Assembly: GCA_965213925.1 (NCBI GenBank)
Contig: OZ243927.1
Location: forward strand, 3,456,001 to 3,520,000
Reading direction: 5' to 3'
Origin: Trueperaceae bacterium
Lineage (GTDB): Bacteria; Deinococcota; Deinococci; Deinococcales; Trueperaceae
DNA: 64,000 nucleotides
Part shown: one piece after another, positions 1 through 64,000 of the stretch
Layout: each line of letters begins with the position of its first letter
How positions within the stretch are numbered: position 1 is the first letter of the stretch
Made by a program: the position numbers and the translations under genes
The notes under the pieces: model-generated
What the model was told of the DNA's origin: nothing
Database searches by the model: none
Seen by the model: the letters and a program-made list of their open reading frames with translations, nothing else

Positions 1-31
1 TCGCAAGAGATGCGCGCAACTCGCGCACAAC
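1..31. repeat. 34-bp lox-like site #1 (left end cut by window edge)
   Basis: ...TCGCAAGAGA TGCGCGCA ACTCGCGCACAAC; matches the other copies. Confidence 0.75.
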
Positions 32-112
32 TGCTGTAGCACACCCGTAGCGGGTTCCGCCTCTCCCTTCGAGGGCACGTCTCGATTGTTAGGAGCGAAG
101 GAAACGCACTTA

Positions 113-1039
113 TTAGGGCTGCGCCAGCTCGCGCTCCAGCGCCTTCCGGTCCCAGTTCGCCAGCTCAGCCGCCGCCTCGTAGGTGCTCTGCAAGAAGTCC
201 AAGAGCGCGGCGTCAGGGTCGGTAGCTTTCCGCACCGCCTCATAGGGCAGGATAAATTCGCCCAGCGCGTTATGGTAGTACGCTTCGGCAGGGCGGACCT
301 CGTAGCTCCCGAAGCCCTCCGGCTCTGGGTAAGCATAAGAATAGAAGGCGGCGCCACCCAGCTCCTGGCTCAAGAAGAAGCCTGCGCTCGAGACCTCATG
401 CGAGTAGGCTTCCTGCATCACCCAGTCCGCCACGTTAGGCGCGCCGCCCGGGTGTGTAGGCGCGGGTCGCCCGGAAAAGCGGGTCACGGCCAGGTCGAAC
501 GCGCCCCAGAAGAGGTGAATCGGGCTCGCCTTGCCGACGAAGTGGGCGCGGAAGCGCGTGAACACCCGGTGAACGTGCAGGAGGATTTGCCACAGTTGTG
601 TAGCGCCTATAGGGTCGTAGGCCGCCTCCCCTTCATGCTCATGGAAGGGTTGGATGGGATGAGGCAGCTCGACCGGCACGGGCCAGATGTCCACCTCGAG
701 GTTTAGTTCTTTGAGCAGACGAAGAACACCGTAGTAGAAGTCCGCCACCGACATCGAGCGTAAGGGTAGGGTGCGTACCGCGCCCTCCAACGTGCGCACA
801 ACAAGCTGGTGGTCGTGGAAGTCGAACTCGAGTTCAAATGTGCGTGTTCCATAGGGAATGAGCGAGGTGCTCATTCCCCGCGCGGTGAGGTAGAGGGGAA
901 CGTGCCAGGAGTGGTTGGTCCAGGGCGTCCGCTCGAGCCGAATCTTCCCGACAATCTGGCTCCAGAGGTGCAGGGTGTCGTAGGTCTCGCCCCAGCGTTC
1001 GAGCGGCAGGGGCGGCCAGACGTTTTTGGCTTCCATCAA
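113..1039 (-). CDS. DUF5996-type hypothetical protein
   Basis: 308-aa ORF with TLHLWSQIVGK, NHSWHV, HLFWGAFDLAVTRFSG and FYSYAYPEP motifs. Confidence 0.8.
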   Translation of the reverse strand: MMEAKNVWPPLPLERWGETYDTLHLWSQIVGKIRLERTPWTNHSWHVPLYLTARGMSTSLIPYGTRTFELEFDFHDHQLVVRTLEGAVRTLPLRSMSVADFYYGVLRLLKELNLEVDIWPVPVELPHPIQPFHEHEGEAAYDPIGATQLWQILLHVHRVFTRFRAHFVGKASPIHLFWGAFDLAVTRFSGRPAPTHPGGAPNVADWVMQEAYSHEVSSAGFFLSQELGGAAFYSYAYPEPEGFGSYEVRPAEAYYHNALGEFILPYEAVRKATDPDAALLDFLQSTYEAAAELANWDRKALERELAQP

Positions 1040-1177
1040 TCTCTCCTCAAACTTTCCTCTAAGCGTGATGGGGGAGGCTTTTACCTATAACGTTGATGCT
1101 CGAAGCTCGCATCTCGATATTTATCTCCCCCTCGATTCTGTTTATGGCATAGGTTAGCGCGACCCCTATGAGCAAGA

Positions 1178-2788
1178 CTAAACGGTGCGCGCGGAAGGCG
1201 CTTTGTACCGTTCTAGCCAGTGCCGCGCCGCCCGAACATCGCCGTCACCCAGGACATGATCTGCGTCCTCCTAGTGCAGTGTGACCTCCGCCCCAGCCTT
1301 TTGCAGTATCGTAGCCAGCCGAAGAGCGTTCTCGGTCGGGATGAGGGGATCACGCCGCCCGGCTCCTAAGAACACCGCAACGCCGCTTAGGTCTGGCAGC
1401 TGATTCTCAAGAGTTCCAGGGTCAAGCGGTATCATCGGCCTGAAGAGCACGACTGCGCGGAAGAGCCCAGGGTGACGCAGCATCGCTGCTGAGGCGATGT
1501 TCGCCCCGTTGGAGTAGCCGACTGCGGCGACGCTGTCCGCACTGAAGTCATAGGCAGACGCCGCCTGCACCACGAAGGTGGCAAGCTCATCGGCGCGGCG
1601 CTTCACGTCGTCCTCGTCGAACACGCCCTCCTCCAGGCGGCGGAAGAAGCGGGTCGAGCCGCGCTCGAGCACCTTCCCGCGGGGGCTCAAGAGGTTGGCG
1701 TCGGGGTGGAGCGTCTGACCCAGCGGAACGAGGTCGTTCTCGTCGCCGCCCGTGCCGTGCAGGAGCAATAGGGTCTCGTCCGCGCCTTCTTTAGGAAGCC
1801 AGCGGTGGATGAAGCCGAGCTGCGGTCCCTCGAAGGTCGCGCGCTTTTCAGCTTGTACCGAAGTCGGTAGGTGGAGGGGTGGTAACACTGCCTCGAGCCG
1901 CCCCCTCATCCCTTCGTACTGCGGCGGCAGCTTGAGCACTCCGCCAAGTTCATCTATGGGTTCGTCCACCGTGAAGCCGGGCGGGTCAGTAGCGACCTCG
2001 AAGAGCGCGCCGCCGGGCTCACGGAAGTAGACCGAGCGGAAGTACTGCCGGTCGACCTGTGGGGTGGGGGCTAGCCCGCCCTTAGCCAGGACCTGCCTCA
2101 ACTCGAGCTGCGCCGCGTCGTCCTCCGAGCGAAACGCGACGTGGTGGACCGTGCCTGCGCCCAGTATACCGGGCCAAAAATCTTCAGCCACACGTATATC
2201 GACCACGCGACCCGGACCTTCCCCCGCAACGTATCGGTGGACGAAGCCCTCCTGAGCGTCCTCGCGGAAGCCTAGGTGCTCAGTGAGAAGGCTCGAGGTC
2301 ACGCCTAGCCGGTCCTCCCAGAGCGTCACGCCGAAGATGCCGCGGACAGCGTGCTCGGCGGGAAGAGGCGACTCTCGCCAAGGCGCGGTCGCGCTTGCGT
2401 CCTCGTCAGCGACGAGCTCGAGCCTCAGCCCGTCCGGGTCGTCAAAAGCCAGCACGCGTTTACCGAAGCGCTCCTCGGTATCAAAGCGCAGATTGCGCGC
2501 TGAGAGCCGATCTAGCCAGAACCCCAGGGACGCCTGTGGAATTGAAAGGGCCACAGACGCGAACTGCCCGGTGCCGCGCTGCCCGCACTGCGCCCCGGGC
2601 CAGGGGAAGAAGGTCAGGATCGTGCCGGGCTGACCCGACGTATCTCCGTAGTAGAGGTGATAAGTAGTGGGATCGTCAAAGTTGACCGTCCTCTTGACTA
2701 GCCGCAAACCGAGAAAGCCCGCGTAGAAGTCTAGGTTGCGCTGCGGGTCGCTCGCAACGGCTGTAACGTGGTGGATACCGCTCGTCAT
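1178..2788 (-). pseudogene. Ring-cleaving dioxygenase (MhqO-like VOC) fused to MhqD-like alpha/beta hydrolase; premature TAG at 1271-1273
   Basis: GIHHVTA...KRTVNFDDP N-terminal domain; LHGTGG and GYSNG hydrolase motifs; frame continues after TAG as EDADHVLGDGDVRAARHWL to a stop at 1178. Confidence 0.8.
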
Positions 2789-2893
2789 AACGCTCTCCTT
2801 CAGGATCATCGAACGATCCTTTGCATGGCTCGAGTGTAGACGGCGTCGAGGCGATCTCTCAAGACACCCAATTCGCCTCTTCTTGACCGATAT

Positions 2894-3718
2894 TTAGATC
2901 GCCCGGTGTTGTTTGCGGTACTGTAGGGGGGTCATCCCGTGGCGGCCCCGGAATTTGCGGTTGAAGTAGGCGGGGTCAGGGTAGCCGACCCGCTCGCCGA
3001 TAGAGGCGACGTACGTGTCCTCCCGTAAGAGCAACCGGCGCGCCTCAGCCATACGCCGCTCAGCGATCCAGTCATTCACGGTGCGGCCGGTCGCTTCGCG
3101 TACAGCCGTCGTGAGGTAGGCAGGCGTGAGGTGAAGCGTGCTAGCTACGTCCGCGAGGGATAGCGGCTCTCGAAATTTGACTTCGATTACGTCGAAGACG
3201 CGAGCCAGGAGGGGCTGCACCGCGAGCGGCGCGGTGCCGTAGCGCTCGGCGCTGAGCCGAGCGGCGTCGACGAGCAGGAGGCTCAGAAGTGCTCGGCTCG
3301 CCTCCTCAGAGCCAAGGTCTGTTCCTTTTGTCTCGGCTTCGAGCCTGGTCAGGCTCGTTTCCCACTGCGGGCGGTCATTGGGTGGCACACGGAGCGGCTC
3401 GGGCTGCGGCTGTATGAAGGCGAGGAAGAGTGGGTTGCAGAGCCAGTAGAAGAGGACGTGGCTGCGCTCACTGATGGGAACGAGGGGTTCGGGGACGAAG
3501 GTGACGATGTCGTAAGCAGCCTGAGCGAACCTTCTCGGCTCGAGCCGCTCGTTCGGTGCGGCGAGGTAGAGGTCGCCTTCGCTTACAGCCCCGGACGTGG
3601 CAACCTCTCGGATATAGATGAGGCTTGCCAGACCGTTCTGCTGCACTATCCCATCTGAGGACAACTCCCCTTGTGCATGCGTAGCAAGAATTTGGACTAG
3701 CTCAGTTGAAATAGACAC
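2894..3718 (-). CDS. AraC-family transcriptional regulator
   Basis: C-terminal double HTH (VGYPDPAYFNRKFR...TP). Confidence 0.9.
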   Translation of the reverse strand: MSISTELVQILATHAQGELSSDGIVQQNGLASLIYIREVATSGAVSEGDLYLAAPNERLEPRRFAQAAYDIVTFVPEPLVPISERSHVLFYWLCNPLFLAFIQPQPEPLRVPPNDRPQWETSLTRLEAETKGTDLGSEEASRALLSLLLVDAARLSAERYGTAPLAVQPLLARVFDVIEVKFREPLSLADVASTLHLTPAYLTTAVREATGRTVNDWIAERRMAEARRLLLREDTYVASIGERVGYPDPAYFNRKFRGRHGMTPLQYRKQHRAI

Positions 3719-3818
3719 CTCGGGTATTGTAGCGCCTGTCTAAGCATAAGGTGTCAGTGTCACCTTATCCCGCTCATAAGCTAGTCAGGTAAGTCCCCAA
3801 AGGCCGTAAGCGCGCGGG

Positions 3819-3852
3819 CTTTTGCGAGAGATGCGCGCGTCTGTTGCAGAAG
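3819..3852. repeat. 34-bp lox-like site #2
   Basis: CTTTTGCGAGAGA TGCGCGCG TCTGTTGCAGAAG. Confidence 0.85.
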
Positions 3853-3882
3853 CTTTTACCTTCACCGAGCAACGTCGCCGCC

Positions 3883-4512
3883 GTGTTAAGCTCCCTCAAG
3901 ACTTTGCTGAGAGGGCACGGTTTGACTCCCGCTGACACTGACCTCGCGCTTCTTCGTAGCGCCTTTGAGCGCTTCGTCCCCCTATCAGACGAGGTATGGG
4001 CGGAGGTCAACACGCTGTGGCACGTCCGTAAGGTTGAGCGCAGCACTACCCTCACGAGAGTGGGCGAGACGGAGCAATCGTTCGGACTCGTCCTCGAGGG
4101 CGTGCAGCGCCTCTACTTCACCACGCTTGACGGCGCTGACGTCACCGTCGCCTTTGCCTACCCCCCGAACTACACGGGCGTCCCCGACTCATTCTTTCTC
4201 CAAGCGCCCTCTGCTTATGCGCTCGAAGCGCTTACTGACGGGCGCATGCTTTGGATTGATTACGCAAGCTTGATGTGGCTCATGGACCGGCACCGCGAAC
4301 TCGAGCGCTGGGCCTGGCGGCTCCTTGCTGCCGCCGGAGCGGGCCGGGGCAAACGCGAACGCGAAGCCCTCACGCTCTCAGCAGAGGAGCGCTACGCCCG
4401 CCTCCTCCGTGAGTCGCCCCACCTACCTGACCTTGTCGCACAACACCACTTGGCCTCGTACCTCGGCATGACCCCGGAGACGCTGAGCCGCATCCGCGCC
4501 CGCTTACGCTGA
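3883..4512 (+). CDS. Crp/Fnr-family regulator (start uncertain)
   Basis: cNMP-binding-like domain plus LASYLGMTPETLSRIR HTH. Confidence 0.88.
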   Translation: MLSSLKTLLRGHGLTPADTDLALLRSAFERFVPLSDEVWAEVNTLWHVRKVERSTTLTRVGETEQSFGLVLEGVQRLYFTTLDGADVTVAFAYPPNYTGVPDSFFLQAPSAYALEALTDGRMLWIDYASLMWLMDRHRELERWAWRLLAAAGAGRGKREREALTLSAEERYARLLRESPHLPDLVAQHHLASYLGMTPETLSRIRARLR

Positions 4513-4575
4513 ACGTCTTGACGCCCTTGATATAGGTCAATGCGCTCGGTGCAGGTTATCCCGTAGCCTAGCGGT

Positions 4576-5448
4576 ATGACCCACAACATCCCTACTTGGC
4601 TCGACCGCGACCTCTATCCGTTCGCACCTCACACGTTCGAAACTGAGTACGGCAAGATGCGCTATGTGGACGAGGGCAACGGCCCGCCTATCGTCCTCGT
4701 CCACGGGACGCCGACCTGGTCGTTCTTGTGGCGAGGGCTGATTCGGACGCTTGCCAAGACGCACCGCGTCGTCGCACCCGACCACCTCGGATTCGGGCTG
4801 TCCGACAAGCCGCCTGGCGCGCCTTACCGACCCGAAGACCAAGCGACGCGGCTAGAGGCATTGATCAAACATCTTGGACTCCGCGACATCGTGCTTGTCG
4901 TGCACGACTTCGGCGGGCCAATCGGTCTTTCTTACGCCACCGAGCACTCCGCAAACGTGCGCGCACTCGTCCTCTATAACACTTGGCTCTGGTCGCAAGC
5001 CGACGACCCAGCGGCGGTGCGGGCTAGCCGCCTGCTTGGGGGCTCCTTAGGTCGGTTCCTCTACACCCGCTTCAACCTCTCGCCGCGCGTTCTGCTGCCG
5101 ACCCTCTTTGCTGACCGCTTGAAGCTCACTCGCGCTGTGCACCGCCACTACCTATGCCCCTTCCCTAACGCACGCAGCCGATACGCACCAGCTGTGCTCG
5201 CCCACGAGCTCATCGGCTCCAGCATGTGGTTCGATAACTTATGGAATAGGCGGGCTGTGCTTGCTGACAAGCCTGCTCTGCTTGTGTGGGGCGAGAAAGA
5301 CAGGGCGTTCGGACTCCAGGACTTGCAGCGCTGGCAGGAGGCGCTACCCAGAGCAGAAACGGCGCTGTATCCCGAAGCGGGTCACTTCGTGCAAGAGGAG
5401 GTACCTAGCTCTGCGGCGCGGGTAGCCTCATTCGTGCGTAAGCTTTAG
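4576..5448 (+). CDS. Alpha/beta hydrolase (haloalkane dehalogenase-like)
   Basis: VHGTPTWSFLW, VHDFGGPIG (Asp nucleophile), AGHFVQEE. Confidence 0.88.
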   Translation: MTHNIPTWLDRDLYPFAPHTFETEYGKMRYVDEGNGPPIVLVHGTPTWSFLWRGLIRTLAKTHRVVAPDHLGFGLSDKPPGAPYRPEDQATRLEALIKHLGLRDIVLVVHDFGGPIGLSYATEHSANVRALVLYNTWLWSQADDPAAVRASRLLGGSLGRFLYTRFNLSPRVLLPTLFADRLKLTRAVHRHYLCPFPNARSRYAPAVLAHELIGSSMWFDNLWNRRAVLADKPALLVWGEKDRAFGLQDLQRWQEALPRAETALYPEAGHFVQEEVPSSAARVASFVRKL

Positions 5449-5572
5449 GACGAGACATCCCGTCGAGCCACCTCATAGGCAATCTGAGTACAGGGCTTTC
5501 GCCTCAATGTATTAGCAATGACCCACGCACACCTCACCACTCGTGCTGCGCTGGAGGCGCAGGTCACGAAGT

Positions 5573-5606
5573 CTTCTGCGCGAGTTGCGCGCAACTGTGT
5601 CCTTGA
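5573..5606. repeat. 34-bp lox-like site #3 (right arm degenerate)
   Basis: CTTCTGCGCGAGT TGCGCGCA ACTGTGTCCTTGA. Confidence 0.7.
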
Positions 5607-5639
5607 GGAATAGGCGAAGGCTTTATAGTAAATGTGCTT

Positions 5640-6350
5640 ATGAAGAGGATTATCCTGATCGCCGCCGGACTCGCCCTCATCACTGTGGCTGCTGCCGCTA
5701 TCTACTTCTACTTTACAGACCCCGGTAGGTTGACGACATCACCTGAATTCGCCGAATTAGAAAAATCTGTGTCAGCCGGTACCCTTACCTCGCGAGCCGA
5801 CCCCGCCATGAACATGATGTTTGACGAAGACTACGAGTACATCGGCGGTCAAACGTTCGAACTCTACGGCACCGCTGATGTTGAACAGCATTTCTTCGTC
5901 GAGGAGCATCCGGACGGAAGTTTGAAAAGCCTTTTCTGGCTGCAGTTTGAAGGCTTTTTGCCTAGCAACGACTACGCCTATGATTACACTGACTCTCCGC
6001 TTCGAGTCGAAATAGACGGCCTCAACTTCTATACGGACACAGCAGCAGGCATTGACGTTAGGTTCTGGCGGCTTGGCTCACCAGGAACGGACGGCTACCT
6101 CGTGCGCAAGTTCCTTGCTGGCAAAGGCTACAGCTACCCTGACGAGTATTTCTACGCGCGGCTCGTTCATATCCCGGACTCGGCCCGCCGCAAAGAGCTC
6201 CTCATCATTTTTATCGACGACCTAAAGCCCTCGGGCTTCGCTGCGGCGGAGCTGCGCGAGGGCGGAGAACGTGAGGAAAGCTGGCTGGAGGTCGAGGCGG
6301 CGCACCTGGAAAAGATCAGGAACGTCATGACGCTGAGTCAGCTTGAGTGA
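5640..6350 (+). CDS. Hypothetical protein with N-terminal signal/anchor
   Basis: MKRIILIAAGLALITVAAAAIYFYF followed by a soluble domain. Confidence 0.7.
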   Translation: MKRIILIAAGLALITVAAAAIYFYFTDPGRLTTSPEFAELEKSVSAGTLTSRADPAMNMMFDEDYEYIGGQTFELYGTADVEQHFFVEEHPDGSLKSLFWLQFEGFLPSNDYAYDYTDSPLRVEIDGLNFYTDTAAGIDVRFWRLGSPGTDGYLVRKFLAGKGYSYPDEYFYARLVHIPDSARRKELLIIFIDDLKPSGFAAAELREGGEREESWLEVEAAHLEKIRNVMTLSQLE

Positions 6351-6416
6351 GGCACCGCCTGGAATCGGTATTCAGCTAAGTACCGGGGCAGAGTTCGGGC
6401 GGAGATTTGCATAGAC

Positions 6417-6450
6417 TTCGTGCGTGTGATGCGCGCGTCTCTCGCAGAAG
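6417..6450. repeat. 34-bp lox-like site #4
   Basis: TTCGTGCGTGTGA TGCGCGCG TCTCTCGCAGAAG. Confidence 0.85.
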
Positions 6451-6459
6451 CACCATAGT

Positions 6460-6912
6460 TCAACCGAATAGCTGTGCTGGCATCTCGACCTGCGCGCCCA
6501 TCGCCTTAGCGATCCGCTCGAAGTCCTGCGGGCTGATCTCGAAGAGCCCGCGCCGGAAGGGGAAGCCCCACTTCCGTTTATCAGTAACGAAGGTAAGGTC
6601 TTCTAGTAGAGGACGTACCGGTGCTTCTTTCACCCCTTTGAAGCTCACCTTACGTCGCCAGGGATGAAAGTCGGACGTCATCTCGACTTGATAGGGCTCG
6701 TTGTCTATGACTCTGCCCAGGGCGGTGAATGCCTGCAGCACCTCCCCACCCCTAAAAGCAGTTCTAGGAGAGTAGAAAATCAGCATGTCCCCCATTCTTA
6801 GACGCTCGAGGCGTGTGCGCTTGCCGTGATCCGCTTGGGTGAAGCCGCCCTCGACCCCCGCCCGTACGTGATCGCGCGACACTGTGTTGACCCAGTAATG
6901 CGCCTCAGCCAC
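6460..6912 (-). CDS. EVE (PUA-like) domain protein
   Basis: YWVNTVSRDHV..GV.GGFTQADHGK, FYSPR, WGFPFRRGLFEI; GTG start overlaps the upstream stop. Confidence 0.85.
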   Translation of the reverse strand: MAEAHYWVNTVSRDHVRAGVEGGFTQADHGKRTRLERLRMGDMLIFYSPRTAFRGGEVLQAFTALGRVIDNEPYQVEMTSDFHPWRRKVSFKGVKEAPVRPLLEDLTFVTDKRKWGFPFRRGLFEISPQDFERIAKAMGAQVEMPAQLFG

Positions 6913-7279
6913 GGTCGTGAAGGGTGATGAGGTAACCCTTAGGGTCCCGGACGGAAAAGGTCTTGCCAAAGGGACCGTCTACTAGGTCCGACGTGACCTC
7001 AACCCCCTTGTTAACCAGATGGTCACGTAGCTTCGCGCTGTCGTCTACCTTGAACCAGAGTGCCACGCCATGACCCCGATGTGGGGTGAGGTCTAGATTG
7101 ACGAGCGGCGTTCGCACGGCGAAGGCGATAGGCTCGGTAGCGAAAACAACTGCACCGGGCGGGCTCTGCGGGGCGAGTGCTAGCCCTAGCGTCTCGTGGT
7201 AGAAGCGTTTGCCAGCGTCCAAATCGCGCCACTGCAGCGCAATGAAGTCGGGACCGTCAACCTTTGTTTTTACATTCAT
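6905..7279 (-). CDS. VOC/glyoxalase family protein
   Basis: FYHETLGL, GPFGKTFSVRDPKGY. Confidence 0.85.
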   Translation of the reverse strand: MNVKTKVDGPDFIALQWRDLDAGKRFYHETLGLALAPQSPPGAVVFATEPIAFAVRTPLVNLDLTPHRGHGVALWFKVDDSAKLRDHLVNKGVEVTSDLVDGPFGKTFSVRDPKGYLITLHDRG

Positions 7280-7293
7280 TCTTGACCTCCTAT

Positions 7294-7341
7294 TTATCAG
7301 TACCCTGATAACTTGTAGCTAGATTATCAGCACCCTGATAT
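7294..7341. promoter_or_regulatory. Two palindromic operators, probably bound by the adjacent MarR
   Basis: TTATCAG-TACC-CTGATAA (7294-7311) and TTATCAG-CACC-CTGATAT (7324-7341) between divergent genes. Confidence 0.7.
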
Positions 7342-7352
7342 AATGTCAAGCC

Positions 7353-7790
7353 ATGAAACTGACCTCTGATCCTCTCGGCTATCTCCTCAAGCGCGCTCAG
7401 TCGGCGCTGCGCAGCAACATGGATGCAGCGCTCGCGACACTAGACCTTACGACCCCGCAGTACGCCGCGTTGGGCGAGCTGGTGAAGGAGCAGGGGCTCT
7501 CAAATGCCGAACTTGCTCGCCGCTGTTTCGTAACACCTCAGACTATGTACCAGATCGTGATCGGGCTCGAGCGTGGCGCGCTGCTAGAGCGCTCGCCGCA
7601 CCCCGAGCATGGACGTATTCAGCGGGTGAAACCGACTGCTGAGGGGCAAGCGCTCTTGGAACATGCTCACAGTTTAGTAGCTGAGGTTGAAAAGCGGATG
7701 ACGCGGGAGCTGACACAAGTGGAGATCGAGCAAGCGTGTGCGCTGCTAACAAAATGTTACAAGGGGCTGGAGAGTAAAGACGGAGCCTAG
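7353..7790 (+). CDS. MarR-family regulator
   Basis: LTTPQYAAL, LSNAELARRCFVTPQTM winged HTH. Confidence 0.9.
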   Translation: MKLTSDPLGYLLKRAQSALRSNMDAALATLDLTTPQYAALGELVKEQGLSNAELARRCFVTPQTMYQIVIGLERGALLERSPHPEHGRIQRVKPTAEGQALLEHAHSLVAEVEKRMTRELTQVEIEQACALLTKCYKGLESKDGA

Positions 7791-7817
7791 AACCTATCGG
7801 CGAAAGCTGACCAACGG

Positions 7818-7851
7818 CTTCTGCGCTTAACGCGCGCGTTTGTTGCAGAAT
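7818..7851. repeat. 34-bp lox-like site #5
   Basis: CTTCTGCGCTTAA CGCGCGCG TTTGTTGCAGAAT. Confidence 0.85.
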
Positions 7852-7881
7852 GGATCATCCGCTAAGTTCTGCATCATTCGC

Positions 7882-8385
7882 TCAGCCAGCTTCCCTCGTC
7901 TTCAACGCATAGCAGCGACAGAGGATTTTGCGACGAATTTCCTGGACAAACCAAGAAACTCTTTGCAACCCTCCGCCATGCGCTCTGACAAGTGGGCGTC
8001 GGTATGCTACTGGATGAGATAGGGCAGCAGCCAGCCCCCCAGGAGCTGGCCGTCGTCGAGGACGCCGAAGTGCCAACGCAGGTCGCCGCGGCTCACAGGG
8101 GTAGCCTCGCCTAACGAGAAGGGGGTGCGCGCTTGCAGCGCGGTGATGTCCGGGGTGTTGACTACCCGAGCGAGCAGCTACGGCTGCCGCGCCAGCCGGA
8201 CCCGCAAGAAGGGGTCGTCAATCCCGTACCAGCGCGGCCTCACGAGTGCGGGCGCGTCGGGCCGGGCGCGACACCTCCAAAAAGACCTCGCCGCCGAGCC
8301 GCATCAGGTGGTTGTAGGTGCCCACCGCAGGGTGCTTCCCACCCGCTGGGATGTCGATCCCGAATTGGTCACCGCTACAACCTAG
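7882..8385 (-). pseudogene. Decayed Glyoxalase_3/VOC gene
   Basis: Fragments GGKHPAVGTYNHLMRLGGEVFLEV, RPRWYGIDDP and LPYLIQ*, with stops and frameshifts. Confidence 0.65.
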
Positions 8386-8443
8386 GGCAAGTAACCATTA
8401 ACTCGGTGATGAGCCGCTACCAGAAAAGGAAATAGTACCTGAA

Positions 8444-9163
8444 TTATGCTAACACCGTCACAACTTCCTCAAGCAAGTCGCTAAGCTCACGCGGTTTGGA
8501 GACCATCGGCCAGTGACCCGCCTCGAGTTCTCTATATCTCCAGGTCGGCTCGTCACGAAGCGCCGCCACGTCGCTGGGAAGCTCAAACGAGCAGAGAATG
8601 TAGGTGGCGTTTTGTTGATTCAAGGCTTGCTCCAGCGCTGCAGGCTCGCTGAGGGTGCGCCCTGGGTGATCAACGAACCGTTCGACAAGCCACTGTGCTT
8701 GCTCACGCGATAGCCCATGACCGTCAGCTGCTCCCTCGACGTTAGGAGCAGGCCAGCGTCCGCCGTTATCCGCAATTTGCTTCCGCTCGTCAGCTCGCTG
8801 CGCTTCCGGAAACGCCTCGAGCATAGATTGCCCGTCATGCGGTAAGAAGGCGTCGACGTAGACTGTATGTGCGACACGTTCAGAGGCGCGCTCAGCAACC
8901 TGACCTACCACGATCCCTGAATAGCTATGTCCGACTAGAATTACACTGTGTAAATCGTTCGTTTCCAGAACCGCCAGCACATCGCTCACGTGCGTTGCCA
9001 ATCCGACGCTAGCGCTGTCTATATCCTGGTCAAGACCAGAAAGGGTGAGCGGATAGACCTCGTATCCTCTCGAGCGCAGGTCTTGCGTCACGGGTTCCCA
9101 GGCCCACGCGCCCATCCAGGCACCTGGAACCAAGACAAAGGCTAGCTTTACCTTGTTCTTCAT
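8444..9163 (-). CDS. Alpha/beta hydrolase (esterase)
   Basis: VPGAWMGAWAW, GHSYSG, GHWPMVSKP. Confidence 0.88.
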   Translation of the reverse strand: MKNKVKLAFVLVPGAWMGAWAWEPVTQDLRSRGYEVYPLTLSGLDQDIDSASVGLATHVSDVLAVLETNDLHSVILVGHSYSGIVVGQVAERASERVAHTVYVDAFLPHDGQSMLEAFPEAQRADERKQIADNGGRWPAPNVEGAADGHGLSREQAQWLVERFVDHPGRTLSEPAALEQALNQQNATYILCSFELPSDVAALRDEPTWRYRELEAGHWPMVSKPRELSDLLEEVVTVLA

Positions 9164-9442
9164 CGTTTAGCTCCTTTTATAACGGCTGTTTATAACGGCT
9201 GTTTTTGGGATAAAACCGAAAGGCTCTATGCCGCAATGCGTCACCACTGGACCCAGCAACAGCGATAAGTTCTGTTCCAAAATCGTCCGCTAGGCTGAAA
9301 CCTTTGACGTACTGGCTTACCTCTCCATGTTGTTTTTGCAGCCGTCACCCTTATAATGTTAGCGTGCCTTCTTCCCGAAAAGAAGGGGCACTTAGGGGCA
9401 AAACTGCTCGTTTTCTTTTTAGTTGAAAGGGGTTTTGGCTTT

Positions 9443-9952
9443 TTGACCTTACAAAACGAAAAGACACTCGATAACCTCAGTTGGCAGATTTTGCGCGAGC
9501 TGCAAAAAGATGCCCGTCTTTCCTACAACGAACTTGGCAGGCGCGTCGGGCTCTCAGCGCCCTCGGTAGCCGAACGCGTGCGCAAGCTCGAGGAGGCGGG
9601 CGTGATAGGCGGCTACAAAGCTCACATAGAACTAGCAAATATCGGGCTGCCAATTACAGCGTTTATCCACCTGCGCTGTACCTTGGGTAGGTGCTTACTC
9701 AATACGGCGAGGATGGAGGACTATCCAGAGATTTTCGAGGTGCACAAAGTGAGTGGGCGTCACTGCACTATGCTGCGTGTTGCTGCCGCCTCGGTCAAAC
9801 ACTTGGACATTCTCATGGACAGACTCAGCCGTCATGGTGAGGTGGAGATGGAGATTGTGCTCTCGAGTCCCTTGCCCGACCGGGATGTTGACTGGGAGAA
9901 GGGACACGAAACTCTCAGGGCAATTACCGAGTTTCGCTGGGATGAAAAGTAG
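9443..9952 (+). CDS. Lrp/AsnC-family regulator
   Basis: LQKDARLSYNELGRRVGLSAPSVAERVRKLEEAGVI. Confidence 0.9.
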   Translation: MTLQNEKTLDNLSWQILRELQKDARLSYNELGRRVGLSAPSVAERVRKLEEAGVIGGYKAHIELANIGLPITAFIHLRCTLGRCLLNTARMEDYPEIFEVHKVSGRHCTMLRVAAASVKHLDILMDRLSRHGEVEMEIVLSSPLPDRDVDWEKGHETLRAITEFRWDEK

Positions 9953-10249
9953 AGGCGTACAGCAACCCTACTCCATTTTGTAGAGGTCACAAAGGCCGCC
10001 CATTTCATTGATGATTACTTCAAGGGTACTACTAGCAGAGTCAGAATCCTTTACCGTAGGTGGAAAATTACAAGGCGACTTTGCCCGCCGCGAGATTGAC
10101 AAACTGAAGAATAAAGGCGAGGAAGAACAGAGCTGCTTTTGAATTAAGTACATTCGTCACAACCCTCTGACGAAACACAACAAATTTCGTGAAGGGTCTG
10201 ACCTGCAAGTCAGTCGCCCTTTCATCGCGCTCGAGCAAGGTGCGGATGC

Positions 10250-11125
10250 CTAGGTGCGCTGTCCTACACCTTTACCGACCCTATCGCCGGACTCCTAATT
10301 CAAGGCGTCGCGCTCGAGGCCGAGCGAGCGGGCTACGGACTATTACTGATAAGGGGTGAGGCGGAGACTGAAAACTTCAAACGGGACCGGGCACGCTCCC
10401 TCGCGGCTACAGCTCATGTGGACAGGTTCATCCTGCACAACTTCCCTGGCGACACACCGACCTTTAACGAAGTCTTGCAGCGCCGCTTGCCGAGTGTATT
10501 GGTAGATCACGCCAAGACAGAAGACTTACTGTCGGTCACGGTGGATAACGAGCAGGGGGCGTACGAGGCGGCTAGGCACCTGCTCGAGCTGGGTCACAAA
10601 CGCTTAGGCGTCATCTCCTTAGAACTCACCTTAGACACAAAAGGCGGTGTTATCGGTGTAGAGCGGCAGAAACAGGCGATCTACCTGCCGACAAAAAGGT
10701 GCTTGCAAGGCTACGCCAGAGCAGTAAAAGAAGCGGGCTTGACCTGGCAAAAGTCAGTGACCGTATATGAAATGGCCGACAACACGCTCGAAGAGGGAGA
10801 ACAGGCAGCGGCTACCCTCTTGAGTCAAGCGCACACCCCAAGCGCCGTCCTTGCCATGAGTGACCAACTCGCACTTGGGGCGTTGCGATATGCGAAAACG
10901 AAGGGTGTCGCCGTGCCCGAAGTGCTTTCGGTTGTCGGTTATGACGATGCTACTGGGGCGGCGCAGGTGACGCCCGTGCTTACCACGGTGCGTCAGCCGC
11001 ACACAGAAAAGGGACGAGTCGCGGCGGCACTTCTTATCGCGCAGCTTCGCGGCGAGGAGGTCAGCTCAGTCAAGCTGAAGACCGAACTGGTGGTAAGGAG
11101 CTCGAGTACAAAACCCTGGCGTTAG
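10250..11125 (+). pseudogene. LacI-family regulator lacking its N-terminal HTH
   Basis: Sugar-binding domain (SDQLALG, SVVGYDD, LTTVRQP) with no HTH or clear start upstream. Confidence 0.7.
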
Positions 11126-11478
11126 GCGAGCACTTCCACAGTAAACCCGCCCGGCGCTTTGCAGTAAAAGGTCCAGGAGCCGTGAAAATGACGAGGCGCT
11201 TTCACGTCGAAGCCGTCGTCTTTAAGTCGCTGATTGATTTCATTGACCTTTTCTTCGTTCGCCTGAATAAAGCCGACGTGAAAGCTCGCCGGATACTTGA
11301 CGTCGCCTGCCTTGCCAACCTTCATCAGGGTGAGTACTAAACCAGCGTCGTCGAACAGCACGTCGAAGCTGGCGTCGCTCTCGACGCCTTCAGCGCTCTG
11401 GAGACCGAAGTATGTTTCTAGAAAAGCCTTGGTCTCAGCAACATCGTTGACGGTGAGATTTAGGTGGTTCAGTTTCAC
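11122..11478 (-). CDS. VOC/glyoxalase family protein
   Basis: LNHLNLTV, FHVGF, APGGFTVEV. Confidence 0.85.
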   Translation of the reverse strand: MKLNHLNLTVNDVAETKAFLETYFGLQSAEGVESDASFDVLFDDAGLVLTLMKVGKAGDVKYPASFHVGFIQANEEKVNEINQRLKDDGFDVKAPRHFHGSWTFYCKAPGGFTVEVLA

Positions 11479-11589
11479 GGCGCGTCCTCCTGTTCGGAGT
11501 AGATTAGCTCACAGCTGAAACTTAACTCTGATTCCTCATGCGCTGAATACTCTCTAACATTGAGAAGAATTGCCGGACTACTCCTCTAG

Positions 11590-12094
11590 CTTGCCTTCAG
11601 CGTCAACCCACACTTTATCAGGTTCGGTAGCTTCGGGTTGGTCAGCACCGGTGTTTGTCGCGGCTATGGGGGCTGCATAGAAGTTCTCGGGCGGTATCGG
11701 GGCACCCGCCAGGCGGCGCAAGCAACATTGCGAGCTGACCTGCGTGGGTCATAGCGTCGGCAAAGGGTCCCTGCAGAAGTTGCTCTGCGCTCGAGCTACT
11801 AAAACTTGCGCTTTGTTCCAGATGGTGACTGAGTTGCTCGAGCGAATCGTGAAACCGCGCCTGCTCTTCCGCTAAGGTATCCAAATCCTGAAGTGGCGTG
11901 TTAACGCTAGCGGCGTGACTCAAAGCGTAGTTGAGAACGCCGTTCATGTGCCTTACTAACTGCTGAAGTGTTCTGACGCTAGCTTGAATGCTAAAGGAAC
12001 CAAAGCCAGCGGGCGCACCCTTCAGAGCTTTTCGAGTACGGTAAGCAAGGGACGCCAAAAAGTGTCTTAGAAGCTGTCTTTCGGTATTGTTCAT
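11590..12094 (-). pseudogene. DinB-superfamily protein, frameshifted near 11720
   Basis: DAMTHAGQLAML, continuing in another frame as RRLAGAPIPPENF. Confidence 0.65.
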
Positions 12095-12176
12095 TATGTG
12101 CGTATCCTCAGAAAGCTTTGCACCTATTTGAAGCGCGACGGTTCTATTTGTTTGATAACATCTGTCGCAGAATAGC

Positions 12177-12470
12177 TCAACCCCAAGCTTGCAGCAAAAT
12201 CGTCCATGGTTGGATGGCTTTAACCTCGAGAAGACCTAGATACGTCCAGGGGTCGCCTGCCAACTGCCTTCTAATCTCATCTTCGTTCGTCGCATCAACT
12301 ACCAGTATAATATTGTCACCCGCACCTACAGGTTTACCTAAAACGACGAAACCGGAAGCGGTCAAATTGTCCATGAACTGAGCGCGTTCGGTCCAGTGGG
12401 CTTGTTTGCGCATCGGCAGGTCTGGATTCCAGGCGCTACCCCTACCTCTCGTGATGACGAACAGCTTTTT
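12177..12470 (-). CDS. YciI-like protein (start uncertain)
   Basis: FMDNL...GFVVLG.P, LAGDPW...I.PW. Confidence 0.6.
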   Translation of the reverse strand, partial: KKLFVITRGRGSAWNPDLPMRKQAHWTERAQFMDNLTASGFVVLGKPVGAGDNIILVVDATNEDEIRRQLAGDPWTYLGLLEVKAIQPWTILLQAWG

Positions 12471-12984
12471 TATAATTTCGTCTTCGGCAGCGAAGCCCAA
12501 TCCGGCGCATTATCAATACGCTGACGTAGCAGCAAGTTGAGCTGCGCCGCGTGGTGCTAGACATGCCGCGTGTTATAGATGGTCAGTTCATGCAAGGAGA
12601 ACGTCTTGTACTCCCCGGCGAAGGGCTGTTTCGCCTTTTCAGGAATCAGGCTTTCGATAAACGTGCGGCTTTTGACCCATACCAAAGCGAGATAGTCGAG
12701 CAGCTCTTCTTTTGAGTATATCCGCTCAGGCAGAATACCTTCCGCATCAAACTCTCCTTTGGTGAAAGGTGTAGGAAGTTGAAAATCTTTCTCAGTCGTT
12801 TCCGAAAAGTAATAGTCAGTCCAGAACAGGGTGTGATAAGCCAGGTACCAGAATGCCTGGGGGTACAGCTCGTCGCCCAGACCTCTGCTGGACAGGCGAC
12901 GATAGCGTTTTCCAACATCTGCAAGGCTCCGCCGAACTGATTCCAGAGGAGTTCGGGTAAGTCAGTGGTCGTGGACTCGAGCAT
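12471..12984 (-). pseudogene. DinB-family protein with frameshift and in-frame TAG
   Basis: LWNQFGGALQMLENAI, FWYLAYHTLFWTDYY and YNTRHV*HHAAQLNLLLRQ lie in different frames. Confidence 0.75.
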
Positions 12985-13029
12985 AGCAGGTTGACCTTGG
13001 CGTGGCGCATGGAGCCAGGGACTTTGGTG

Positions 13030-13349
13030 ATGTGGCGCATAGCGGCAGGCTAAGCCAATACCTCGTAGTACGTCACCGTAGGCTCAAATTCTAAAAGGTA
13101 GTCCTCATCTTTCGGATAGTACTTAGCGCGGTCAACGTCATCACCCGCAAACGCTTTAATAGCATCCTAGGGTACCCAAAAGGTCAGGAGGAGAAACTGT
13201 GCTTCATCATCTTGGATATTGCGTAAAACGTGAACTCCGCGGTTGCCTTCGGTGGACTTGTAGTCGGTAACGCCTGTCTCGAGCAGATACTGGTGACAAG
13301 CGTCTGCTTTGCCGGCAGGGACACGGTCCCGCCAAATACGTGCAATCAT
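13030..13349 (-). pseudogene. Antibiotic biosynthesis monooxygenase-like protein with in-frame TAG at 13167
   Basis: MIARIW...FLLLTFWVP*DAIKAFAGDDVDRAKYYPKDEDYLLEFEP. Confidence 0.75.
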
Positions 13350-13870
13350 AACGTCTCCCTGGCAGATGGAAGATAAAACAGCAGGTCGAGCGAGGGTGGC
13401 TTGATACCTTGCGAACGCAGCATCACCACGATTTGTGCTGTATGGCGTATTTCGTGAATCATCGTGTGCCACAGAACGCCATCAACCACAAAATGGGTGT
13501 CTGGTTCATCGTGCGGGGTCATGACGCGTTGTCATTCGTCATCAGTTAGGGTGCCGAGATAGTCCAGCGTACTTTTTTCCACGGCTTTCCAGTAGTCCAG
13601 CAAGGTCTCGAGTCTGAAACCACAAACAGCCCCCTCTTCAACGTTGCATAACGCGGGAAACTGCTCGAGCACGGGTTCTTGGCGCAAGATATCCATGTTT
13701 AACCAGCCATCTTCAACGGTAATTATGTGAAACATCAGGTCTTTTAGACAGGGAAACCAGGTGTCGCCCAGTAAGGGGCGAGACAGAGCCTCGTCCGGTA
13801 CCTTCTCGAGCGCTGCCCATAGCTCTCGATAGGTACGCACGAGGTAATCATAGGTGTCAAGTAGGTTCAC
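13346..13870 (-). pseudogene. DinB-family protein with in-frame TGA at 13532
   Basis: LKDLMFHIITVEDGW ... after the stop LWHTMIHEIRHTAQI. Confidence 0.75.
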
Positions 13871-14094
13871 GGAAACCCATCCCCCTTATCCTGTGTCGTA
13901 CCTGAGCGAGTCGCATAGTCACTAGGCGCGAGCCGCTCGGCGAAAGCGACAAGCGACCCCGCCAAGCTCTGCCTGAACGAGCGACGAGACCGCCTCAACT
14001 CTCGAAGCGCATCCTCCGCAGCCGCTCGAGCCTCGTTCATTCGCATCATTCTGTGAACGTCTCGGAGCATAAACCCCTCATTAAACCGGTGCAT
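13867..14094 (-). CDS. Small hypothetical protein
   Basis: 75-aa ORF with GAGGAGG RBS; stop overlaps the next start. Confidence 0.55.
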   Translation of the reverse strand: MHRFNEGFMLRDVHRMMRMNEARAAAEDALRELRRSRRSFRQSLAGSLVAFAERLAPSDYATRSGTTQDKGDGFP

Positions 14095-14150
14095 GATGCC
14101 TCCTCGCCAATCGAATTAGCAAGTGTGTTTCAGCGGGTTCCAGGCAGAAC

Positions 14151-14667
14151 TCACGAAAGAGTAACAAGAAAGGCTAAGGTTCGTTTCATGACAAGCTTGG
14201 TTGCGGCTGGGTCGTAGGCGTCCAGAGAGCTGTCCGTAAACAAGTGAGCGTCGCCCTCATACAGAAACAGCTCGCCGCCCGCTTGACCTGCAAGATCTTC
14301 AAGCACGTCAACATCACCCAGTTCATCGTCCCGCTTCACGTGCGCCTGAAAGGCTACGCCGTCTGGCCAGGCGTCCGCCGGGGCGCTGCTGGGCAAGTTG
14401 CTGCGCGGGCATCACACCTAGCGAAAACCCGCCCTAGACCATTTCATCCGGGAGACCGTCGGCAACAGCGACCCCAGCCTCAGCGAGCGCCCCAAAGCCA
14501 ACGCTCTTGGCATAGGCGAGTCCTTCATCCAGCGTCGAAAACGTATGACCCTCGTAGAGGTCGGGTTGGGTCACGCTGTGACCGGCAGCGCGCAACTCGT
14601 CGGCAAAGGCGCGCATTCCTGCGGTTAAGCCTTGGGCGTGATGAAATAAAAGAATGTCAGCTATCAT
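14151..14667 (-). pseudogene. Dienelactone hydrolase with stop and internal deletion
   Basis: LFHHAQGLT...PDLYEG and YEGDAHLFTDSSL..YD in two pieces; nucleophile region disrupted. Confidence 0.75.
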
Positions 14668-14860
14668 TGGCTCCCTTTAACTACTTCCGAATGGGCGTAA
14701 ACTGCTCGGAGACGGACGGACTACGGTTGCTCTGGCTTCGAGTAGGGGCGTTGGGCACAGAAAAACCTCCGTTTGCGTGTACAGAAAGGCGTTACACCCT
14801 CTCAGCATGCCTCCTCACTCACCAGGGTAAGGGCATATCAGGCTAGAATCGGTCCTAATT

Positions 14861-15826
14861 ATGTATCACCCTAGCACTCGGCTCTTAACGATTCTCGAGC
14901 TATTGCAAGCGTGGGGAAGAATGAGCGGACCAGAGCTTGCCAGAAGGCTCGAGGTGAGCCCGCGCAGCGTGCGGCGCTACATCGCTATGTTCCAGGACAT
15001 GGGCATCCCCATCGAGGGCGAGCGGGGGCGCTACGGGCAGTACCGTTTGTGCCCCGGCTATAAGCTGCCGCCCCTCACGTTTGACGATGACGAGGCGCTC
15101 GCGCTCACGGTGGGGCTCCTGCTCGTCCGGCGGAGCGGCGGCTTGGTCGAGCCTGCCACGACCGAACGTGCTTTAGCCAAACTCAACCGCGTTTTGCCCG
15201 AAGGGGTACGGGGGCAGGTCCTCACGCTGCAAGAGACATTGGTACTCGACGCCTATCCCGAACAAGTTTTGCCCGACAGCGCCAAGCTGACGCTACTAAG
15301 TCAAGGGGTAAAAACGCACCAGCGGGTGTGGTTGCATTACCGCAATGAGCAAGGAAGCGCGACCGAGCGCGAGGTTGACCCCTACGGCGTGGTGCAGCGC
15401 GGCGGGCGGTGGTACGTGGCGGGCTATTGTCACCTGCGGCAAGACTTACGGGTGTTTCGCGTGGACCGGATGGACGAGGTTAGGTTATTCACCATTGCCT
15501 TCGAGCCACCCGAGGACTTTGATGTGTCCACCTACGTCGGCCACGCCGTGGCAATGGTCCCGACAACCTATACCGTAGAAGTGCTGCTCAAAACCAGTCT
15601 GGCAAGGGCACAGCGCGAACTTTACCCCAACTTCGTGACCTTAACTCCTGACCCGGACGGGGTTCTCCTACACTGTACGACCGACACCCTGGCGTGGATG
15701 GCGCGGGTGATAGCTGGGTTCAGCTTCGCCTGGGAGGTGCGCGAGCCGCCTGAGTTGGAGGAAGCACTTCGGGCGCATGCCAGTAACCTCTTGGAACAGC
15801 TCAAAAAGTTAGCGACCTCCGAGTGA
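14861..15826 (+). CDS. YafY-type HTH-WYL-WCX regulator
   Basis: N-terminal HTH, REVDPYG, WYVAGYCHLRQDLRVFRVDR. Confidence 0.92.
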   Translation: MYHPSTRLLTILELLQAWGRMSGPELARRLEVSPRSVRRYIAMFQDMGIPIEGERGRYGQYRLCPGYKLPPLTFDDDEALALTVGLLLVRRSGGLVEPATTERALAKLNRVLPEGVRGQVLTLQETLVLDAYPEQVLPDSAKLTLLSQGVKTHQRVWLHYRNEQGSATEREVDPYGVVQRGGRWYVAGYCHLRQDLRVFRVDRMDEVRLFTIAFEPPEDFDVSTYVGHAVAMVPTTYTVEVLLKTSLARAQRELYPNFVTLTPDPDGVLLHCTTDTLAWMARVIAGFSFAWEVREPPELEEALRAHASNLLEQLKKLATSE

Positions 15827-15859
15827 GCTACGCACAACTCTGAAAGTCTACATACCCCT

Positions 15860-15981
15860 TAGCATAAGGTCCAGTCCGATGATCTCGAGCGTTTGGATGA
15901 GGTGAGCGCTTTGCCGACAGAATATCCGCAGTGGATGGTGGAGAGTCAAGTGGCTGAGCGGTTACCTAAAAGCGCTCAGTA
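15860..15981 (+). pseudogene. Aldo/keto reductase C-terminal remnant
   Basis: DDLERLDEVSALPTEYPQWM. Confidence 0.5.
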
Positions 15982-16052
15982 AAAGCGCGGCATAACGGAC
16001 TGAACTCTTCCAAACTGCTTTGCTGTGAGAAATCGTAATGGTAGTCGTCTGA

Positions 16053-16643
16053 CTAGCGAATGAGTCCTACAGCTTCCATCGCCTGCTCGAGACTGCTTAC
16101 CGCTTCCGATGCGCTTAACTGACCAATCAAGACGCGCAGCGCGAGTCCGTCCGCCGTAGCGAGCAACTTGCGGACGACAACTACGGCGTCAAGGTTCTCG
16201 CTAATCTGCCCGACCTTCTGAGCCGCCCCCAGAAGGCGCTCGCCCTCCTCCTGCTCGCCACATTTAGCCTCACGTAAGATAGCGGCGATCTTGGGATCAC
16301 CGACACTCCTGGCTAAGTAGGCGTACCAAACAGTCGCGCCGACCTTCATGTCCTCAGTTTGTGGGATGGCGTGCGTGAAGAGTTCACGCAGCACCTCTAG
16401 CGGACGGTCTGCCGGTGCCCTCTGCTCAAACGTCTCAGAGGCCACGTCGATCAGCGCCCGGCAACCGTGCCGCACCATCTCCTCTTTCGTTGAAAAGTAG
16501 TGCTGAATTCGACCTACCGAGATACCCGCTGCAGCGGCGACGGAGCGCATGGTCACCGCCTCGAGTCCACGTGTGGCGGTGACCTGCCAAACAGCCTCGG
16601 CGATCTCGCGGCGGCGCTTGTCGTGATTAACGATGCGAGGCAC
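16053..16643 (-). CDS. TetR-family regulator (BetI-type C-terminus)
   Basis: VTMRSVAAAAGISVGRIQHYFSTKEE. Confidence 0.9.
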   Translation of the reverse strand: MPRIVNHDKRRREIAEAVWQVTATRGLEAVTMRSVAAAAGISVGRIQHYFSTKEEMVRHGCRALIDVASETFEQRAPADRPLEVLRELFTHAIPQTEDMKVGATVWYAYLARSVGDPKIAAILREAKCGEQEEGERLLGAAQKVGQISENLDAVVVVRKLLATADGLALRVLIGQLSASEAVSSLEQAMEAVGLIR

Positions 16644-16748
16644 CCTTCTAGTCTTAACAGCTTGAACGTCTTTTAGCAATACATAGATACTGCTTTACCT
16701 TCTTTACAATACAAACGTATTTCTATATATCGAGTTAGGAGGGAGATT

Positions 16749-17753
16749 ATGTGGGGTCACAAAGCACGCCGCAGGTCAAAGCTGGGGATGAGAACCGGTC
16801 TAACTTTAGGGGTCATTGTGGCTCTGGGTCTCTGTGCTCTCGCGAGCGTTTTGTACAACTCTAGCCCGGTCGGTCACTTCCGCACCAATGAAGGATACCG
16901 GATATACGCCGCCTCTTACGCCGCCGCGATGGAACAGCTACCCAGACCTACCCGAAGTATGGACGTAAAAACCGACTTCGGGACGGTCCGGGTTTATGAA
17001 TTTTCTTCTTCCCGGACGCGGGCGTTGACGCCACTCGTGCTTCTTCCCGGACGCGCTTCCGGAACACCCATGTGGGAGGCTAACCTTGCAAGCCTCGCCA
17101 AAGAGCGAGACGTTTATGCGCTTGACGCTCTGGGCGACGCGGGAATGAGCGTGCAAACGCGAGAGATCAAAGATGCCTCCGACCAAGCCGCTTGGCTTGA
17201 GCAGGTTTTTGTCCAACTCGACCTGTCCCAGGTGCATCTGGTCGGGCATTCCTTCGGCGGTTGGTCTGCCGCCAACTACGCGGTCCGTTACCCCGAGCGT
17301 GCGGCGTCACTTATGCTGCTCGAGCCCGTGTTCGTCTTTCAGGGTCTGCGATGGCAGGTTTACGTTAAATCTATCCCGGCGTCTGTGCCGTTCTTGCCGC
17401 AGAGCTGGCGAGACACCATGCTTAGCAACTTTGGTGGCGTCGAGAAAGTTGATCACGACGACCCTGTCACCCGCATGATCTCCGATGCCGCAGAGCACTA
17501 CGCCGCAAAACTTCCGCTACCTCAGCGCCTTTCACAAGCGCAACTCCGCAATTTGCCCATGCCCGTCTACGTTGCGATGGCTGCCGAAAGCTCTTTGCAC
17601 GACGCAGCTGCCGCCACGCAGGTCGCTCGCAACAGCGTTCAGGACCTTCAGATTCGGAACTGGTCGGGGGCTACGCATTCGCTGCCGATGGAGTTTCCGG
17701 AGCGGCTCAACCGGGAACTCCTGAGTTTTATAGCGGCGCACGACCTGGAGTAG
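16749..17753 (+). CDS. Alpha/beta hydrolase with N-terminal TM segment
   Basis: GHSFGG, ATHSLPME. Confidence 0.85.
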   Translation: MWGHKARRRSKLGMRTGLTLGVIVALGLCALASVLYNSSPVGHFRTNEGYRIYAASYAAAMEQLPRPTRSMDVKTDFGTVRVYEFSSSRTRALTPLVLLPGRASGTPMWEANLASLAKERDVYALDALGDAGMSVQTREIKDASDQAAWLEQVFVQLDLSQVHLVGHSFGGWSAANYAVRYPERAASLMLLEPVFVFQGLRWQVYVKSIPASVPFLPQSWRDTMLSNFGGVEKVDHDDPVTRMISDAAEHYAAKLPLPQRLSQAQLRNLPMPVYVAMAAESSLHDAAAATQVARNSVQDLQIRNWSGATHSLPMEFPERLNRELLSFIAAHDLE

Positions 17754-18300
17754 TACGCTGGTTGGCACAAAACGTGGCGCTAGGCGATTTTCTTTGCTCC
17801 AAACAGCCTTGGTTGCTCAAAATGACTTAGAGAAAATAAGCTCGGAAGGGGCAAGGCGGCGCGCATCTCGGTAAACGACCGTTTTTGCAATCTGTTCAGC
17901 GTCTGGCTGTGACTGGTTAAACCACCTACGCTCATTGCAACCGAGTTTCACTGTCAGATTTATCGTCTAATTCTATCCACAGGGCAGGTCGAATACCGCC
18001 ACTATCTTTAGGTCTGCCATAGACACCATCGCCACGAACATAAATACGTCCGTATCTATTTACACTGGCAGCAGTGCGACCATAATAGCCTGGTGAGCGA
18101 AGTCGCCACCAATAGAATTTACTTTATCTTCTTTAGTGACCCCGACGGCAACAGTTAGGCAGTGCAGCAAATCTCGAGCCGCAGTTGAACGAGGTAATTT
18201 TTATACGTGTGAACAGGCCGAGGCGTGCGTAAGTCTTCTGCGTGTGGTCGGGTAGCAGGAGACCGTCACTGGCCTCCCGCCCCTAAGAGCCGTGCGTGCG

Positions 18301-20736
18301 GTAGGGTAGGATGCCAGCGAGCTGCCTATCAAAGATAGCGCTTTTCCAACATCCCCCCTCCGAACCCCGCATGACCGCTTTCCGTGTCACGGGGCTCTCC
18401 AGTAATCTCAACATGAAAGTCCTTTCCCGTGGTAGTGCCCTTTATGGATGTCTTGGTGGCAGGTGAGGCAGACCACCAGCGTCTTGCGTCGGCGAGCCGA
18501 CATCCTTTGCATCCATTCGGGCCGTGACTTACGCCCTCTTTGTTCAAGGTCTGCCAGTTTTCGGACGTGATGCACTTCGACGTGCTCCACCGACCCACAA
18601 AGCTCACAGCTTTGCGCTAAAAGGCGGTCCACCACTTCATTACGCCCGTTCCAAATCTTACTGTTCTGGTTGTCGTCCAAGGCTACCCATTTGTTCCACC
18701 GTAACGGGATGCCGCCAAAGTGGGTGATGAGTGGCTTCTTTTTAGGACCACGGTCCACTTTGACTTGAAGGACTTTATAGCTGCCCTCCTTGAGGTCGAT
18801 GGTGGTGCGGTAGCGCCGATAGATTTTCTGGCAACTCGTCCTGAACTTATTCGCCAGCGTTTTCACTAGCGAGAGTTCTGTGACGCGCTTGAGTCGGCCC
18901 AGCGTGTGGAGGTTGTAGGCCATGCGGTAATACTGCACGACCCCGCGGTATTCCGCTTGATATTGGCTGACGATGCTGTAAGCATCGCTGCTGAGCCTTT
19001 GTGGGAGGTGAATGGGCTTGCCGCGTCGCATGTACTTGGCGCAGTGCGCTTTCATGACGTGCGACGGTACCCGGAGTCCGACGCTGCCGTTGATGCAGCG
19101 TTGTCCCCGGTGGTCGTGTTTATCGTCAGCGTGAAGAATGTGGACCTCATAGCCCAGGAAACGCGCTTTCTGCGTGCGCGCGTGGGTCAGCAGGGTCTTA
19201 TCCTCGCTAAGCTCAAGCTTGAGTTCGTCGCGTAAGAAGGCGGCAATCTCTTGCTTGATAGCCACGGCCTCGTCTTTTGGCCCTTTCAGCCCCAGCAGAA
19301 AGTCATCGGCATACCTTTGGTACCACAATCGCCGGAAGTTCGGGTCATCGGGGTCGCGCGACGGCATTGTCTGGGCCTGCTGGCTCAGTTGCCGCGCGGT
19401 CTCCCAGTTCCCTGCTTTCCGAGCGTCGTGAGCGGCTTTGGCGATGGCGACATACGGGGGGTAGGTCTTGCGGCGTTCGCCGCGTGTGTAAGCTGGTATC
19501 AGTTCGTGCTCGACAAACTTGTCCAGCCTGTCCAGAACCAGGTTGGTGAGGATTGGACCGACAATCGACCCTTGCGGCACACCGCTGTAGGTCTGGTGAA
19601 AGGTCCAGTTCTCCAGGTAGCCAGCTTCGAGCAGCCCCTTGATAAGCCGCAGGAAGCGGTTGTCGTGGAAGCTCTTCTGCAAGATGTTCAACAAGACATC
19701 GAAGTTAATCTTGTCGAAACACGAGCAGATATCTCCCTCGATAAACCACTTTGTACCTCGACCCTCTTGGGTGACTTTGCGCAAAGCTGTGTGGCATCCC
19801 CGTTTCGGTCGAAAGCCGTGAGAACGGTCGCTGAACCGCGGTTCATAATAGGCTTCCAGGATGGAGCGGATAACTTCTTGAAGAAGTTTGTCCGACCAGG
19901 AAGGCATCCCTAGAGGCCGCATCTTGCCATTCTTTTTGGGAATGTAACGGCGTCGTACCGGCGTCCACCGATACCGCTCTTGGCGTAGCGCCTCGATGAT
20001 GGTATCAATTTTCGCTAGGGACATCCCGTCCACGGTTTCGTCCGAGGCACCTGGTGTCAGTGCGCCTTCGTTCTTGTAGAGCTTGGCGTAGGCGCGCAGG
20101 TAGAGGTCAGGCCGGTAGAGTAGGCGATACACCCTTTTAACCGGCAGGCCACGCTGGCCGCGTTCACGTAGGATGGTGAGTACCGTTTCGGCGGTTCGCA
20201 TCTCGCGTACCTCACAGTTCCTTTCCATCATGATTACCTGGTCTCCTTCGCCCTGCGAACGGCTCTCCCGCTCTCCCTGGTGGGGCGTGACGCCCACGAC
20301 TACTACGAGACCTCCGTTACCTTAGGACTCGCGTCCCTTAGGCAATCCCGTGTTTCGTCACTGAGGAACGTGCTAGAACGACTTAGGCTCGCCACTCATA
20401 GCCTTGGATGAACTCATTGTTCATCGCCCATCAAGCAGAGCGTCATTTGGACGAAACTTGAATCCAAATGTCCTGATGGCGTCGGTGTACAGACGTGCTA
20501 CCGACGGGTGTGCGTGACCACCGCTGGCTATTGGCGTTCAAACAATCCAGTCTTAGCCTTATCATTCAGGCGTTGCAGAGCCGCATCGTACACGTCTTCC
20601 TTTGCGCTCCGCTTTAATGCCATGCTCTTGTCCCCTCCCTCCTTTCGAGCTCAGGTTAGGCATCCGCCTCGGGGTCGTTTGCCCTGAACCCCGGCCAACT
20701 CCGTTGGCAATTCACTCAATGCGCACCACGGCGCAC
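18301..20736 (-). mobile_element. Inner group II intron (IIA, mitochondrial-like/Ll.LtrB type), apparently intact
   Basis: 5' GTGCGCCGTG at 20736; DV GAGCCCCGTGACACGGAAAGCGGTCATGCGGGGTTC; 3' ...CCTACCCTAC at 18301. Confidence 0.9.
18408..20201 (-). CDS. ltrA: Group II intron reverse transcriptase/maturase with HNH endonuclease
   Basis: IPKKNGKMRPLG, HGFRP, GVPQGS, RYADD, C-terminal CELC..EVHH..CLTCH. Confidence 0.95.
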   Translation of the reverse strand: MRTAETVLTILRERGQRGLPVKRVYRLLYRPDLYLRAYAKLYKNEGALTPGASDETVDGMSLAKIDTIIEALRQERYRWTPVRRRYIPKKNGKMRPLGMPSWSDKLLQEVIRSILEAYYEPRFSDRSHGFRPKRGCHTALRKVTQEGRGTKWFIEGDICSCFDKINFDVLLNILQKSFHDNRFLRLIKGLLEAGYLENWTFHQTYSGVPQGSIVGPILTNLVLDRLDKFVEHELIPAYTRGERRKTYPPYVAIAKAAHDARKAGNWETARQLSQQAQTMPSRDPDDPNFRRLWYQRYADDFLLGLKGPKDEAVAIKQEIAAFLRDELKLELSEDKTLLTHARTQKARFLGYEVHILHADDKHDHRGQRCINGSVGLRVPSHVMKAHCAKYMRRGKPIHLPQRLSSDAYSIVSQYQAEYRGVVQYYRMAYNLHTLGRLKRVTELSLVKTLANKFRTSCQKIYRRYRTTIDLKEGSYKVLQVKVDRGPKKKPLITHFGGIPLRWNKWVALDDNQNSKIWNGRNEVVDRLLAQSCELCGSVEHVEVHHVRKLADLEQRGRKSRPEWMQRMSARRRKTLVVCLTCHQDIHKGHYHGKGLSC

Positions 20737-20771
20737 ACTTTCACCGCACACGGCTCAAGCCAATCACGAAG

Positions 20772-20906
20772 CTACCGCGATAAGCTCGTAGTAGCCCTGA
20801 AGATTCGCCCTCTCAGATTGCGAACCCGCCAATTGACAGCTCGCCAGTTCACAGCGTGCCAGTCCGTAGGTCCTTCGGTTTCGTTTGCAGAGCTTCGGGC
20901 TCGCAT
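20772..20906 (-). pseudogene. 44-codon N-terminal stub of the outer intron RT (RVT_N-like)
   Basis: MRARSSANETEGPTDWHAVNWRAVNWRVRNLRGRIFRA..*, ending just before DV. Confidence 0.7.
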
Positions 20907-21639
20907 CTAACTTCCCCTTAGTTGGCAACCTTCAGAACATCTCTCTAGGAGATTGACCAGTCCCACGTCAGCACCCTTTCGGGTTGAGTATCGGCTCTAT
21001 CTAGCCCCTTATGATTTCGGGTCGCCTTTCGGCGGCTAGCCTTCGCTTCTTGGGACCTCCTATGCCCGCTGGAGCGTTCGGCGTTCCTTACGGTTCGCTT
21101 ACCTGCAACAGGACTCCAACGGGGTTTCCGTGTTCCACTTGTGTGAGCTGCGACCGGGTTAGGCGTGCTCTCTACTCCGGGGTCATGGTGTCCTCGTGCA
21201 GAACGCGCGTACTCTCTGCACCTGTTGAGGCGAGATACCTTATCCTTAGCCTCGACCCGACCATGCCTTATCAACCATCCTTCGACAAACCGAACTAACG
21301 GAGCTTTGACCGAGCATTCACGTTCGTTCGCCTTACCGGTCTTTCCCTCACCCGAGTCTCTACGATGGTTTAGATTCTCTTAGGCTTTACCTCCAGCTTC
21401 ACACCTTGCCATTACTGGCAACGCATGTGGAAGTCGGGAATGAGCCTGGACACTGGCTCAGAGTTCTTTTCCTCCTTCCTAACTCACTCACTTCAAGCGA
21501 CTTCACGTCGCACACGCGCGCGTTAGTCGCAGCAGGATAGAGATTCTAAATGTCCGGAGAGCAACCCCTTTCCAAAAGAAAAGCCGTAGAAAATATCGAA
21601 CAAAGCTGAGCTTCAACGCGCCTTAGAAATCGGAAAACT

Positions 21640-21990
21640 ATGAAAAATTTCCTCAAAGTCAAAGTGCTTCTTTTTACCCTTCACCACCAACAACTTCAAG
21701 ATAATGAGGCTGTTCTCGCGGCGCTCGAGCGTCAAGGTTAAGCCTACGGTTCAGAGTTAGCCGCCTACACCCACGAGGCCACGAACGGTGAGGTTAGCCT
21801 CTCCGCTAGCAGCCTCTACACCGGGTTGCACCGGCTCTGAGGCGAAGGGTTCGTCATGCGTCAGCCGGGCAGCGGTAAGAAGGGTCGGCGTGTCGACCTC
21901 TATACGCTAACCCCGAGTGCTCAGGAGGAACCAGAGAGACGACGCGTCCAGGACCAGCGTTTGATGAGCGGTATCGTCCGCTTGATCAGA
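21640..21990 (+). pseudogene. PadR-family regulator with two in-frame stops
   Basis: VLAALERQG*AYGSELA...SSLYTGLHRL*GEGFV...RRVDLYTLT. Confidence 0.7.
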
Positions 21991-22005
21991 AAGGAAACAG
22001 AAACT

Positions 22006-22731
22006 ATGCTCGCCCCTATCTACTTAGACACACAGAAAAACCTCTTCAAAGTCACCTCCATCGCCGAACTCGGTATCGACCCGCAACTCACTGACGACCT
22101 CAAGCCGAGCTTCGAAGCTCTGTCGCCGGACGAGTACGACTTAGAGTTGTACGGTTGGGACAAACCCAAGCGCTTTAGGGCGCAGACGAACGCGGAGCTT
22201 ACGCTCACGAACGAGGGCTGCGACGTGCGCTACTTGCCGCAAGAGGCATTTATCCAGGATTCGGGTGACCAACGCACCCGTGAACGGTGGTTTGACATGA
22301 TCGCGCCGGAGGTCTTAGAGCACCCTGGGTTCAAACAGCTCTTGGGCGCGGGTGCATTGATGGTCAAGGAATACTTTCCCTACGTGACGAGGCTCAAACT
22401 AGGCGTTCATCAGATGCTCGTCGTGACGACAGACCAGCAAGACCCCGCCACGAATAGCCCAGAAGGGATGCACCAGGACGGTTGGTCGTGCCCCTTTATC
22501 ATCTCAGCGATCCCTATCATTCTGGAGGACGTGCAGCAGCGCACCGCCGAGTCGGTCATCTACGCCAGCGACAAGGAGACCGTGCTGTGGCGCGGGCAGC
22601 TTCAGGAAGGACAGATCATCTTCCAAGACGACACCTACTTGTGGCACCACGTCACCCCTGTGGGGAGCCAGAACGAACACATTCCGACGCGGCGCGGCAT
22701 CTTAGGCATTGACTTTTCGATCCTCGAGTAG
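22006..22731 (+). CDS. 2OG-Fe(II) dioxygenase (2OG-Fe_Oxy_2/BsmA-like)
   Basis: NSPEGMHQDG (HxD), WHHVTP, RGIL; AAGGA RBS before ATG 22006. Confidence 0.8.
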   Translation: MLAPIYLDTQKNLFKVTSIAELGIDPQLTDDLKPSFEALSPDEYDLELYGWDKPKRFRAQTNAELTLTNEGCDVRYLPQEAFIQDSGDQRTRERWFDMIAPEVLEHPGFKQLLGAGALMVKEYFPYVTRLKLGVHQMLVVTTDQQDPATNSPEGMHQDGWSCPFIISAIPIILEDVQQRTAESVIYASDKETVLWRGQLQEGQIIFQDDTYLWHHVTPVGSQNEHIPTRRGILGIDFSILE

Positions 22732-22847
22732 CCCTACTCATTCCTACATACCCCTTTCCACGTACTTAGCGCCGCCGAGTTCGTCGGGGGAAGCGACCTG
22801 CGGCGCGCATGTGACTTCAAGCCCTCTCGCCTACCCTTGGAGGTACC

Positions 22848-24506
22848 GTGAACGCTCGTCTCTCCCTCATCTTCTTGTTCCTCTTCTCAGCCGCCTTCGC
22901 CCAGGTCGGTCCTGCCACGCCCCTCGAGGCTGTTCCTTTAGTCGAGCGGATTCAAGCGCAAACGCCCGCCCCCTATGACGGCACGCTCCGCTGCCACACC
23001 ATCACTTGGGGACCCGACTTCGTGCCTTGGACTTTACAGGAGGAGGGCGCGTTCGCGGCACGTGGCTTAGACGTTACGCATACCAACGAGGACGTCATCG
23101 CCGAGCAAATCGAGGCTTACCTGAGCGACCACGTCTGCTTGCGCGGCACGGTCGAGCAGGTTGTGCAGGTCGCGGACGCCCTCCACACGGCGGGCTTGGA
23201 GGCTTACGCGCCCGTCGTTAGCCTCATCCACTCCTTTAGCGCAGGCGGCGACGTGATCGTCGGCGGCGCGGAGGTGAACCGGGTCGAAGACCTCTGCGGG
23301 GCAACAGTGGCGGCGCAACGCGACGGACCCTCGCTTGCACTACTCGTGAACGTGGTGGCGGACGCTTGTCCCCAGGGATTTGCCGACCTGAACATCCTCT
23401 GGACGGAAGACTTCGTCGGCTTTCAAGGGGTGAGTAGCCCAGGCGCAGCGCTCTTAAAAGGCTTAGCGGACGCTGCACTCGTCATCACTCCTGACGCACT
23501 TGCCCTCACAGGCGAGGGTGAATACGCCTTGCCAGGTGCAAATATCGTGATCGGTACGGACACGGCGCGGCGGGCGGTCGCGGATGTGGTGGCGTTTCGC
23601 AAGGACTTCATCGAGACCTATCCTGACATTGCCCAAGCGTATGTTGAGACTGTTCTCACAGGTCACGAGACCGTGGCGCAAGCCCAGCGCGGCGCGGCGT
23701 ACGAGACGCTTTTAGAGGTCGGCGCGGCGCAGGTGCTCGACCTGCCCGGCAACTTGGAGGAGGCTGAACTGCTCCTTAAAGACGCAGAAATCGTCCGTAT
23801 GCCTGGCAATGTTACGTTCTTTACGCAGCCCAGTAATCCCGTAGGCTTCGAGGGGGTGGCGCAGCGGGCGCAGGCGAACTTGCGGCAGCTCGGGCTTTTG
23901 AGCGGGGCGGACTTTCGCCTCGAGCAAGCGAACTGGAACTACCAGACCTTTTCGCCCGATCTCTTAGCGGTAAAAGGCGTTACACTGCCCGAAATTGACC
24001 CTACACAAGCCGCCGCAGCCGTACAAAATAGCGACAGGCTCTTCTGCTTCGCGGTGACCTTCGCACCCGAGCAGACCACATTTCCCATTGAGGTCTACCG
24101 CGCGGACTTCGACCGGGCGATTCGGCAAGCCGCCATCTTCCCTAACGTGCTCTTCACTTTGGAGGGCAACATGAGCGTCAACCGCTTCGTGCGCCTCTAC
24201 CGCGAAGGAGCCGAGCAGCCCGTGCTAACGCGGATGCAGCAGCAAGCCCGCTCGACCTCGTACGCGAGAGCCGAGAGTGTATTGGAGGGGCTCAACGCCC
24301 ACGCTGAGGCGCAAGGGGTCGGCAGCTTCAGACCGGACCAGTTCGTCATCATCGGCAATGGGATAGAGAGCCCCCAGCGCGGCTTCGACGCGAACGGCGT
24401 TCCTGTACCCGCTGCCACCGAAGCCGAGTGGAACGCAGACCGCAACGTTTCGGTCTGCGCCACCACCATTCAGGTCGAGGACGAGACCTTCGTCCCCTTG
24501 GACTGA
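22848..24506 (+). CDS. Secreted PBP-II/NMT1-like binding protein fused to an OmpA-like domain
   Basis: Signal peptide; SFSAGGDVIV; C-terminal F..EQ..F, EG, S.ARA.SV, G.G, DR.V. Confidence 0.75.
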   Translation: MNARLSLIFLFLFSAAFAQVGPATPLEAVPLVERIQAQTPAPYDGTLRCHTITWGPDFVPWTLQEEGAFAARGLDVTHTNEDVIAEQIEAYLSDHVCLRGTVEQVVQVADALHTAGLEAYAPVVSLIHSFSAGGDVIVGGAEVNRVEDLCGATVAAQRDGPSLALLVNVVADACPQGFADLNILWTEDFVGFQGVSSPGAALLKGLADAALVITPDALALTGEGEYALPGANIVIGTDTARRAVADVVAFRKDFIETYPDIAQAYVETVLTGHETVAQAQRGAAYETLLEVGAAQVLDLPGNLEEAELLLKDAEIVRMPGNVTFFTQPSNPVGFEGVAQRAQANLRQLGLLSGADFRLEQANWNYQTFSPDLLAVKGVTLPEIDPTQAAAAVQNSDRLFCFAVTFAPEQTTFPIEVYRADFDRAIRQAAIFPNVLFTLEGNMSVNRFVRLYREGAEQPVLTRMQQQARSTSYARAESVLEGLNAHAEAQGVGSFRPDQFVIIGNGIESPQRGFDANGVPVPAATEAEWNADRNVSVCATTIQVEDETFVPLD

Positions 24507-24509
24507 GCG

Positions 24510-25310
24510 ATGAAGACGCTTGTCAAAACACTCGTTATTGTTGCGATGGGGTTTGGTCTCATCACGCTTCTACTCGAGACTGAGCCAGAAGAGACGGCGG
24601 TGCGCTCAGCGGACCAGACGATCTTGAGCCGACATTCACGTGGACTCGTCGCCGCGTGGCCGCTAGAGGACGAAAGCGTGCAGACCTCAGCGGTAGAGGC
24701 CGTGCACCCCACCGCTGGCAACTACCTGGTCATCTTCGACGGCTCGGGCAGCATGAAGGGCGCGAAGCTGCGCGACGCCAAAGACGCCGTCGCGATTTTA
24801 AGTGAGACCGTGCCTGAAAGCGACCACCTCGGGCTTATCGCCTTCACGGACGAAGGGCTTTTTGGCAGCGACAGCGTAGAACTCCTCACGCCGCTAGGTC
24901 GCGGCGCGGCGAACCGCGCCGCCTTTAAGGAGGCGCTAGAACGCATCGAAGCGGGCGGGGGGACGCCTTTGGGTGAAGCCCTCGAGCTAGGCGTCACCAC
25001 GCTCTCGCGGATGGCGCAGACGCAGCGCACGTTGGGCGCACACTACACGCTCCTCATCGTCACCGACGGCGAGGCGAGTGACGGTGAAAGGTTGCGGCGG
25101 GTACTCGCGCAGATGCTTCCAGCCGACGCGCCGCCGCGCTCGCCCATCGTCTTCCAGACCGTCGGCTTCGGTATCGACGAGCGGCACGTCCTCAACCAGC
25201 CGGGGCGCACGCTCTACGCCTCTGCGCGGGACGGCGCGGCGCTACGTGAAGCGCTTAGGCGCGTCGCCGTCGAGGAGCAGAACTTTGCCGCGGACACGCA
25301 ATTTCAGTGA
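24510..25310 (+). CDS. vWA domain protein with N-terminal anchor
   Basis: MIDAS motifs DGSGS, GGTP, VTDGE. Confidence 0.88.
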   Translation: MKTLVKTLVIVAMGFGLITLLLETEPEETAVRSADQTILSRHSRGLVAAWPLEDESVQTSAVEAVHPTAGNYLVIFDGSGSMKGAKLRDAKDAVAILSETVPESDHLGLIAFTDEGLFGSDSVELLTPLGRGAANRAAFKEALERIEAGGGTPLGEALELGVTTLSRMAQTQRTLGAHYTLLIVTDGEASDGERLRRVLAQMLPADAPPRSPIVFQTVGFGIDERHVLNQPGRTLYASARDGAALREALRRVAVEEQNFAADTQFQ

Positions 25311-25331
25311 AGCAATTCGCCCAAGTACTGA

Positions 25332-25555
25332 TAGCACTTCCAAGATGTACTGAGACAAATGAGCGCAGGTATCATCCCGGAACGTGCGTGCTGAACTGTG
25401 TTTTCTACAGTGAGAGTGTTGCTTCGCATAACTTCGTTCACTCAAACCAGATGATACCTGCTATGAGTTGGAATAGCGCAAGTCTCATTTTCAAGCGTAT
25501 GTGCTTAGCAGTGTTCCATTCAGTGAGCGCGTTCCAAACCAAATGATACTTGCTA
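25332..25555. repeat. Two adjacent MITE-like repeats (25332-25463; 25474-25555)
   Basis: TAGC...ATGATAC(C/T)TGCTA termini; relatives at 42440, 43688 and 50352. Confidence 0.65.
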
Positions 25556-25574
25556 CGAAGGAGGCGAAGAAACC

Positions 25575-27113
25575 GTGAGACGCACCACCCCTCTTCTCCT
25601 TGGGCTTTTCGCCCTCTTCGCCTTAGGTGCGCTGCTGACTAAAATGCTCGGACCGACCCTCGCCCACTCGCGCTGGCTGAGCGGGAGCGACGCGCAAGGG
25701 CTCGAGCGGGTGACCGTCGCCTGCGACCCCTACTTCGCGTACGGGGCGCTCTTTGGCGATACGAACCGCGCCCTGCTGCGGGCTCGTGGGTACAGCTTAG
25801 AATGCGACAACGACAATGCCGACTACGCCGCGCGAAGTGCCGCGTTATCCGAAGGTCGCGTGCCCTCCGCCGTCTTTACGAGAGGCGCGTATGTCCAGGT
25901 CGGCGGACCCGCCTGGGACGCGGTCGAGGTTGCCGTGTTGAGCGAATCGCGAGGGAGTGACGCGCTCGTCGGGCGCGGCGAGTTGAACACCCTCGCGGCG
26001 TTGCAAGGGGCGCTCTCGAGCGGCAAACCGCTCAACATCGCAGTCACGCCCGCTTCGCCCTCCTGGACACTCCTTAAAACGGTGGAGAACACCTTCGGTC
26101 TCGAGCTTAACGACGCCAACATCGTCTTCGCGGAAGGCTCGAGTGACGCCTACGAGAGGTTGGCACGCGGCGAGGTCGGCGCTGCCGTCCTCTGGCAACC
26201 CGACCTGGCGCAGGCGTTCAAAGACCCGGGCGTCCACGAACTCATCAGCACCGCCGACACGCGCAACCTGGTCGTAGACATCCTCTTGGTCAACCGCAGC
26301 TTCGCCCAGCGCCGCCCCGAGGTGGTCGCGGCGGTGGTTGAAAGTTTCTACGAGACGCTCGAGCTGTACCGCCAAGACACCGCCTTGCTCGTTCGCGACG
26401 TTCGGCGCTTTAGCCGCACCTTCGGACACCGCCTCTCGGACGATGAGGTGCGCACGATGCTTGCAGGCGTAGACTTTCAATCTTTAGCGGACAACGCCCT
26501 GACCTGGTACGGCGTCGCCGACAACGACAAAGGGCTGCGCACTTACGCCGCCGCCGAGAGCTACCGCTACTTAGAACGCACCTTTGTGGACGTCGGTGTG
26601 TTGGCGCAGCCCGTTCTACCCGCTGCCGGAGGTGACGCGCTCACAAGCAGCCGCTTCGTCGCTCAGGCGGCGCAGGGCAAACCGCTGGCGCAGCGCCAGG
26701 CGACCTCGTTTGCGGCGCTTGCGGGAGATGAATGGGCAGCGCTGGAGGTCGTCGGTACGCTTCGGGCGAGACCTATCGGCTTCAGCGCGTCGCGCTCAGA
26801 CCTCTCGAGTCGGGGCAAACGCGCCCTCGCTGAGGTCGCCGCCGACCTCTCGGCTTTTGGCAGCTTCCGGCTGCTCATCGAGGGACACACGAACGCGGTG
26901 GGCGACGCAGAGCGCAACCTCGCCCTGTCGCGTGCCCGCGCACAGGCGATTGCCGACTACCTCGCTGAGCGCCACGCGGTCGACCCCGCTCGCTTACACG
27001 TCGTCGGCTATGGAGGTGCAAAGCCGCTCCCGTGTCCGCCCGGAGACTCTGCCCGCGCCTGCGCCTCGCGTCAGCAGCGCAGCGTCCTCACCTTTTTGAG
27101 CCCCGACCTATGA
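25575..27113 (+). CDS. Second PBP-II binding protein + OmpA-like domain
   Basis: SESRGSDALV, AAVLWQPD; IEGHT..G...NLALSRARAQA...GYG. Confidence 0.8.
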   Translation: MRRTTPLLLGLFALFALGALLTKMLGPTLAHSRWLSGSDAQGLERVTVACDPYFAYGALFGDTNRALLRARGYSLECDNDNADYAARSAALSEGRVPSAVFTRGAYVQVGGPAWDAVEVAVLSESRGSDALVGRGELNTLAALQGALSSGKPLNIAVTPASPSWTLLKTVENTFGLELNDANIVFAEGSSDAYERLARGEVGAAVLWQPDLAQAFKDPGVHELISTADTRNLVVDILLVNRSFAQRRPEVVAAVVESFYETLELYRQDTALLVRDVRRFSRTFGHRLSDDEVRTMLAGVDFQSLADNALTWYGVADNDKGLRTYAAAESYRYLERTFVDVGVLAQPVLPAAGGDALTSSRFVAQAAQGKPLAQRQATSFAALAGDEWAALEVVGTLRARPIGFSASRSDLSSRGKRALAEVAADLSAFGSFRLLIEGHTNAVGDAERNLALSRARAQAIADYLAERHAVDPARLHVVGYGGAKPLPCPPGDSARACASRQQRSVLTFLSPDL

Positions 27114-27123
27114 GCCGCAACTT

Positions 27124-27894
27124 ATGAGCCGCAGCAGCAAATTCAGTTATGGGCGTCTGCGCCGCGAAACGCTCAGCCGCGACGTGCTGCAAGACCCGCT
27201 GGGGCTCGGAGGTCTACTGAGCAGCGCGGCGTCTCTCGTCGTCAGCGCACTCTGGACTAGCCCGCTCGCGTTAGTGGTCGGCGCAGCTCTCGGCGGGCTC
27301 GCGCTGGTACGGTTTCTCGTCCTCTATATTCGCCGGAATGAACTCGTCGAGCGGCGCTTACATGCCCACTTCGAGGAAGAGAAGCGGCTTAGCGAGCGGG
27401 AGAACGCGGAGACGTTGGACGCACTCCAGCGCAGCTTGAACGCCTTAGCGCCGGAGAACGCCCGGCAGCTTGAACGGCTCGAGGAGGCGTTCTCCGCCCT
27501 GTCGCGGGTGGTCGAACAGCGCTTCCCGGCCGGCAGCCTCTCAGCAGAGCGCTACTTAGGTGGCATCTTAGAGACTCGGCGCGTCGTGCTTCACAATCTG
27601 CACCAGGTGACGCGCTATCTGCAAGCCGCGCAGGTTACAACAACCAATCACGAGCGCGTACACGAAGAAAAAGAGGTGCTTTTAGAAGAGGTGACGCGCT
27701 TCACTGAGCAAAACGAGCTGCTTATCGGTGAGCTGCACGCGCTGAGGCTCAAACTGGTGCGCGTGCCCCTCGCCGGGTCGCACGCCCCGCTGAGCACGCT
27801 GGATGCACCGTCAGACGAAGAGGTCAGCAGGCGCTTGGACCAGCTCGCCCAAACAACTGAGCGCATGGTCACAGAATTGCGGAGACATCCGTGA
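27124..27894 (+). CDS. Membrane + coiled-coil protein (possible XpaC-like TelA partner)
   Basis: Two N-terminal TM segments, helical C-terminus, directly upstream of telA. Confidence 0.55.
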   Translation: MSRSSKFSYGRLRRETLSRDVLQDPLGLGGLLSSAASLVVSALWTSPLALVVGAALGGLALVRFLVLYIRRNELVERRLHAHFEEEKRLSERENAETLDALQRSLNALAPENARQLERLEEAFSALSRVVEQRFPAGSLSAERYLGGILETRRVVLHNLHQVTRYLQAAQVTTTNHERVHEEKEVLLEEVTRFTEQNELLIGELHALRLKLVRVPLAGSHAPLSTLDAPSDEEVSRRLDQLAQTTERMVTELRRHP

Positions 27895-28005
27895 AGACCG
27901 CTCGAGTTTTCATATCGAGTCTCTCCGCGGTGGATTTTGCAGCGGATGTAGACGCAGTGCGACCTTTTATCACCACAAACTCCAACCGTAAAGAAAGGAC
28001 ACCCC

Positions 28006-29238
28006 ATGCCCGACTCCCTCCAGCCCCCGCAAGTTGAGATGTTAGAGCCTCCTAAGCCCGTTCAGCCCGTCGAGAAAGCGCACGCCGAGAGGATGATTCG
28101 CCTAAATGAGGTGACGCAAAGCGTGTTGGACGAGAAAGTCCGGGGCTTTGTCGAGAGCGTCATCAGCTCGCCGCCGCAGAGTGACGCCTTCCAGAGCAAG
28201 GTCGCCGCAGTCCACAACCTCGGCAACGAGGACATACGCGCCGCCTCCTCAGTCTCCAACCGCTTTTTGGAGCGCCCGGCGAGCGCACTTTCGGGCGGGC
28301 TCGACAGCAAGTCGAAGGTCTCCAAGACGCTCATCGACCTGCGTAAGACCGTCGAAGACCTAGACCCCTCGAAGCAGGGTGACCTGTTCGCGCCCAAAAA
28401 GCTCTTTGGTCTCATCCCGGTGGGGAGTAATATTCGCGACTACTTCCTCAAGTACCAGTCCTCGCAGCAACACTTGGGCCAGATTTTGACCTCGCTCTAT
28501 AACGGTCAAGACGAGCTGCGCAAGGACAACGCGACTATCGAGCAGGAGAAGGTCAATTTGTGGGAAGCGATGGAGAAGTTGGAGTCGTATATCTATCTGG
28601 CGCGGAAAGTGGACGAAGCGCTCTTAGCACGTGCGGACAAACTCAAGCGCACCGAGCCCGAAAAAGCCCGCGTGGTTGAAGAGGAGATGCTCTTTTACTT
28701 GCGGCAGAAAGTGCAGGACTTACAGACGCAGCTCGCCGTCTCTATTCAGGGCTATCTAGCGCTCGACATGGTCCGCAAGAACAACTTAGAACTCATCAAG
28801 GGTGTGGACCGCGCCTCGACCACGACGGTGTCGGCGCTGCGCACGGCGGTCATGGTCTCGCAGGGACTGGCAAATCAGAAGCTCGTCTTGGACCAGATAG
28901 ACGCGCTTAACGCGACTACAGGCAATCTCATCGCGTCCACCTCGGCGCTCTTGAGAAAGCAATCCTCGAGCGTACATACGCAGGCGGCTGGAGCGACCGT
29001 GGATGTCGAGCAACTCCAGAAGGCTTTCAATAATGTTTACGCAGCGGTGGACGCGATTTCTGAATACAAGCAGGCAGCTCTAGGCGTGATGCAGCAAACC
29101 GTAGACACGCTCGAAGCGGAGATTGGCAAGTCGAAGACGTATCTGGACCGGGTACGCAATGAGCAGGTGGCGGGGGCGACAGCGGATTTGACGCTCGAGG
29201 TTCCAGACAACGCAGCGGATAACGAACTTAGGCTTTAA
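28006..29238 (+). CDS. telA: Toxic anion resistance protein (TelA family)
   Basis: LRKTVEDLDP, YF.KYQSSQ, GQDELRKDN, NNLELIKGVDRA.TTTVSALRTAV. Confidence 0.9.
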   Translation: MPDSLQPPQVEMLEPPKPVQPVEKAHAERMIRLNEVTQSVLDEKVRGFVESVISSPPQSDAFQSKVAAVHNLGNEDIRAASSVSNRFLERPASALSGGLDSKSKVSKTLIDLRKTVEDLDPSKQGDLFAPKKLFGLIPVGSNIRDYFLKYQSSQQHLGQILTSLYNGQDELRKDNATIEQEKVNLWEAMEKLESYIYLARKVDEALLARADKLKRTEPEKARVVEEEMLFYLRQKVQDLQTQLAVSIQGYLALDMVRKNNLELIKGVDRASTTTVSALRTAVMVSQGLANQKLVLDQIDALNATTGNLIASTSALLRKQSSSVHTQAAGATVDVEQLQKAFNNVYAAVDAISEYKQAALGVMQQTVDTLEAEIGKSKTYLDRVRNEQVAGATADLTLEVPDNAADNELRL

Positions 29239-29393
29239 GGTTTGACAGAGAGATGAGGGTAAGGGGGATAGGGAGAAAAAGCGTTGCCGCCTCTCCCTTT
29301 TCCCTGTCCTTTCAGAAGATACAGTGCAACGCCTTCTTTCTAACTCTCGCGCTCACATCACTTTTAACGAGCTGCGGATAGGAAACAAACACC

Positions 29394-29597
29394 ATGCGCG
29401 TCTTGGCAGGCTCCGAACTCAAGGATTTGGAACCGCTTCTTAGCGACACCAAACGCGAAACGAGGGTGGCGCTCGAGCTTCCCGATAACGAGATGAAAGA
29501 GTCCGTTCAGAACTTTAGCCGTAAGAATACAGATAAGCGCTTGTCGCACGTCAGATTTCGGAGGAGAAATTTGGGAGGAGAAATTTGGGAGGAATGA
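29394..29597 (+). pseudogene. N-terminal fragment of a substrate-binding/vWA protein
   Basis: RVLAGSELKDLEPLL motif, after which similarity is lost. Confidence 0.5.
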
Positions 29598-29709
29598 CCT
29601 ATTCGTGCAGTAAACTTCTATGACAATATGTACTGAACGGTCAATAGATTGTGGTTCCTTTGATCTCTGCGGAATAACTGCGTATTTCAGCCTAATTTGA
29701 CTATTGATT

Positions 29710-31401
29710 GGCTCTTACGAAAGTTGTGTGGTCAGGCAGCCAGCAGCACCTTTTGCCTGAGCAGGTCAAAGCTAGCGCGTCCATACATCTGCCGCTTGAG
29801 CAACTTGAGCTTAGTAATTTTACCCTCGGTCGGTCCATTGCTCCACGGCAGAGTTAATGCCACTTCGATAGCCGCCTTATCGTTGCTGAAACCTTTCGCC
29901 AAGCGAGCGAGTTCATCAACGCCGCTCGCTCTTTATGGTGTCGCTGAGCCAGCGTTGAAACGCCGCTATAGTTTCATGGGGTGCTCGTTCCTTGCACCTG
30001 AATAGCGCGACGAAGCGTTGCACCAGGTCGTAGCAACGCTCCGCTTCTTGCGCACCCTCGAAGAGCCGCTCGAGTCGTTTGAAATCGTGCTGAGTTAGCG
30101 CCCCTTTTGAGCTTGTAAATAAGCGCGTCGCCTCATACGCCGAATAACGCATGACCCTTTGTCTCTTGTCTGCCCTCGAAAAGTCAATGCCCGCTTCCAA
30201 CTCGGCAAAGTAGGCGTAGACGAGACCATAAGCACCGGTGAAGCCCCGCGCCGTGATCTCCCGGTAGAGCTGCATCTTGTTGCCGATGCCCGCATCCCAT
30301 CTTTGTTTGAGATAGGGTTCGTAGGGCGCTAAGATGCGATTTTTCTGTCTATCAGGATACGTACCCCGAGCAAACCAACGGCTCAGCGTGCTCCTGCCGA
30401 CACCGAGCTTGGCAGCAATCTTAGGAAGACTAAAGCCGTCCGCTTCTAAACGCTTGGCTTCTTCGAAGATGGCTCGGCGTTTGCGGCGCGTCTCGAGCTT
30501 CGCTTGCAGCGCCCTTTCGTAGCTGGTGCGGACGTGAATCTGCTGAGGCACATCGCCGCCAGATTCGTGTCCATCATCAGAAAGCTCAACCAGATACTTT
30601 TTATGGCGCTCGCACCAGCGTTTCAAGAGGTCGCTGAAGTTTTTGAGCAGATGCCAACGGTCGGCGACCTGAACCGCTTGGGGTGCGCCCTCGTCGCAAG
30701 CGGATTTGTATTCCTGAGAGCGATCGCGAGAGATGGTTTCGACGCTAGGATGCGCCTTTAGCCAGTCCACCAGGGTTGCTGAGCTTCTGTCGGGTAGAAC
30801 GTCGACCACTTCGCGTTTTTCCAGGTCAAGCAACAGGGTGCCGTAACTTTCCCGTTTCCGAATAGCAAAATCGTCCACACCCAGCACGCGCGGTGTTGCT
30901 CGTGTCACTAAGCTCTGGGTTCGGACAAGGTCGAGCGCGCTATCGTGGCTCACAGGCATCTCTAACTGTCCGAGCAGGTCTTCGCTCGCTTTAGCGCTTA
31001 GAGAGGTCGCCACACGACGTTGCGCGTCGCTCAAGCGTTTGCTTCTATGTGCGTAACGCGCCAGCCAGGGGTCGAAAGACTCTGCGAACGTTCTTCTCTC
31101 ACAGCAACGATTTAAGCAGTAGAACCGTTTGTCTTTGAGACGCAACTGAACTGTGTGATCAGCCAGGGGCAAATCAGCAGGATGGCGTTGGTAGTAACCA
31201 CTTACCTTGTTTGATAGCGCCTGGCAGAGCGGACAATTCGCCTCCGTTTTACGTGAGCCGTGAGCACCAAACCACCTTCGCGAACTTTGAACGCTTCGAT
31301 GACACACGCTGGAAACAGGATATCGAGCATCCTTCATGCTGTTCGCTAGCCCTTCAAGATGCAAGACCCAACCCAGTTCCCACAATTCTTTCGTAAGAGC
31401 C
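29710..31401 (-). mobile_element. ISL3-family insertion sequence with frameshifted transposase (29732-31330)
   Basis: IRs GGCTCTTACGAAAG at both ends; CP.C, LGVDDFA, ISRDRS..Y, QVADRWHL, WSNGPTEG..KLKLLKRQMYGRA; frameshifts near 31250 and 29925. Confidence 0.9.
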
Positions 31402-31460
31402 ATCAAGTGCCCAAATTAGATGGTATACGCAATAATGGAAAGGCTCGGGTGCGTAGCGTC

Positions 31461-31494
31461 CTTGTGCAACGAACGCGCGCGTTAAACGCAGAAG
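31461..31494. repeat. 34-bp lox-like site #7
   Basis: CTTGTGCAACGAA CGCGCGCG TTAAACGCAGAAG. Confidence 0.85.
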
Positions 31495-31562
31495 GGTGTG
31501 CGCTTGGCTGGAAAAGTATCCAGCCAAGCGCACACCCTCTTCAAACTTTTCGGTCTGCTAGC

Positions 31563-32312
31563 TTAGAGCTGACTCATCCCACCATCCGCCGCAATTTCGG
31601 TGCCGAGGATGAACGAGGCGTCGTCCGAGGCTAGAAAGGTGACGACCTTAGCGATCTCTTGGGACGTGCCAAAGCGCTTCATCGGAATCTGCTCTAAGAT
31701 GCCTGCCGCCATCCCTTGTATTTGCGCCTCATCCATACCCAGCTTGCCGTAGAAGGGCGTTTCCACAGGACCGGGGCTTACCGCGTTCACCCGGATGTTT
31801 CTAGACAGGAGTTCCGCCGACACGGTGCGGATGAGGCTGAGTAGCGCGGCCTTGCTCGCGGCGTAAACCGTGGTCATGGGCATCCCGATATGAGCGTTGA
31901 TCGAGGTGTTGAGCACGATGGACGCGCCATCGTTCATGTGGGGAAGCGCTTTCTGGATGGTGAAGTACGCGCCTTTGAAGTTGACGTCCATGATCCTATC
32001 GAAGTCCTCCTCCGTCATCTCGCTGAGCGGCTTGAGTACCGCTAACCCTGCGTTGACAAAGAGGATATCGACCTTTCCGAAGGCTTCTCGGGTCTGTTCG
32101 AAGAGACGGTCTAAATCGCTGAGCTTAGTAACATCCGCTCTTACTGCTATGGCGTCGCCACCTATCTCGTGCGCCGCCTTCTCTAGTGCTCCTTCGTCCC
32201 GCCCCGAGATGACAACCTTCGTACCTAGGCGTACAAGTTCAGCCGCCGTCGCTCGCCCGATGCCGCTATTACCGCCCGTGATGACAGCGACTTTGTCGGT
32301 TAAGTCAGGCAT
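31563..32312 (-). CDS. SDR oxidoreductase
   Basis: TGGNSGIG, YAASK. Confidence 0.92.
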   Translation of the reverse strand: MPDLTDKVAVITGGNSGIGRATAAELVRLGTKVVISGRDEGALEKAAHEIGGDAIAVRADVTKLSDLDRLFEQTREAFGKVDILFVNAGLAVLKPLSEMTEEDFDRIMDVNFKGAYFTIQKALPHMNDGASIVLNTSINAHIGMPMTTVYAASKAALLSLIRTVSAELLSRNIRVNAVSPGPVETPFYGKLGMDEAQIQGMAAGILEQIPMKRFGTSQEIAKVVTFLASDDASFILGTEIAADGGMSQL

Positions 32313-33250
32313 CACTCGCCTCCTAGGAACTCGAGCAATCGCTCTGTGAATACCTCAGGTACTTCTTCAGGCACCCAGTGCCCCGAGCCTTCAATCATAC
32401 CACCTTGTACGTTCTCGGCATAGGCTTTTACCTGTTGAGGGACGAAGCCACCCAAGCTACCCTCAGCTCCCAGGGCGAGTACTAGCATAGTCAGCGGGGT
32501 CTGCGCATAAACCTCGTTCTGCGCTACGTCCTCTGGGAAGGCACGGAAGTAGTCGAAGCTCGCTTTTAGCTTGCCAGGCTGCGCGTAGGTGCGGGCGTAT
32601 TCGGCAAAGTCGGCGTCGGTAAAGCCCTCTTGATTGACCGTTAAGGCGCGAACGAATTGCTCCAGGAAGTATTGCTCTTGCCCGGCAATGATTGTTTCGG
32701 GCATCTCAGGGAAGCTGAAGAATCCGAAGTTCCACGCGCCAAAGCCCGTCTCGGTGATGGCAGGAAAGGTGTAAATGCTGGCGTCGGGAATAGGCGCTTC
32801 GACCAGCGCAAGGCGGCGCACCTCTTCCGGATAAGCGGCGGCGTAGGCGTAGGCAACCATCAGCCCGATATCATGCCCTACCAAGTTGATTTCACCGTCG
32901 CCGTACCCAAGGTCTTGAACCAGAGCGCGGATGCGTTCGGCGGTCGTCGCTTTGTCGAAGCCGCCCTCTGGTACCTCCGAGTCTCCGAGTCCTGGCAAGT
33001 CAGGGGCAATGACGGTGTAACGCTCGGCTAAGGCGGGCATCACCTTGCGCCACATATACCAGGTCGAGCCCCAGCCGTGTAGTAAGACTAAAGGTTCTCC
33101 TTCACCGCCGATGACATAGTGGAGTTCGCCCGCGTCCAGCTCAGCAACCTCACTGCTGAAGCCTTCCGGTAGGAGTGAAGGGTCGGGCTGAGCGAACGCG
33201 GTCGCCGCGAGAAGCACTAGCAGTAGAAAAGAACACCTGATGACTTTCAT
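32312..33250 (-). CDS. Secreted alpha/beta hydrolase (epoxide hydrolase-like)
   Basis: Signal peptide, HGWG, GHDIG, GHWVPEE; GGAGG RBS. Confidence 0.85.
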   Translation of the reverse strand: MKVIRCSFLLLVLLAATAFAQPDPSLLPEGFSSEVAELDAGELHYVIGGEGEPLVLLHGWGSTWYMWRKVMPALAERYTVIAPDLPGLGDSEVPEGGFDKATTAERIRALVQDLGYGDGEINLVGHDIGLMVAYAYAAAYPEEVRRLALVEAPIPDASIYTFPAITETGFGAWNFGFFSFPEMPETIIAGQEQYFLEQFVRALTVNQEGFTDADFAEYARTYAQPGKLKASFDYFRAFPEDVAQNEVYAQTPLTMLVLALGAEGSLGGFVPQQVKAYAENVQGGMIEGSGHWVPEEVPEVFTERLLEFLGGE

Positions 33251-33375
33251 GGTAAACCTCCTTGAGCTTGAGTCTCGAGTCTTTCTCGAAACCTGTTTCA
33301 AGGCTCGCCTATCTGGATTAGTCCGTGTGTACAGACCTGTACACGCCCTCTCGGTGAACTGTGACACCATGAGTC

Positions 33376-34131
33376 ATGTCTAAAGAACCTAATCATGTCA
33401 AAGCACGAACGTCTTCTCCCGCCTTGCGGGGTGGGGTATGGGTCGCACCTGACAGCGGAGCGCTTAGCGATGACCCTACGCTCGATCTGGACTTCTTCGA
33501 TGGACGTTATCTCACCCGAGCCTTCGACCGGGGCGACTTCGTGTTCCGGGCTGGCGACTCGGCAGACGGCTTTTACATGGCGCTGGCAGGGCGCATCAAG
33601 CTCGTCTTGCCTGACCCTGTACGAGGGGAGCGCGTCGTTGCCGTGTGCGGCGAGGGCGACCTGTTCGGCGCGGCGGCTTGTGGGGGTGCGCCGGTGCACC
33701 GCGCGGAAGCGGTGAGTTTGCAGGAGGGAACCCTCGTTGTGAGCCTCTCCTGCGCCGAGCTGCAGGAGGCGACCAAGGGTACGCCTGCCGTGGCGCTCTT
33801 GCTCACCCGAGCCTTAGCCGCGAGGGTGCAGACCCTCGAAGAGGAGGCGGAGTTCGCCAGTTTGCCAGTGCAGGCGCGACTCGCCCGAACGTTGCTTGAC
33901 CTCGCTAAGCGCTTAGGTCAAGAAGTCGAGCCTGGGGTGTATGACCTCGAGCTTGCCCTGAGGCAAAACGAGATCGCCTCGCTCGCAGGGGCGACCAGGG
34001 TCAGCGCGACGCAGGCGCTTTCTGCCTGGCGAGATATCGGTGTCGTGACGGGTACACGCGGCTCCTACCGAGTGGACGTAGCGCGACTGGAGTCACTTCT
34101 GGACTTGCTCGAGGATGCGGCGGTGCGCTGA
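33376..34131 (+). CDS. Crp/Fnr-family regulator (start may be about 33431)
   Basis: cNMP-like domain, QNEIASLAGATRVS HTH. Confidence 0.88.
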   Translation: MSKEPNHVKARTSSPALRGGVWVAPDSGALSDDPTLDLDFFDGRYLTRAFDRGDFVFRAGDSADGFYMALAGRIKLVLPDPVRGERVVAVCGEGDLFGAAACGGAPVHRAEAVSLQEGTLVVSLSCAELQEATKGTPAVALLLTRALAARVQTLEEEAEFASLPVQARLARTLLDLAKRLGQEVEPGVYDLELALRQNEIASLAGATRVSATQALSAWRDIGVVTGTRGSYRVDVARLESLLDLLEDAAVR

Positions 34132-34186
34132 AAACGTCTTAATTTACATGGGTAACGTGATCTCACAACTTCTTTATGCTGTGGGC

Positions 34187-34220
34187 GCTGTGCGTGAGTA
34201 GCGCGCGTTCGCCGCACAAT
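34187..34220. repeat. 34-bp lox-like site #8 (last copy seen)
   Basis: GCTGTGCGTGAGT AGCGCGCG TTCGCCGCACAAT. Confidence 0.75.
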
Positions 34221-34249
34221 GGCTCATCCAGTTAATTCGACTCAGGACT

Positions 34250-34712
34250 AAGCTGAGGACCTCACTTTAAGGAGGTCGGTGATGCGTCCTTGCGCCCGTG
34301 TTCGTCAGCTAACCGAGGAAGAGTATAGGAACTCAAGCGTTGGGAACGCTCACGGACGATGGGGCTAGTTCACGGCGGGCACGCACCGTGCTGCAGTCGA
34401 ACCTAGGGTTGTCGGTACATGAGGTGGGCGAGAAGCTCGAGCTACACCACCAGACGGTGCGCAAGTGGGTGAACCGCTTCACGAAGCTGGGTATTCCTGG
34501 TTTAGAAGAAAGCCCGCGTCACGGGCGACCTCACATCTACAAAAGCGAGCATGTCGGCACTGTTATTCAAACGGCTTTAACGAAACCTGATGAGCTAGGT
34601 TTACCTTTTGGCGCTTGGACCCTCGACAGGCTGGTCGTCTACCTCAGTGAAGAGAAGGGCATCATGATGGGGCGCAGTCGCATGAGCGAAATCTTCAGGA
34701 ACGAGGGGCTCA
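34250..34712 (+). mobile_element. Truncated IS630-family transposase (N-terminal HTH part)
   Basis: TVRKWVNRF...GL...PRHGRP, P..LG.PF..WTL.RL; frameshifted, no DDE domain. Confidence 0.75.
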
Positions 34713-34826
34713 GGACAGGTGATCGCGTAAAGCGAAGTCGCGTGGTCCCGCTCCCGCTAGCCCCAACGGGCCGCTAGCGGGAACGCGCCACGCGTGACGC
34801 TTTGCCCGTTCTAGAGAGGATTTCGG

Positions 34827-35739
34827 CTAGGTTGAGATGCGGTGAATAGGTGGGTAGAAGAGGGTGAGCCCACGCCGCTCCCAGCTAGGGCGACGTTCCT
34901 GTATAGCTTTAGCGGTATGTATCTTGGCGTTATCCAGGACGATCACAGTTCCTCTGCTGAGCTTCAGAGAAAGACGTTCAAGCCGCTCGGCTAGAAATTC
35001 GACCGTGTAGGGACGCTGACCTCGAAAAGCGAGGCGCTGTTCCGGCGAATCAGTCCGAGACAGTTGAGTCCCGGACCTCGACTTGTAGGCGTCCACACGT
35101 CCTCACCCTTGAACTGCCGAGCATAGGGGACGACGGGGTCGAGCGAGACGCGGCACTCGTCAGCGTAGTAGAGGTCGAGCAGGTTAGACGCACTCATCTG
35201 TTCGAGTAGCGCTAATCCTTCGACTTCGAGGCTGCAGAACTCCGGGCACGGCTCTTCGAGGGGACGCTCTCGGATTCGTTTACCTGTGCCCCGAACAGGG
35301 TATATCGGCGGTTTTTTGACAAAGCGTTTCAAGGTCTCCTCGCTAAAGGACTTGCCTAGCATCTGCTCGGGCTCTTCTCTAGCAACCGAGAGTTCCTGAC
35401 GGTGTTCAGCTACAACCTCTCTTACCTTAGCCAAGTCAGCCTCTTCGAGGATCGGCTCGCGCCCCCTACCCCAGAGGGTTCTTGGTCCCTCAATACCTCC
35501 TTGTCTAGAGCGCTCTAGCTAGATGTCGACTGTGACCTGGTCGCAACCCACCTGCTTCGCTACCTCTGCCGAGGTGCGCCGCTCGCGCTTGAGTAACACC
35601 CCTTTACACCGCTGACGATAACTGTGAGTTTTGCCTGTTCGGTACTCGCGCTCGAGTGCTCGGCGTTCGTCTTCACCTAACTCGACATATCTGATCTGCC
35701 CCATACCGACATTTTAGCTTATCTCTGTGTGGGTACTAA
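34827..35739 (-). mobile_element. Decayed IS630-family element
   Basis: HTH fragments, YYADECR, VIVLDNAKIH, LFYPP; several stops and frameshifts. Confidence 0.8.
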
Positions 35740-35987
35740 GTTTAGTAACGCCACATCTCAATTTAGCACGCCTTTGTCAAACATCCTGCCTCATCCAAAG
35801 AGATTTCCTTAAACTTCTGTGCCTGCTCCTCCGATGCCTTCTCAACCGGCAACCGCTCCATGCCACTCGTCCCACAAAAGCCGTTCACATGTTTGCATGT
35901 CTCGAGGATGTATTCAGCGTCGTCAGACATCACAACCGGCCCGCCGTGGCAGAGGACGATCAGGTTGTTGCGCCGCGCGGCGCAGCC

Positions 35988-36926
35988 TTACGAAACGTTT
36001 TTCAACCTCGGGTCGAGCACGTCGCGAATGGCGTCGCCCAAGAGGTTAAAGCCGACGACCGAAAAGAAGATAGCGACGCCTGGAAAGATCGACATCCAGG
36101 GCGCACGCAAAAACTGCGAGAAGCCGTCGCGGATCATGAGTCCCCACTCCGGGTCGGGCGGCTGCGCGCCGAGCCCTAAAAAGCCGAGCGCGGCAACGTC
36201 CAGAATCGCCACGCCGATCGAGAGCGTGATCTGTACAATCAGGGGCGAGAGGCTGTTCGGCAAGATGTGACCGAACACGATGCGGAAAGGGTTCGAGCCT
36301 ATCGCCCGCGCCGCCTGCACGTACTCGGACTCGCGCACGCTCAAGACGACCGAGCGCGTGATGCGCGTGTAGATAGGCACTTGCGTAATGCTGATCGCGA
36401 TGAGCGCGTTTGTCAAACTAGGACCGAGCGTCGCGACAATCGCAATAGCCAGGAGGATACCCGGAAACGCCAACAGGATATCGACAAGCCACACCACCCC
36501 CGTATCCGTCCAGCCGCCGACGTAACCTGCCAAAAGCCCCAACAGAATACCGATTGTCGCCGCAATCGCCACTGCCCGTAAGCCGACGCTCAGCGAGATG
36601 CGCCCGCCGTGCCAGACACGCACAGCCAGGTTGCGCCCTAGCTCGTCCGCACCAAAAGGCAGTGACCAGGCGTTGAGGTCGCGGCGCTCTAGCTCTTGGG
36701 CGCTCATTGTCCAACTTGGCGGCGCGAGGCGCAGACGTAAGTTACGGTCCGTCGCCGAATTGTAAGGTCGCAAAATGGGTGCGGAGAGCGACAAGAGGAT
36801 AAAGAAGCCCATAATGGCTAAGCCGACGATGCCCGTGGGGTTACGAAGAAAGCGCCGCAGGTTATCGCGCCACTGGGCTTCACTCTTGTCGCGCTTCGCG
36901 GAGGTAGATGCAGTGCTTACAGCCAT
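35988..36926 (-). CDS. dppC: Peptide ABC transporter permease
   Basis: FGADELGR, EYVQAARAIG, HILPN, LGLGAQPP.PEWG. Confidence 0.9.
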   Translation of the reverse strand: MAVSTASTSAKRDKSEAQWRDNLRRFLRNPTGIVGLAIMGFFILLSLSAPILRPYNSATDRNLRLRLAPPSWTMSAQELERRDLNAWSLPFGADELGRNLAVRVWHGGRISLSVGLRAVAIAATIGILLGLLAGYVGGWTDTGVVWLVDILLAFPGILLAIAIVATLGPSLTNALIAISITQVPIYTRITRSVVLSVRESEYVQAARAIGSNPFRIVFGHILPNSLSPLIVQITLSIGVAILDVAALGFLGLGAQPPDPEWGLMIRDGFSQFLRAPWMSIFPGVAIFFSVVGFNLLGDAIRDVLDPRLKNVS

Positions 36927-37110
36927 AAGGTCCTCGGAGTAACGAGCGATGAGCAAAAAGCAGCAATCCCCTTTCGGGGTGTACGCAAGTTCTTGCCCCC
37001 TTTCGGGGATGAACGACGGAGCAAACGAACGGTGAGTTCCGAGCAATGAGCAACGAGTGAAAAGCCTTTGCCTTTTACTTTCAACTCATTGCTCATTGCT
37101 TTCAACTGCT

Positions 37111-38166
37111 TCATGAGTACTGAATCCGCGGATCGATAAGCGCGTAGGAGAGGTCGACGAGCAGGTTTACGATCACGAACACAAACGCCACAAAGAGCAC
37201 GCCGCCCTGAATGATGGGATAGTCACGGGAGCTGATCGCGTCGTAGACCCAGCGCCCGATGCCCGGCCACGAAAAGACCGTCTCGGTCAAAATCGCCCCT
37301 GAGAGGAGCGTGCCGAAGGAAAGCCCGACCACAGTGACGACGGGCAAGAGTGCGTTGCGCAAGGCATGTTTATTGACCACGACGCGCTCGACGAGCCCCT
37401 TCGAGCGAGCGGTGCGCACGTAGTCTTGGCTCAAGACCTCCAGCATCGAACTCCGCGTCATCCGCACAACAATCGCCAAGGGAATCGTGCCGAGCGCGAC
37501 GCCAGGTAAGATAAGGTGCTTAAACGCATTCCAACTCGCCGCTAAGTTGCCGCGCAGCAACCCGTCTATGACGTAGAGCCCGGTGATAGGCTGCAGATCG
37601 ATCCCGGTGCTGAGCCTGAACGACGAGGGCAGCCAGCCGAGCGTGATGGCGAAGATGTAAATCAGGATAATCGCGAGCCAAAAGACCGGGAAGGAAATCC
37701 CTGAAAGGGCGAACATCATGACCAGTGTGTCGGCGAGCTTGCCCCTATTCAAAGCCGCCCATACGCCCGCCGGGATGCCTATAACTAACGCGAAAATCAT
37801 CGCCACTAACGTCAACTCAAAGGTGGCAGGAAAGCGCGAAATCAAACTGTCCCGCACCGGAATGCGCGAGAAGATCGAGCGCCCCAAGTCGCCACGCACG
37901 AGGTCGCCCATGTAGTCGAAATACTGAGAGTCGAAAAGCGCGCCCACGCGCCCCGTCTCTGCTAAAGCTGCCGTATTGAGAAAGAGCGGCTCGTTAAGCC
38001 CCATGTCATTGCGCAGCCGCTCGCGCTGCTCCGGCGTGCTGCGGTTGCCGAGCATCGCGACAGCGGGGTCGCCGGGGATAATGCGCGTCAGCGTGAAAAT
38101 AAGGAGCGTGACCCCGATAAGAACCGGGATAAGCCCGAGGATGCGGCGGATAGCGTAGGCGGTCAA
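37111..38166 (-). CDS. dppB: Peptide ABC transporter permease
   Basis: IPGDPA, DYVRTARSKGL, HALRNA, ETVFSWPGIG. Confidence 0.9.
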   Translation of the reverse strand: MTAYAIRRILGLIPVLIGVTLLIFTLTRIIPGDPAVAMLGNRSTPEQRERLRNDMGLNEPLFLNTAALAETGRVGALFDSQYFDYMGDLVRGDLGRSIFSRIPVRDSLISRFPATFELTLVAMIFALVIGIPAGVWAALNRGKLADTLVMMFALSGISFPVFWLAIILIYIFAITLGWLPSSFRLSTGIDLQPITGLYVIDGLLRGNLAASWNAFKHLILPGVALGTIPLAIVVRMTRSSMLEVLSQDYVRTARSKGLVERVVVNKHALRNALLPVVTVVGLSFGTLLSGAILTETVFSWPGIGRWVYDAISSRDYPIIQGGVLFVAFVFVIVNLLVDLSYALIDPRIQYS

Positions 38167-38286
38167 GGGATGAACCTGCGCGAGCATCCACAAACGTTGC
38201 ACGAACCAAGCTTAAATAAAATATTACTAAATAACGGCTTCGCGCCTCTGTCTTTCAAGCTATCCTCCTCTTGAAATAAAAAGAGA

Positions 38287-38306
38287 GGGACACCTCAAGG
38301 TGTCCC
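38287..38306 (-). terminator. Hairpin after the binding-protein gene
   Basis: GGGACACC-TCAA-GGTGTCCC followed on the minus strand by TCTCTTTTT. Confidence 0.6.
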
Positions 38307-38323
38307 AAGTCAATGCTAGCGTT

Positions 38324-39889
38324 TTACTCTACGGTCACGTCTTTCAAGCTGACCGAGCTGTACCCTAAGGGGCTCGCGTTCCAGCCACTGACGTTTGAGC
38401 GAACCGCGTTCAGCGTCACGTTATGCGCCACCGGAATCGCCGGGATTTGCTCGTGCACGCGGGTCAAAATTTCCGCGTACAGGTCGGCGCGTTCGGGCTG
38501 CTCGGAGGCTTCGCGGGCTTGCTCCAAGAGGTTGACCGTCTCCTCGTCGTCCCAACCGAACGCATTCGTGGCGGAGGGTCCGAAGAAGGTGTATAAGAAG
38601 TTGTCGGGGTCGGCGTAGTCACCGTTCCAACCGAGCATGTACATGGGGTACTTGCCCGTATCGTAGTTGTCCAAGTAGGTCGTCCAGTCTTCGGTTTGCA
38701 GCTCAGCGTTGATGCCCACGTCCGCGAGGTAGCTCGCGATCGTTTCGGCGATGGGCTGCGGCGCAGGGTAGTAAGGACGAGAGACCGGCATGTACCAGAA
38801 CTCGGTGTCGAAACCGTCAGGGTAGCCCGCTTCGGCTAAGAGCTGACGGGAGCGCTCGGGGTCGTACTCGTACTGCGAGAAGTCGGCGTGACCGAAGAGC
38901 GTCGGCGGGATGAAGTCTACGGCGGGCGTGCCGAGACCTTCGTAGAACGCAGCAACAATAGCCTCGTAGTCGATCGCGTGGGCAACCGCTTCGCGCACCT
39001 GCGGGTTGCCGAAGGGCTCGTTCGCCTGGTGCAGCCCGATGTAGCCGACGTTGAGTTCGCTCTCGGGCACCGCGACCTCTAAGTTGGGGTCGTTCTCAAC
39101 TGTGGTGAGGTCGTCCGAGGAGAGCAAGGCGGCGACGTCCAACTCGCCCGCTTGTAGCGCGGCGAGACGTGCGGTCGGCTCTTCGATACCGCGAATGACG
39201 ACCTCTTCGACGTTGGCTGCGCCGTCCCAGTAGTCATCAAAGCGGGTCAGGCGGACCTGCTCGCCTTCGCGCCACTCGGCGAATTCGAAGGGACCCGTGC
39301 CGACCGAGCCGACGCCCGGCGTGCCGTAGTCCGCGCCCGCCTCTTGCACGGCGGTCGGGCTGTCGATTTGGAAGTAAATTGCGGCGATCATGTTCGGGAA
39401 CAAGCCGAGCGGCTTCGTAAGAACGAACTCGGCGGTGTACTCGTCCACGACATTGACCGCCTCGAGCACGCTGCCGTCACCCAACGGACCGCCCCAGACC
39501 CAGCCCCAGGGCACGTAGTTCTTGCCCTCGTCGCGGTAGCTGTGGGGGTGCTCGGGGTCGTTCCAGCGGTCGAAGTTGAACTTGACCGCTTCGGCGTTGA
39601 AGGGCGTGCCGTCTTGGAAGGTGACGCCTTCGCGGAGCGTGACCGTCCACACGGAGCCGTCCTCGTTGGGTGTCCACTCGGTCGCCAAGCGCGGCACGAG
39701 GTTTGTCGTTCCCGGCTCGAAGAAGACGAGCGTTTCGGTAATCTGGTTCGACACGGCGAGCGAGTTGCCGTCTTGCGAATCGACGGAGTCTAAGCTCGAG
39801 GGAAAGCCCGAGAGCCCGTAGACGAGCGTCTGCGCATTCGCTAAACCGAACGCCAGCAGGAGACTTAGTAGGATGACGAGTCTTTTCAT
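38324..39889 (-). CDS. dppA: Peptide ABC transporter substrate-binding protein
   Basis: Signal peptide, LREGVTFQDGTPFNAEAVKF, GTGPF, MPVSRPY. Confidence 0.9.
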   Translation of the reverse strand: MKRLVILLSLLLAFGLANAQTLVYGLSGFPSSLDSVDSQDGNSLAVSNQITETLVFFEPGTTNLVPRLATEWTPNEDGSVWTVTLREGVTFQDGTPFNAEAVKFNFDRWNDPEHPHSYRDEGKNYVPWGWVWGGPLGDGSVLEAVNVVDEYTAEFVLTKPLGLFPNMIAAIYFQIDSPTAVQEAGADYGTPGVGSVGTGPFEFAEWREGEQVRLTRFDDYWDGAANVEEVVIRGIEEPTARLAALQAGELDVAALLSSDDLTTVENDPNLEVAVPESELNVGYIGLHQANEPFGNPQVREAVAHAIDYEAIVAAFYEGLGTPAVDFIPPTLFGHADFSQYEYDPERSRQLLAEAGYPDGFDTEFWYMPVSRPYYPAPQPIAETIASYLADVGINAELQTEDWTTYLDNYDTGKYPMYMLGWNGDYADPDNFLYTFFGPSATNAFGWDDEETVNLLEQAREASEQPERADLYAEILTRVHEQIPAIPVAHNVTLNAVRSNVSGWNASPLGYSSVSLKDVTVE

Positions 39890-40175
39890 AGCACCTCCAG
39901 GGGGTACACCTGAGCTATACCTAACGAGTTAATGGCGTTTTTCGTTAGCGAAGTCTATAATGCGCAGGCTGCCCAATGCTAATACGAATATTATCACAGT
40001 GAGCATCGTGAGGCGCAAGAGGGTGGGGTTAATGAAGAAGTCAGTGACCAAAATTCAGTAGTCAGTAGGCTGCCATGCTGAATTCTGACTACTGGCTACT
40101 CGTGAATGCTGGCTACTCGAAATAAGCAGCTCGAGCCCAAAATCCCCTTCTGCAAATGCTACGATAGAGACAGCC

Positions 40176-42442
40176 ATGTCCGCCATCTACCAACGCGCCC
40201 GCCCCATCACCTTCGCCCAAGTCGTCGGTCAAGACCACGTCAAAAGCGTGCTCAAAGCGGCTCTTGAGCGCGGGCGCATCGGTCACGCCTACCTCTTTTC
40301 GGGACCGCGCGGCGTCGGCAAAACGACGACGGCGCGGCTCTTGGCGATGGCGGTCAACTGTGAGAATGAGGACGTTGCTCAGCGTCCTTGTGGCGAGTGC
40401 GAATCGTGCCTGTTGGTGCGCAGAGGTAATCATCCGGACGTGACCGAGTTGGACGCGGCGTCGAACAATTCGGTTGAAGATATTCGAGATTTAAGAGAAA
40501 AGGTGCGGCTCGCCTCGCTAAGAGGGGGCAAGCGCGTGTGGGTCTTGGATGAGGCGCACATGCTGAGCAAGTCGGCGTCGAACGCGCTTCTCAAGACGCT
40601 CGAGGAGCCCCCGCCCAACCTCGTCTTCATCCTAGCCACCACCGAGCCCGAAAAGCTGCCGCCGACGATTCTCTCGCGCACCCAGCACTTCCGCTTTCGC
40701 CGACTTTCTGAGGGTGAGATTGCAGGCAAGCTCGAGCGGTTATGCCAAGAGGCTGACGTTCCCGCTGAAAAGGACGCCCTCACCTTAGTCGCGAAAGCTG
40801 CCGACGGTGCGATGCGGGACGCGGAGTCGCTTTTAGAACGTCTTCTAACTTCGGGTGAAGCCATCACCCAAGAGGACGCCGAAGCCGCGTTGGGATTGCC
40901 GCCGCAGTCGAGGTTGCAAAATTTGGCGAAGCACCTCATCAACCGCGACTTGAACGCACTTTTTAGCGAAGCGAGCGGTCTCTACACGGACGGTTTTGCG
41001 CCCCGCAGCTTAGCCGAGCGCCTCAAGCTGACCTTGCGCGAAGCGCTTTACACGTCAGTCGGTTTGACGGATGACTTCCGCTTAGACGCCGACCAAGACA
41101 ACCTCTTGCGCGTCATCCACGCCCTCGACGACGAGGCGGAGCGCTTTGTCCGCTATGACGACCTCTTCTCATTGGAAGTCTCCCTCATCAAAGCGATGAA
41201 CGCGCTGTCACACAACGCGCCGAGCGACGCGGTGGCTGACCTCTCTGAGCGTCCACCCGCGCCGAGTCGGGACGGAGCCGCAGCGCAGCCGCCGCCTACA
41301 CGCCCTAGCCTCCCCGACTTCGACCCCGTCGGACGCACGCCGCCTCAACCTCTTTCGAACGGGATTTCGAACAGTGCGGCGGAACGGGCGAGGGAACGTG
41401 CACCTCAGAGAGATGAGCCTCGAGCCGAATCCGCACCACCTCCCCGAAAGGTCAACTGGCACAGCGTCCAGAGCAAAGCCAGCGCCCAACTCAAAGCCTT
41501 TCTGATGCCCGCTAAAACCGACATCGAGGGTCAGGATATCTACTTGCGCTTCGCCGACACGCACAAGTTTCACTTTTCCCAGCTCAAAAGCCGCCAGGGT
41601 GAACTCACCTCTCTGGTGGGCGACGTGTTGGGCGGCGGCTACACGCTGCACATCGAAGGACCAGGGGAGTCGCTTGTAAAAAAGTTGTAGCGGAGCGTGC
41701 CGACGAGGGCGCTCCGCCCAAGTCAGTAGAATCCAAGCCAGTCGAACCCAGGCGAGCAGAACCCATCCGGGCTAAGCGTCAGCAGAGCGAGCCTCAACAG
41801 AACGGGGTTCAGCAACGCGGAGTTCAACAGAGTGCGGCGCAACAACCTGAACCTCGAGCCCCCTCTCAGCAGGTATCCAATCAATCAGAAGTTCAGCCCA
41901 CGGTGAATGAGGTTGAAGCCTCGAGTCCTCCAAAACCACAACCGGAACAACGCCGCGCACCCCCAGGGCGCACGCCCGACACGCCGCCGCCCCGCGTCAA
42001 TCCCGAAGAAACCGCACCCGAACCCAAAGCGACCCCTAGCTCAGGAGAGGAGCCCGTCCCCCCTGCTGAAGACGCGGAGCCCGAGCGCACCGCGTCTGAG
42101 AGTCTTTACGGTGAAGATTTACCGCCCGACTTTTGGGACAGTGACCCTATTGCCGACATTGATGTTAAAGCCGCTACGCAAAGCGAACCCAGACCGGATG
42201 AAGTTGACTTTGAGCCGAGCCGTTCTTCACCTCAACCTTCACGACCTAGAGCGCAACCTAGACAAGAGGTGGTGGGGAAGCTTACTGACGACCCCCGCTT
42301 TGAGGTCATGCAGTCGCTCTTTCCAGGTCAGATCGTCGAATGGCAAGACAGCGAAGAGGTTGCAGACGAAGAGATGAACGAAGAAAGCGCGGATGACCTC
42401 TCGAATGACCCTAACGAGGGCGCTGACGGGTTAGACTTATAG
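40176..42442 (+). CDS. dnaX: DNA polymerase III gamma/tau: 504 aa in frame 0 (to 41690), about 755 aa via -1 frameshift at 41678-41684
   Basis: GPRGVGKTT, CGECESC, DEAHML; A AAA AAG with open -1 frame to 42442. Confidence 0.92.
41663..41717 (+). promoter_or_regulatory. Programmed -1 ribosomal frameshift signal
   Basis: AGGGGAG SD-like, AAAAAAG, then GCGGAGCG...CGCTCCGC stem 5 nt downstream. Confidence 0.8.
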
Positions 42443-42555
42443 CAGGTATCATCTGGTCAGAGTGAACGAAGTTATGCGAAGCAACGCTCTCAGTCAACGA
42501 AGCACTACACAACACGCAGGCTAAGGGATGATGCTTGCGGGCATTCATCTCAGCA
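42440..42555. repeat. MITE-like repeat (inverted relative of 25332-25463)
   Basis: TAGCAGGTATCATCTGGTCAGAGTGAACGAAGTTATGCGAAGCAAC is near-identical to the reverse complement of the 25.4-kb copy. Confidence 0.75.
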
Positions 42556-42591
42556 AAGCGATCAAACATCGGATTTTTAGAGGAGTAACTC

Positions 42592-42903
42592 ATGAACATG
42601 CAAAAGCTGATGAAAGAGGCGCAAAAGGCGCAGAAGAAGATGGCGGAAGCGCAAGAGCGCTTGGCGAACATCTCCGTCGAGGGCAGTGCGGGCGGCGGTT
42701 TGGTCACGGCAACCGCGAGCGGCGACGGCAACATCACGGGCATCAAAATCGACCCGAGCACCGTTGACCCCGAAGACGTCGAGCTGTTAGAAGACCTCGT
42801 CGCGGCCGCCGTCAACGAAGCCCAGCGCAAAGCCAAAGAGGTCCAAGAGGCCGAGATGGGCTCCGCGATGGGCGGTATGGGCGGACTCGGGGGGATGTTT
42901 TAA
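42592..42903 (+). CDS. ybaB: YbaB/EbfC nucleoid-associated protein
   Basis: GSAGGGLV, DVELLEDLVAAAVNEA; between dnaX and recR. Confidence 0.93.
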   Translation: MNMQKLMKEAQKAQKKMAEAQERLANISVEGSAGGGLVTATASGDGNITGIKIDPSTVDPEDVELLEDLVAAAVNEAQRKAKEVQEAEMGSAMGGMGGLGGMF

Positions 42904-43081
42904 GGGAGGTGCGCGAAAGCGTCTCAGCACTTCAGCTAGTCAGCATTTCAGGTTTTCCTGACTAGCTGAAGTGCTGACATAGGCGAGCATCTCAGATGCT
43001 GAGGCTTTCAGCCTTGACCTATGCTGAGATGCTTCCTTCGCTCAAGTTCAAACATATGCTTCCTTTTGACAGGTATCCATC

Positions 43082-43672
43082 TTGAAATATCCACCTGCTT
43101 TAATCCAACTCATTCGCGAACTCGGGCGGCTCCCCGGCGTCGGTCCTAAGAGCGCCCAGCGTCTTGCCTTTCACCTCTTTAACCAGCCCGAAGAGGATGT
43201 GAAGGGGCTCGCACAAGCCCTCTTAAACGCGAAGGGCTCACTTAAACAGTGCGAGGTCTGCTTTAACATCACCGACCAAGAGGTCTGCTCGATCTGCCAG
43301 GACGCGCAGCGCGAGCGCGGGCTCATCTGCGTGGTGGAGGAACCCGCCGACCTTTTAGCGATTGAGCGTAGCGGCGAGTACGGCGGGCTCTACCACGTCC
43401 TGCACGGCGCACTCTCGCCCATGAACGGCGTCGGACCCGACCAACTCACGATTCAACCTCTCTTAACGCGGCTCAATGATATCGACGAGGTCATCTTAGC
43501 GACTGCGACGACGGTTGAAGGCGAAGCAACGGCGATGTATTTAGGACGATTACTCAAGGAAATCGGCGTGGGAACGTCGCGTATCGGTTATGGGCTGCCC
43601 GTAGGCGGTGACTTGGAGTACGCCGACGAAGTTACGCTGGGACGCGCCATTACCAACCGCCGAATGTTGTAG
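43082..43672 (+). CDS. recR: Recombination mediator RecR
   Basis: LPGVGPKSAQRLA, C4 zinc finger, GGDLEYADEVTL. Confidence 0.96.
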   Translation: MKYPPALIQLIRELGRLPGVGPKSAQRLAFHLFNQPEEDVKGLAQALLNAKGSLKQCEVCFNITDQEVCSICQDAQRERGLICVVEEPADLLAIERSGEYGGLYHVLHGALSPMNGVGPDQLTIQPLLTRLNDIDEVILATATTVEGEATAMYLGRLLKEIGVGTSRIGYGLPVGGDLEYADEVTLGRAITNRRML

Positions 43673-43687
43673 ATTCGCGATCTTATA

Positions 43688-43798
43688 TAGCAAGTATCAT
43701 TTGGTTTGAGCCAATCTTAGAGGAGAGAGCACGGCTTAGCGCGCACTTTAAGGAATGATACTTGCGTGATTCAAACTCAGTATTTACGTTAATTGCTT
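43688..43798. repeat. MITE-like repeat (relative of 25474-25555)
   Basis: TAGCAAGTATCATTTGGTTTG...AATGATACTTGC. Confidence 0.6.
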
Positions 43799-43854
43799 TA
43801 GTTCAATTGCCAGTGGAGCGAAGTAGATGTCTCGCTCCATTTCTATTGGAAGGT

Positions 43855-44613
43855 TTATCTCGAGGTATACCCCCCATCAACAGGCAACGCTACGCCGGTG
43901 ATAAAGCGGGCTTCATCGCTCGCCAGGAAGAGGGCGGCGTTGGCAACGTCCACAGGTTCAGGTGCGCCGGGAATCGGGTTCATCGTCGTGAACTGCTTGC
44001 GTTGCGCTTCGGGGTTCTCGCTGTTTTCAATAAAGTGCTCGACCAGCGGTGTCATGATGCCCGTCGGACAGATGGCGCAGCAGCGGATATGCTTATCAGC
44101 GTATTCCATCGCGGCGGCTTTGGTAAGTTGAATGACGCCACCCTTTGAAGCGGAGTAGGGAGGAATACCAGGAAAGCCAACGAGCCCCGCCGTCGAACCC
44201 ATGTTGATGACGACGCCCCCGTCACCATGCCCTAACATCGCGCTCACCCCATACTTCAACCCGTAGAAGACACCGTCCATATTGATGCTCATGACCTTGC
44301 GCCAGTTCTCCAGGCTCGAGGCAGCCGTAGGCGCTTGCTCACCATCGATGCCTGCGTTGTTGACCAAAACGTCCAAGCGTCCGAAGTGGTCCGTAGTCTC
44401 TTTGACCATTCTCTCAACAGAGCTAGCGTCGGTAACGTCAACCTGTACGAACAACCCTTCATGAAGCGATGACGCAACCTCTTGCCCCTTCTCTTCATTG
44501 AGGTCAGCGACGACGACGCGAGCGCCCTCTTCGCTGAAGCGTCGGGCGATGGCTGCGCCTAAACCGGAGGCGCCACCCGTGATGAGGGCGATTTTGGACT
44601 CGAGTCTACTCAT
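43855..44613 (-). CDS. SDR oxidoreductase
   Basis: TGGASGLG, NNAG, YSASK. Confidence 0.92.
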   Translation of the reverse strand: MSRLESKIALITGGASGLGAAIARRFSEEGARVVVADLNEEKGQEVASSLHEGLFVQVDVTDASSVERMVKETTDHFGRLDVLVNNAGIDGEQAPTAASSLENWRKVMSINMDGVFYGLKYGVSAMLGHGDGGVVINMGSTAGLVGFPGIPPYSASKGGVIQLTKAAAMEYADKHIRCCAICPTGIMTPLVEHFIENSENPEAQRKQFTTMNPIPGAPEPVDVANAALFLASDEARFITGVALPVDGGYTSR

Positions 44614-44965
44614 ATCAGTTCCCTTCTTGCTCGAAGATGTGGCGGACGAAGTCTATTGAGTTGCTAAACGTGAAACTCACCTTAAAGGAATCCTCTGCGG
44701 AAGACTCCTGTGTACTCGACTTTGCTCTCTCAAATTATCGACGGGACAAGCTGTAGAGATGACGCAACCTAGCATTTTAAAGTGTGTTTTAGCTTAGGGA
44801 ACAACTGTTTAGCTCGAGTTAGTGACCTCGAGTGGCACAGCAGCCTCTTTTCGAACACAGCGCCAGTCTTTGTAGAGAGTAATCCATCTCACATAATAGC
44901 GTTTGAAACGCTCCATGAGAAGTTCTCCACTCACGTGAAGTTCGTCACGTTCGTATGATAGGGCG

Positions 44966-44993
44966 TTGACAAATCGTGTGGGCTCTTTATAAT
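44966..44993 (+). promoter_or_regulatory. Sigma70-type promoter of topA
   Basis: TTGACA-16 nt-TATAAT, followed by GGAGG RBS. Confidence 0.75.
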
Positions 44994-45013
44994 AACGTCG
45001 CAATTGGAGGAGA

Positions 45014-47941
<2,928 letters not shown>

Positions 47942-48066
47942 GATTTTGAAAGGGGCTTACGCAGTTTTGGCTTCGTCAAGGGAATCACCCCTGCACGTGG
48001 GAGCTACATGATGTTTTGCCTACTGAGAGCGTTCATGAACAGTTCCGAGCGTGAGCGAGCCCGACT

Positions 48067-48348
48067 TTGATACCGGCTGAACCCCTGAACCTCATTAGCC
48101 TCGCCAAGTCGGGCGCGGGTGAAGTTCAAGAGGTTCCACAGACTGACTTTAGAGTGCAGGTGCTTACCGAGCCGCAACCTCTTGTTTTAGAGGATGATGT
48201 GTGGCTTTTGGTGCTCGGGGGCGACCTCATCATCGACTTGCCCCACGGCGACTTTAGAACGCTCAAAAAAGGGGACAGTTTGCGGTTAAGGGCTCCCTTA
48301 GAAATGACGCTGACGCCGCTCGAGGAAACGGTTATTTTGCAGCGATGA
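48067..48348 (+). CDS. Small cupin-like protein
   Basis: GDLIIDLPHGDFRTL..GDSL. Confidence 0.6.
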   Translation: MIPAEPLNLISLAKSGAGEVQEVPQTDFRVQVLTEPQPLVLEDDVWLLVLGGDLIIDLPHGDFRTLKKGDSLRLRAPLEMTLTPLEETVILQR

Positions 48349-48628
48349 GGTTAGCAGCAGAGGCGGCGGCAAGGACCTTCCTCCATCGGCACTTCCCCGA
48401 CTGCCTCTTATAGGCTGACAGTTCTAGGCTGACAGCGTCGCCTCGAGTTCGCGTTTCAAGAGGTCCTCGAGGCTCTGGGGAGACACGACTTGGACGCTCT
48501 TACAGCTCGCGCACAATTGCCAAAAGCCTAGCCGTGCGGTCTGTGCCTGCCAATCCTTGATGGAGGTCGTCGCGTGCCCTCGAAGAGAGTCAGCGGTTCA
48601 GCTAAACAGGGGGCAAACGGAGTGATGT

Positions 48629-48657
48629 AAAAAGCTCGGCTTTTGCCGAGCTTTTTT
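48629..48657. terminator. Intrinsic terminator after tRNA-Ile (bidirectional form)
   Basis: AAAAAGCTCGGC-TTTT-GCCGAGCTTTTT. Confidence 0.8.
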
Positions 48658-48659
48658 AA

Positions 48660-48733
48660 TGAGCGATGGTGGATTTGAACCACCGACCTCGTCGTTATCA
48701 GCGACGCGCTCTAACCAACTGAGCTAATCGCTC
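48660..48733 (-). tRNA. tRNA-Ile(GAT), CCA not encoded
   Basis: GAGCGATTAGCTCAGTTGGTTAGAGCGCGTCGCT-GAT-AACGACGAGGTCGGTGGTTCAAATCCACCATCGCTCA. Confidence 0.95.
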
Positions 48734-48907
48734 CCAAACAGAAAAAGAGTCTAGCACAGGGCTCCTCGCGGGGTCAAGCCCAAAAGCGGCAGCTTGAGCG
48801 AGCTTCACCGCAAGCCCGCCCCAAAAATAGCGCGTCCACTCTTGCTATACTCTGAGGCGTTATGCAGCAAACAACGACATATCAGGTTACTCGGAAGGGG
48901 TACTCAC

Positions 48908-50104
48908 GTGGCGAAACTTAAAAGGATTCTGAGCGAGTTCTTGCTCGGCTTGGAGAAGGACTTTCACACCTTCCGCCGCCAGTTCAACCGCTTCCGGCGT
49001 GACCGCCCCTTTGACATCGTGCCGTACCTCTCCTACGGCTCGGCTTCGCGCGTCTACCTCAAGGGGCGCGTGACGGAGGACAAGAGCCTCGCCGTCGTCA
49101 CGCCCGACACCCCACGCTGGCGCAACTTCGTCAATACCTACAAGCGCTTCGTCAACGACAAGGTGCCTAACGCCCGCTTGGAAATCGACTTCGCAGGGCT
49201 CAAGCACGAGGTCACCACGGACGTTAAAGGCTACTACGAAACCTGGCTCGAGCCCCCTCCCGACTTCACCCCGCAGGACTGGCAAGAGGTCACCCTCACC
49301 CTTTTGGAGCCGCGCCGTGAGGGGATGGAACCGGCAGTCGCGACGGGCTCCGTCCTCTTCCCCTCGCAGAGTGCGCAGTTCGGCGTGATCAGCGACATGG
49401 ACGATACCGTCATCCAGACCGACGTGACCAAGTGGCTGCGCGTAGTTGGTACGGTTCTGTTCGGCAACGCCTACACGCGCTTGCCGTTTAAGGGCGTGGC
49501 GGCCTTTTACACCGCGCTGCAACAGGGCACGCGGGGCGGACATAACCCGCTCTTTTACGTCTCCAGTAGTCCTTGGAACCTCTACGACCTCATCTTGCGC
49601 CTCCTCAGAATCGAGGGCATCCCTTTGGGTCCCATTATGCTCCGCAACTGGCGCGGCGGCGGCGGCGAACTCTTCCCGAGTGAGCACGGCTCGTTCAAAA
49701 AGGGCGAGGTGCAGCGCATCTTAGAAACCTATAGCGACTTGGCCTTTATCTTGATCGGCGACTCCGGCGAGCAGGACCCCGAGATTTATAGCGACATCGT
49801 CGCGAGCTATCCGGGGCGCATCTTGGCGGTTTACATCCGCAACGTCAGCGAGAATGAGACGAGGGCAACGTCAATTCGTACGCTCGCGGAGAACGTGCAG
49901 ACGCACGGCAGCAAACTCGTGCTTGCCGACGACACCCTAGCCGCCGCCAAACACGCCGCCACCGAGGGCTGGATTTTAGAGAGCGCCCTGCCAAAGATTC
50001 GCGACCAGAAAACGAAACACGACGCGCTCTTCGAAGAGCACGAAGAGACGGTCGCGACCGTTTACGATACCTCATCCGACGTTCAACCCCTCGAGACCCG
50101 TTGA
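48908..50104 (+). CDS. App1/DUF2183 phosphatidate phosphatase-like protein
   Basis: ISDMDDT, YVSSSPWNLY, LIGDSGEQDPEIY. Confidence 0.88.
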   Translation: MAKLKRILSEFLLGLEKDFHTFRRQFNRFRRDRPFDIVPYLSYGSASRVYLKGRVTEDKSLAVVTPDTPRWRNFVNTYKRFVNDKVPNARLEIDFAGLKHEVTTDVKGYYETWLEPPPDFTPQDWQEVTLTLLEPRREGMEPAVATGSVLFPSQSAQFGVISDMDDTVIQTDVTKWLRVVGTVLFGNAYTRLPFKGVAAFYTALQQGTRGGHNPLFYVSSSPWNLYDLILRLLRIEGIPLGPIMLRNWRGGGGELFPSEHGSFKKGEVQRILETYSDLAFILIGDSGEQDPEIYSDIVASYPGRILAVYIRNVSENETRATSIRTLAENVQTHGSKLVLADDTLAAAKHAATEGWILESALPKIRDQKTKHDALFEEHEETVATVYDTSSDVQPLETR

Positions 50105-50351
50105 GGTGCGCTTTCGAGAACGTCTCTAGTGACTTAGAGGACTTTGGGGCAACGGCTCTACGGAACGACGCTGGTGTCAAAGCGAGGGGTTTCAACCCCT
50201 TGCTCATCGCGTGGAGACAGCGGAAGGAGAATACGGCAGCATCGGGCGTAGAACCACTACCGGAATCCGTATCAGAGGGGTGAACGCGGCTCCTCCATTC
50301 AAGAGGGGCAATAGTAAGACACATCTCAATTGCCTTAAAACGAAGCGTTGA

Positions 50352-50512
50352 TAGCAGTTCCAAAAATACTGAGACAGATGAGCGCAGATCTCAGTTCGAA
50401 GAACTAGCGTTACGGGCAAGCCGCCCTGCCGTTGCGGGATTTCATCTCAGAATGTGCGTGCTAAACGATGCTCTTTATAGTAAGAGCGTCTCAGATCAGG
50501 TGATACCTGCTA
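50352..50512. repeat. MITE-like repeat
   Basis: TAGCAGTTCC...TACTGAGACAGATGAGCGCAG...TGATACCTGCTA, collinear with 25332-25463. Confidence 0.7.
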
Positions 50513-50590
50513 TGATACTATGACGTTCCTCACGAATAATAGATATAACATCGTAATAAAAATAGCGACACGAACGACATGGAGGGTAGC

Positions 50591-51706
50591 ATGGCAAGCT
50601 GGAAAAGAGCGATTCACAACCTCGAGGTCCGCGTAGACCGCTTCCGCAACGAGCTTAAAAACCGCTACAGCGACGACCCCGTAACCGTCCAGCCCTATAT
50701 CGGCTACGGCACGAAGGAGCGCCTTTACGTGCGCGGTCGCGTGTTGGAGGAAAAGGCGCTCTCCCAAGCAGACGCCGACGCCTCCGCCTGGGAGAACTTC
50801 GGCAGCGCCTGGAAGCGCTTCCGGAGCGAAGAGGTGCCCAAAGCCCGCGTGAAACTCCGCCTGAGCGGGCGCGAGCACGAAACGACGACCGACGACGAAG
50901 GGTTTTTCTCGCTCTGGCTCGAAGCGCCTACGCCACTGCCGCCGAGCGACGAAGGGTTTTACCACGTGGAGGCGGAACTCTTAGAACCGCTGCGCGGCTC
51001 CACGCCGCCCGAACTCGCGCGCGTCCCCGTCGCCGTGCCCGAAGAAAACGCGCAGTTCGGCATCATCAGCGACATGGACGACACCGTGTTGCAAACCGGC
51101 GCGACCAACGTCATCGGCATGGCGAAAAAGGTGCTCTTCGGCAACGCGAAGACGCGCGTCCCCTTCGAGGGCGTGTCCGCCTTTTACGACGCGCTCCAAC
51201 ACGAACAGAACCCAATTTTTTACGTGTCCAGTAGCCCCTGGAACCTCTACGACTTGCTCGTCGAATTTTTAGAGACCAACGACATCCCGGTCGGTCCTAT
51301 CATGCTCCGCGACTGGGGCATCTCCCCTACCGAACTCCTACCGACCTCGCACAGCGGTCACAAGCGTGAGGCGCTCGACCAGATTTTAGAGACCTACCCC
51401 GACCTGCCCTTCATCTTGATCGGCGACAGCGGGCAAGAGGACCCCGAAATCTACCAGAGCGTCGTCCACGACTATCCGGGGCGCATCTTAGGCGTCTATA
51501 TCCGCAGCGTCCACGAGGAGGAGGAGCGCAGTGAAAAGATTCAGACGCTCGCCCAAGAGGTTGAGAAAGCGGGCAGCCACCTCGTCTTGGCGAAAGACAC
51601 CCTGCAAGCGGCGGAGCACGCGGCGGCGCAGGGCTGGATCAGCATGGAGAGCATCGCGGAGGTAGGGCGCAGGAAGACGCGGGACGAACAAGAGGTATCG
51701 CTCTAG
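50591..51706 (+). CDS. Second App1/DUF2183 paralogue
   Basis: ISDMDDT, YVSSSPWNLY, LIGDSGQEDPEIY. Confidence 0.88.
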   Translation: MASWKRAIHNLEVRVDRFRNELKNRYSDDPVTVQPYIGYGTKERLYVRGRVLEEKALSQADADASAWENFGSAWKRFRSEEVPKARVKLRLSGREHETTTDDEGFFSLWLEAPTPLPPSDEGFYHVEAELLEPLRGSTPPELARVPVAVPEENAQFGIISDMDDTVLQTGATNVIGMAKKVLFGNAKTRVPFEGVSAFYDALQHEQNPIFYVSSSPWNLYDLLVEFLETNDIPVGPIMLRDWGISPTELLPTSHSGHKREALDQILETYPDLPFILIGDSGQEDPEIYQSVVHDYPGRILGVYIRSVHEEEERSEKIQTLAQEVEKAGSHLVLAKDTLQAAEHAAAQGWISMESIAEVGRRKTRDEQEVSL

Positions 51707-51731
51707 CACGCCCAGCGGTTAAAATCGGCTC

Positions 51732-52490
51732 ATGCAAAGCGCTCCGGCAGAATTTACCGCCACCGAGTCGTACGTAAACCAGCGGCGCAGGGTGGCACGC
51801 CTGACGGTCTTCTCCATCACCGTTCTATGCGCCCTCCTCTGCGCTGTGTCGCTCGTCACCTCAGTTTTGGCGCTTCGAAGCGGCGACCTCGTGCCCGGCG
51901 CGATTTTTCTAGGTTTGTTCGCGCTCGCGCTCTTCCCCATCGTCTCGAGCCAAAACCTCTACAACCGCCTAGTCGGGCAACTCGGGCAACGCCGCGTCAC
52001 CCTAGAGCGCAAGAGGCTCGTAGACGCTACTGTTCAGAAGACCAGAAGCGTCGCGCTTAAAGACGTCAAGCGGCTCGAGGTCTTGAGGAGCCGCCAAGGC
52101 GAGCTGCTCGCGTTTAACGTGCAGACAGAAACGAGCACGCTGAGCTTCGCGGGCTTAGAGGATATGGACGCGCTGCGGGAGGCGCTCTCGGGTTTGAGTC
52201 ACGTGGACGTGACGGAAGAGACCAAGTGGCTCCCCTTCAGACATACCGAACCTCAATTCGCCTTTTATATCGGCGCGGGCGCACTTCTTTTGGCGCTCAG
52301 TGAGCTGCTCGCGCCGACGATGCGCCCGTCGCTCTTCACGATTGCGATTACATGCTGGTTTATCGCTTACGGCGTGCTCGAGCTGGTTCGGAGCACGAAC
52401 GCCGACACGCAGTACCTCCGCGAGAGGCGGCGGGGCAGCTTTACGTTTATTATTTTAGGGGCGCTGTTGTTGGCGCTCGAGTGGGTCTAG
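51732..52490 (+). CDS. Hypothetical membrane protein
   Basis: 2 TM + soluble beta-rich segment + 3 TM. Confidence 0.7.
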   Translation: MQSAPAEFTATESYVNQRRRVARLTVFSITVLCALLCAVSLVTSVLALRSGDLVPGAIFLGLFALALFPIVSSQNLYNRLVGQLGQRRVTLERKRLVDATVQKTRSVALKDVKRLEVLRSRQGELLAFNVQTETSTLSFAGLEDMDALREALSGLSHVDVTEETKWLPFRHTEPQFAFYIGAGALLLALSELLAPTMRPSLFTIAITCWFIAYGVLELVRSTNADTQYLRERRRGSFTFIILGALLLALEWV

Positions 52491-52623
52491 CCGTCTTTGC
52501 AGATCGGCATCTGTAGGAACTAAACATCTCGCTGAGCCAATTTTCCTACATCTTCATTCGCTACAGGAACAGCGTGATAGTTTTAGTCGATTTAGCGTCT
52601 CTCACCGCTAAACTAAGCACACT

Positions 52624-53430
52624 GTGTTCAGTAGTGGTGAGACTCGAGAATTTCGCATATCGCAAGAGCACATAGATCAGCGCCTAAAGTTGATGAGGAT
52701 TCTAACGACGACCTATGGTTTAGGCGCGCTCTTTCTGACAGGCATGTCGATTTACTACGCGATCGACATGGTGATGTTTAACTTGCGAGTCGGCTACGGC
52801 TTCACCTGGTCTGACCTCCCCTTCTTCCTCATTCTCGCAGCGCTGCCCATCTCTGTGTTCACGATGTTTATATTTGCACACAGATTCAACGCATGGATGC
52901 TCAGTAAGCTCGAGGGGCAGCGTATCAGATTTACGGAAAGCGGCGTCCAGCGGCAAAACCGTAAGCAGCAAGAGGCTATCCTCTACAGCGATATTAAAGA
53001 GGTTTACGTCAAGAGAGATCACCGAGGCGACCTTGCGCGGCTTAACTTGAGAACAGAGACGCAAGACCACACCTTTGATGGGCTTGAAGACTTTGAGGTG
53101 TTTCTGCAAAGCTTACAGGACAAGCTCTTCAAAGCGAGTGTTCATGAGCATAGGTCGTGGTGGCACGGTCTCGACAGGATTACGAACGAAAACTTCCGGC
53201 TCTATATAACAGTATGTATTGCATTAGGACTTGTCACTATCTTTCTCCAAAGCGCGTTTCCTCCTCTAATTTTCAACCTTCTTCAGGCACTTTTCACCGT
53301 GACTATCGCAATTTTCGCGCTTCTTAAACGCCCTATCTTTAACGGAATCGCTAGTGCGAATGCGCAAAGAAGATACAACGCCATTCTTCTTTTACTCGGC
53401 GCTGCCATGCTCGCCATCATCTTTTTCTAA
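52624..53430 (+). CDS. Hypothetical membrane protein, same architecture as its neighbour
   Basis: Shares D(V/I)K...R...G.L...N..TET....F.GLED with 51732-52490. Confidence 0.7.
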   Translation: MFSSGETREFRISQEHIDQRLKLMRILTTTYGLGALFLTGMSIYYAIDMVMFNLRVGYGFTWSDLPFFLILAALPISVFTMFIFAHRFNAWMLSKLEGQRIRFTESGVQRQNRKQQEAILYSDIKEVYVKRDHRGDLARLNLRTETQDHTFDGLEDFEVFLQSLQDKLFKASVHEHRSWWHGLDRITNENFRLYITVCIALGLVTIFLQSAFPPLIFNLLQALFTVTIAIFALLKRPIFNGIASANAQRRYNAILLLLGAAMLAIIFF

Positions 53431-53467
53431 AGACGAGTCAAATGCGCCTTTCTCGGTATAGTAAAGC

Positions 53468-54481
53468 ATGATTGAACGACTTTATCTCGCCAAACCCAGG
53501 GGCTTTTGTGCCGGGGTGGTCATGGCGATCCAGGCAGTGGAAGAGGCGGCGGACGAACTAAAAGAGAAGGAAGAGGGCTTGGCGGTCTACCACGCGATTG
53601 TTCACAACAACACGGTAGTGAATCGGCTGGAAGAGGGGCGCGGCGTGCAGTTCGTGGAGGATTTGCGCGAGTTAGAGGGTGTGAAAGCTAAAGCCGAAGC
53701 CGAGGGGCGCACCCTCGCGGATACGGTCGTCTTCAGTGCGCACGGCATCAGCCCGAAAGTGCGCGAGGAAGCGGCGGCGCTGGGGCTCGCGACGATCGAC
53801 GCGACGTGCCCTTTAGTCACGAAAGTGCACTCGGAGTCGAAGAAGTACGCCCGCGAGGGCTATCACATCCTCTTAATCGGCGACTCGACCCAGCACCAAG
53901 AGGTCATCGGCACGAAAGGCGAAGCGCCCCACGTCACGACGGTGGTGAGCGTCGTCGGCAACCGCAAGAGCGACCCGGACCTCGCCGACCCGCACACCGT
54001 CAGCGTGCCCGACCCAGACAAAGTTGTGGTGCTCACGCAAACAACGCTCTCTGTCGATGACGTAGGTAAAACCATCGACATCTTGAAAGAACGCTTCCCC
54101 GCGCTCGTCATCCCGCCCTCCGATGACCTCTGCTACGCCACGAAAAACCGCCAAGACGCGGTCAAGAATATCGCGCCGCACGTCGACCTCTTCCTCGTCG
54201 TGACGAGTGACTATTCCTCTAATGGGATGCGGCTTTTGGACCTCGCGCAAGACCTCTGTGGCAACGCCAAGCGCATCGAGAGCGTGGCGGATATTGAGGA
54301 GTCGTGGTTGGAGGGCGTGCGCTCAGTCGGCATCACCTCGGCGGCGTCCACACCTGACGATTTGGTGCAGGACATCGTGACGTTCTTTCGGGCGCGGAAT
54401 AAGGACCTAAAGCTTGTCGAAGAGGGCGAGTGGGAGAACATCACCTTTCGCAAGCCGAAGCGCGTGCCTGCACCCGCATGA
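53468..54481 (+). CDS. ispH: 4-hydroxy-3-methylbut-2-enyl diphosphate reductase
   Basis: [30 protein letters not shown]. Confidence 0.96.
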
Positions 54482-54594
54482 GGACGATGCGAGTAGCGTC
54501 TGGCTGCCAGATCACCTCGAGCGTAGCCCCTTCCTCTGCCGTGACCACCTCGAGCCCGACCCGCTAGCCCTCGCGTAGCGCATTGACGAGACCC

Positions 54595-55428
54595 TCAAGG
54601 TAAGCGGCTGACCTGCAAGACAGCTTGTGCGCCCGTGACCGTCAGTAGCCCCTGCCAGCGCCCGCTTTCAGCCTCGAGGGTGACCTCTGCTTGCCTGGCG
54701 GCCGTTAGCGGTACGGGGTTGCCCTCTTCGTCGGTAAGGGCAACTTCCGGCTCGACCTCTTCAGTTTGTTCCTTTTCAGCGACGCGCCAGCCCTGCGCTT
54801 TAAGCTGCTCAGCAAAGTGACCGAAAAGCTCTGCCGCGCTCAGCCTCGTACCGAAACTGGCGTTCGCCTGGAAAGAGGTACCGCTCTGGCTCAACCCGCC
54901 GCCGTAGGAAAGGACGCCTGCAGGAAAGGTCAGGCTCGGCAGCGGCAGAGAGATACCTTCAGCGTCATTACAGTAAGGATTGACATTGACGAGGACGAGC
55001 AGCGCGCCTTCGGCGAGCGTGTCCGTTTCAAAATAAACTTCAGACGACCTATCCGGGCTACAGAAGTCGGTGAGCGGCTCGCGCTCGTTCCCCGAAGCTT
55101 GAAAAACTTTTGGACCGGCGAAGGGGTCATACCCCCGCCACCCTGCGGCGAGAAAGGCGTCTTCGAACCTTTGTAGACTCGCTTCCCGATTTCCCTGAAC
55201 TTCCAGCGCGGCTACTGCGCGGTCTTCGCCGATGGTGGCGCTGCCGAGCACTCGAGCCTCAGCGGGAAGCGGCAAGTTCAGACTGTCCGGCAGTTGCTCA
55301 GGTAAAAAGGTGACCGCTTCGCCCTCGCCAAGTAGGAGTTCGGCGAGGCGTTCTACGCTCACCGGCGTCTCTTGAGCGAACACCCAAGCGAGCGAACAGA
55401 GTAAAGTGAAAAGCAAGCGGCGCTTCAT
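54595..55428 (-). CDS. Secreted hypothetical protein
   Basis: Signal peptide MKRRLLF...VFAQ with GGAGG RBS. Confidence 0.7.
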   Translation of the reverse strand: MKRRLLFTLLCSLAWVFAQETPVSVERLAELLLGEGEAVTFLPEQLPDSLNLPLPAEARVLGSATIGEDRAVAALEVQGNREASLQRFEDAFLAAGWRGYDPFAGPKVFQASGNEREPLTDFCSPDRSSEVYFETDTLAEGALLVLVNVNPYCNDAEGISLPLPSLTFPAGVLSYGGGLSQSGTSFQANASFGTRLSAAELFGHFAEQLKAQGWRVAEKEQTEEVEPEVALTDEEGNPVPLTAARQAEVTLEAESGRWQGLLTVTGAQAVLQVSRLP

Positions 55429-55509
55429 ACGTCCTCCGAGTTTTTGGCGCTGGAATGAGTGAGGATTTGCAGAAAGACGCTGCTGTCTACAACCACTTAA
55501 CCTCACTCA

Positions 55510-55737
55510 TCAAAAACCGAGCAGTTCTTCTTGTTCTTCTTCAGAGGGAGCGTGACCATGTTCGGCTTCGCTCAGGTTCGGCCAGACGACTGCTTGTAAC
55601 CACTCGAGCGTGCGCACGCTTCTAGCTTCTGCCTTTAACGCTTGCAAACGCGCCTCGACTTTGGTTTCGCCCGTCTGCTTGGTGGTGTCCTCGAGGAGCG
55701 CAGCTAGGTGGTCACTCTTTAGATTGACCTGCTTCAC
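55510..55737 (-). CDS. VapB-like antitoxin (Rv0623 type), no toxin adjacent
   Basis: N(L/I)K....TGETK.EA and EEQEELLGF pattern. Confidence 0.55.
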   Translation of the reverse strand: MKQVNLKSDHLAALLEDTTKQTGETKVEARLQALKAEARSVRTLEWLQAVVWPNLSEAEHGHAPSEEEQEELLGF

Positions 55738-55805
55738 GGCAACATAGTAGCAGATTTTCTACCATGCGCATTGGTAGTGAGCGTTCTGTAAAGTAAGATA
55801 AAAGC

Positions 55806-56012
55806 ATGAAGAGTCTAATCACCATCGTTGAAGCGTTGCCGCCGGAATTGCAGACGAGGGTATATGAGTATGCGCTGTCACTTCAAAAGATATCTCTGCC
55901 CCAGGATCAACCGCTTATTCTCGATATGCATAAAGGCGCACTGAAGACCGCGGAAGATTTTGACGAACCTTTGCCCGACTCTTTCTGGCTTGGCGAAGCA
56001 TTTCAACTTTGA
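55806..56012 (+). CDS. DUF2281-like antitoxin, no toxin adjacent
   Basis: LPPELQ..V and EDFDEPLPDSFW. Confidence 0.6.
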   Translation: MKSLITIVEALPPELQTRVYEYALSLQKISLPQDQPLILDMHKGALKTAEDFDEPLPDSFWLGEAFQL

Positions 56013-56158
56013 TCAAAAGCGGTTTTGTACGAGTACTTAGAATTTGTAGCTCAATACAGAGCCTGTTTGTAAAAAACTTCACATCTATGTATTAATTTGT
56101 GTCTTTACAGTTGTTACCGGTTCTCTAATTTGCAACTTAGCTGATATGTTTATATGTA

Positions 56159-57391
56159 ATGAGTGCACAAGATTTATTCGGACTTGCCAGAGAACAAAAG
56201 TTGCTCGCTGCAGGAGTAAGAAAAGTTTTTACACCTCACGAGCCCATACGGAGTCAAAGTCTGTTCTTTGGTAGACAACGTGAAGTTCAAAGTCTTATTG
56301 AGCAATTGAATACTCCTGGACAACATGCTCTTCTCTTTGGAGATAGAGGTGTAGGTAAAAGTTCCCTTGCCAATGTAGCTGCGGACCTAATTTTAGGAGC
56401 CCTGAGCGGCAAAGTGATCAAAAAAAGATGCGATAGCACTGACTCTTTCAAGTCAGTTGTTCAAAAGGCATTACATGAAGTAGGGGTAAATATCTATACC
56501 GCGAATACTGAAACTGCGAAAAGAGAAGGAGGTAGTGCGGGACTCAATCTTGGAATTGCGAGAGAAAACCTAAATGCCGAAACGACTCAAAGAGTTTCTG
56601 AAGTGGGACTAGAAGCGAGAGCCGGTTCTCCCAGTTGGGTTGCATCTCAGATCAAGGGCATTGAAGGATTGTTCTTAATAGATGAGGTCGACGTTCTTAG
56701 AAGTAGAGAAGATAAATACAAAATTGCCGAGTTAGTTAAACAACTAAGCGATGAAGGTTCCTCCCTCAAGTTACTTTTGGTCGGCATAGCTGAAACTGCA
56801 GTTGAGTTGACTGCAGGACATAATTCTGTACAAAGATGTTTGAAAGAAACTAAATTAGGTCGGATGCGTAAAGAAGAGCTTGAGGCGATTATTGAAGGCG
56901 GACAAAGACAAGTAGACCTTCAATTTAGCCGAAACGCGATTTCAAAAATTACGGCAGTCAGTTCTGGCTATCCACATTTCACTCATCTACTAGCTCTCAA
57001 AGCAGCGGAAGATGCTATTGCAGAAGATAGATCATATATACATGCTTCCCATGTTGTAGATGCAACAAATAGAGCTGTTGATGATGCAGAAGGTACGCTG
57101 AAAAGCGCATATCAGAACGCAATCAGGTCAAGCTCAGACGAATATAGGAAAATACTTTTAGCTGCTGCACAACATACCGATGAGGAAATAACTGCAACAG
57201 GACTACGTGAAAAATATTCAGTAATTTGGAAAGAAAACATTTCGCAGAATGCCCTTAATAACTACTTCCAGAGACTTGTTTCAAACGACGAAAGCGCTAT
57301 TTTGAGAAGATTAGCACAGGGCGTATACAAATTTACCGATCCAAGAATGCCTAGTTTCATTCGAATAGCAAACCTACCAGAAACTGAATAA
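56159..57391 (+). CDS. AAA+/P-loop ATPase with probable C-terminal wHTH; AT-rich
   Basis: FFGR..E, GDRGVGKSS, FLIDEVD, GYPHFTHLL. Confidence 0.85.
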   Translation: MSAQDLFGLAREQKLLAAGVRKVFTPHEPIRSQSLFFGRQREVQSLIEQLNTPGQHALLFGDRGVGKSSLANVAADLILGALSGKVIKKRCDSTDSFKSVVQKALHEVGVNIYTANTETAKREGGSAGLNLGIARENLNAETTQRVSEVGLEARAGSPSWVASQIKGIEGLFLIDEVDVLRSREDKYKIAELVKQLSDEGSSLKLLLVGIAETAVELTAGHNSVQRCLKETKLGRMRKEELEAIIEGGQRQVDLQFSRNAISKITAVSSGYPHFTHLLALKAAEDAIAEDRSYIHASHVVDATNRAVDDAEGTLKSAYQNAIRSSSDEYRKILLAAAQHTDEEITATGLREKYSVIWKENISQNALNNYFQRLVSNDESAILRRLAQGVYKFTDPRMPSFIRIANLPETE

Positions 57392-57502
57392 GTCTTTAGT
57401 GAGCAGACACAATCTAAACTCCATCAACTCCCAAAACTTCACCCCACCTCCCTTTCCAACCTCCTCCCAAAACGCTATGCTCAACCAAAAGGGAGGATAA
57501 CC

Positions 57503-59152
57503 ATGAACCCAACCGACTATGCAGGTAAACGCGCCCCAGCCGAACTCCTCACCAACATCCCCCGCCTCGTCTCCGCCTACTATACCCGCCACCCCGACCC
57601 GAGCAGCGACGGCGAGCGAATCTCCTTCGGCACTTCGGGGCACCGGGGCACGTCTTTGGAGAACTCGTTTAATGAGGAGCACATCTTGGCGGTCTGCCAG
57701 GCGCTCTGCGAGCACCGGCAGGCGCAGGGCATCACGGGACCTCTTTATGTCGGCATGGACACGCACGCACTCTCCGAGGCGGCGCTCTCGACGGCGCTGG
57801 AGGTCTTCGCCGCGAACAAGGTGGAGACGATGATTCAAGCCGGGCTCGGCTACACGCCCACGCCGGCTATCTCCCACGCGATTTTGACCTATAACAAGGA
57901 CCGAACGGACGGTCTCGCGGACGGCGTCGTGATCACGCCTTCGCACAACCCGCCAACGGACGGCGGCTTCAAGTACAACCCGCCCTCGGGCGGACCTGCG
58001 GGAACGGACATCACTAGCAGCATCGAGTCACGGGCGAACGGCATTTTGCAAGGCGGTCTGAAAGAGGGCTTGCGCGTCCCGTACCAGAAGGCGCTGCGGG
58101 CAGAGACGACGCACGAGTACGACTACATCACGCCTTATGTGAACGACCTAGAGAACGTCGTGGATATGCAAGCGATTAGAGACGCCGGGCTCAAGATCGG
58201 CGTAGACCCGATGGGCGGAGCGGGCGTCGCGTACTGGGAGCCCATCGCGGAGCGCTACGGGCTTGACTTAGAGGTCGTCAACCGGCACGTTGACCCGACC
58301 TTTTCCTTTATGACGGTGGACAAAGACGGCAAAATTCGCATGGACTGCTCCTCGCCTTACGCGATGGCAAGTTTAATTGACCTCAAGGACAAATTCGATA
58401 TTGCGTTTGGGAATGACCCCGACTTCGATAGGCACGGCATCGTCACTCGCGCGGGGCTGATGAATCCGAATCACTTCTTAGCGGTTTCAGTGTGGTACCT
58501 CTTTCAGAACCGACCGGAGTGGCAAGAGGACGCGGCAGTGGGCAAGACGCTGGTCTCGAGTTCGATGATCGACCGCGTCGCGTCGCACTTAGGGCGTCCG
58601 CTAGCGGAGGTTCCGGTCGGCTTCAAGTGGTTTGTGGACGGTTTAGTCGATGGCTCTTACGGTTTCGGCGGCGAAGAGAGCGCGGGCGCGTCCTTCTTGC
58701 GCAAGGACGGGACGGTCTGGACGACGGACAAAGACGGCATCATCATGGACCTCTTGGCGGCGGAAATCACCGCGAAAACAGGGCGGGACCCGGCGGAGCA
58801 CTACGAAGACTTAAAAGAGCAGTTCGGCTCACCTGTCTATGAGCGCATCGACGCGCCCGCTACGGACGAGCAAAAGGCGGTTCTCAAGGACCTCTCGCCC
58901 GAACAGATCGAGGCGAACGAGCTTGCGGGCGAAGAGATTACAGACAAGCTCACCAAAGCGCCGGGGAACGGCGCGGCGATTGGCGGGCTCAAAGTAGTCA
59001 CAGAGAACGGCTGGTTCGCGGCGCGCCCTTCGGGGACGGAGGATATCTATAAGATTTATGCGGAGAGCTTTAAGGGCGAAGACCATCTCAAGAAGCTGCA
59101 AGACGAGGCGCAGGACATCGTCAAAGCGGCGTTTCAAGCGGCGGGCGTGTAA
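57503..59152 (+). CDS. pgm: Phosphoglucomutase
   Basis: [27 protein letters not shown]. Confidence 0.96.
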
Positions 59153-59292
59153 AGACTCGGTACGTTAGGAACAAGAGAGAAAAGACATACGATATTATGC
59201 GAACTCGAGACACCATAAAGCCTCCCTCGCTGAGCCTAGTGAACCGATGTCAGCAGACGTTCACGTGCCTCTAAGCACGTTAAGTTAGAGGG

Positions 59293-60447
59293 GTGTCTCT
59301 CCCTACAATTGCGCTGAATGCGAAGCTCGAGCCCGCCCTCTTGTCCGGTCACCCCTGGGTCTACCGCAACCACCTCCCTAGGCATTCTCTCGCTACGGGA
59401 GACTGGGTGCGCGTGGAGGCAGGTAACGCACACGCCATTGGGCTCTACGACGACGAAAGCGCCATCGCGTTACGGCTCTTTAGCGGTGCGCAGGTGCCGG
59501 ATAGAGCGTTTGTCGAGGCGAGGGTCGAAGATGCGCTCGCCTTACGCGGGGCGTTCATCGACCAAGAGGTCACGAACGCTTGCCGCCTCCTCTTCGGCGA
59601 AGGGGACTTTTTGCCAGGCGTCACAGTTGACCTCTACGAGCGCTACGCGGTGCTGCAAACTTACGCAAAGAGCGTAGAGGTCATCGTGCCGGATGTCGTC
59701 AAAGCGCTCAGCAAGCACCTCAAGTTGAGAGGTATCGTTCAGAAAACGCCGCACGGCTTAGACGTACTTTATGGCAGACTCCCGCCACCCGAGCTGACCG
59801 TCAAAGAGAACGGTTTAGACCTCATCGCCAACCTTTTCGAAGGGCAGAAGACCGGACTTTTTTTAGACCACCGCGACAATAGGTCCGCCTTGGAGCACGT
59901 CTGCAAAGATAGGAGTGTCCTCAACCTCTTCTCGTACACGGGCGCGTTTTCGCTCTACGCGGCGCGGGGCGGCGCGGCGCAGGTAACGAGTGTGGACGTG
60001 GCGGACGCGGCAAACAAGGACGCGGCGCGCAACTTCGCGATGAACGGTTTCGATCCTGATCAGCACGACTTCGTGACGGCGGATTGCTTCGAGTTGCTCG
60101 AGACCTACGCTAAAGAGAAGCGCCGGTTCGACGTAGTTGTACTGGACCCGCCCTCGCTAGCCCGCAACAAAAAGAGCAAGTTCGCCGCCCTTCGCGCCTA
60201 TAAAAAGCTCAACACTTCCGCGCTCAGATGCGTGAAACCGGGGGGGCTTCTGGCGAGCGCGAGCTGCACCTCGCAGGTGTCGCCGGAGGATTTCAAAGGG
60301 GTCTTGGGGGACGCCGCTGGTGACGCAAATATCCGGTTGCAAATCGTCCACGAAGCCGGGCACGCGCCCGACCATCCCGTTCCCGCGACCTTCCCCGAGG
60401 GGCGCTACCTCAAGTTTGTGATGGGGCGCTCCCTACGGGCGGCGTGA
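59293..60447 (+). CDS. RlmI-family SAM-dependent rRNA methyltransferase
   Basis: GHPWVY, GQKTGLFLD, NLFSYTG, LDPP, SC, YLK. Confidence 0.9.
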   Translation: MSLPTIALNAKLEPALLSGHPWVYRNHLPRHSLATGDWVRVEAGNAHAIGLYDDESAIALRLFSGAQVPDRAFVEARVEDALALRGAFIDQEVTNACRLLFGEGDFLPGVTVDLYERYAVLQTYAKSVEVIVPDVVKALSKHLKLRGIVQKTPHGLDVLYGRLPPPELTVKENGLDLIANLFEGQKTGLFLDHRDNRSALEHVCKDRSVLNLFSYTGAFSLYAARGGAAQVTSVDVADAANKDAARNFAMNGFDPDQHDFVTADCFELLETYAKEKRRFDVVVLDPPSLARNKKSKFAALRAYKKLNTSALRCVKPGGLLASASCTSQVSPEDFKGVLGDAAGDANIRLQIVHEAGHAPDHPVPATFPEGRYLKFVMGRSLRAA

Positions 60448-61321
60448 CCTTTTGGTCAAACCTGGTCATCTGGCGCTCTAGCCACTCGAGCGTGTCCTCC
60501 AAGGGTCCCTTCTCCGGCTCGTTGAAAAGCTCGTGATAAAAGCCGGGATAGAGCTTTAGGGTTTTATCCTCCGAGAGCGCCGTGTCGTAGAGCATTTGGC
60601 TGCCCACAGCGTCGGCGATTTGGTCCGCGTCACCGTGCATAATGAGTAAAGGCAGGTAGTTGATGTGCTCAGCTCTAGCGAGTACGTAGGGTCCAGCGTT
60701 CAGAAGCTCCGCGCCCATACGCGCCTTCACCTTACCGTGGTAGACGAGCGGGTCACTTTCGTATGCCTGCACGACGCCCTCGTCACGCGACAGCGCCGAC
60801 GTGTCCAGCTCCTGCACGGGCAGGCTAGGACAGTACCGGCTCACGAGGCGCGACGCTCTAAGGAGCAGCGGATGGATTTCAGCGGCGTTTTGGATATACG
60901 CCGCGCTCAAGATGAGCCCGTCCACCTTTTCGGGATGTTCTAGGGCGAGCTGGAGCGCCACCATCCCGCCCATGCTGTGCCCTAGAAGAAAGCGGGGCAC
61001 ATTAGGGTGTGTTTGACGCACGTGCTCGGTGAAGTGCCCTAAATCCATGACAAACTCGCGGAAGACGGCGACGTTAGCGCGCTCCCCTTCACTCTTGCCG
61101 TGACCTCTATGATCATAGGCGTAGACAGCGTAGCCGTTTTCCGTAAGCCGCTCAGCGACGCGCGCGTAGCGCGAGGAATGCTCGGCGTAACCGTGCGCGA
61201 GCACGACGCACGCACGCACGTCAGCGTCGGCTGGATGCGCCGCCTCGGTGGAGGGCAGCCAATGTTGGGTGTAGAGCGTCAGCCCGTCGCTCGTCCTGAA
61301 CGAGCCCGTGGTGTGCTGCAT
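60410..61321 (-). CDS. Lysophospholipase/monoglyceride lipase
   Basis: HGYAEHS, GHSMGG, YHELFNEP. Confidence 0.9.
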   Translation of the reverse strand: MQHTTGSFRTSDGLTLYTQHWLPSTEAAHPADADVRACVVLAHGYAEHSSRYARVAERLTENGYAVYAYDHRGHGKSEGERANVAVFREFVMDLGHFTEHVRQTHPNVPRFLLGHSMGGMVALQLALEHPEKVDGLILSAAYIQNAAEIHPLLLRASRLVSRYCPSLPVQELDTSALSRDEGVVQAYESDPLVYHGKVKARMGAELLNAGPYVLARAEHINYLPLLIMHGDADQIADAVGSQMLYDTALSEDKTLKLYPGFYHELFNEPEKGPLEDTLEWLERQMTRFDQKVTPPVGSAPSQT

Positions 61322-61693
61322 AAGCCCTCCTTGTTGTTGCAGGTAGCATCTTTGCTGCAGGTAGCATCTGGTTAGAAGCGCGCTCGCTGGGTAGAACATG
61401 GCTGAGCCCGAACGTTTATAGATGAGACCTACGGCGCTTTCGTCTCACTGCACTGCGGGTAAACTAGACCTTTGCACATTCAGTTTACCGCACATGAGTA
61501 GGTGATGGGTGAACTCGAGGAGCGTTCTCGGTAAGGAGATATGAAGCCACTTTAGGTCTTGCCGACCGATTATAGACCGTAAAAACGAGCCCAAACGCAT
61601 TCGCACCACGTATATGAACTCTTAATGATGTCGCTTCCAGGACAGATGTACTAAGCTAGAGTCATTCAACGTATCTTATTTAAGGAGGTCTTT

Positions 61694-63148
61694 ATCAAAC
61701 ACATCGTCTTTCTTCTCGGTCTCATGCTCCTGCTCAGCGCCTGCGATGCGGGCGTGGGCGGCGGTTCACCTTCGCCCGGCGCACCAGGCGACGTCGGCGC
61801 GACCCCCGGCGGCGTGCAGGACATGGGCTTCGCCCGCGAACTCGTCGCCAACGGTCAGGTCCCGCCTCCCGAAGCGCTCGTGGTCGAGGGGATGTTCTCC
61901 GAGCACGACTTGCCTTTAGAGGGCGCGGCGTGCGAGCGGCTCCTCTGCTTGCGCGGCGCGTTGGGCTCCGCCCCGACGTTAGCGGGTGACGCTTCGGGCT
62001 GGTTGCAGGTAGGGCTCTCGTCGAACCTCAACCTGGAGACCTACACCCGCCCGCCCCTCAGCCTAGTCTTTACCGTGGACGTGTCCGGCTCGATGAACTG
62101 GGAATATAGCACGGCGTATAACGAATACCAGACGCCGCTTAAAGTTGCCAAAGCGCAGATGGGAAAGCTCGTGCCGAACTTGAACGCTGAGGATGAAGTC
62201 GCTATCGTCATCTACGGCAGTGAGTCCCGCACCGTGCTGGACTTCACCGCTGGCACCGAGCAAGAGGTCATTTTAGACGCGATCAACGCCTTGGAGAGCG
62301 AAGGCTCAACGAACATGGAGGCGGGGCTTATTACCGCGTACCGCTTGATGCAGGAGGCGAAGGCGGAGAACAGTCAGCGCATAATGGTCTTCACCGACGT
62401 ACAACCGAACGTCGGCGCGACCACCGCCACTGAGTTCGAGACGCTGGTACAGGAGGGAGCCTCCGCGGATGTCGGGCTCACCGTCTTCGGCGTCGGCATC
62501 GGCTTAGGACCGGACGTCATGACGGCGATGAGCAATGTGCGCGGCGGCAACGCCTTTACGCTCTTCGGCAGCCGCGACGTGAACAGGACCTTAGAGGAGG
62601 ACTGGCCCTGGTTGGCGAACCCTATCGCGTATGACCTCACCCTAGAGGTCAACCCCGATGACGCCTTCGAGGTCGCCGAAGGCTACGGCTTCCCCACCGC
62701 CGACAAAGAGGCGAAACTCCAAACGAGCACGGTCTTTCTCTCGAAACGTAAAGGCGCGCTCTTAGTGCGTTTGGAACCTACGGACGAGATGACGGATTTG
62801 GCGGTCTCGGGCTCGCTCAGCTACGAGACGCTGGAGGGTGAAGAGGTCACGGACACGCTCCAAGCCGCGCTGAACGACTCGGATGATTTTACCTTCGCGC
62901 AGCCGAGCGTCGGTAAGACCGTCGCGCTCGCGCTACTGGTCGCAAACGTGAAGGACGCCGCCGAGCTTTACGCTACCGAGCAAGCGTCCGCTGTGACCCT
63001 TATGCGAGCCGCCACCGAACGCTTTAAGGCGGACATAGAGCGCTTGGGGGCGGACGCAGGCACGCTGCAAGACGAAGTGGAGTTTGCAGAGGCGCTACTC
63101 GCCCTGATGGAAGAGGGCGCGGAGCAGGGCACGCTTTACGGTCAGTAA
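61694..63148 (+). CDS. vWA-domain lipoprotein (YfbK-like)
   Basis: LSAC lipobox, [17 protein letters not shown]. Confidence 0.85.
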
Positions 63149-63199
63149 AAGTTGAACAGTCGAAGCGCCGATGCACCTCTCGTTTCCCAGCATCCTTCT

Positions 63200-63242
63200 A
63201 AAAAGAGCCTCGAGCACGAAACGTCGTGCTCGAGGCTCTTTT
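63200..63242. terminator. Bidirectional terminator
   Basis: AAAAAGAGCCTCGAGCACGA...TCGTGCTCGAGGCTCTTTT between convergent genes. Confidence 0.85.
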
Positions 63243-63410
63243 ACAGGTTCTATCAGCAATTCCGCGGTACACTGAGACGCTCAAGAGCAGACACCATCCT
63301 ATAAAGTGCGTATCATTGATGAAGTTTTTGCCAGGCGAATCGGTGTTTTGTCAAGTAATTTCTGGCTAGATGATATCTGATGTATCATCAAGACTGACGC
63401 TCTCTCAGGC

Positions 63411-64000
63411 TTACGTCGTCAGCGCGGCGACGCCGGGTAGCGTCTGTCCCTCTAAAAACTCCAGCGACGCGCCGCCCCCTGTCGAGATATGGCTGATCTG
63501 GTCCGCCAACCCCAAAGCGTTGAGCGCCGCCACCGAGTCACCCCCGCCCACGATGGAGTACGCGCCCGAAGACGCGACGCTCTGCGCGATCTCTTTCGTG
63601 CCGCGCTCGAAAGGTGGCGTCTCGAAGACGCCCAAAGGTCCGTTCCAGAAGATGGTCTTCGCGTCCTCTAACACCTCTTGATACGTCGAAACTGCCTCCG
63701 GTCCCGCGTCTAGCCCCATATACCCGTCAGGTATCTCGTCCGACGGGTAGACCTCGGTCTGGACGCCCTCTTCGATCTCCTGTGCGCAGCGGGAGTCCTG
63801 CGGCAAGTGGATCGTCACGCCCTTTTGCTCGGCGCGTTCTAGCACGTCTTTGGCGGTATCTAACTTGTCCTCCTCCACGAGCGACTTGCCGACCTCGCCG
63901 CCTTGCGCTTTGAAGAACGTATACGCCATCGCCCCGCCGATGAGGATGTCGTCGGCTAAATCCAGGAGGTTTTCGATAACGCCGATTTTGTCCGAGACCT
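63411..64000 (-). CDS. pgk: Phosphoglycerate kinase (3' part)
   Basis: [36 protein letters not shown]. Confidence 0.96.

Follow-up and report, generated by a model that had tools for sequence, protein, structure and literature searches.

Why do gene modules of different content in a Trueperaceae chromosome meet at one and the same short, two-armed sequence? The question arises from the first 34 kb of the window, by which we mean the whole 64,000-nucleotide stretch analysed, where an earlier note had proposed a gene-shuffling system with its own site type. Our results support that proposal. This Trueperaceae bacterium keeps its accessory genes in exchangeable blocks that meet at a short palindromic site, where a small recombinase of its own probably cuts and rejoins them, a system that would do the job of integrons with different parts. 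The textbook gene-capture platforms are integrons, found via IntI and attC, and Trueperaceae-type systems are invisible to such searches because these look for precisely those two components. A literature search, with subscription journals and preprint supplements outside its coverage, found no published description of the site and recombinase system.

Site family and layout of the window

All eight places picked out in the earlier note hold members of one site family; the consensus pattern given for them was an idealised one, and an exact search with it as written returned 0 matches. A matrix scan of the Trueperaceae genome under study (G000, whose contig C1 carries the window) found 88 sites above 18 bits, whereas an order-5 Markov simulation of C1 yielded none (maximum 15.8), and reversed-pattern controls gave 0 matches across 364 genomes. 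The sites are intergenic and clustered in seven islands, in all of which long ORFs occur on both strands. An even spread through core DNA had been named as an outcome that would speak against the proposal; instead, 83 of the 88 lie within the 329 kb of the islands, whose limits we drew from the sites themselves, only four site centres fall inside long ORFs although ORF cover amounts to 70%, and nothing above 2 bits is seen at 34.3–64 kb of the window, in line with the earlier note, which saw no site in the housekeeping region at 36–64 kb. Such clustering instead of genome-wide spread, with 0 matches to PF01797 (Y1 transposase) in G000, does not fit REP/RAYT elements.

The information in the site spans 32 bp. 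Its invariant, exchanged part is the 6-bp core GCGCGC, and the neighbouring base travels with its arm, so that a 13-6-13 geometry fits better than the loxP-like 13-8-13 first suggested. Arm variants pair at random (the C-G combination, for example, was seen 52 times with 52.2 expected), which rules out two arm classes as functional types. A second dyad at 35 bp has an arm-like score in 8 of 356 half-sites, the top offset of all; it was rejected as a general feature, as neither a second full site nor a general polarity was found, and no attI was found for Trueperaceae sites.

The first site of the window (1–31, 34 bits) is real but begins 3 bp outside it, at C1:3455998, and a 72% match to the relative G002 stops there. 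It is followed by Pfam-annotated genes for a DUF5996 protein, a glyoxalase-hydrolase fusion and an AraC regulator (113–3718, reverse strand), a 44-bit site (3819–3852) next to which a run X4 contig has a loose end at 3853, and a Crp-like regulator with an alpha/beta hydrolase (3844–5448, forward strand; Pfam). The site at 5573–5606 scores 21 bits because its right arm is decayed, and the same decayed arm accompanies the other copies of its module. This module runs from core to core (5590–6433, forward strand) and carries a single 238-aa ORF without a Pfam family (5634–6350); it has a 100% copy at C1:896499–897342, 2.56 Mb away, and a 94% copy in G002, and run X4 contigs stop at 5586 and 6436 and continue with different arms. 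A further joint in that run, 27–5572, consists of 25 letters in one contig and was left out of the evidence. Between convergent genes lies the next site (6417–6450, 39 bits), which opens a module with an EVE domain protein, a glyoxalase and a divergent MarR regulator (6434–7834; Pfam), the 97% G001 copy of which stops at both cores. The site closing it (7818–7850, 40 bits) is flush with a 103-bp MITE (7851–7953; 4-bp target duplication AGAA). Mixed small genes on both strands follow (8444–17753; hydrolases, Lrp, LacI-type, glyoxalase, DinB, WYL and TetR by Pfam), among which the matrix scan found no further site above noise.

The two half-sites listed at 18235 and 21514 also belong to the family, as one site cut in two by a 3,267-bp group II twintron; joined, the halves score 36.5 bits, and G002 has the unsplit site at this module end. 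The left part (18235–18246) forms the 3′ exon, and the core and right arm (21514–21535) form the 5′ exon, of an outer, ORF-less intron on the reverse strand, whose 3′ piece (18247–18297) comprises the second half of domain V and domain VI and whose 5′ piece spans 20734–21513. Nested in its domain V is an inner group II intron (18298–20733, reverse strand; Rfam, Pfam) with an RT/maturase/HNH ORF at 18408–20231. The outer intron has an uninterrupted relative in G002, and the inner one has four 100% copies in G000, one of them 5′-truncated. As read from the sequence, the 5′ piece of the outer intron contains a candidate EBS1 (from 21210) that matches the site core by complementarity, and a candidate EBS2 (from 21299) that does so with the inner arm.

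To the right of this site are 2OG-Fe dioxygenase, vWA, OmpA-domain and TelA-family genes (21856–29238, forward strand; Pfam), 97% identical in G002 from the core onward, then an ISL3 transposase gene (29916–31406, reverse strand; Pfam) and a 39-bit site (31461–31494). The last module encodes a short-chain dehydrogenase, a hydrolase and a Crp regulator (31563–34131), and G002 holds three copies of it (88–91%) without the middle 1.24 kb, two of which are seen stopping at the right core. The island's last site (34187–34219, 33 bits) is flush with a truncated IS630-like element (34220–34762, forward strand), and the MITEs share its terminal repeat. The MITEs, of 101–103 bp, likewise sit flush with an arm and have confirmed 4-bp target duplications; the IS630-like element has TGG..CCA ends, and for the full IS copy beside the site at C1:3228843 a target duplication was not confirmed. 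The site is a target of both the twintron and the MITE family.

Position of the crossover and movement of modules

The breakpoint comparison drew on 176 sites from G000 and its relatives, the latter sampled only around known sites. In all 49 site pairs with one common flank the second flank is unrelated, and identity stops inside GCGCGC; these pairs are not independent, the 33 at ≥95% forming 25 clusters. Identity tracks the module up to position −4 (0.78 vs 0.55 random) and has dropped to background by +4 (0.49 vs 0.55), 73 pairs stop at most 25 nt from both site centres, and 0 of 182 junction windows are conserved on both sides. Synteny breakpoints away from the sites were the second outcome named as adverse; those observed coincide with the core. 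Core-to-core duplicates of 936 and 854 bp, both 100% identical, occur within G000, and modules of the window are 88–97% identical to copies located elsewhere in relatives; the housekeeping block that adjoins these modules in the window is syntenic, at 84–88% identity. A metagenome from another study contains contigs that stop at the same cores with different arms beyond; among the contigs listed for the likely source sample there was no joint at a site. We rejected a fixed chromosomal platform, as G001 and G002 lack any site in the 40 kb and 11.5 kb, respectively, to the left of the same housekeeping block. Taken together, these alignments show that the sites are recombination junctions.

As to mechanism, we consider it very likely that a single XerA-like tyrosine recombinase is dedicated to the sites and acts on them as double strands, in the manner of Cre on lox. 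A single kind of subunit would bind both 13-bp arms, and would cleave and exchange strands across the 6-bp core; with arms that can stand in for one another and a core that reads the same on both strands, any pair of sites should recombine in either alignment. Modules of 0.7–24 kb (median 3 kb), with their own regulators aboard, would therefore be excised, perhaps as circular intermediates, and inserted or inverted, with copies passing from island to island and, by some route between cells, from species to species. The recombinase gene would travel in a module of its own, in G000 with toxin-antitoxin pairs, and its product would act in trans on islands such as that of the window.

The candidate recombinase and competing explanations

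The array does run off the left edge of the window, as had been stated, extending for another 56 kb with 19 more sites. A recombinase is missing from the 60 window ORFs scanned, also in agreement with the earlier note, and no cognate recombinase was found in the leftward extension, one of the two kinds of place in which that note advised looking for a tyrosine recombinase; in the other kind, beside further clusters, a candidate lies next to sites in two other islands of G000. It is likely the enzyme in question: a predicted 296-aa XerA-like tyrosine recombinase with the fold and R-K-H-R-H/W-Y catalytic set of the superfamily (R144, K168, H243, R246, H269 and Y278, invariant in 19 alignment rows). 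Its closest fold is XerA, the nearest solved folds being archaeal XerA, and in an alignment with XerD it is set apart only by a short insertion. Six of the 10 recombinase genes have a site upstream, its centre 78–82 bp away. Across 364 genomes the strict site pattern occurs in eight, the recombinase in seven and both in six, a co-occurrence that is overstated because kin have both traits in common; the seventh recombinase-bearing genome has two one-mismatch sites, and G367 carries the gene (70%), whose surroundings out to about 10 kb contain no site. Three matches in phages are 33–35% identical, Bacteroidota homologues (32–34%) fall within a site-less clade, and a search aimed at IntXO-PSL of plasmid pXO1 gave 21 plasmid matches at E<1e-40, none of them a B. 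anthracis record.

It is unlikely, in our judgement, that the junctions are made by another enzyme (the host's Xer proteins, some other tyrosine integrase, or a small serine recombinase that cuts at the central GC) and that the adjacent recombinase is cargo. This explanation draws on G278 and G279 (98% complete), which have seven and three strict sites and no close recombinase homologue, and on the two G000 copies, which both look damaged, one with a stop at codon 4 and the other with Asp in the LGH motif in place of the Gly found in the remaining 18 rows; 100%-identical duplicates exist in G000 despite this. G000 also has eight other tyrosine recombinases and two resolvase matches, the broken one 2 kb from the smallest island, and the invariant core hides whether the overlap in the breakpoint data is 2 bp or 6 bp. 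Against host Xer, no XerD above the TIGR02225 cut-off was found in G000 (97% complete) and the sites lack C/D arm asymmetry, so the resemblance to a XerC arm pointed out earlier gives no link to the host system. The intact resolvase adjoins a type I restriction-modification locus, and the family is found in three of five other site-bearing genomes, with none in G005 or G278; a serine resolvase is not supported as the mover, and nor is a Y1 transposase, for which G000 has no match. What sets the candidate apart is the fixed spacing upstream of its gene, together with the association of recombinase clade and site in two phyla.

Far less probable is the view that the sites are binding sites for regulators or nucleoid proteins, or worn MITEs, with modules swapping by homologous or microhomology recombination at repeats. 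Many modules do carry regulators, and some inner arms are replaced as a block, as conversion would give; yet convergent long ORFs flank 28 of 82 sites (44 of the 82 lie between opposed ORFs), breakpoints centre on 6 bp despite some 20 scattered bases of common identity, not one junction keeps both of its flanks, and target duplication around the sites was not found (flank information near 0). Two observations weigh against the reading we favour, since exchange confined to the core leaves them unexplained: copies that diverge by 1.5% in their flanks diverge by 11.7% at inner arm positions (33 pairs, seven with ≥2 changes), and perfect inner palindromes number 12 of 176 sites against 4.2 expected. 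That same small palindrome excess, the AAC..GTT around the core in many copies, which recalls integron core motifs, and a basic insertion of 9 residues carried by the Trueperaceae enzymes, presumably near the place of IntI's extra helix, could point to sites working as folded single strands, like attC with IntI or REP with HUH transposases, which we regard as highly improbable given arm complementarity that is on average at the random level (3.45 vs 3.40 matches), a profile score far below the IntI cut-off, an insertion missing in Bacillota members and no Y1 transposase in G000.

Relation to known systems and to Bacillota arrays

Integrons and CALINs are built from IntI, attI and attC, the last a long hairpin whose arms are complementary and whose ends read RYYYAAC..GTTRRRY. 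The Trueperaceae arrays resemble them in their exchangeable accessory genes with breakpoints at the site and in that some arrays lack a recombinase, and differ in having 32-bp sites without attC-type hairpin covariation, multi-gene modules on both strands instead of co-oriented, mostly promoterless cassettes under one promoter, and no IntI (the 296-aa candidate scores 111.8 bits against TIGR02249, cut-off 265). Cre-loxP, XerA, XerH and XerS likewise combine one recombinase with symmetric arms and a 6-bp exchange region, as in loxP cleavage, but resolve dimers at just one or two sites, the spacer being asymmetric, whereas dozens of degenerate sites bound cargo modules here. Among mobile introns, PMC4424553 describes IIC-attC group II introns that target the integron site, a parallel to the introns on the Trueperaceae site. 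As described in PMC13141974, Acinetobacter dif modules are similarly self-contained, with short two-arm sites, a 6-bp spacer containing the crossover, inversion, deletion and shuffling, toxin-antitoxin modules and target-hunting IS near sites. The pdif system has distinct XerC/XerD arms, variable spacers, alternating C/D modules, host enzymes and a mostly plasmid location, whereas the Trueperaceae arms are interchangeable and combine at random, the core is an invariant palindrome, the arrays are chromosomal and the mobile single candidate recombinase scores under both the XerC and XerD cut-offs. ISAjo2 of the IS1202 family also inserts at a fixed position by a recombinase site, with TGT ends and 5-bp duplications (PMC10132070), as opposed to the 4-bp duplications of the MITEs and the TGG..CCA ends here. 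The rAID-1 arrays of Bacteroidales share a XerD-like tyrosine recombinase, short-gene arrays, repeated intergenic motifs and proposed gene capture; their recombinases are reported (10.1101/471110, 10.1101/2025.05.03.651265) as restricted to Bacteroidales, >44% identical to BF9343_RS08045 and upstream of co-oriented, low-GC immunity genes, in descriptions that give no mapping of the crossover. By Pfam, the window cargo is not immunity-like.

A sister version of the system is found in Bacillota. Homologous sites adjoin the genes of a ~280–296-aa recombinase clade (support 97/92) there, compared with 0 of 46 loci for ~330-aa clades, and the enzyme flanks co-oriented arrays, mostly with one gene per unit, that match integron co-orientation in outline; blocks held in common also stop at the core. 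The Trueperaceae matrix found nothing near the Bacillota homologues, and these sites were found with a separate matrix; a strict Bacillus pattern, with matches in only two of five genomes, is too narrow for genome-wide array counts. The core is asymmetric in Bacillota and palindromic in Trueperaceae. On balance we lean towards the view that this clade and its 32-bp double-stranded sites form a third, widespread cassette class building arrays on Bacillota chromosomes and plasmids, and that transfer into Trueperaceae made the core palindromic, so that directionality was lost and ordered single-gene arrays became a genome-wide pool of freely shuffled multi-gene modules traded between species; the site would have been in use long enough for a group II intron, and also an IS/MITE family, to specialise on it.

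Since the crossover is mapped, a candidate enzyme is named and the sister version occurs in culturable Bacillaceae and Alicyclobacillus, plasmids among its locations, cassette-array building in Gram-positive bacteria becomes directly testable. The natural variant pair, asymmetric core with co-oriented arrays and palindromic core with unordered modules, tests the effect of spacer symmetry on genome architecture and bears on how a cell can live with about 90 sites that are all compatible with one another. Tolerance of such varied arms could also make the recombinase useful as a genetic tool.

A palindromic site family and its islands

All eight positions that the earlier note had marked as sites in the window belong to one family of imperfect palindromes, in which two arms surround a GCGCGC core, while the pattern as it was then written has no exact match. 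A matrix seeded on six of the window sites was used to scan the whole 4.75-Mb genome of the Trueperaceae bacterium. After convergence it gave 88 matches above the threshold of 18 bits, a count that takes in one overlapping pair and one half of an intron-split site; when the main contig (C1) was simulated with a Markov model, no match exceeded 18 bits, the maximum being 15.8. The members of the overlapping pair (C1:881724-881768) lie 11 bp apart and represent a tandem duplication of an arm. The consensus, TT(C/G/A)TGC-(G/A)N3-(G/A)A-Y-GCGCGC plus its mirror image, has 32 informative bases, and the exact core occurs in 79 of the 88 sites, a figure that is partly circular given the presence of the core in the seed. 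Seven islands totaling 329 kb, with limits drawn from the sites themselves, contain 83 of the 88. Intervals between sites range from 746 to 23,643 bp (median 2,989; n = 75), and four site centers fall inside ATG ORFs of at least 150 aa, which make up 70% of island DNA.

The window takes in the right end of an island of 91 kb, and the right part of the window is indeed free of sites, as had been noticed earlier: beyond 34,220 no score exceeds 2 bits. This housekeeping region includes low-GC (41%) DNA with a STAND/AAA ATPase gene (56001-57391), and two multi-copy intergenic repeats of ~115 bp and ~55 bp (about 43685-43805 and 42435-42540), unrelated to the sites and with many matches in the related Trueperaceae genomes G001 and G002.

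Within a site, complementarity between the left and right arms does not exceed that of random pairs, and arm variants combine at the frequency expected by chance; both observations argue against an attC-like fold and a C/D asymmetry, and fit half-sites that have been reassorted. The orientations of long ORFs flanking the sites (28 convergent, 38 tandem, 16 divergent; n = 82) are unlike those at operators. Inner arms diverge faster than flanks (11.7% vs. 1.5%), at times blockwise, and more sites are perfect inner palindromes than chance would give (12 observed vs. 4.2 expected, p = 0.001); our guess is that arms are occasionally converted.

Breakpoints and elements at the sites

The sites are recombination breakpoints. 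Within the genome, two duplicates run from core to core at 100% identity (936 bp, and 854 bp at window 5573-6450), and two places share a flank, 1.5 kb or longer, that stops at a core. Twenty G001 and G002 regions picked around pattern matches, together with four loci, contributed 90 more sites. With flank sharing defined as at least 85% identity over 100 nt, 49 pairs were found among 176 full-flank sites, and the opposite flank was unrelated in all 49; these pairs are not independent, the 33 at 95% identity or more forming 25 clusters. The crossover position is evident from the pairs, as identity tracks the module (the DNA between two sites) up to position -4 and is at background level from +4. 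A gapped repeat of the comparison on 182 windows gave no alignment across a site and 73 that stop within 25 nt of both centers, the 28 others being recombinase genes, MITE offsets and paralogs.

Modules are mobile: four of the seven in the window are copied elsewhere at 88-100% identity, and marine-metagenome contigs from a separate study diverge from the window at 3853, 5586, 6436 and 6450, where they are joined to other arms. The housekeeping block right of the island is syntenic in both congeners (84-88% identity), with no sites to its left there within the DNA examined. In these genomes the opp block (window 35988 onwards) is preceded by DNA placed 106 kb further right in the genome under study, and the island therefore marks a backbone rearrangement. 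A 1,171-bp stretch (window 28507-29677) is identical to C1:2669031-2670201, adjoining site 2668972, the end of a TelA module in the G002 copy; the window copy ends near an ISL3 element instead.

Several elements parasitize the sites. The split window site is interrupted by a group II intron that lacks an ORF and whose domain V harbors a second, RT/HNH intron. In the outer intron, one loop shows complementarity to the end of the core and another stretch shows it to the inner arm; at all four outer-intron 3' ends in the genome an arm follows in the same register, and in G002 an uninterrupted relative abuts an arm 2 nt nearer the core. The inner intron (window 18298-20733) has four 100%-identical copies, each within outer-intron domain V, in hosts with three different domain VI versions. 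We read it as targeting other introns and as a possible source of RT in trans. Among 356 half-sites, 24 are followed directly by TGG and 10 directly by a 101-103-bp MITE, which duplicates the last 4 arm bases (one filled/empty pair observed). Two sites, one of them at window 34220, directly adjoin an IS630-like element whose ends match those of the MITE. At window 10336, contigs from sequencing runs X1 and X2 diverge, and their letters end in a way that resembles a group II intron 3' end.

The candidate recombinase and its proposed reaction

Of ten tyrosine recombinase matches in the genome, two (88% identical) lie inside islands, adjoining a site; both copies look damaged, and each lies in a module that also carries a toxin-antitoxin pair. 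The 296-aa candidate scores under the XerC, XerD, XerA and IntI cut-offs, retains the catalytic residues and has a predicted fold closest to archaeal XerA (pLDDT 83). Gene and site are linked: among 41 relatives both occur in the same four genomes, and among 364 genomes of the phylum the strict site pattern is found in 8, the gene in 7 and both in 6. Two of these genomes (G278, G279) have sites without the gene; in G367, which carries the gene, 2 one-mismatch sites lie at other places in the genome. The closest named carriers are Trueperaceae. A site is centered 78-82 bp upstream in 6 of 10 recombinase copies, and a conserved hairpin of ~30 nt, pairing the GGAGG ribosome-binding site, lies 45 bp upstream of the start in 9 of 10 Trueperaceae copies (loci L005, L006, L007, L008, L017, L018, L024, L027 and L135), possibly as a brake on translation. 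Searches for alternative enzymes revealed neither XerD nor a Y1 transposase in the genome, nor any resolvase that accompanies the sites consistently.

Very probably, a single type of recombinase subunit would act in a Cre-like manner on double-stranded sites, exchanging strands over a 6-bp palindromic overlap, and modules would be excised, inserted or inverted without polarity. We infer catalysis by the 296-aa protein, as well as circles and a cell-to-cell route. Sister chromosomes or DNA uptake could be the source of module copies; the Deinococcota are known for polyploidy and competence.

In the way it works the system resembles integrons, yet it does not belong to them; the comparison drew on the familiar sequence features of integrons, loxP and dif. 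It also resembles dif modules (pdif; PMC13141974) in its working, again without belonging to them. Further comparisons were made with rAID-1 (10.1101/471110; 10.1101/2025.05.03.651265), site-hunting IS (PMC10132070), attC introns and twintrons (PMC4424553) and IntXO (PMC5567495). A literature search, with supplements and subscription journals outside its reach, found no description of the site/recombinase system. The module system is real, presumably ordinary in its chemistry and, as a system, undescribed in the literature covered: cassette arrays probably driven by a recombinase.

Relatives in the Bacillota

Bacillota homologs of the recombinase (42-56% identical) have a homologous site nearby, TTnTTsAACTAA-n-core-n-TTAGTTsAAnAA, whose cores, GGGTGC, GGGCAG and GGGGGC among them, are asymmetric. 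It gave 121 matches in 22 of 75 loci vs. 2 in shuffles, using a matrix trained on the same loci. Cores are co-directional per locus with almost no exceptions, mostly single small ORFs lie between them, and shared blocks also stop at the core; Bacillota-type sites were present in 3 of 3 plasmid loci examined. The systems probably form a family across two phyla.

In a midpoint-rooted tree of 72 recombinase rows, from which 10 partial or broken loci were excluded, enzymes of the Trueperaceae cluster with Alicyclobacillus and Sulfobacillus proteins and Bacillaceae come next, in a clade of 25 (support 97/92); the recombinase may have been transferred from Bacillota into Trueperaceae. All 9 Bacillaceae rows have sites above 18 bits beside the gene, as do 4 of 10 in the Alicyclobacillus group, but none of the 46 in the ~330-aa clades. 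A basic 9-residue insertion (residues about 203-216) is present in all five Trueperaceae rows and in 0 of 14 Bacillota rows. Bacillota sites are often paired 45-65 bp apart (L066, L068, L100, L042), typically a CTGCCC then a GCACCC core, and such pairs could be either empty cassettes or a two-site unit. On a Sporosarcina plasmid (L132, 3102-7460), a merR-merA pair and its neighbors are bounded by two Bacillota-type sites.

Follow-up and report, generated by a model that had tools for sequence, protein, structure and literature searches.

A family of 34-bp motifs separates blocks of accessory genes at eight loci in the left part of a 64-kb window, by which we mean the whole stretch of DNA analysed here. 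The family is real and non-random, and our favoured, if tentative, reading is that a site-specific recombinase of the tyrosine type, encoded outside the window, uses its members for crossover. Each motif consists of two inverted arms, CTTCTGCR-NNNRAY, around GCGCGC. Within each 14-bp arm the outer TTCTGCR and the inner RAY are kept, and the GCGCGC centre is invariant. The eight copies listed in an initial annotation of this DNA are all present where it placed them, three of them incomplete: an intron splits one (18235/21514), the window edge truncates another (position 1) and the third is reduced to a half-site (5573).

The consensus written down in that annotation is matched exactly by none of the eight copies; with at most three mismatches it finds four of them, against 0 of 100 shuffles with any match. 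A position weight matrix (PWM), as suggested there, was built from half-sites, and its scan of the window placed five full sites at 30-44 bits (Table 1), far above the per-shuffle maxima of 6.1-21.8 bits obtained from 20 Markov shuffles. The family is likewise recovered by a motif-independent de novo repeat search, as repeats D1, D3, D12 and D18, and sites 7818 and 31461 form an inverted repeat of their own (I2, 33 nt, 91% complementary). Comparison of the 60-nt flanks showed no conservation outside the 34 bp, and a larger enclosing element such as a MITE or an attC site was rejected on that ground. The 13-8-13 layout first proposed fits formally, but 14-6-14 describes the sites equally well; either is found at seven of the eight loci (5573 is without a right arm), a weak test given that any 34-bp dyad passes it. 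The 10-bp cores, that is GCGCGC plus two flanking bases per side, are perfect palindromes in half of the sites (7818, 31461, the split site and 5573), which leaves no loxP-like polarity.

Table 1. The 34-bp sites, the modules between them and the associated mobile elements, left to right. Scores in bits are from the PWM.
Feature	Position	Strand	Details
Edge-cut site	1..31		First 3 nt missing; arms a (left) and e (right); repeat D12; right half-site 17.9 bits
Module 0: DUF5996 protein, glyoxalase/dioxygenase-hydrolase fusion, AraC-type regulator	32..3818	minus (all genes)	Pfam
Full site, arms a/c	3819..3852		Divergent gap between AraC-type and Crp-like genes; 43.6 bits
Module 1: Crp-like regulator, alpha/beta hydrolase	3853..5572	plus	Pfam
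Half-site: left arm (type e) and GCGCGC core, right arm decayed	5573..5606		Half-site 20.4 bits; full-site 13.2 bits
Module 2: lone 238-aa ORF	5607..6416	plus	No Pfam or NCBIfam match
Full site, arms b/a	6417..6450		Between convergent stop codons, 67 bp past one and 10 bp past the other; 40.2 bits
Module 3: EVE-domain protein, glyoxalase (6905-7279, minus), MarR regulator	6451..7817		Domain matches
Full site, arms d/c	7818..7851		41.9 bits; inverted near-copy of site 31461
Intron-split site, left 12 nt (arm type b)	18235..18246		
Group II intron	18247..21513	minus	Rfam Intron_gpII, group-II-D1D4-7
Intron-split site, right 22 nt (core and d-like arm)	21514..21535		Half-site 19.6 bits
ISL3-family IS	29692..31419	minus	40-nt terminal inverted repeats (I3); Pfam DDE_Tnp_ISL3; ends 42 bp from site 31461
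Full site, arms c/d	31461..31494		41.7 bits; just past strong hairpin after SDR gene (31498-31533, z = -9.0)
Module 6: SDR, alpha/beta hydrolase, Crp-like regulator	31495..34186		Pfam
Weakest full site, two singleton arm types	34187..34220		30.3 bits; last site before core genes
Two IS630-family transposase remnants, opposite orientations	34340..35434		NCBIfam transpos_IS630; Pfam DDE_3 fragment; between last site and opp permease genes

A scan of genome contigs with a strict IUPAC pattern and 10-kb flanks returned at least 112 loci, those listed not including the genome of the window itself, and 1.49 Mb of this sequence were rescored by PWM. Among the matches listed, one is a true family member (L098, 40.4 bits), found in a Trueperaceae MAG; the other 111 are chance or coding matches, with nothing else above 25.6 bits. 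Strict matches number four in the 34 kb of the window, and L098 is the sole one on its 783-kb contig among the matches listed, a sparseness that we count for the crossover reading.

Exchange is suggested by the arms themselves. At all eight window sites the inner 7 nt of the arms find their closest match in some other site and not in the partner arm: 15 of the 16 arms show 0-2 differences from another site's arm against 3-6 from the partner, the exception being the decayed right arm of 5573, at distance 3 both ways. Six pairs of sites share one arm type and one of the six shares both, where random re-pairing expects 6.2 and 0.2; left and right arms are thus assorted nearly at random between sites. 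This re-assortment fits what exchange at the centre would yield, given that the two blocks of a site are only 6-12 bp apart and their uncoupling needs a central exchange. Arm types differ by about two substitutions only, and parallel change under binding constraint could mimic the pattern. Type c, a TGCA-AAC variant, is found in three sites with no alternating pattern. The arm types at a module's two ends do not match, so simple one-step insertions are not evident. Two other scenarios for the modules were rejected: transposons bounded by the arms acting as terminal inverted repeats, because the arm types differ at each module's two ends, and recent module duplication, because there are no close paralogues between modules.

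Folding analysis separates the sites from hairpin elements. DNA-folding z-scores lie between -0.4 and +0.8, like those of shuffled sequence, for five of the six window sites folded, and the sixth (5573) owes its z = -2.4 to another small hairpin; three genuine hairpins of the same window gave z = -8.0 to -9.0. Complementarity at 12 or more of the 14 arm positions is reached by none of the eight sites, yet by five other palindromes of the window, and four of six sites leave arm positions 9/26 and 11/24 unpaired. That the sites act as duplex motifs rather than folded elements is therefore supported. Poor folding and random arm pairing argue against folded sites of the REP, terminator or attC-like kind and fit a duplex protein-binding site with exchanged halves. 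A terminator was rejected in any case: the sites have no T-tract and fold weakly, and canonical T-tract hairpins exist elsewhere in the organism.

These observations bear directly on a REP-like origin, in which an extragenic palindrome would have been spread by copying (RAYT-type or other), would now be decaying and would offer mobile elements a safe landing site with no role in gene-block exchange. We consider this rather unlikely. The 34-nt size, the dyad symmetry and the intergenic position, mostly beside gene 3′ ends (six of the eight sites have a stop codon no more than 130 bp away), are all REP-like, but the window copies fold like shuffles and their differences cluster at fixed positions instead of falling at random. 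Copy-paste would be expected to leave inverted copies such as 7818 and 31461, while unlinked left and right arm types are not a product of whole-element copying. L098 is a near-perfect palindrome and folds well (z = -3.7), which counts for the copying scenario and against crossover sites; on the other side stand its being the sole strict match on the relative's contig among the matches listed, the empty gaps of the core half described below and the lack of any Y1/HUH transposase domain within the window. REPs are known as IS targets from the accessible part of one report (PMC1525189).

Conservation within the site is block-wise and symmetric across both arms, features that we also count for the crossover reading. 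All 15 half-sites agree at positions 6-7 and in the core, and 7-8 of the 15 deviate from the consensus at positions 9-11 (chi-square p = 2e-6), a pattern inflated by the recognition of the sites through their conserved blocks. The sample as a whole is small (8 + 1 sites). Such duplex-type blocks could also be read as an operator or architectural site, where a transcription factor or nucleoid-associated protein would bind the three blocks, which follow one another at intervals of about 11 bp and so share one face of the helix, and would control nearby detoxification and catabolic genes or insulate them. All eight sites are intergenic and fall within the first 34 kb, which are rich in mobile elements; of the gaps measuring 40 bp or more, 8 of 32 in the left part hold a site versus 0 of 20 between 36 and 64 kb (Fisher p = 0.017). 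The initial annotation was right to describe the housekeeping part as free of sites: the best half-site of this core half reaches 16.0 bits, lies inside an ORF and is within the null (median maximum 15.3, largest 19.0; 50 shuffles). Its claim that the sites lie between gene modules also stands, with all eight at junctions of self-contained accessory blocks carrying their own regulators, a location that we count for the crossover reading.

Site 3819, between divergent AraC-type and Crp-like genes, is where an operator would be looked for, and 5573, the split site and L098 sit 28-320 bp upstream of same-strand genes. The array moreover encodes many regulators (AraC, two Crp-like, MarR, AsnC, TetR and WYL; Pfam). 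In contrast, convergent genes end on either side of 6417 and of 31461, the latter being also beyond a terminator hairpin, and an operator or RNA element makes little sense there. Eight sites in 34 kb followed by none in the next 30 kb are not regulon-like either, the random assortment of arm types is left unexplained, and to our knowledge the motif resembles no operator. Regulation or insulation by such sites is, overall, quite unlikely. The modules themselves are 0.8-10 kb long, multi-gene and of mixed strand. GC3 steps at the sites are weak and inconsistent, with a change at some (5573, the split site) and none at others, and are uninformative.

Mobile elements are found at three of the sites: a group II intron inside one, the ISL3 element 42 bp from another and the IS630 remnants 120 bp from a third. 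This association, too, we count for the crossover reading. Precedents for IS and introns targeting pdif and attC sites are described in the available portions of PMC10132070, PMC3001079 and PMC7923331. The intron of 3,267 nt is inserted just past the centre of the split site; its 5′ end reads GTGCG and its ORF (18408-20297) encodes an RT-maturase-HNH protein (Pfam RVT_1, Intron_maturas2, HNH). EBS2 and EBS1 pair at 14 of 14 positions with the 14 nt of the site upstream of the insertion point, and the intron takes this site as its homing target. The EBS2 pairing and the HNH domain indicate that it recognises sequence, not a hairpin. Judged from the insertion point, the 34 bp correspond to about -22 to +12 of the intron DNA target, a fit close enough to raise the idea of functionless sites, visible as a family only as homing targets of the resident intron or as a relic of donor DNA. 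This is very improbable, for target sites are not created by introns, likeness to IBS2 is limited to d-type arms, and the dyad symmetry and the seven intron-free copies would be left unexplained.

We return to the crossover reading. The 34-bp elements are taken to be duplex-DNA recognition sites of a dimeric or tetrameric protein, and from them we infer a binding protein, a cleavage position and mobility of the modules. Two sites would synapse, strands would be cut and exchanged inside the GC core, and each half-site would then depart with its attached DNA. Blocks of regulator and enzyme genes could in this way be inserted, excised or inverted, and the many palindromic cores imply a reaction without built-in polarity. 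The initial annotation had seen no recombinase in the window, and domain searches agree: Phage_integrase, Resolvase and HUH domains are absent from 146 reading frames (44 + 102) of 1-36 kb, and recombinase domains from the 23 ORFs of 36-64 kb as well. Some observations count against crossover sites. The gap that holds 3819 is a divergent promoter region, and an amidase-like ORF follows L098 at about 56-83 bp, promoter-side positions that an operator would fit, and eight unpolarised recombination sites within 34 kb of chromosome should make the region unstable.

Plasmids gave no further members. Against a plasmid collection, the 34-nt site as query returned three weak chance matches only. The 8-kb left end of the window matched the same collection in genes only, at 64-74% identity; most of these matches fall on plasmids of Rhizobium, Sinorhizobium, haloarchaea and Deinococcus, and a Deinococcus plasmid also has the dioxygenase and DUF5996 genes of module 0 side by side. 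No site-like motif occurs in 41 kb each of one Deinococcus and one Meiothermus plasmid. A Meiothermus plasmid carries a canonical 11-6-11 dif-like palindrome (L114:34943-34974), from which the Xer sites of the phylum look ordinary, unlike the 34-bp sites. A literature search on palindromes in Trueperaceae, on REPs and dif in Deinococcus and on REPs with group II introns, at the level of main texts, brought up no account of the motif. The accessible part of the RepRanger study (PMC12306157), which includes Deinococcota genomes, presents no such sequence, and that of a D. radiodurans FtsK preprint (10.1101/2022.07.15.500248) describes the use of E. coli dif and does not give the native site.

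At its boldest, the crossover reading would make this a third bacterial gene-capture platform beside integrons and Xer/pdif: a chromosomal array of Trueperaceae-like Deinococcota whose regulator-plus-enzyme modules undergo insertion, excision and inversion through a recombinase encoded elsewhere, at 34-bp sites that have no polarity, need no hairpin and cross over at a fixed GCGCGC, the mixed arms being the footprint of past exchanges. Although we regard this as unlikely, its implications are worth stating. Were the motifs recombination sites, modular exchange via short simple sites would not be confined to integrons (Proteobacteria) and Acinetobacter pdif plasmids, and a little-studied, stress-resistant phylum would supply a compact pair of 34-bp site and recombinase. 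Even as binding sites of another kind they would be a well-defined, testable element, with block-wise conservation, random arm pairing and the intron's 14-nt pairing; as merely decayed REP-like repeats they would be an ordinary finding.

Among known systems, REP/BIME elements resemble the sites in size, in an intergenic position biased to gene 3′ ends and in serving mobile elements as a landing pad. They differ in that the window sites have poor hairpin potential, unlinked arm types, no doublets, no RAYT in the window and no copy in the core half. With loxP/FRT the sites share 34 bp and inverted arms around a 6-8-bp centre identical between partner sites, whereas here the centre is palindromic in four of eight sites and so without polarity, the mid-arm is variable and no Cre/Flp-like gene was seen.

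Integron arrays and CALINs with attC likewise consist of gene units split by imperfectly symmetric sites. However, the units of the window are multi-gene and mixed in strand, unlike the co-oriented and largely one-ORF cassettes of integrons, so that the label "integron-like" given to it at first is not apt, and neither intI nor attI lies within the window, the left end of the array being outside it. The sites are without R″/R′ cores at their ends, AAC/GTT being found solely next to the centre in d- and c-type arms; five of the six folded do so no better than shuffles, and 34 bp is below the known range of attC lengths. The initial remark that the sites lack attC ends and the 11-6-11 layout of dif is upheld, the outer ends reading CTTCTGCR / YGCAGAAG. 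A group II intron in one site is a further likeness, as IIC-attC and some IIB introns do the same in attC (PMC3001079 and PMC7923331, available portions); unlike attC-type introns, that of the window has EBS2 pairing and HNH.

The pdif/dif modules of Acinetobacter plasmids offer a comparison with points on both sides. Window sites are 34 bp rather than 28 bp and have an invariant GCGCGC instead of a variable 6-bp core; ATAA-N6-TTAT was found nowhere in the window by regular-expression search; both arms appear to obey one consensus with no evident XerC/XerD asymmetry, no alternation of site orientation is apparent, and the location is on a chromosome, probably that of a member of the Deinococcota. 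The likeness to a XerC arm noted at the outset holds for 3 of the 16 arms, of TTAAC or CTAAC type (inner sequence TGCG-YTTAA/CTAA), and not for the others. IS elements home to pdif sites, according to the accessible parts of PMC10132070 and PMC12907356. As in the window, short two-armed pdif sites bound multi-gene modules of mixed orientation with their own regulators, and the recombinase gene is not beside the sites.

All eight loci proposed in the initial annotation as 34-bp recombination sites are present (window positions 1, 3819, 5573, 6417, 7818, 18235/21514, 31461 and 34187). The consensus given there describes them in part: four of the eight copies lie within three mismatches of it and none matches exactly, with matches in 0/100 shuffles. 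An improved motif has inverted 14-nt arms (CTTCTGCR-NNNRAY) on both sides of an invariant GCGCGC. In a window scan with a PWM built from half-sites (one arm plus the core), full sites 3819, 7818, 31461 and 6417 scored 40-44 bits and 34187 scored 30 bits, against shuffle maxima of 6-22 bits. These five are set apart from background, the next scores (<=13 bits) belonging to incomplete loci. A motif-free repeat search of the window also found the family, and comparison of site flanks returned no sequence conservation beyond the 34 bp.

Incomplete sites, other elements and arm types in the window
Feature	Position	Strand	Description
Incomplete site	1		lacks 3 nt, at window edge
Incomplete site	5573		left arm and core only
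Incomplete site	18235/21514		one site split by insertion
Group II intron	18247-21513	minus	3,267 nt, full-length
Repeated element	25350-25468		~100-120 nt
Repeated element	25533-25558		partial copy
Repeated element	42435-42553	minus	~100-120 nt
Repeated element	50440-50515		~100-120 nt
Arm type a			inner 7 nt GAGAGAY
Arm type b			inner 7 nt GTGTGAY
Arm type c			inner 7 nt AACARAC
Arm type d			inner 7 nt GYTTAAC
Arm type e			inner 7 nt GCGAGTT

The window starts 3 nt inside a site (1-31), which is unlikely for a randomly cut window since sites cover <0.5% of its length. It is possible that the contig itself ends there, perhaps because the assembly broke at a junction that varies. A solitary intergenic right-arm-like sequence at 12157-12173, without GCGCGC and inside the null range (12.7 bits), may be the remnant of a site or a random match. 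The right arms of 7818 and 34187, the only two beginning with A and not C, share 8/9 identity just outside (GGMTCATCC; 7852-7867 and 34221-34236), and a weak arm-like sequence (10.2 bits) follows site 7818 at 7866-7882.

As first described, the sites lie between gene modules (8/8 intergenic) and are absent from 36-64 kb: they occupy 8/32 gaps on the left vs 0/20 on the right (p = 0.017, gaps >=40 bp), and the half-site scan of the right part gives nothing above the null range. Inter-site blocks are 0.8-10 kb long, of mixed strand and mostly composed of a regulator plus enzymes. Positions 1-35.7 kb are an accessory region with five alpha/beta hydrolases, several glyoxalases or dioxygenases, one SDR, a TelA/VWA/OmpA cluster, many regulators (AraC, two Crp-like, MarR, AsnC, TetR, WYL) and mobile elements (an ISL3 element, two IS630 remnants and a group II intron). 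Genes at 36-64 kb include opp permease genes, dnaX, recR, topA, a tRNA, ispH, pgm and pgk. Window genes match Deinococcus and Meiothermus plasmids at the DNA level; together with the relative of the site in a Trueperaceae MAG (below), these matches suggest that the window is of Deinococcota origin.

Other features were observed along the window. A minus-strand opp-type operon (34340-37046), encoding a binding protein and a pair of permeases, ends at the IS630 remnants, which occupy the place expected for ATPase genes, and may have been truncated by the accessory region. A STAND NTPase gene (56159-57391; 41% GC, GC3 0.29, surroundings ~60% GC) is probably a recent, defence-type acquisition, and 48794-51706 holds tandem APP1-like phosphatidate phosphatase paralogues (48% identity over 360 aa). 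The repeated element, closed by a 12-bp stem (GCAGGTATCATC ... GATGATACCTGC), precedes three genes: one with an OmpA domain, a small ORF and one for an APP1-like phosphatase. Rfam holds no counterpart at E <= 1; the element may be a cis-regulatory RNA outside known classes or a small mobile repeat.

The most informative of the tests run was whether the sites act as folded single strands or as duplex. Folding z-scores were -0.4 to +0.8 for 5/6 window sites folded, the sixth (5573; z = -2.4) owing its value to a different small hairpin, and -8 to -9 for three real hairpins in the window, T-tract terminator included. No site (0/8) has >=12/14 complementary arm positions, a level reached by five unrelated window palindromes, and arm positions 9 and 11 are unpaired with their partners in 4/6 sites. 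Conservation falls in mirrored blocks, TGC and core being invariant in 15/15 half-sites and positions 9-11 nearly random, for sites recognised via those same blocks; the three conserved blocks are ~11 bp apart and therefore on one helix face. These results oppose terminators, folded attC-like sites and classical REPs, and favour a protein reading duplex DNA. An operator or architectural site is also such a reading, which we consider unlikely.

Arm types appear re-assorted among sites. Over the inner 7 nt, the nearest arm at another site differs at 0-2 positions for 15/16 arms and the arm's own partner at 3-6, the exception being the decayed right arm of 5573 (3 differences from both). Six pairs of sites have an arm type in common and just one of the six, 7818/31461, agrees in both arms, where random re-pairing of the 16 arms predicts 6.2 and 0.2, respectively; blocks 6-12 bp apart are thus unlinked, in what is a small sample. 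Whole-element copying does not yield unlinked arms, whereas exchange at the site centre would. Arm types are ~two substitutions apart, and parallel change under binding constraint is possible. A 23.6-kb stretch is bracketed by sites 7818 and 31461, which are inverted copies of each other at 91%; it could be an integrated circle or a segment able to invert, or the two sites could simply be copies of the same variant. By elimination and arm assortment, the crossover function initially proposed is partly supported and is the likeliest single reading, if tentative and short of an even chance; no direct sign of recombination accompanies it.

The intron was identified by two Rfam matches and by the RT, maturase and HNH domains of its ORF, and is antisense to both flanking genes. 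Its segments 214-220 and 304-310 pair 14/14 with the 14 site nucleotides directly upstream of the insertion, which indicates sequence-based homing to the split site. Hairpin-seeking IIC introns are not known for EBS2 pairing or an endonuclease domain. EBS2 and EBS1 match a d-type arm plus core, making sites 7818 and 31461 near-targets (5/7 IBS2 positions). That the family represents intron targets or relics seems very unlikely.

The window was said to lack a recombinase, and indeed no integrase, resolvase or HUH domains turn up among the 146 reading frames analysed on the left (36 kb) or the 23 ORFs on the right. A strict-motif scan of genome contigs (at least 112 loci), followed by PWM rescoring of 1.49 Mb of DNA, returned one real family member among the matches listed (40.4 bits), nothing else listed exceeding 25.6 bits; the listed matches come from genomes other than the window's own. 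This near-perfect palindrome (L098, in a Trueperaceae MAG; 630 bp of the locus considered) is followed ~56-83 bp downstream by an amidase-like ORF. An additional, third arm-like sequence (TGCGAAAGAC; L098:335-360) sits 4 nt past the palindrome in left-arm orientation. Because it is the sole strict match listed on its 783-kb contig, vs four in 34 kb of the window, the motif hints at not being a high-copy repeat in that genome, assuming that the whole contig was scanned. Decayed REP-like repeats are, in our estimate, not very likely; the remaining probability goes to a reading outside crossover, REP-like, operator or architectural, and intron-target or relic. Neither the plasmid collection nor 82 kb of plasmid sequence from Deinococcus and Meiothermus contained a site-like motif.

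Regarding known systems, the loxP/FRT layout initially invoked matches formally, but 4/8 of the 10-bp cores are palindromic, so there is no polarity. Integron attC sites differ in end cores (as already noted initially), folding, length and cassette style; they are a precedent for introns within recombination sites (PMC3001079, PMC7923331). The sites also lack the dif/pdif signature, ATAA-N6-TTAT occurring nowhere in the window, in line with the initial distinction from pdif, and the proposed XerC-arm likeness is limited to three d-type arms. A perfect canonical 11-6-11 dif-like palindrome with identical arms on a Meiothermus taiwanensis plasmid (L114:34943-34974), presumably its dimer-resolution site, shows Xer sites of this phylum to be of the usual appearance. 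The pdif module comes closest in behaviour (PMC10132070, PMC12907356); it shares with the window multi-gene modules of mixed orientation, a recombinase remote from the sites (putative here) and sites that serve IS elements as landing pads.

Follow-up and report, generated by a model that had tools for sequence, protein, structure and literature searches.

The minus strand at positions 21513..18247 of the window (the whole 64-kb stretch of DNA analysed here) is a twintron, and the site it occupies is a single copy of an intergenic palindromic repeat. Its outer intron is an ORF-less, IIB-type group II intron of 831 nt, whose domain V is split by a 2436-nt inner intron that encodes a reverse transcriptase (RT). 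The outer intron probably (at roughly 60%) retrohomed into this copy by base pairing, with the repeat family as its pool of targets.

Anatomy of the twintron

The 5′ splice site of the outer intron lies between 21514 and 21513 (minus strand ...CTGCGACTAACGCGCGCGT / GTGCGAC...), and its 3′ splice site at 18247/18246, with 18247 as the last nucleotide (Table 1). Both ends, GTGCG at 21513 and ...CCCGAC at 18247, fit the group II boundaries 5′ GUGYG and 3′ AY. A second GTGCG start is found at 20736, and a second domain VI has its 3′ end at 18247 (...GCTACCCGAC), an ending that is the same in many related introns. The two halves of outer domain V, at 20756-20737 and 18300-18287, adjoin the inner intron, one on each side. 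The 3′ half, CGCACGCACGGCTC, pairs with the 5′ half in the predicted fold, and the joined halves agree with intact domain V sequences from other introns in 33 of 34 positions, giving a hairpin of the 34-nt type with AGC close to its base, an AC bulge and a GAAA loop. These features (second start, second domain VI, split domain V) bear out the wording of the preliminary description, which had spoken of an outer intron. In the helix predicted for domain VI (18283-18250), an A at 18253, located 6 nt upstream of the intron's final nucleotide, is unpaired and is the predicted branch point. Rfam searches on the minus strand returned a group-II-D1D4-7 match at 21461-21376 (39 bits; gathering score 34) and an Intron_gpII match to domains V and VI at 18399-18301 (46 bits; gathering score 40); the split outer domain V gave no match, as expected for an interrupted domain. 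The twintron is antisense to both adjoining genes, and no ORF spans the 5′ junction of the outer intron.

Table 1. Features of the twintron and of the repeat family, in window positions.
Feature	Position	Strand	Remarks
Outer intron, 5′ segment (domains I-IV and 5′ half of domain V)	20737..21513	-	777 nt; starts GTGCGAC at 21513
Outer intron, 3′ segment (domain VI, preceded by the 3′ half of domain V at 18300-18287)	18247..18300	-	54 nt
EBS2a and EBS2 of the outer intron	21291..21297	-	EBS2a T (21297), spacer A, EBS2 GTTCG (21295-21291); alignment columns 42, 44-48
EBS1 hairpin of the outer intron	21197..21220	-	EBS1 ACGCGC at 21210-21205
EBS3 (G) of the outer intron	21172..21172	-	Pairs with 3′ exon +1 C
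Residual RT ORF of the outer intron itself, domain IV	20772..20906	-	44 codons, then stop
Inner group II intron	18301..20736	-	2436 nt; 2 nt past the GAAA loop of outer domain V
RT/maturase/HNH ORF of the inner intron	18408..20231	-	607 aa from ATG at 20231
Half of repeat copy 6, 5′-exon side	21514..21535		Arm, N5, core ACGCGCGCGT
Half of repeat copy 6, 3′-exon side	18235..18246		CACAC GCAGAA G
Repeat copy, truncated by left window edge	1..30		Profile match 3-30
Empty repeat copy	3820..3851		Pattern and profile
Weak repeat copy	5574..5605		Profile; left arm and core kept, right arm degenerate
Empty repeat copy	6418..6449		Pattern and profile
Empty repeat copy, perfect consensus match	7819..7850		Minus strand is third-best predicted target
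Empty repeat copy	31462..31493		Plus strand is the outer intron's best predicted target in the window
Empty repeat copy, more diverged	34188..34219		5 mismatches

The inner intron starts with GTGCGCC at 20736, and the Rfam match at 18399-18301 represents its own domains V and VI. Its ORF matches the Pfam families RVT_1 (4e-34) and Intron_maturas2 (1e-10) and an AI2M-like HNH domain (8e-14). With RT, maturase (X) and HNH domains in an ORF in domain IV and domains V/VI of its own, it is of the RT-encoding type with an endonuclease, and from the look of the N-terminus it may belong to the 'mitochondrial-like (ML) lineage'. Against the strand of outer domain V, its EBS2 CGCACA (nt 223) pairs at all six positions and its EBS1 AGTTTC (nt 279) at five of six, 11 of 12 together. 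The RT is 35% identical to that of a relative of the outer intron and is therefore an improbable source of RT activity for the outer one. Relatives of the inner intron in the plasmid and phage collections reach just 64-68% identity. In two Microvirga plasmids, such relatives interrupt other introns at the equivalent point of domain V.

Target recognition by the outer intron

What is left of the outer intron's RT gene is identical at 26 of 36 positions to the LtrA N-terminus of a related Rhizobium plasmid intron (E = 3e-15). Its recognition nucleotides were placed by comparison with 12 related introns pairing with their own exons, following the IIB rule of a 5-bp EBS2-IBS2 pairing at -13..-9 plus an EBS2a-IBS2a pair at -14 (PMC8643678). 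Across these relatives, EBS2a is Watson-Crick with -14 in 11 of 12 (27% with swapped exons), EBS2 pairs at four or more of its five positions in 9 of 12 (8%), and in the EBS3 column 10 of 12 form a Watson-Crick pair with +1 (26%). The Rhizobium relative L001, which pairs with its own exon at EBS2a and fits it at none of EBS1, EBS2 and EBS3, was kept in every count despite this poor self-fit. Within domain I of the outer intron, EBS3 occupies an internal loop, and 8 of the 14 predicted pairs in the helices that enclose the EBS positions show compensatory changes among the 12 relatives. This set of EBS2, EBS2a and EBS3 is of the IIB kind, in agreement with the class assigned to the intron beforehand.

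The preliminary description had also pointed to a stem-loop at 21197-21220 that presents ACGCGC on a TGCAGA/TCTGCA stem, and had proposed to check whether ACGCGC stands at the EBS1 position. The hairpin is there (predicted stem TGCAGA, loop GAGTACGCGCGT, stem TCTGCA), and comparison with the related introns does place ACGCGC at EBS1. In 7 of 12 aligned relatives, the corresponding loop complements the 5′ exon of the same intron (at least 11/12); at the same score, EBS1-type loops fit their own exon in 8 of 21 introns, compared with 14% in swapped controls. In the relatives these are hairpin loops located 268-321 nt from the 5′ end.

At the occupied target, 12 of 13 recognition positions pair. 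EBS1 ACGCGC pairs with GCGCGT at 6/6 positions (extendable to 8 with the next two nucleotides, read by eye), the U of EBS2a with A(-14), and the G of EBS3 with C(+1). EBS2 GUUCG pairs with CTAAC at 4/5, the one mismatch being C opposite T at -12; an alternative EBS2 register shifted by 3-4 nt (GUUAGU, 21299-21294) would, by eye, pair 6/6. Extended pairing of the EBS1 hairpin stem with the arms of the site was considered and rejected: the strands have the same sense and are not complementary.

The repeat family and its fit as a target

The repeat is a palindrome of 32-34 bp, TTCTGC-N5-ACGCGCGCGT-N5-GCAGAA, with 8 copies in the 64-kb window, all 8 between called ORFs. With up to three mismatches allowed, the window has 4 matches to the site pattern and none of 100 shuffled versions has any, and a profile built from the sites and run on both strands recovers five intact copies and two weak ones. 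Unrelated genomes totalling 511 kb contained no copy; in the plasmid and phage collections the repeat had 4 partial matches, whose E of at least 0.2 led us to take them as chance. Only the core and the outermost 6 bp of each arm are conserved, the central 8 bp being themselves palindromic; the N5 segments vary, and those of a single copy are not mutually complementary. Folded as single-stranded DNA and compared with shuffles, the five intact copies give z = -0.64, -0.42, 0.14, -0.32 and 0.13. Neither hairpins nor a common sequence recur consistently beside the sites. An ISL3 element ends 42 bp from another repeat copy.

Joining the flanks of the outer intron restores tGCTGC GACTA ACGCGCGCGT / CACAC GCAGAA, a full site with one arm mismatch. 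The preliminary description had placed the outer intron at such a site, and with the 3′ splice site at 18247/18246 the flanks do rebuild one; it also correctly had the interrupted copy as number 6 counted in order, the insertion 1 bp outside the spacer, and IBS1 GCGCGT as essentially the core, which is conserved in the repeat. The insertion point is 5 nt away from the centre of the dyad, just 1 bp past the central CGCGCGCG. Its further view of a recombination-type site is not supported: no recombinase or integrase family is among the Pfam matches of the 59 ORFs scanned. The step from there to an abundant functional element gains little, an intron in a site saying little about the function of that site. 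Integron attC sites have the arrangement R′′/L′′...L′/R′, with R′ GTTRRRY, measure about 57-141 bp and come with an integron integrase or a cassette array; the repeat is 32-34 bp long and carries GTTRRRY in some copies only (by eye). Core sites of tyrosine recombinases have 13-bp inverted arms around an asymmetric spacer (13-8-13) and a cognate recombinase; the repeat has arms conserved in part, variable N5 segments and a palindromic central 8 bp. REP elements are short, imperfect intergenic palindromes of high copy number, often accompanied by a RAYT gene; the repeat is palindromic and, in the 64-kb window, intergenic in 8 of 8 copies, and its fold energy is not above that of shuffles. With conserved arms, a conserved GC core, variable N5 segments and no stable hairpin, it looks like a protein-bound DNA site and merits study of its own.

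In order to rank potential targets, the 13 recognition nucleotides were compared with all 111 GCGCGT positions of the window after removal of the twintron in silico. The three best positions are all repeat copies: 31462 (+), the occupied copy, and 7819 (-). The empty copy at 31462 (+), A CGAAC gc GCGCGT / T, is complete for EBS2a, EBS2 and EBS1 and forms 12 Watson-Crick pairs and one G-U of 13, which ranks it above the occupied copy (12/13, one mismatch). However, this better fit depends on the alignment register, because the shifted EBS2 register would pair 6/6 at the occupied site. The empty copies carry a perfect IBS1 on eight half-sites (by eye); good fits to further copies are partly automatic, since the copies resemble one another. 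IBS1 alone is not site-specific, as GCGCGT occurs 111 times in this GC-rich window. The probability that a second copy matches completely by chance is estimated at about 4% over the 8 empty GCGCGT half-sites, taking the N5 bases as independent.

Proposed history, alternatives and comparison with known systems

Our preferred reading is that the outer intron lost its RT gene by an internal deletion that left 44 codons, and would have entered the repeat by ordinary retrohoming, with RT supplied in trans by a full-length relative elsewhere in the genome. The pairings of EBS1, EBS2a, EBS2 and EBS3 would have directed reverse splicing to the junction of T(-1) and C(+1). An inner intron of another lineage would later have used EBS1 and EBS2 of its own to insert into the loop region of outer domain V, so that the outer ribozyme would have to await excision of the inner intron before folding. 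Homing by base pairing and RT in trans agree with what is described for bacterial introns, where all lineages except class C home by base pairing and ORF-less introns nearly always co-occur with related RT-encoding ones (PMC4424553). The conserved core of the repeat is what EBS1 reads, together with two EBS2 nucleotides that are paired to its AC; therefore, the family offers many near-identical homing sites in gene-free DNA. That at least one empty copy fits better than the occupied one suggests that the outer intron moves among repeat copies.

Specialisation on the repeat is a separate question, for which one intron copy is not enough and several independent insertions are needed. In the window the outer intron is present as a single copy, with no fragment elsewhere and no full-length RT-encoding relative. 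Genome contigs were scanned with the 5′ half of outer domain V (one N allowed), a sequence common to introns across phyla; no close relative was among the matches listed (at least 111 loci), the best being 75% identical to the outer intron over 243 nt. The plasmid collection contains no close homologue: over nt 323-721 the outer intron shares about 71% identity with RT-encoding introns from plasmids of Rhizobium and Sinorhizobium, no match covering more than 51% of the query, and the phage collection gave no match. A protein search with a spurious 109-aa ORF in the outer intron gave one weak match among 3 candidates, an uninformative result. The homologues obtained are at most 75% identical and all sit in unrelated targets, with which their EBS sequences covary; this is expected of distant relatives and does not decide the question. 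Literature searches found neither a IIB intron targeted to such a palindromic intergenic repeat nor an intron lineage that homes into domain V, which is weak evidence given that most subscription journals lay outside their coverage.

Three other explanations of the locus were weighed. A single very long intron, from 21513 to 18301 or 18247, could be proposed given that Rfam reports just one domain V in the region. This reading is already refuted by the sequence and has next to no chance of being right: it leaves unexplained the second GTGCG start at 20736, the second domain VI with its bulged A and a split domain V that fits intact ones at 33 of 34 positions, the repeat is rebuilt from the flanks only with a 3′ end at 18247, and the outer RT remnant and the inner RT are of different lineages. 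Scarcely more probable is recognition of the repeat as a DNA hairpin with short pairings only, in the manner of class C or IIC-attC introns, whose RT lacks an endonuclease domain. The site is indeed palindromic, and class C introns are described as using hairpin motifs (PMC4424553, PMC12584367), but the five intact copies fold no better than their shuffles, from which we conclude that recognition is by ordinary base pairing. In addition, the two N5 segments within a copy lack mutual complementarity, the outer intron has the full IIB-kind set of EBS2, EBS2a and EBS3, and it is inserted inside the palindrome and not after it, so that hairpin-guided targeting is largely refuted.

A far more serious contender, although less likely than not, is a one-off event, in which the intron used an ordinary single homing site or landed ectopically, the site happens to belong to a repeat family and no link exists between that family and the intron lineage. 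The single outer intron copy in the window, the EBS2 mismatch at the occupied site, the 111 GCGCGT positions that deprive IBS1 of specificity on its own, and the unrelated targets of all 12 relatives examined are consistent with such an event, as is the precedent of P. putida KT2440, in which just 2 of 9 group II intron copies are REP-associated (PMC1525189). On the other side, a random hit is unlikely because the repeat copies cover an estimated 250 bp or so of 64 kb, the recognition nucleotides read the conserved core, and a second copy is complete for EBS2a, EBS2 and EBS1, with the 4% chance estimated above.

In most respects the outer intron resembles IIB1/IIB2 introns such as EcI5, as described in PMC8643678: a GUGCG 5′ end, a 5-nt EBS2 in a multi-branched loop, an EBS2a two nucleotides upstream of EBS2 and paired with -14, EBS3 in an internal loop and pairing to +1, EBS1 in a terminal loop, a domain V with AC bulge and GAAA loop, and a bulged A in domain VI. 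Unlike EcI5-type introns, it is ORF-less (44 RT codons left), has its domain V interrupted by another intron, and targets a copy of a short palindromic repeat, not a unique gene or IS element. The halophile IIB introns UHB.I2 and H.ha.F1/F2 likewise lie beside palindromic repeated sites in arrays of accessory genes, but those sites are called attC by Integron Finder and the introns follow the site (PMC7923331), whereas the present repeat is 32-34 bp long, lacks the attC features tested and is split by its intron. Class C and IIC-attC introns such as S.ma.I2 share with it the use of an abundant, repeated non-coding motif as the landing place of a mobile intron; they are described as reading a DNA stem-loop with very short pairings, without EBS2, and inserting after the motif (PMC4424553). 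The outer intron differs from them in being IIB, with EBS2 and EBS2a and pairing over 13 positions, in a target that is not a stable hairpin (z from -0.64 to +0.14) and in its insertion inside the palindrome, so that the parallel to IIC-attC introns originally drawn for this locus is a loose one. REP elements are also short intergenic palindromic repeats hit by mobile elements, several IS families being 100% REP-associated (PMC1525189). Unlike them, the repeat is accompanied by no Y1 (RAYT) transposase in the window, and its hairpin stability is not above that of shuffles, its copies being counted in the window only.

It is conceivable, though doubtful, that a IIB lineage has tuned EBS1, EBS2 and EBS3 to the core of the repeat and spreads by base pairing, and that a second lineage preys on domain V of introns. 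If so, this would add a fourth target strategy in bacteria beside unique homing sites, terminators and attC sites. Should close copies of the intron recur in the repeat, this would show that a IIB intron can settle safely in an abundant repeat of non-coding DNA, with ordinary base-pairing machinery sufficing without the structural reading evolved by IIC introns, and nature would provide a case in which a single EBS set serves many genomic targets. The position of the inner intron in domain V, common to its relatives in two Microvirga plasmids, points to homing into the most conserved part of introns, which would both inactivate the host intron and leave it reliant on its guest. In the Trichodesmium twintron the inner intron lies in domain I (PMC4649490), compared with domain V here, and other nested introns are known from Methanosarcina (as summarised in PMC4424553).

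A twintron within the sixth repeat copy

The element between 21513 and 18247 consists of two introns, an outer and an inner one, and not of one, because it contains a second intron start, a split domain V and a second domain VI. On the minus strand, the last nucleotide of the 5′ exon (...CTGCTGCGACTAACGCGCGCGT) is 21514, the outer intron starts with GTGCGAC at 21513, and an additional GTGCG start lies at 20736. Rfam matches above the gathering scores were obtained for group-II-D1D4-7 at 21461-21376 (-) (39 bits; gathering score 34) and for domains V and VI at 18399-18301 (-) (46 bits; gathering score 40). The inner start is directly preceded by GAGCCGTGTGCGGTGAAAGT (20756-20737), and the first domain VI, ending ...CCCTAC at 18301, is directly followed by CGCACGCACGGCTC (18300-18287). 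These two segments are the strands of one domain V which, when rejoined, agrees at 33 of 34 positions with the intact domain V of many introns among the matches listed in a contig scan. In the outer domain VI the bulged A is nucleotide 18253, and the final sequence, ...GCTACCCGAC, reaches to 18247.

The inner intron pairs with the domain V strand in which it resides: its EBS2, CGCACA (nt 223), forms 6/6 pairs with TGTGCG at positions -14 to -9, and its EBS1 loop, AGTTTC (nt 279), forms five of six pairs with GAAAGT at -6 to -1. The outer intron is a deletion derivative, since it is without an RT but retains the beginning of an RT ORF, 44 codons long. This remnant is identical at 26 of 36 residues (72%) to the LtrA N-terminus of a related intron on a Rhizobium plasmid. 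That relative's RT and the inner RT share only 35% identity, and the outer and inner introns therefore belong to different lineages. Because these first RT codons are kept, the domain IV region that would carry the RT binding site may also survive in the outer intron.

Coordinates of the two introns, related domain V guests and best-fitting targets of the outer intron (a slash marks the insertion point)
Feature	Coordinates	Strand	Description
Outer intron	21513-20737 + 18300-18247	-	777 + 54 = 831 nt
RT remnant of outer intron	20906-20772	-	44-codon start of RT ORF
Inner intron (domain V guest)	20736-18301	-	2436 nt; inserted 2 nt after GAAA loop of outer domain V; EBS1 and EBS2 pair with domain V strand
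Inner ORF	18408-20231	-	Domains RVT_1, Intron_maturas2, AI2M-like HNH
Domain V guest, Microvirga lotononidis (locus L115)	NZ_CP141049.1, 1401 onward		EBS1 and EBS2 at same positions, each 5/6 pairs with target
Domain V guest, M. ossetica (locus L116)	NZ_CP016618.1, 3154 onward		2 nt after domain V loop
Target rank 1, empty copy	31462	+	A CGAAC gc GCGCGT / T; 12 Watson-Crick pairs + 1 G-U
Target rank 2, occupied copy		-	12 Watson-Crick pairs, one mismatch
Target rank 3, empty copy	7819	-	11 Watson-Crick pairs + 1 G-U

Structure, boundaries, base pairings and site family follow directly from the sequences analysed; the events described next are inferred. The outer intron would have entered the sixth repeat copy by reverse splicing guided by its EBS1, EBS2a, EBS2 and EBS3 pairings, using an RT that presumably acted in trans and came from a full-length relative. 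ORF-less introns of bacteria are described as nearly always accompanied by such RT-encoding relatives (PMC4424553). The inner intron probably arrived later, because splitting the outer domain V leaves a twintron unable to splice, and hence to move, in one piece. The outer ribozyme would now fold only once the inner intron is removed, following the usual twintron logic (PMC4424553).

Target recognition by the outer intron

EBS1 was tested by comparison of related introns rather than from a single fold. Relatives from a plasmid collection and the contig scan share 65-75% identity over the segment that runs from the 3′ portion of domain I to domain III inclusive, and the 12 whose 5′ end, 3′ end and exons could be fixed were used. 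In the family alignment, 8 of the 14 predicted pairs in the helices enclosing the D subdomain show compensatory changes, covariation that supports these helices. In this family EBS2a comes after a conserved CGU and is separated by a single nucleotide from EBS2, which is 5 nt long. EBS2a is Watson-Crick complementary to exon position -14 in 11 of the 12 relatives (27% in swapped-exon controls), and EBS2 forms at least four of five pairs with -13 to -9 in nine (8% in controls). The internal-loop nucleotide after the EBS1 hairpin is likewise complementary to +1 in 10 of 12 (26% in controls). An EBS1-type hairpin lies just upstream of a conserved ...GACACC... block, and its terminal loop is complementary (score, 11/12 or higher) to the six nucleotides that end the 5′ exon of the same intron in 8 of 21 introns including the outer one, at 268-321 nt from the intron 5′ end, as compared to 14% in swapped controls; seven are among the 12 aligned relatives.

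In the outer intron, ACGCGC (nt 304-309; window 21210-21205) lies within this EBS1-type loop, and it is therefore EBS1, as the preliminary description had proposed. The assignment to the IIB kind holds as well, as the relatives follow the EBS2a/EBS2 rule of IIB1 and IIB2 introns given by Monachello et al. (PMC8643678) and have an EBS3-type pairing to +1. The hairpin stem (21197-21220, TGCAGA/TCTGCA) contains the repeat-arm hexamers (TTCTGC/GCAGAA) in swapped order. This likeness may be due to chance, at a rough estimate of about 1 in 500 or rarer; no target pairing follows from it, and the stems of relatives are unrelated.

EBS1 forms 6/6 pairs with GCGCGT, and by sequence reading, unscored, the next two loop nucleotides could lengthen this to eight, one of them G-U. 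In the occupied copy the EBS2a U pairs with A(-14), the EBS3 G pairs with C(+1), and EBS2, GUUCG, forms four of five pairs with CTAAC, the exception being C against T at -12. Moving the register by 3-4 nt would, by reading, give 6/6 pairs between GUUAGU and ACTAAC, but the family alignment has a different register. The window, with the twintron deleted in silico, was scored at every position for pairing to the intron's 13 recognition nucleotides, and the best three of 111 GCGCGT positions were repeat copies (Table). The empty copy at 31462 fits the outer intron better than the occupied one, as expected if the intron came from a CGAAC-type copy. A good fit to other copies is partly automatic since the copies resemble each other, and we roughly estimate at about 4% the chance that any of the eight other half-sites carrying GCGCGT would match EBS2a and EBS2 completely, assuming independent N5 bases.

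The interrupted repeat and possible specialization of the outer intron

With the 3′ splice site placed at 18247/18246, the joined flanks give tGCTGC GACTA ACGCGCGCGT / CACAC GCAGAA, in which all parts of the palindrome TTCTGC-N5-ACGCGCGCGT-N5-GCAGAA are present. With up to 3 mismatches this pattern has four matches in the window, against none in 100 shuffles. A profile search of the window recovered five intact copies, starting at 3820, 6418, 7819, 31462 and 34188, and two weak ones, at 5574 (missing its right arm) and 1-30 (truncated by the window edge). The interrupted site is thus, as numbered previously, the sixth of eight. Every copy is intergenic relative to the ORFs called, and all are confined to the left 35 kb, in the surroundings of hydrolase, small regulator and transposase genes. 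None occurs in the housekeeping right half of the window (dnaX, recR, topA, ispH, pgk) or in the 511 kb of unrelated genomic loci searched.

The original observation is confirmed and made more precise, and its interpretation is supported in part. The outer intron had been likened to class C introns that target attC, with the repeat as a recombination-type site, and this part of the preliminary description was not borne out. In the repeat, conservation is limited to the arms and the GC core; the N5 segments vary, and the two within one copy do not complement each other. Single-stranded folding of the five intact copies is no better than that of shuffles (z = -0.64 to +0.14). Such a pattern is more in keeping with a putative site bound by protein as double-stranded DNA than with a hairpin element. 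In the features examined, the repeat does not conform to attC or 13-8-13 recombination sites, and no recombinase, integrase or Y1 transposase family is among the Pfam hits of the 59 window ORFs. The intron itself falls outside the IIC/attC system, because EBS2 is present, the site has no stable hairpin and insertion is inside the motif. In its mechanism the case resembles ordinary IIB homing, and its unusual aspect is that the conserved core of a short repeat serves as the homing site.

Published accounts provide several points of comparison. Zimmerly and Semper (PMC4424553) describe three target specificities of bacterial introns, namely homing sites, terminator motifs and attC sites, of which the latter two belong to class C. 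Costa's group ties a IIB1 clade to start and stop codons (PMC12584367), and Sonbol and Siam report IIB introns after attC sites (PMC7923331). Tobes and Pareja describe IS families that are wholly REP-associated, but in P. putida just 2 of the 9 copies of group II introns had that association (PMC1525189).

Specialization, taken as repeated, independent use of the repeat, has a reasonable but unproven chance of applying, with the outer intron belonging to a repeat-targeting lineage. The intron has one copy in the window, and no fragment of it was found elsewhere there. The 5′ half of its domain V, used as contig scan query, is common to many phyla (at least 111 loci); no close relative was found among the 111 contig matches listed or in the plasmid and phage collections, and a spurious ORF within the intron, used as query against proteins, gave one weak match. 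Available relatives occupy unrelated targets, with EBS sequences covarying with these targets. This neither supports nor refutes specialization, because such covariation is normal group II behavior. Three relatives of the outer intron (loci L079, L009 and L043) lack an ORF as it does, with domain V only 685-753 nt from the 5′ end, and ORF-less members may be more frequent in this family than published accounts of bacteria would indicate.

Several other features adjoin repeat copies. An ISL3-family element (29692-31419; 40-nt imperfect inverted repeats; transposase ORF 29916-31406) ends 42 bp from the copy at 31462, and a transposase-type helix-turn-helix ORF (34340-34777) lies about 120 bp from that at 34188; mobile elements of several kinds may be drawn to the repeat. 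The copy at 31462 also adjoins a perfect inverted repeat (31493-31538; 20-bp arms, 6-nt loop), probably the terminator of a dehydrogenase gene (31563-32315, -). An extra arm-like TTCTGCA is found in 7867-7881, 17 nt after the copy at 7819. Elsewhere in the window, adjacent genes with APP1-type phosphatidate phosphatase domains (48794-50104 and 50579-51706) contain stretches of 72-85% identical DNA (49331-49858 and 51008-51523) and are a tandem gene duplication.

Domain V as a possible target of the inner intron lineage

Of the seven inner-lineage members examined, three have a different group II intron as host, with the insertion in its domain V 2 nt past the loop; besides the window copy, these are two Microvirga plasmid relatives with 64-66% nucleotide identity to the inner intron (Table). 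The other four are found at codons that look like motifs of transposases, as labelled by reading, or close to the end of an HU gene. These placements suggest that the lineage may home into domain V of other introns, of which no description was found in the literature searched, with its incomplete coverage. None of the 111 contig domain V matches listed carries a guest at that position: by reading, 108 continue into an intact 3′ half and three are apparent chance matches. At another locus (L027, ~44-100, on a Microcoleus sp. contig), a domain V match is followed directly by TGTGCGG with no domain VI, and this may be another nested intron, located between domains V and VI.

Follow-up and report, generated by a model that had tools for sequence, protein, structure and literature searches.

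A probably mobile IIA intron nested in domain V of another group II intron, and a lineage of relatives found at the same site

The twintron and its parts

The minus strand of the 64,000-nucleotide stretch of Trueperaceae DNA analysed here (the window) carries two group II introns, one nested within the other (Table 1). The inner intron opens with GTGCG at 20736 and closes with ...CTAC at 18301, as group II introns do, and both of its ends align with those of relatives in the loci fetched for comparison. The outer intron opens with GTGCGAC at 21513, a 5' end that was placed by aligning it with its counterpart in a related locus (L025) and with L056, a homologous intron on a Rhizobium plasmid whose domains V and VI (DV and DVI) are intact; its 3' end, at 18247, was placed by a truncated Rfam match and by alignment with L056, and the two share the terminal sequence ...CTACCCGAC. 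The outer intron is intergenic, and adjoins the remnant of a broken ORF.

Table 1. Parts of the nested introns, in window coordinates
Feature	Position	Strand	Details
Whole twintron, inner intron nested in outer domain V	18247..21513	-	ends set by alignments and Rfam
Outer 5' segment: domains I-IV, ORF deleted, and DV 5' half	20737..21513	-	777 nt
Remnant, first ~110 nt of the lost outer RT gene	20793..20903 (approximate)	-	computed from L056 match coordinates
Outer DV 5' half	20737..20756	-	20 nt; Rfam truncated match; alignment to L056
Inner intron, IIA/ML type, complete	18301..20736	-	2436 nt; 5' GTGCGCC, 3' CCTACCCTAC
EBS2 candidate, inner intron	20508..20514 (intron positions 223-229)	-	CGCACAC
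EBS1 hairpin, inner intron	20444..20470	-	stem 20470-20464 / 20450-20444; loop 20463-20451
Inner intron-encoded protein	18408..20231	-	607 aa, ORF uninterrupted
Inner intron's own DV and DVI	18301..18399	-	full-length Rfam Intron_gpII match, 46.0 bits (cut-off 40)
Outer DV 3' half	18287..18300	-	14 nt; Rfam truncated match from model position 23; alignment to L056
Outer DVI and 3' splice site	18247..18286	-	Rfam truncated match to model position 77; aligns to L056 DVI

The inner intron encodes, as group II introns do in domain IV, an RT/maturase, which has the Pfam domains RVT_1 (4e-34), Intron_maturas2 (1e-10) and AI2M-like_HNH (8e-14), and a YADD motif is seen in its translation. Its best PDB match is LtrA (5g2x_C; E 9e-116, residues 31-597), while the second-best reaches only E 6e-35. 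It groups with LtrA and the mitochondrial-type maturases, which is the mark of the ML lineage, and its maturase match is to Intron_maturas2 with an AI2M-like HNH domain rather than to GIIM. These domains and the full-length LtrA match bear out the IIA label that a first-pass annotation of the same DNA had proposed. (With a limit of E 10, the Rfam D1-D4 models gave no match to the inner intron.) In protein, the nearest relative detected shares 76-77% identity. Judged by its sequence, the inner element is a complete IIA (ML-lineage) group II intron that is probably still mobile.

The outer intron, recognizable as group II by its GTGCGAC start, the halves of its DV/DVI and a domain I match (Rfam group-II-D1D4-7, 21461-21376, 39 bits, cut-off 34), has suffered a deletion. 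Its positions 82-202, 323-721 and 751-775 match positions 2284-2405, 2501-2899 and 4472-4496 of L056 (blastn); because of the layout of these blocks, about 1.5 kb of the outer reverse transcriptase (RT) ORF must be taken to be missing. In L056 the annotated ltrA CDS begins at 2789, and the match reaches 110 nt into it. Neither a cognate RT for the outer intron nor any second RT was found within the 64-kb window, and a scan of the minus strand upstream of the outer intron for consensus promoters (a scan that is blind to other promoter types) found no promoter-like site. L056, the intact homologue from Rhizobium, encodes a protein that matches chain C of PDB 6me0 (E 2.5e-117), an entry for the T.el4h IIB intron; by homology, via this match, the outer intron is probably of the IIB type, as the earlier annotation had it. 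Should the outer intron be a dead relic, as it may be, sequential splicing would be without consequence at this locus.

The split domain V

The two introns meet inside the DV of the outer one. Its 5' half consists of the lower-helix strand with the AGC catalytic triad, the upper-helix strand, the GAAA loop and 2 additional nucleotides; the same segment doubles as the inner intron's IBS2 and IBS1. The spliced outer DV was assessed by truncated-match Rfam searches cut at the junctions, by alignment with the homologue and by scripted folds. The 5' piece (20758-20737) matches model positions 1-22 (21.7 bits, E 0.011, cut at its 3' end) and the 3' piece (18300-18247) matches positions 23-77 (13.5 bits, E 1.1, cut at its 5' end): each alone lies below the 40-bit cut-off, and the two abut at model position 22|23 with neither gap nor overlap. 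Over their full length, both align with the unbroken DV/DVI of L056. Joined, the 34-nt DV folds at -21.1 kcal/mol, compared with -9.8 +/- 2.5 for its shuffles (0 of 500 as low), and all 14 of the 14 pairs of the canonical register form; random junctions of the same geometry are DV-like in only 2 of 50,000 cases. Removing the inner intron thus restores the outer DV, which is what makes this a twintron. The first-pass annotation had put an inner intron at 20736-18301, splitting an outer DV, and had proposed that the spliced outer sequence be scored as DV; the coordinates stand, and the score comes as two abutting DV/DVI parts and a match to the intact DV of L056.

Relatives at the same site

Is this one accident or a habit? 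The same annotation had spoken of an intron that parasitises other introns, and had suggested looking at the flanks of close RT homologues. Fifty-five loci were fetched by protein, 42 of which, together with the window, have at least one readable flank and constitute the main set (n=43). A sequence rule finds the 5' DV half in 26 of 31 readable flanks and the 3' half in 34 of 38, compared with 2.6% and 0.7%, respectively, at 100,000 random positions. At least one DV half is present in 38 of the 43 by rule and in 37 by eye, so that what had been noted of one copy is a property of the whole lineage. The 5' regular expression is loose: it passes L044, which was judged false, and misses L033 and L023, which were judged true (the L023 boundary being 2 nt off). 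Six members of the main set are not in DV or are unclear by eye (L027, L028, L035, L044, L029 and L045), and five by rule. The insertion point lies 2 nt past a GNRA tetraloop: target positions -6 to -3 read G, A, A and A in 24, 27, 24 and 26, respectively, of 27 DV flanks.

Whether the joined flanks form the hairpin was judged with a triad-anchored test, which replaced a free-register detector that accepted odd registers and had a random rate of 165 in 20,000. By the stricter test 13 of 23 joined flanks pass, compared with 2 of 50,000 random junctions. Some of the 10 that fail (L008 and L018) combine halves of two different DVs, through recombination or mis-assembly of metagenome-assembled genomes (MAGs). 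At one locus (L010) a third intron directly following the DV 3' half was considered; truncation is more likely, because no intron signal or ORF followed.

The DV-inserted relatives reside in bacteria of at least seven phyla. The lineage as a whole was found in Cyanobacteriota, Pseudomonadota, Chloroflexota, Planctomycetota, Bacteroidota, Acidobacteriota and Thermodesulfobacteriota, and on plasmids of Bacillota and Actinomycetota; carriers in culture include Nostoc foliaceum FACHB-393 and Fischerella muscicola PCC 73103. Among more distant plasmid relatives 4 of 9 are in DV; among remote ML introns (36-40% identity) a DV flank was found in 0 of 7. In the phylogeny, one clade (SH-aLRT 92) contains all 29 DV-inserted rows, with the three non-DV rows that have readable flanks (L027, L028 and L057) nested inside it. 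Two of these, L028 and L057, are inserted in an HU gene, at sites that are not hairpins, and keep the same architecture.

The outer introns of these relatives are a mixed company. Group II RT or maturase domains are present in 14 of the 17 upstream ORFs tested, and 13 of these 14 stop no farther than about 100 nt from the DV half; the protein types are RVT_N with GIIM, with or without HNH, and one is of the ML type. In L031 and L032 the outer DV has a CGC triad. In a single Chamaesiphon MAG, four copies agree completely (100% identity) over the inner intron's first 500 nt, while their outer flanks stay at background identity, 47-62%; the pairs L002/L003 and L031/L032 repeat this pattern of identical inner and diverged outer introns. 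The insertions into unrelated outer introns are therefore independent, and the pattern is lineage-wide.

Target recognition

The inner intron's EBS1, AGTTTC (20458-20453), pairs with IBS1, GAAAGT, at five of six positions, with a mismatch at -2. Adding the next pair, a U.G wobble, yields the six of seven counted in the first-pass annotation, which also had the coordinates of the hairpin right and differed about the loop, taken to be of 11 nt instead of 13. In 21-22 of 22 distinct sequences stem pairs 3-7 of this hairpin are conserved, through several pair types. The EBS2 candidate proposed at the same time proves to be a perfect complement of its target: all 7 of its pairs with positions -15 to -9 are Watson-Crick, and at -13.0 kcal/mol (RNAduplex) the duplex is the best of those formed by 26 elements.

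Across the relatives EBS covaries with IBS. In permutation tests that ignore kinship among the sequences, EBS1 pairs with its own IBS1 at a mean of 5.19 of 6 positions compared with 4.59 for swapped targets (0 of 10,000 permutations as good), and for δ, the base 5' of EBS1, through which IIA introns would recognise the 3' exon in place of EBS3, 15 of 23 elements show pairing with +1 (172 of 10,000 permutations as good), the window copy not among them. For EBS2, tested with the same disregard of kinship, mean energies are -7.75 for own targets and -6.95 when targets are swapped, a difference equalled in 115 of 5000 permutations, which lends the element weak support across the lineage. L027, which lies outside DV, has a new EBS1 that matches its new target.

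How the inner intron might have come to DV

The best explanation of the window, in which we have considerable confidence, is that a complete, probably mobile IIA (ML-lineage) intron retrohomed into the DV-coding DNA of a resident IIB-type intron; for the relatives, the best reading is an IIA/ML sub-lineage that retrohomes into the DV of other introns. EBS1 would pair with the GAAA tetraloop and the next two bases (-6 to -1), EBS2 with the DV stem's 5' strand, and δ with +1. If the protein behaves as LtrA does, its contacts would be with the flanks in the lower stem (GAGC at -20 to -17; +3 to +13), and bottom-strand nicking by its HNH domain would prime reverse transcription. In the transcript, the inner intron would splice first, religating the two halves of the outer DV: because the outer DV is broken 2 nt 3' of its loop, the outer ribozyme should be able to fold, and hence to act, only after the inner intron has been excised, and splicing would be sequential. 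Retrohoming by this pathway, with these protein contacts, this order of splicing and activity to the present day, is what we infer. DV is the most conserved stretch of 34 nt in every group II intron and would therefore offer a homing site wherever introns occur, at little cost to the host cell. Most relatives, in many phyla, share the DV spot, which makes this look like a lineage that lives on other introns. More tentatively, and with somewhat less than even confidence, we suggest that it is a large and old ML/IIA sub-lineage whose natural homing site is the DV of other introns, hyperparasites of the ribozyme core with IIB-type, CGC-triad and even ML introns among their targets, and that it has occasionally escaped from DV to other conserved targets (the HU gene, RT motifs).

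Might the association with DV simply have been inherited, one ancient accidental insertion having generated a composite twintron that then spread whole, with the inner intron travelling in the outer? Some pairs do have related outer as well as related inner introns (outer flanks are 73-78% identical among L001, L006, L011 and L015, and 69% between L002 and L003), but the identical inner copies of the Chamaesiphon genome sit in outer flanks of background identity, outer RT architectures differ, and one outer intron has a different catalytic triad; the phylogenies of inner and outer introns are suggested to be incongruent. With its DV split, moreover, an outer intron should neither splice nor move as long as the inner intron is present, and once the inner intron has spliced, the outer RNA no longer contains it. 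We regard such inheritance as highly improbable. A separate question is whether the site is recognized mainly as a DNA hairpin, much as IIC introns recognize terminator and attC stem-loops, with sequence pairing playing a minor part. The target is indeed an imperfect palindrome, the distance from the loop is fixed at 2 nt in at least 24 of 27 flanks, the partner of EBS1 is the loop (single-stranded if the hairpin were extruded), EBS2 covaries weakly, and mismatches at -2/-1 are tolerated. Yet the LtrA-like protein has an endonuclease domain, unlike the endonuclease-less proteins of IIC introns; EBS1 and δ covary with the target; the proposed EBS2 would pair with one strand of the stem, so that the hairpin would have to melt; and the relatives at non-hairpin sites (L027, and L028 and L057 in the HU gene) keep their architecture. 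We consider recognition of this kind improbable, although less so than inheritance as a unit.

The window copy, for its part, might be a fossil, with both introns inactive and the nesting devoid of present function. The loss of the outer RT gene with no second RT in 64 kb, the intergenic position beside a broken ORF remnant, the lack of a promoter-like site upstream on the intron strand, the mismatches of EBS1 and δ to the site, and the distance of the closest relative found (76-77% protein identity) all point in that direction. Against it stand the uninterrupted 607-aa ORF with all of its domains present and the intact DV/DVI and EBS hairpin, and the promoter argument is a weak one, other promoter types being outside the reach of a consensus scan. 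Of the alternatives considered here it is the one we take most seriously, as an unlikely but quite conceivable state of this copy; that a mobile IIA intron retrohomed into the DV remains our preferred account.

Other nested and site-specialized introns

Bacterial twintrons are already known, and so are lineages of introns that home into intron RT genes. Close to the inner intron among known systems is Ll.LtrB of Lactococcus lactis (IIA, ML), with which it shares full-length protein homology (RT, X/maturase and HNH) and, in its RNA, EBS1 and the candidate EBS2 and δ elements; the same retrohoming mechanism would be expected. Ll.LtrB and the sampled remote ML introns lie in conjugation genes (such as those for relaxase or coupling protein), whereas the present lineage lies in the ribozyme core. 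A split DV is said to have a precedent in the chloroplast of Euglena: in the psbF twintron, reportedly described by Copertino and Hallick in 1991, the internal intron splits the external one's domain V and has to be spliced first. We take that case to be organellar, degenerate, ORF-less and confined to a single site, and not to represent a mobile, RT-bearing lineage.

A parallel in specialization is a lineage comprising M.a.I5, UA.I3, P.l.I2 and B.th.I3, which homes into the YADD motif of the RT genes of other introns (PMC2504315; reviewed in PMC4424553). There, too, a whole lineage is specialized on a conserved retroelement sequence and so makes twintrons; those introns are described as B-like and endonuclease-less and have a protein-coding target, the RT active site, whereas the present lineage is ML/IIA, has an HNH endonuclease and targets an RNA catalytic hairpin, DV. 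In Thermosynechococcus elongatus, TeI3 is found within TeI4, and where inner copies were identical but the outer ones had diverged, the insertions were taken to be recent and independent (PMC2882425). That too is a bacterial intron lodged in a conserved position of a second mobile intron, and the logic of independence is the same as ours, but there the inner intron occupies domain IV, between two start codons, and both introns are closely related IIB introns, the inner one without an ORF. Sequential splicing in vivo has been demonstrated for the bacterial group II twintron Tery_4732 of Trichodesmium (PMC4649490), which differs in having its inner intron in domain I of the host intron, at a single locus within a protein-coding gene. 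The literature that was searched reports no DV-homing bacterial lineage, although earlier surveys or the Zimmerly intron database may describe one; to our knowledge, and within the searchable literature, the specialization is undescribed so far.

What homing to DV may mean

The window is a well-preserved example, and the interest rests in the lineage to which it belongs. DV, which corresponds to spliceosomal U6, lies at the centre of catalysis in every group II intron. As a 34-nt address it offers a target in any genome that carries introns; insertion there would cost the cell almost nothing and would make the resident intron dependent on its invader. If that is true, the splicing and mobility of host introns would hang on the parasite, and the lineage could therefore act as a brake on the spread of group II introns. 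One can think of it as a second form of intron-on-intron parasitism, at the level of RNA, in addition to the homing into RT genes that is already known. It would help to explain the nested piles of introns in cyanobacteria, it provides a natural case of ribozyme folding that may be controlled by ordered splicing, and it suggests a targetron-like tool directed against group II introns themselves.

Anatomy of the twintron

The outer intron runs for 777 nt, down to position 20737, before it is interrupted; the last 20 of these are the start of domain V (DV), comprising, in order, the lower-stem strand with its AGC triad, the upper-stem strand, the GAAA loop and 2 nt. The two sides of the break were submitted to Rfam cut exactly at the inner-intron ends: the 5' piece (20758-20737) matches positions 1-22 of the Intron_gpII model (21.7 bits, E 0.011, marked as 3'-truncated) and the 3' piece (18300-18247) matches positions 23-77 (13.5 bits, E 1.1, 5'-truncated), each half alone lying below the 40-bit cut-off, with base-pair terms unscorable across the break. 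These truncated matches abut between model positions 22 and 23, with neither gap nor overlap. Three independent supports for DV identity can be added: both halves align end to end with the uninterrupted DV and domain VI (DVI) of an outer-intron homologue on a Rhizobium ruizarguesonis plasmid (CP140857.1, here L056; 71% identity over 400 nt); the canonical DV register gives 14 of 14 base pairs between the halves; and the joined 34 nt fold at -21.1 kcal/mol (shuffled sequences: -9.8 +/- 2.5, none of 500 as low). The first-pass annotation, which had an intact intron splitting another's DV, is in this respect confirmed.

Features of the twintron (positions in the window)
Feature	Position	Strand	Remarks
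Outer intron 5' end	21513	minus	GTGCGAC; set by alignment to a relative's outer intron (L025) and the Rhizobium plasmid intron (L056)
Outer domain I	21461-21376	minus	Rfam group-II-D1D4-7, 39 bits (cut-off 34)
Inner intron	20736-18301	minus	2436 nt; starts GTGCGCC, ends CCTACCCTAC
Inner protein	20231-18408	minus	607 aa, uninterrupted; RVT_1, Intron_maturas2, AI2M-like HNH
Inner intron's own DV/DVI	18399-18301	minus	full Rfam match, 46.0 bits
Outer DV 3' strand	18300-18287	minus	14 nt, resumes right after the inner intron; domain VI next
Outer intron 3' end	18247	minus	follows domain VI

The translated inner protein retains the YADD motif, and its closest solved relative, over its full length, is LtrA of Ll.LtrB (E 9e-116; second-best match 6e-35), which supports the IIA label originally given to this intron and a place in the ML lineage of LtrA-like proteins. 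No ORF is found in the outer intron: comparison with L056 reveals a deletion of ~1.5 kb from its RT gene, of which approximately the first 110 nt remain. The L056 protein matches PDB 6me0 chain C (E 2.5e-117), the T.el4h IIB intron, and by this homology the outer intron is probably of IIB type. There is no further RT gene anywhere in the 64-kb window. The twintron's exons are intergenic, flanked by genes for an alpha/beta-hydrolase and a 2OG-Fe dioxygenase on the opposite strand. A short reading frame just downstream (17932-18090, minus strand; in-frame stops before it, ending ...GIRPALWIELDDKSDSETRLQ*) resembles the 3' remainder of a disrupted gene, and a tRNA gene (74.2 bits) lies at 48660-48733, also on the minus strand.

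Relatives in domain V

Searching genome contigs with the inner protein yielded 55 loci (61-85% identity over the best segment), whose intron ends were located by blastn with those of the window copy; 42 have at least one readable flank, which with the window makes 43 elements. The 5' flank was judged by a rule (triad, spacing, GNRA-like loop, 2-3 nt) and the 3' flank by the pattern of the DV 3' strand, rules that 2.6% (5') and 0.7% (3') of 100,000 random positions also pass. By these rules 26 of 31 flanks on the 5' side carry the 5' half of DV and 34 of 38 on the 3' side its 3' half; 38 of the 43 elements have at least one of the two. Inspection by eye casts doubt on one pass (L044) and restores two real DV halves missed by the 5' rule (L033, and L023, whose boundary had been placed 2 nt off), placing 37 of 43 in DV and four elsewhere (L027, L028, L035, L044), with two unclear (L029, L045). 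That most relatives also lie in DV supports the earlier interpretation of the element as an intron that parasitises other introns.

The position within DV is conserved as well: G, A, A and A occupy -6 to -3 (counted from the insertion point) in 24, 27, 24 and 26 of 27 DV flanks. A strict test on joined flanks (triad present, no fewer than 8 of 9 lower pairs, 3 or more contiguous upper pairs) is passed by 13 of 23, as against 2 of 50,000 random junctions; most of the failures show one or two upper-helix mismatches. At two of the failing loci (L008, L018) the 5' and 3' halves belong to different DVs, with lower stems unpaired, which points to recombination between inner-intron copies or to chimeric MAG assembly.

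Pairing that tracks the target

In the window copy the hairpin originally named as EBS1 (stem 20470-20464/20450-20444) has its pairs 3-7 conserved, by several pair types, in 21-22 of 22 distinct relatives. Its AGTTTC (20458-20453) forms 5 of 6 pairs with GAAAGT (IBS1), the mismatch being at -2; with a neighbouring U.G pair this gives the six of seven first counted. The proposed EBS2 (20514-20508) is indeed an exact complement of the DV stem, at target positions -15 to -9. Delta, the base on the 5' side of EBS1, is mismatched to +1 in the window copy.

Among 27 elements, EBS1 forms a mean of 5.19 of 6 pairs with its own target and 4.59 with swapped targets, a result equalled by 0 of 10,000 permutations. 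A delta/+1 pair is formed by 15 of 23 elements, a score reached in 172 of 10,000 permutations, and EBS2 duplex energies are -7.75 for own and -6.95 for swapped targets (115 of 5000); all three significances are overstated because the permutations take no account of shared ancestry. Individual changes are informative: CC accompanies GG in L019, CGTCTC accompanies GAGACG in L031 and L032, and L027, which has left DV, has an EBS1 that forms all 6 of 6 pairs at the new site. Mismatches often fall at -2 and -1, as expected where an element has to tolerate a wide variety of DV upper stems.

Reach of the DV habit

Searching PLSDB plasmids with the inner protein gave 800 records, in which identity falls from ~52% directly to ~40%. 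Nine records were fetched at 52-64% identity. DV flanks occur in four of them, at both junctions in Microvirga and Priestia and at the 3' junction in Salmonella and Streptomyces; two others lie in an RT gene, one in an HU gene and two elsewhere. The RT-gene pair (Calothrix AP018293.1, L061; Nostoc NZ_CP151100.1, L064) are ML relatives (52-55% protein identity) that interrupt another intron's RT gene between ELDIEKC and FD, with RT fragments annotated on both sides. The HU-gene record (Megaera CP113870.1, L057) and L028, both Rickettsiales, sit where an HU-family gene encodes its conserved GRNP motif, in what looks like retargeting to a housekeeping gene. In the 36-40% band none of seven records has a DV flank; like Ll.LtrB, these remote relatives sit in conjugation genes. 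On the Microvirga plasmid (L058:881-3520) the DV 5' half is preceded at a distance of ~50 nt by a tRNA gene (881-953), and the outer DVI is followed by a sequence resembling a tRNA 3' end; the "outer intron" may here be just a DV/DVI fragment beside an integration site.

A protein tree (45 rows, with the seven remote records as root; a quick search, with long branches flagged) places all 29 DV-inserted rows within one clade (SH-aLRT 92), in which L027 and the HU pair are also nested; the two RT-motif insertions branch just outside. The simplest reading, though not proven, is that DV homing arose once, with later escapes. The window copy is a good specimen of what seems to be a widespread DV-specialised ML branch. 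Is this branch new to print? Twintrons occur in Euglena plastids, where that of psbF reportedly interrupts DV. The twintrons of T. elongatus involve domain IV (PMC2882425) and that of Trichodesmium domain I (PMC4649490), M. acetivorans also has twintrons (reviewed in PMC4424553), and one described intron lineage targets the sequence that codes for YADD in the RT genes of other introns (PMC2504315). No DV-homing lineage is mentioned in the introduction to a 2025 article about specialised lineages (PMC12584367), nor was a bacterial one found in the full-text literature searched, the likeliest sources of an earlier description lying outside that reach; novelty is a matter of real uncertainty.

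Separate insertions and nesting

The outer elements are diverse. Group II RT or maturase domains occur in 14 of 17 tested ORFs upstream of inner introns, 13 of the 14 stopping ~100 nt or less from the DV half; their architectures are RVT_N+RVT_1+GIIM, either with or without HNH, and in one case ML type (L021, where a related ML intron hosts a lineage member in its DV). A CGC triad is found in the Pirellulaceae targets, and the outer intron of L025 gives the same D1D4-7 match as the window's. Might outer and inner introns have spread together as a composite unit? A Chamaesiphon MAG has four copies (L007-L010) whose inner introns show 100% identity through their first 500 nt, but whose upstream outer sequence (365 nt) is 47-62% identical (all-pairs median 51%), and L002/L003 and L031/L032 repeat the pattern. 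Identical inner copies in outer flanks at about background identity argue against composite spread and for recent separate insertions.

By analogy with LtrA-type introns, the lariat would reverse-splice into the top strand between -1 and +1, the HNH domain would nick the bottom strand, and target-primed reverse transcription would follow. Beyond the RNA-paired part, the best-conserved target positions are -20 to -17 (GAGC), +3, +4, +6, +9, +11 and +13, which the protein might, at a guess, contact. Since its DV is broken 2 nt past the loop, the outer ribozyme is expected to become active only once the inner intron has been excised; conceivably, a three-way junction at the split DV might still function.

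Other configurations were also noted. In L010 (5894-5960) TGTGCGG stands in place of DVI, 13 nt past the outer DV 3' half; a third intron there is the less likely reading, neither intron signal nor RT ORF being found downstream, and the outer intron seems truncated at this point. Two loci (L004:1-330, L006:1-260) contain an intron of different type (Rfam DV/DVI 57-59 bits, ending CCCTACTCTAT) in the outer RT gene, directly before the conserved SPLLAN (RT block 4) coding motif and at the same place in both: this suggests a second specialisation in homing to introns, one that shares its outer introns with the DV insert. L004:1-4621 is a nest: an intron with intact DV (1165-1241) apparently lies in the outermost intron's RT gene, the SPLLAN-site intron in turn splits the RT gene of this inserted intron, and the DV-homing intron occupies the outermost DV.
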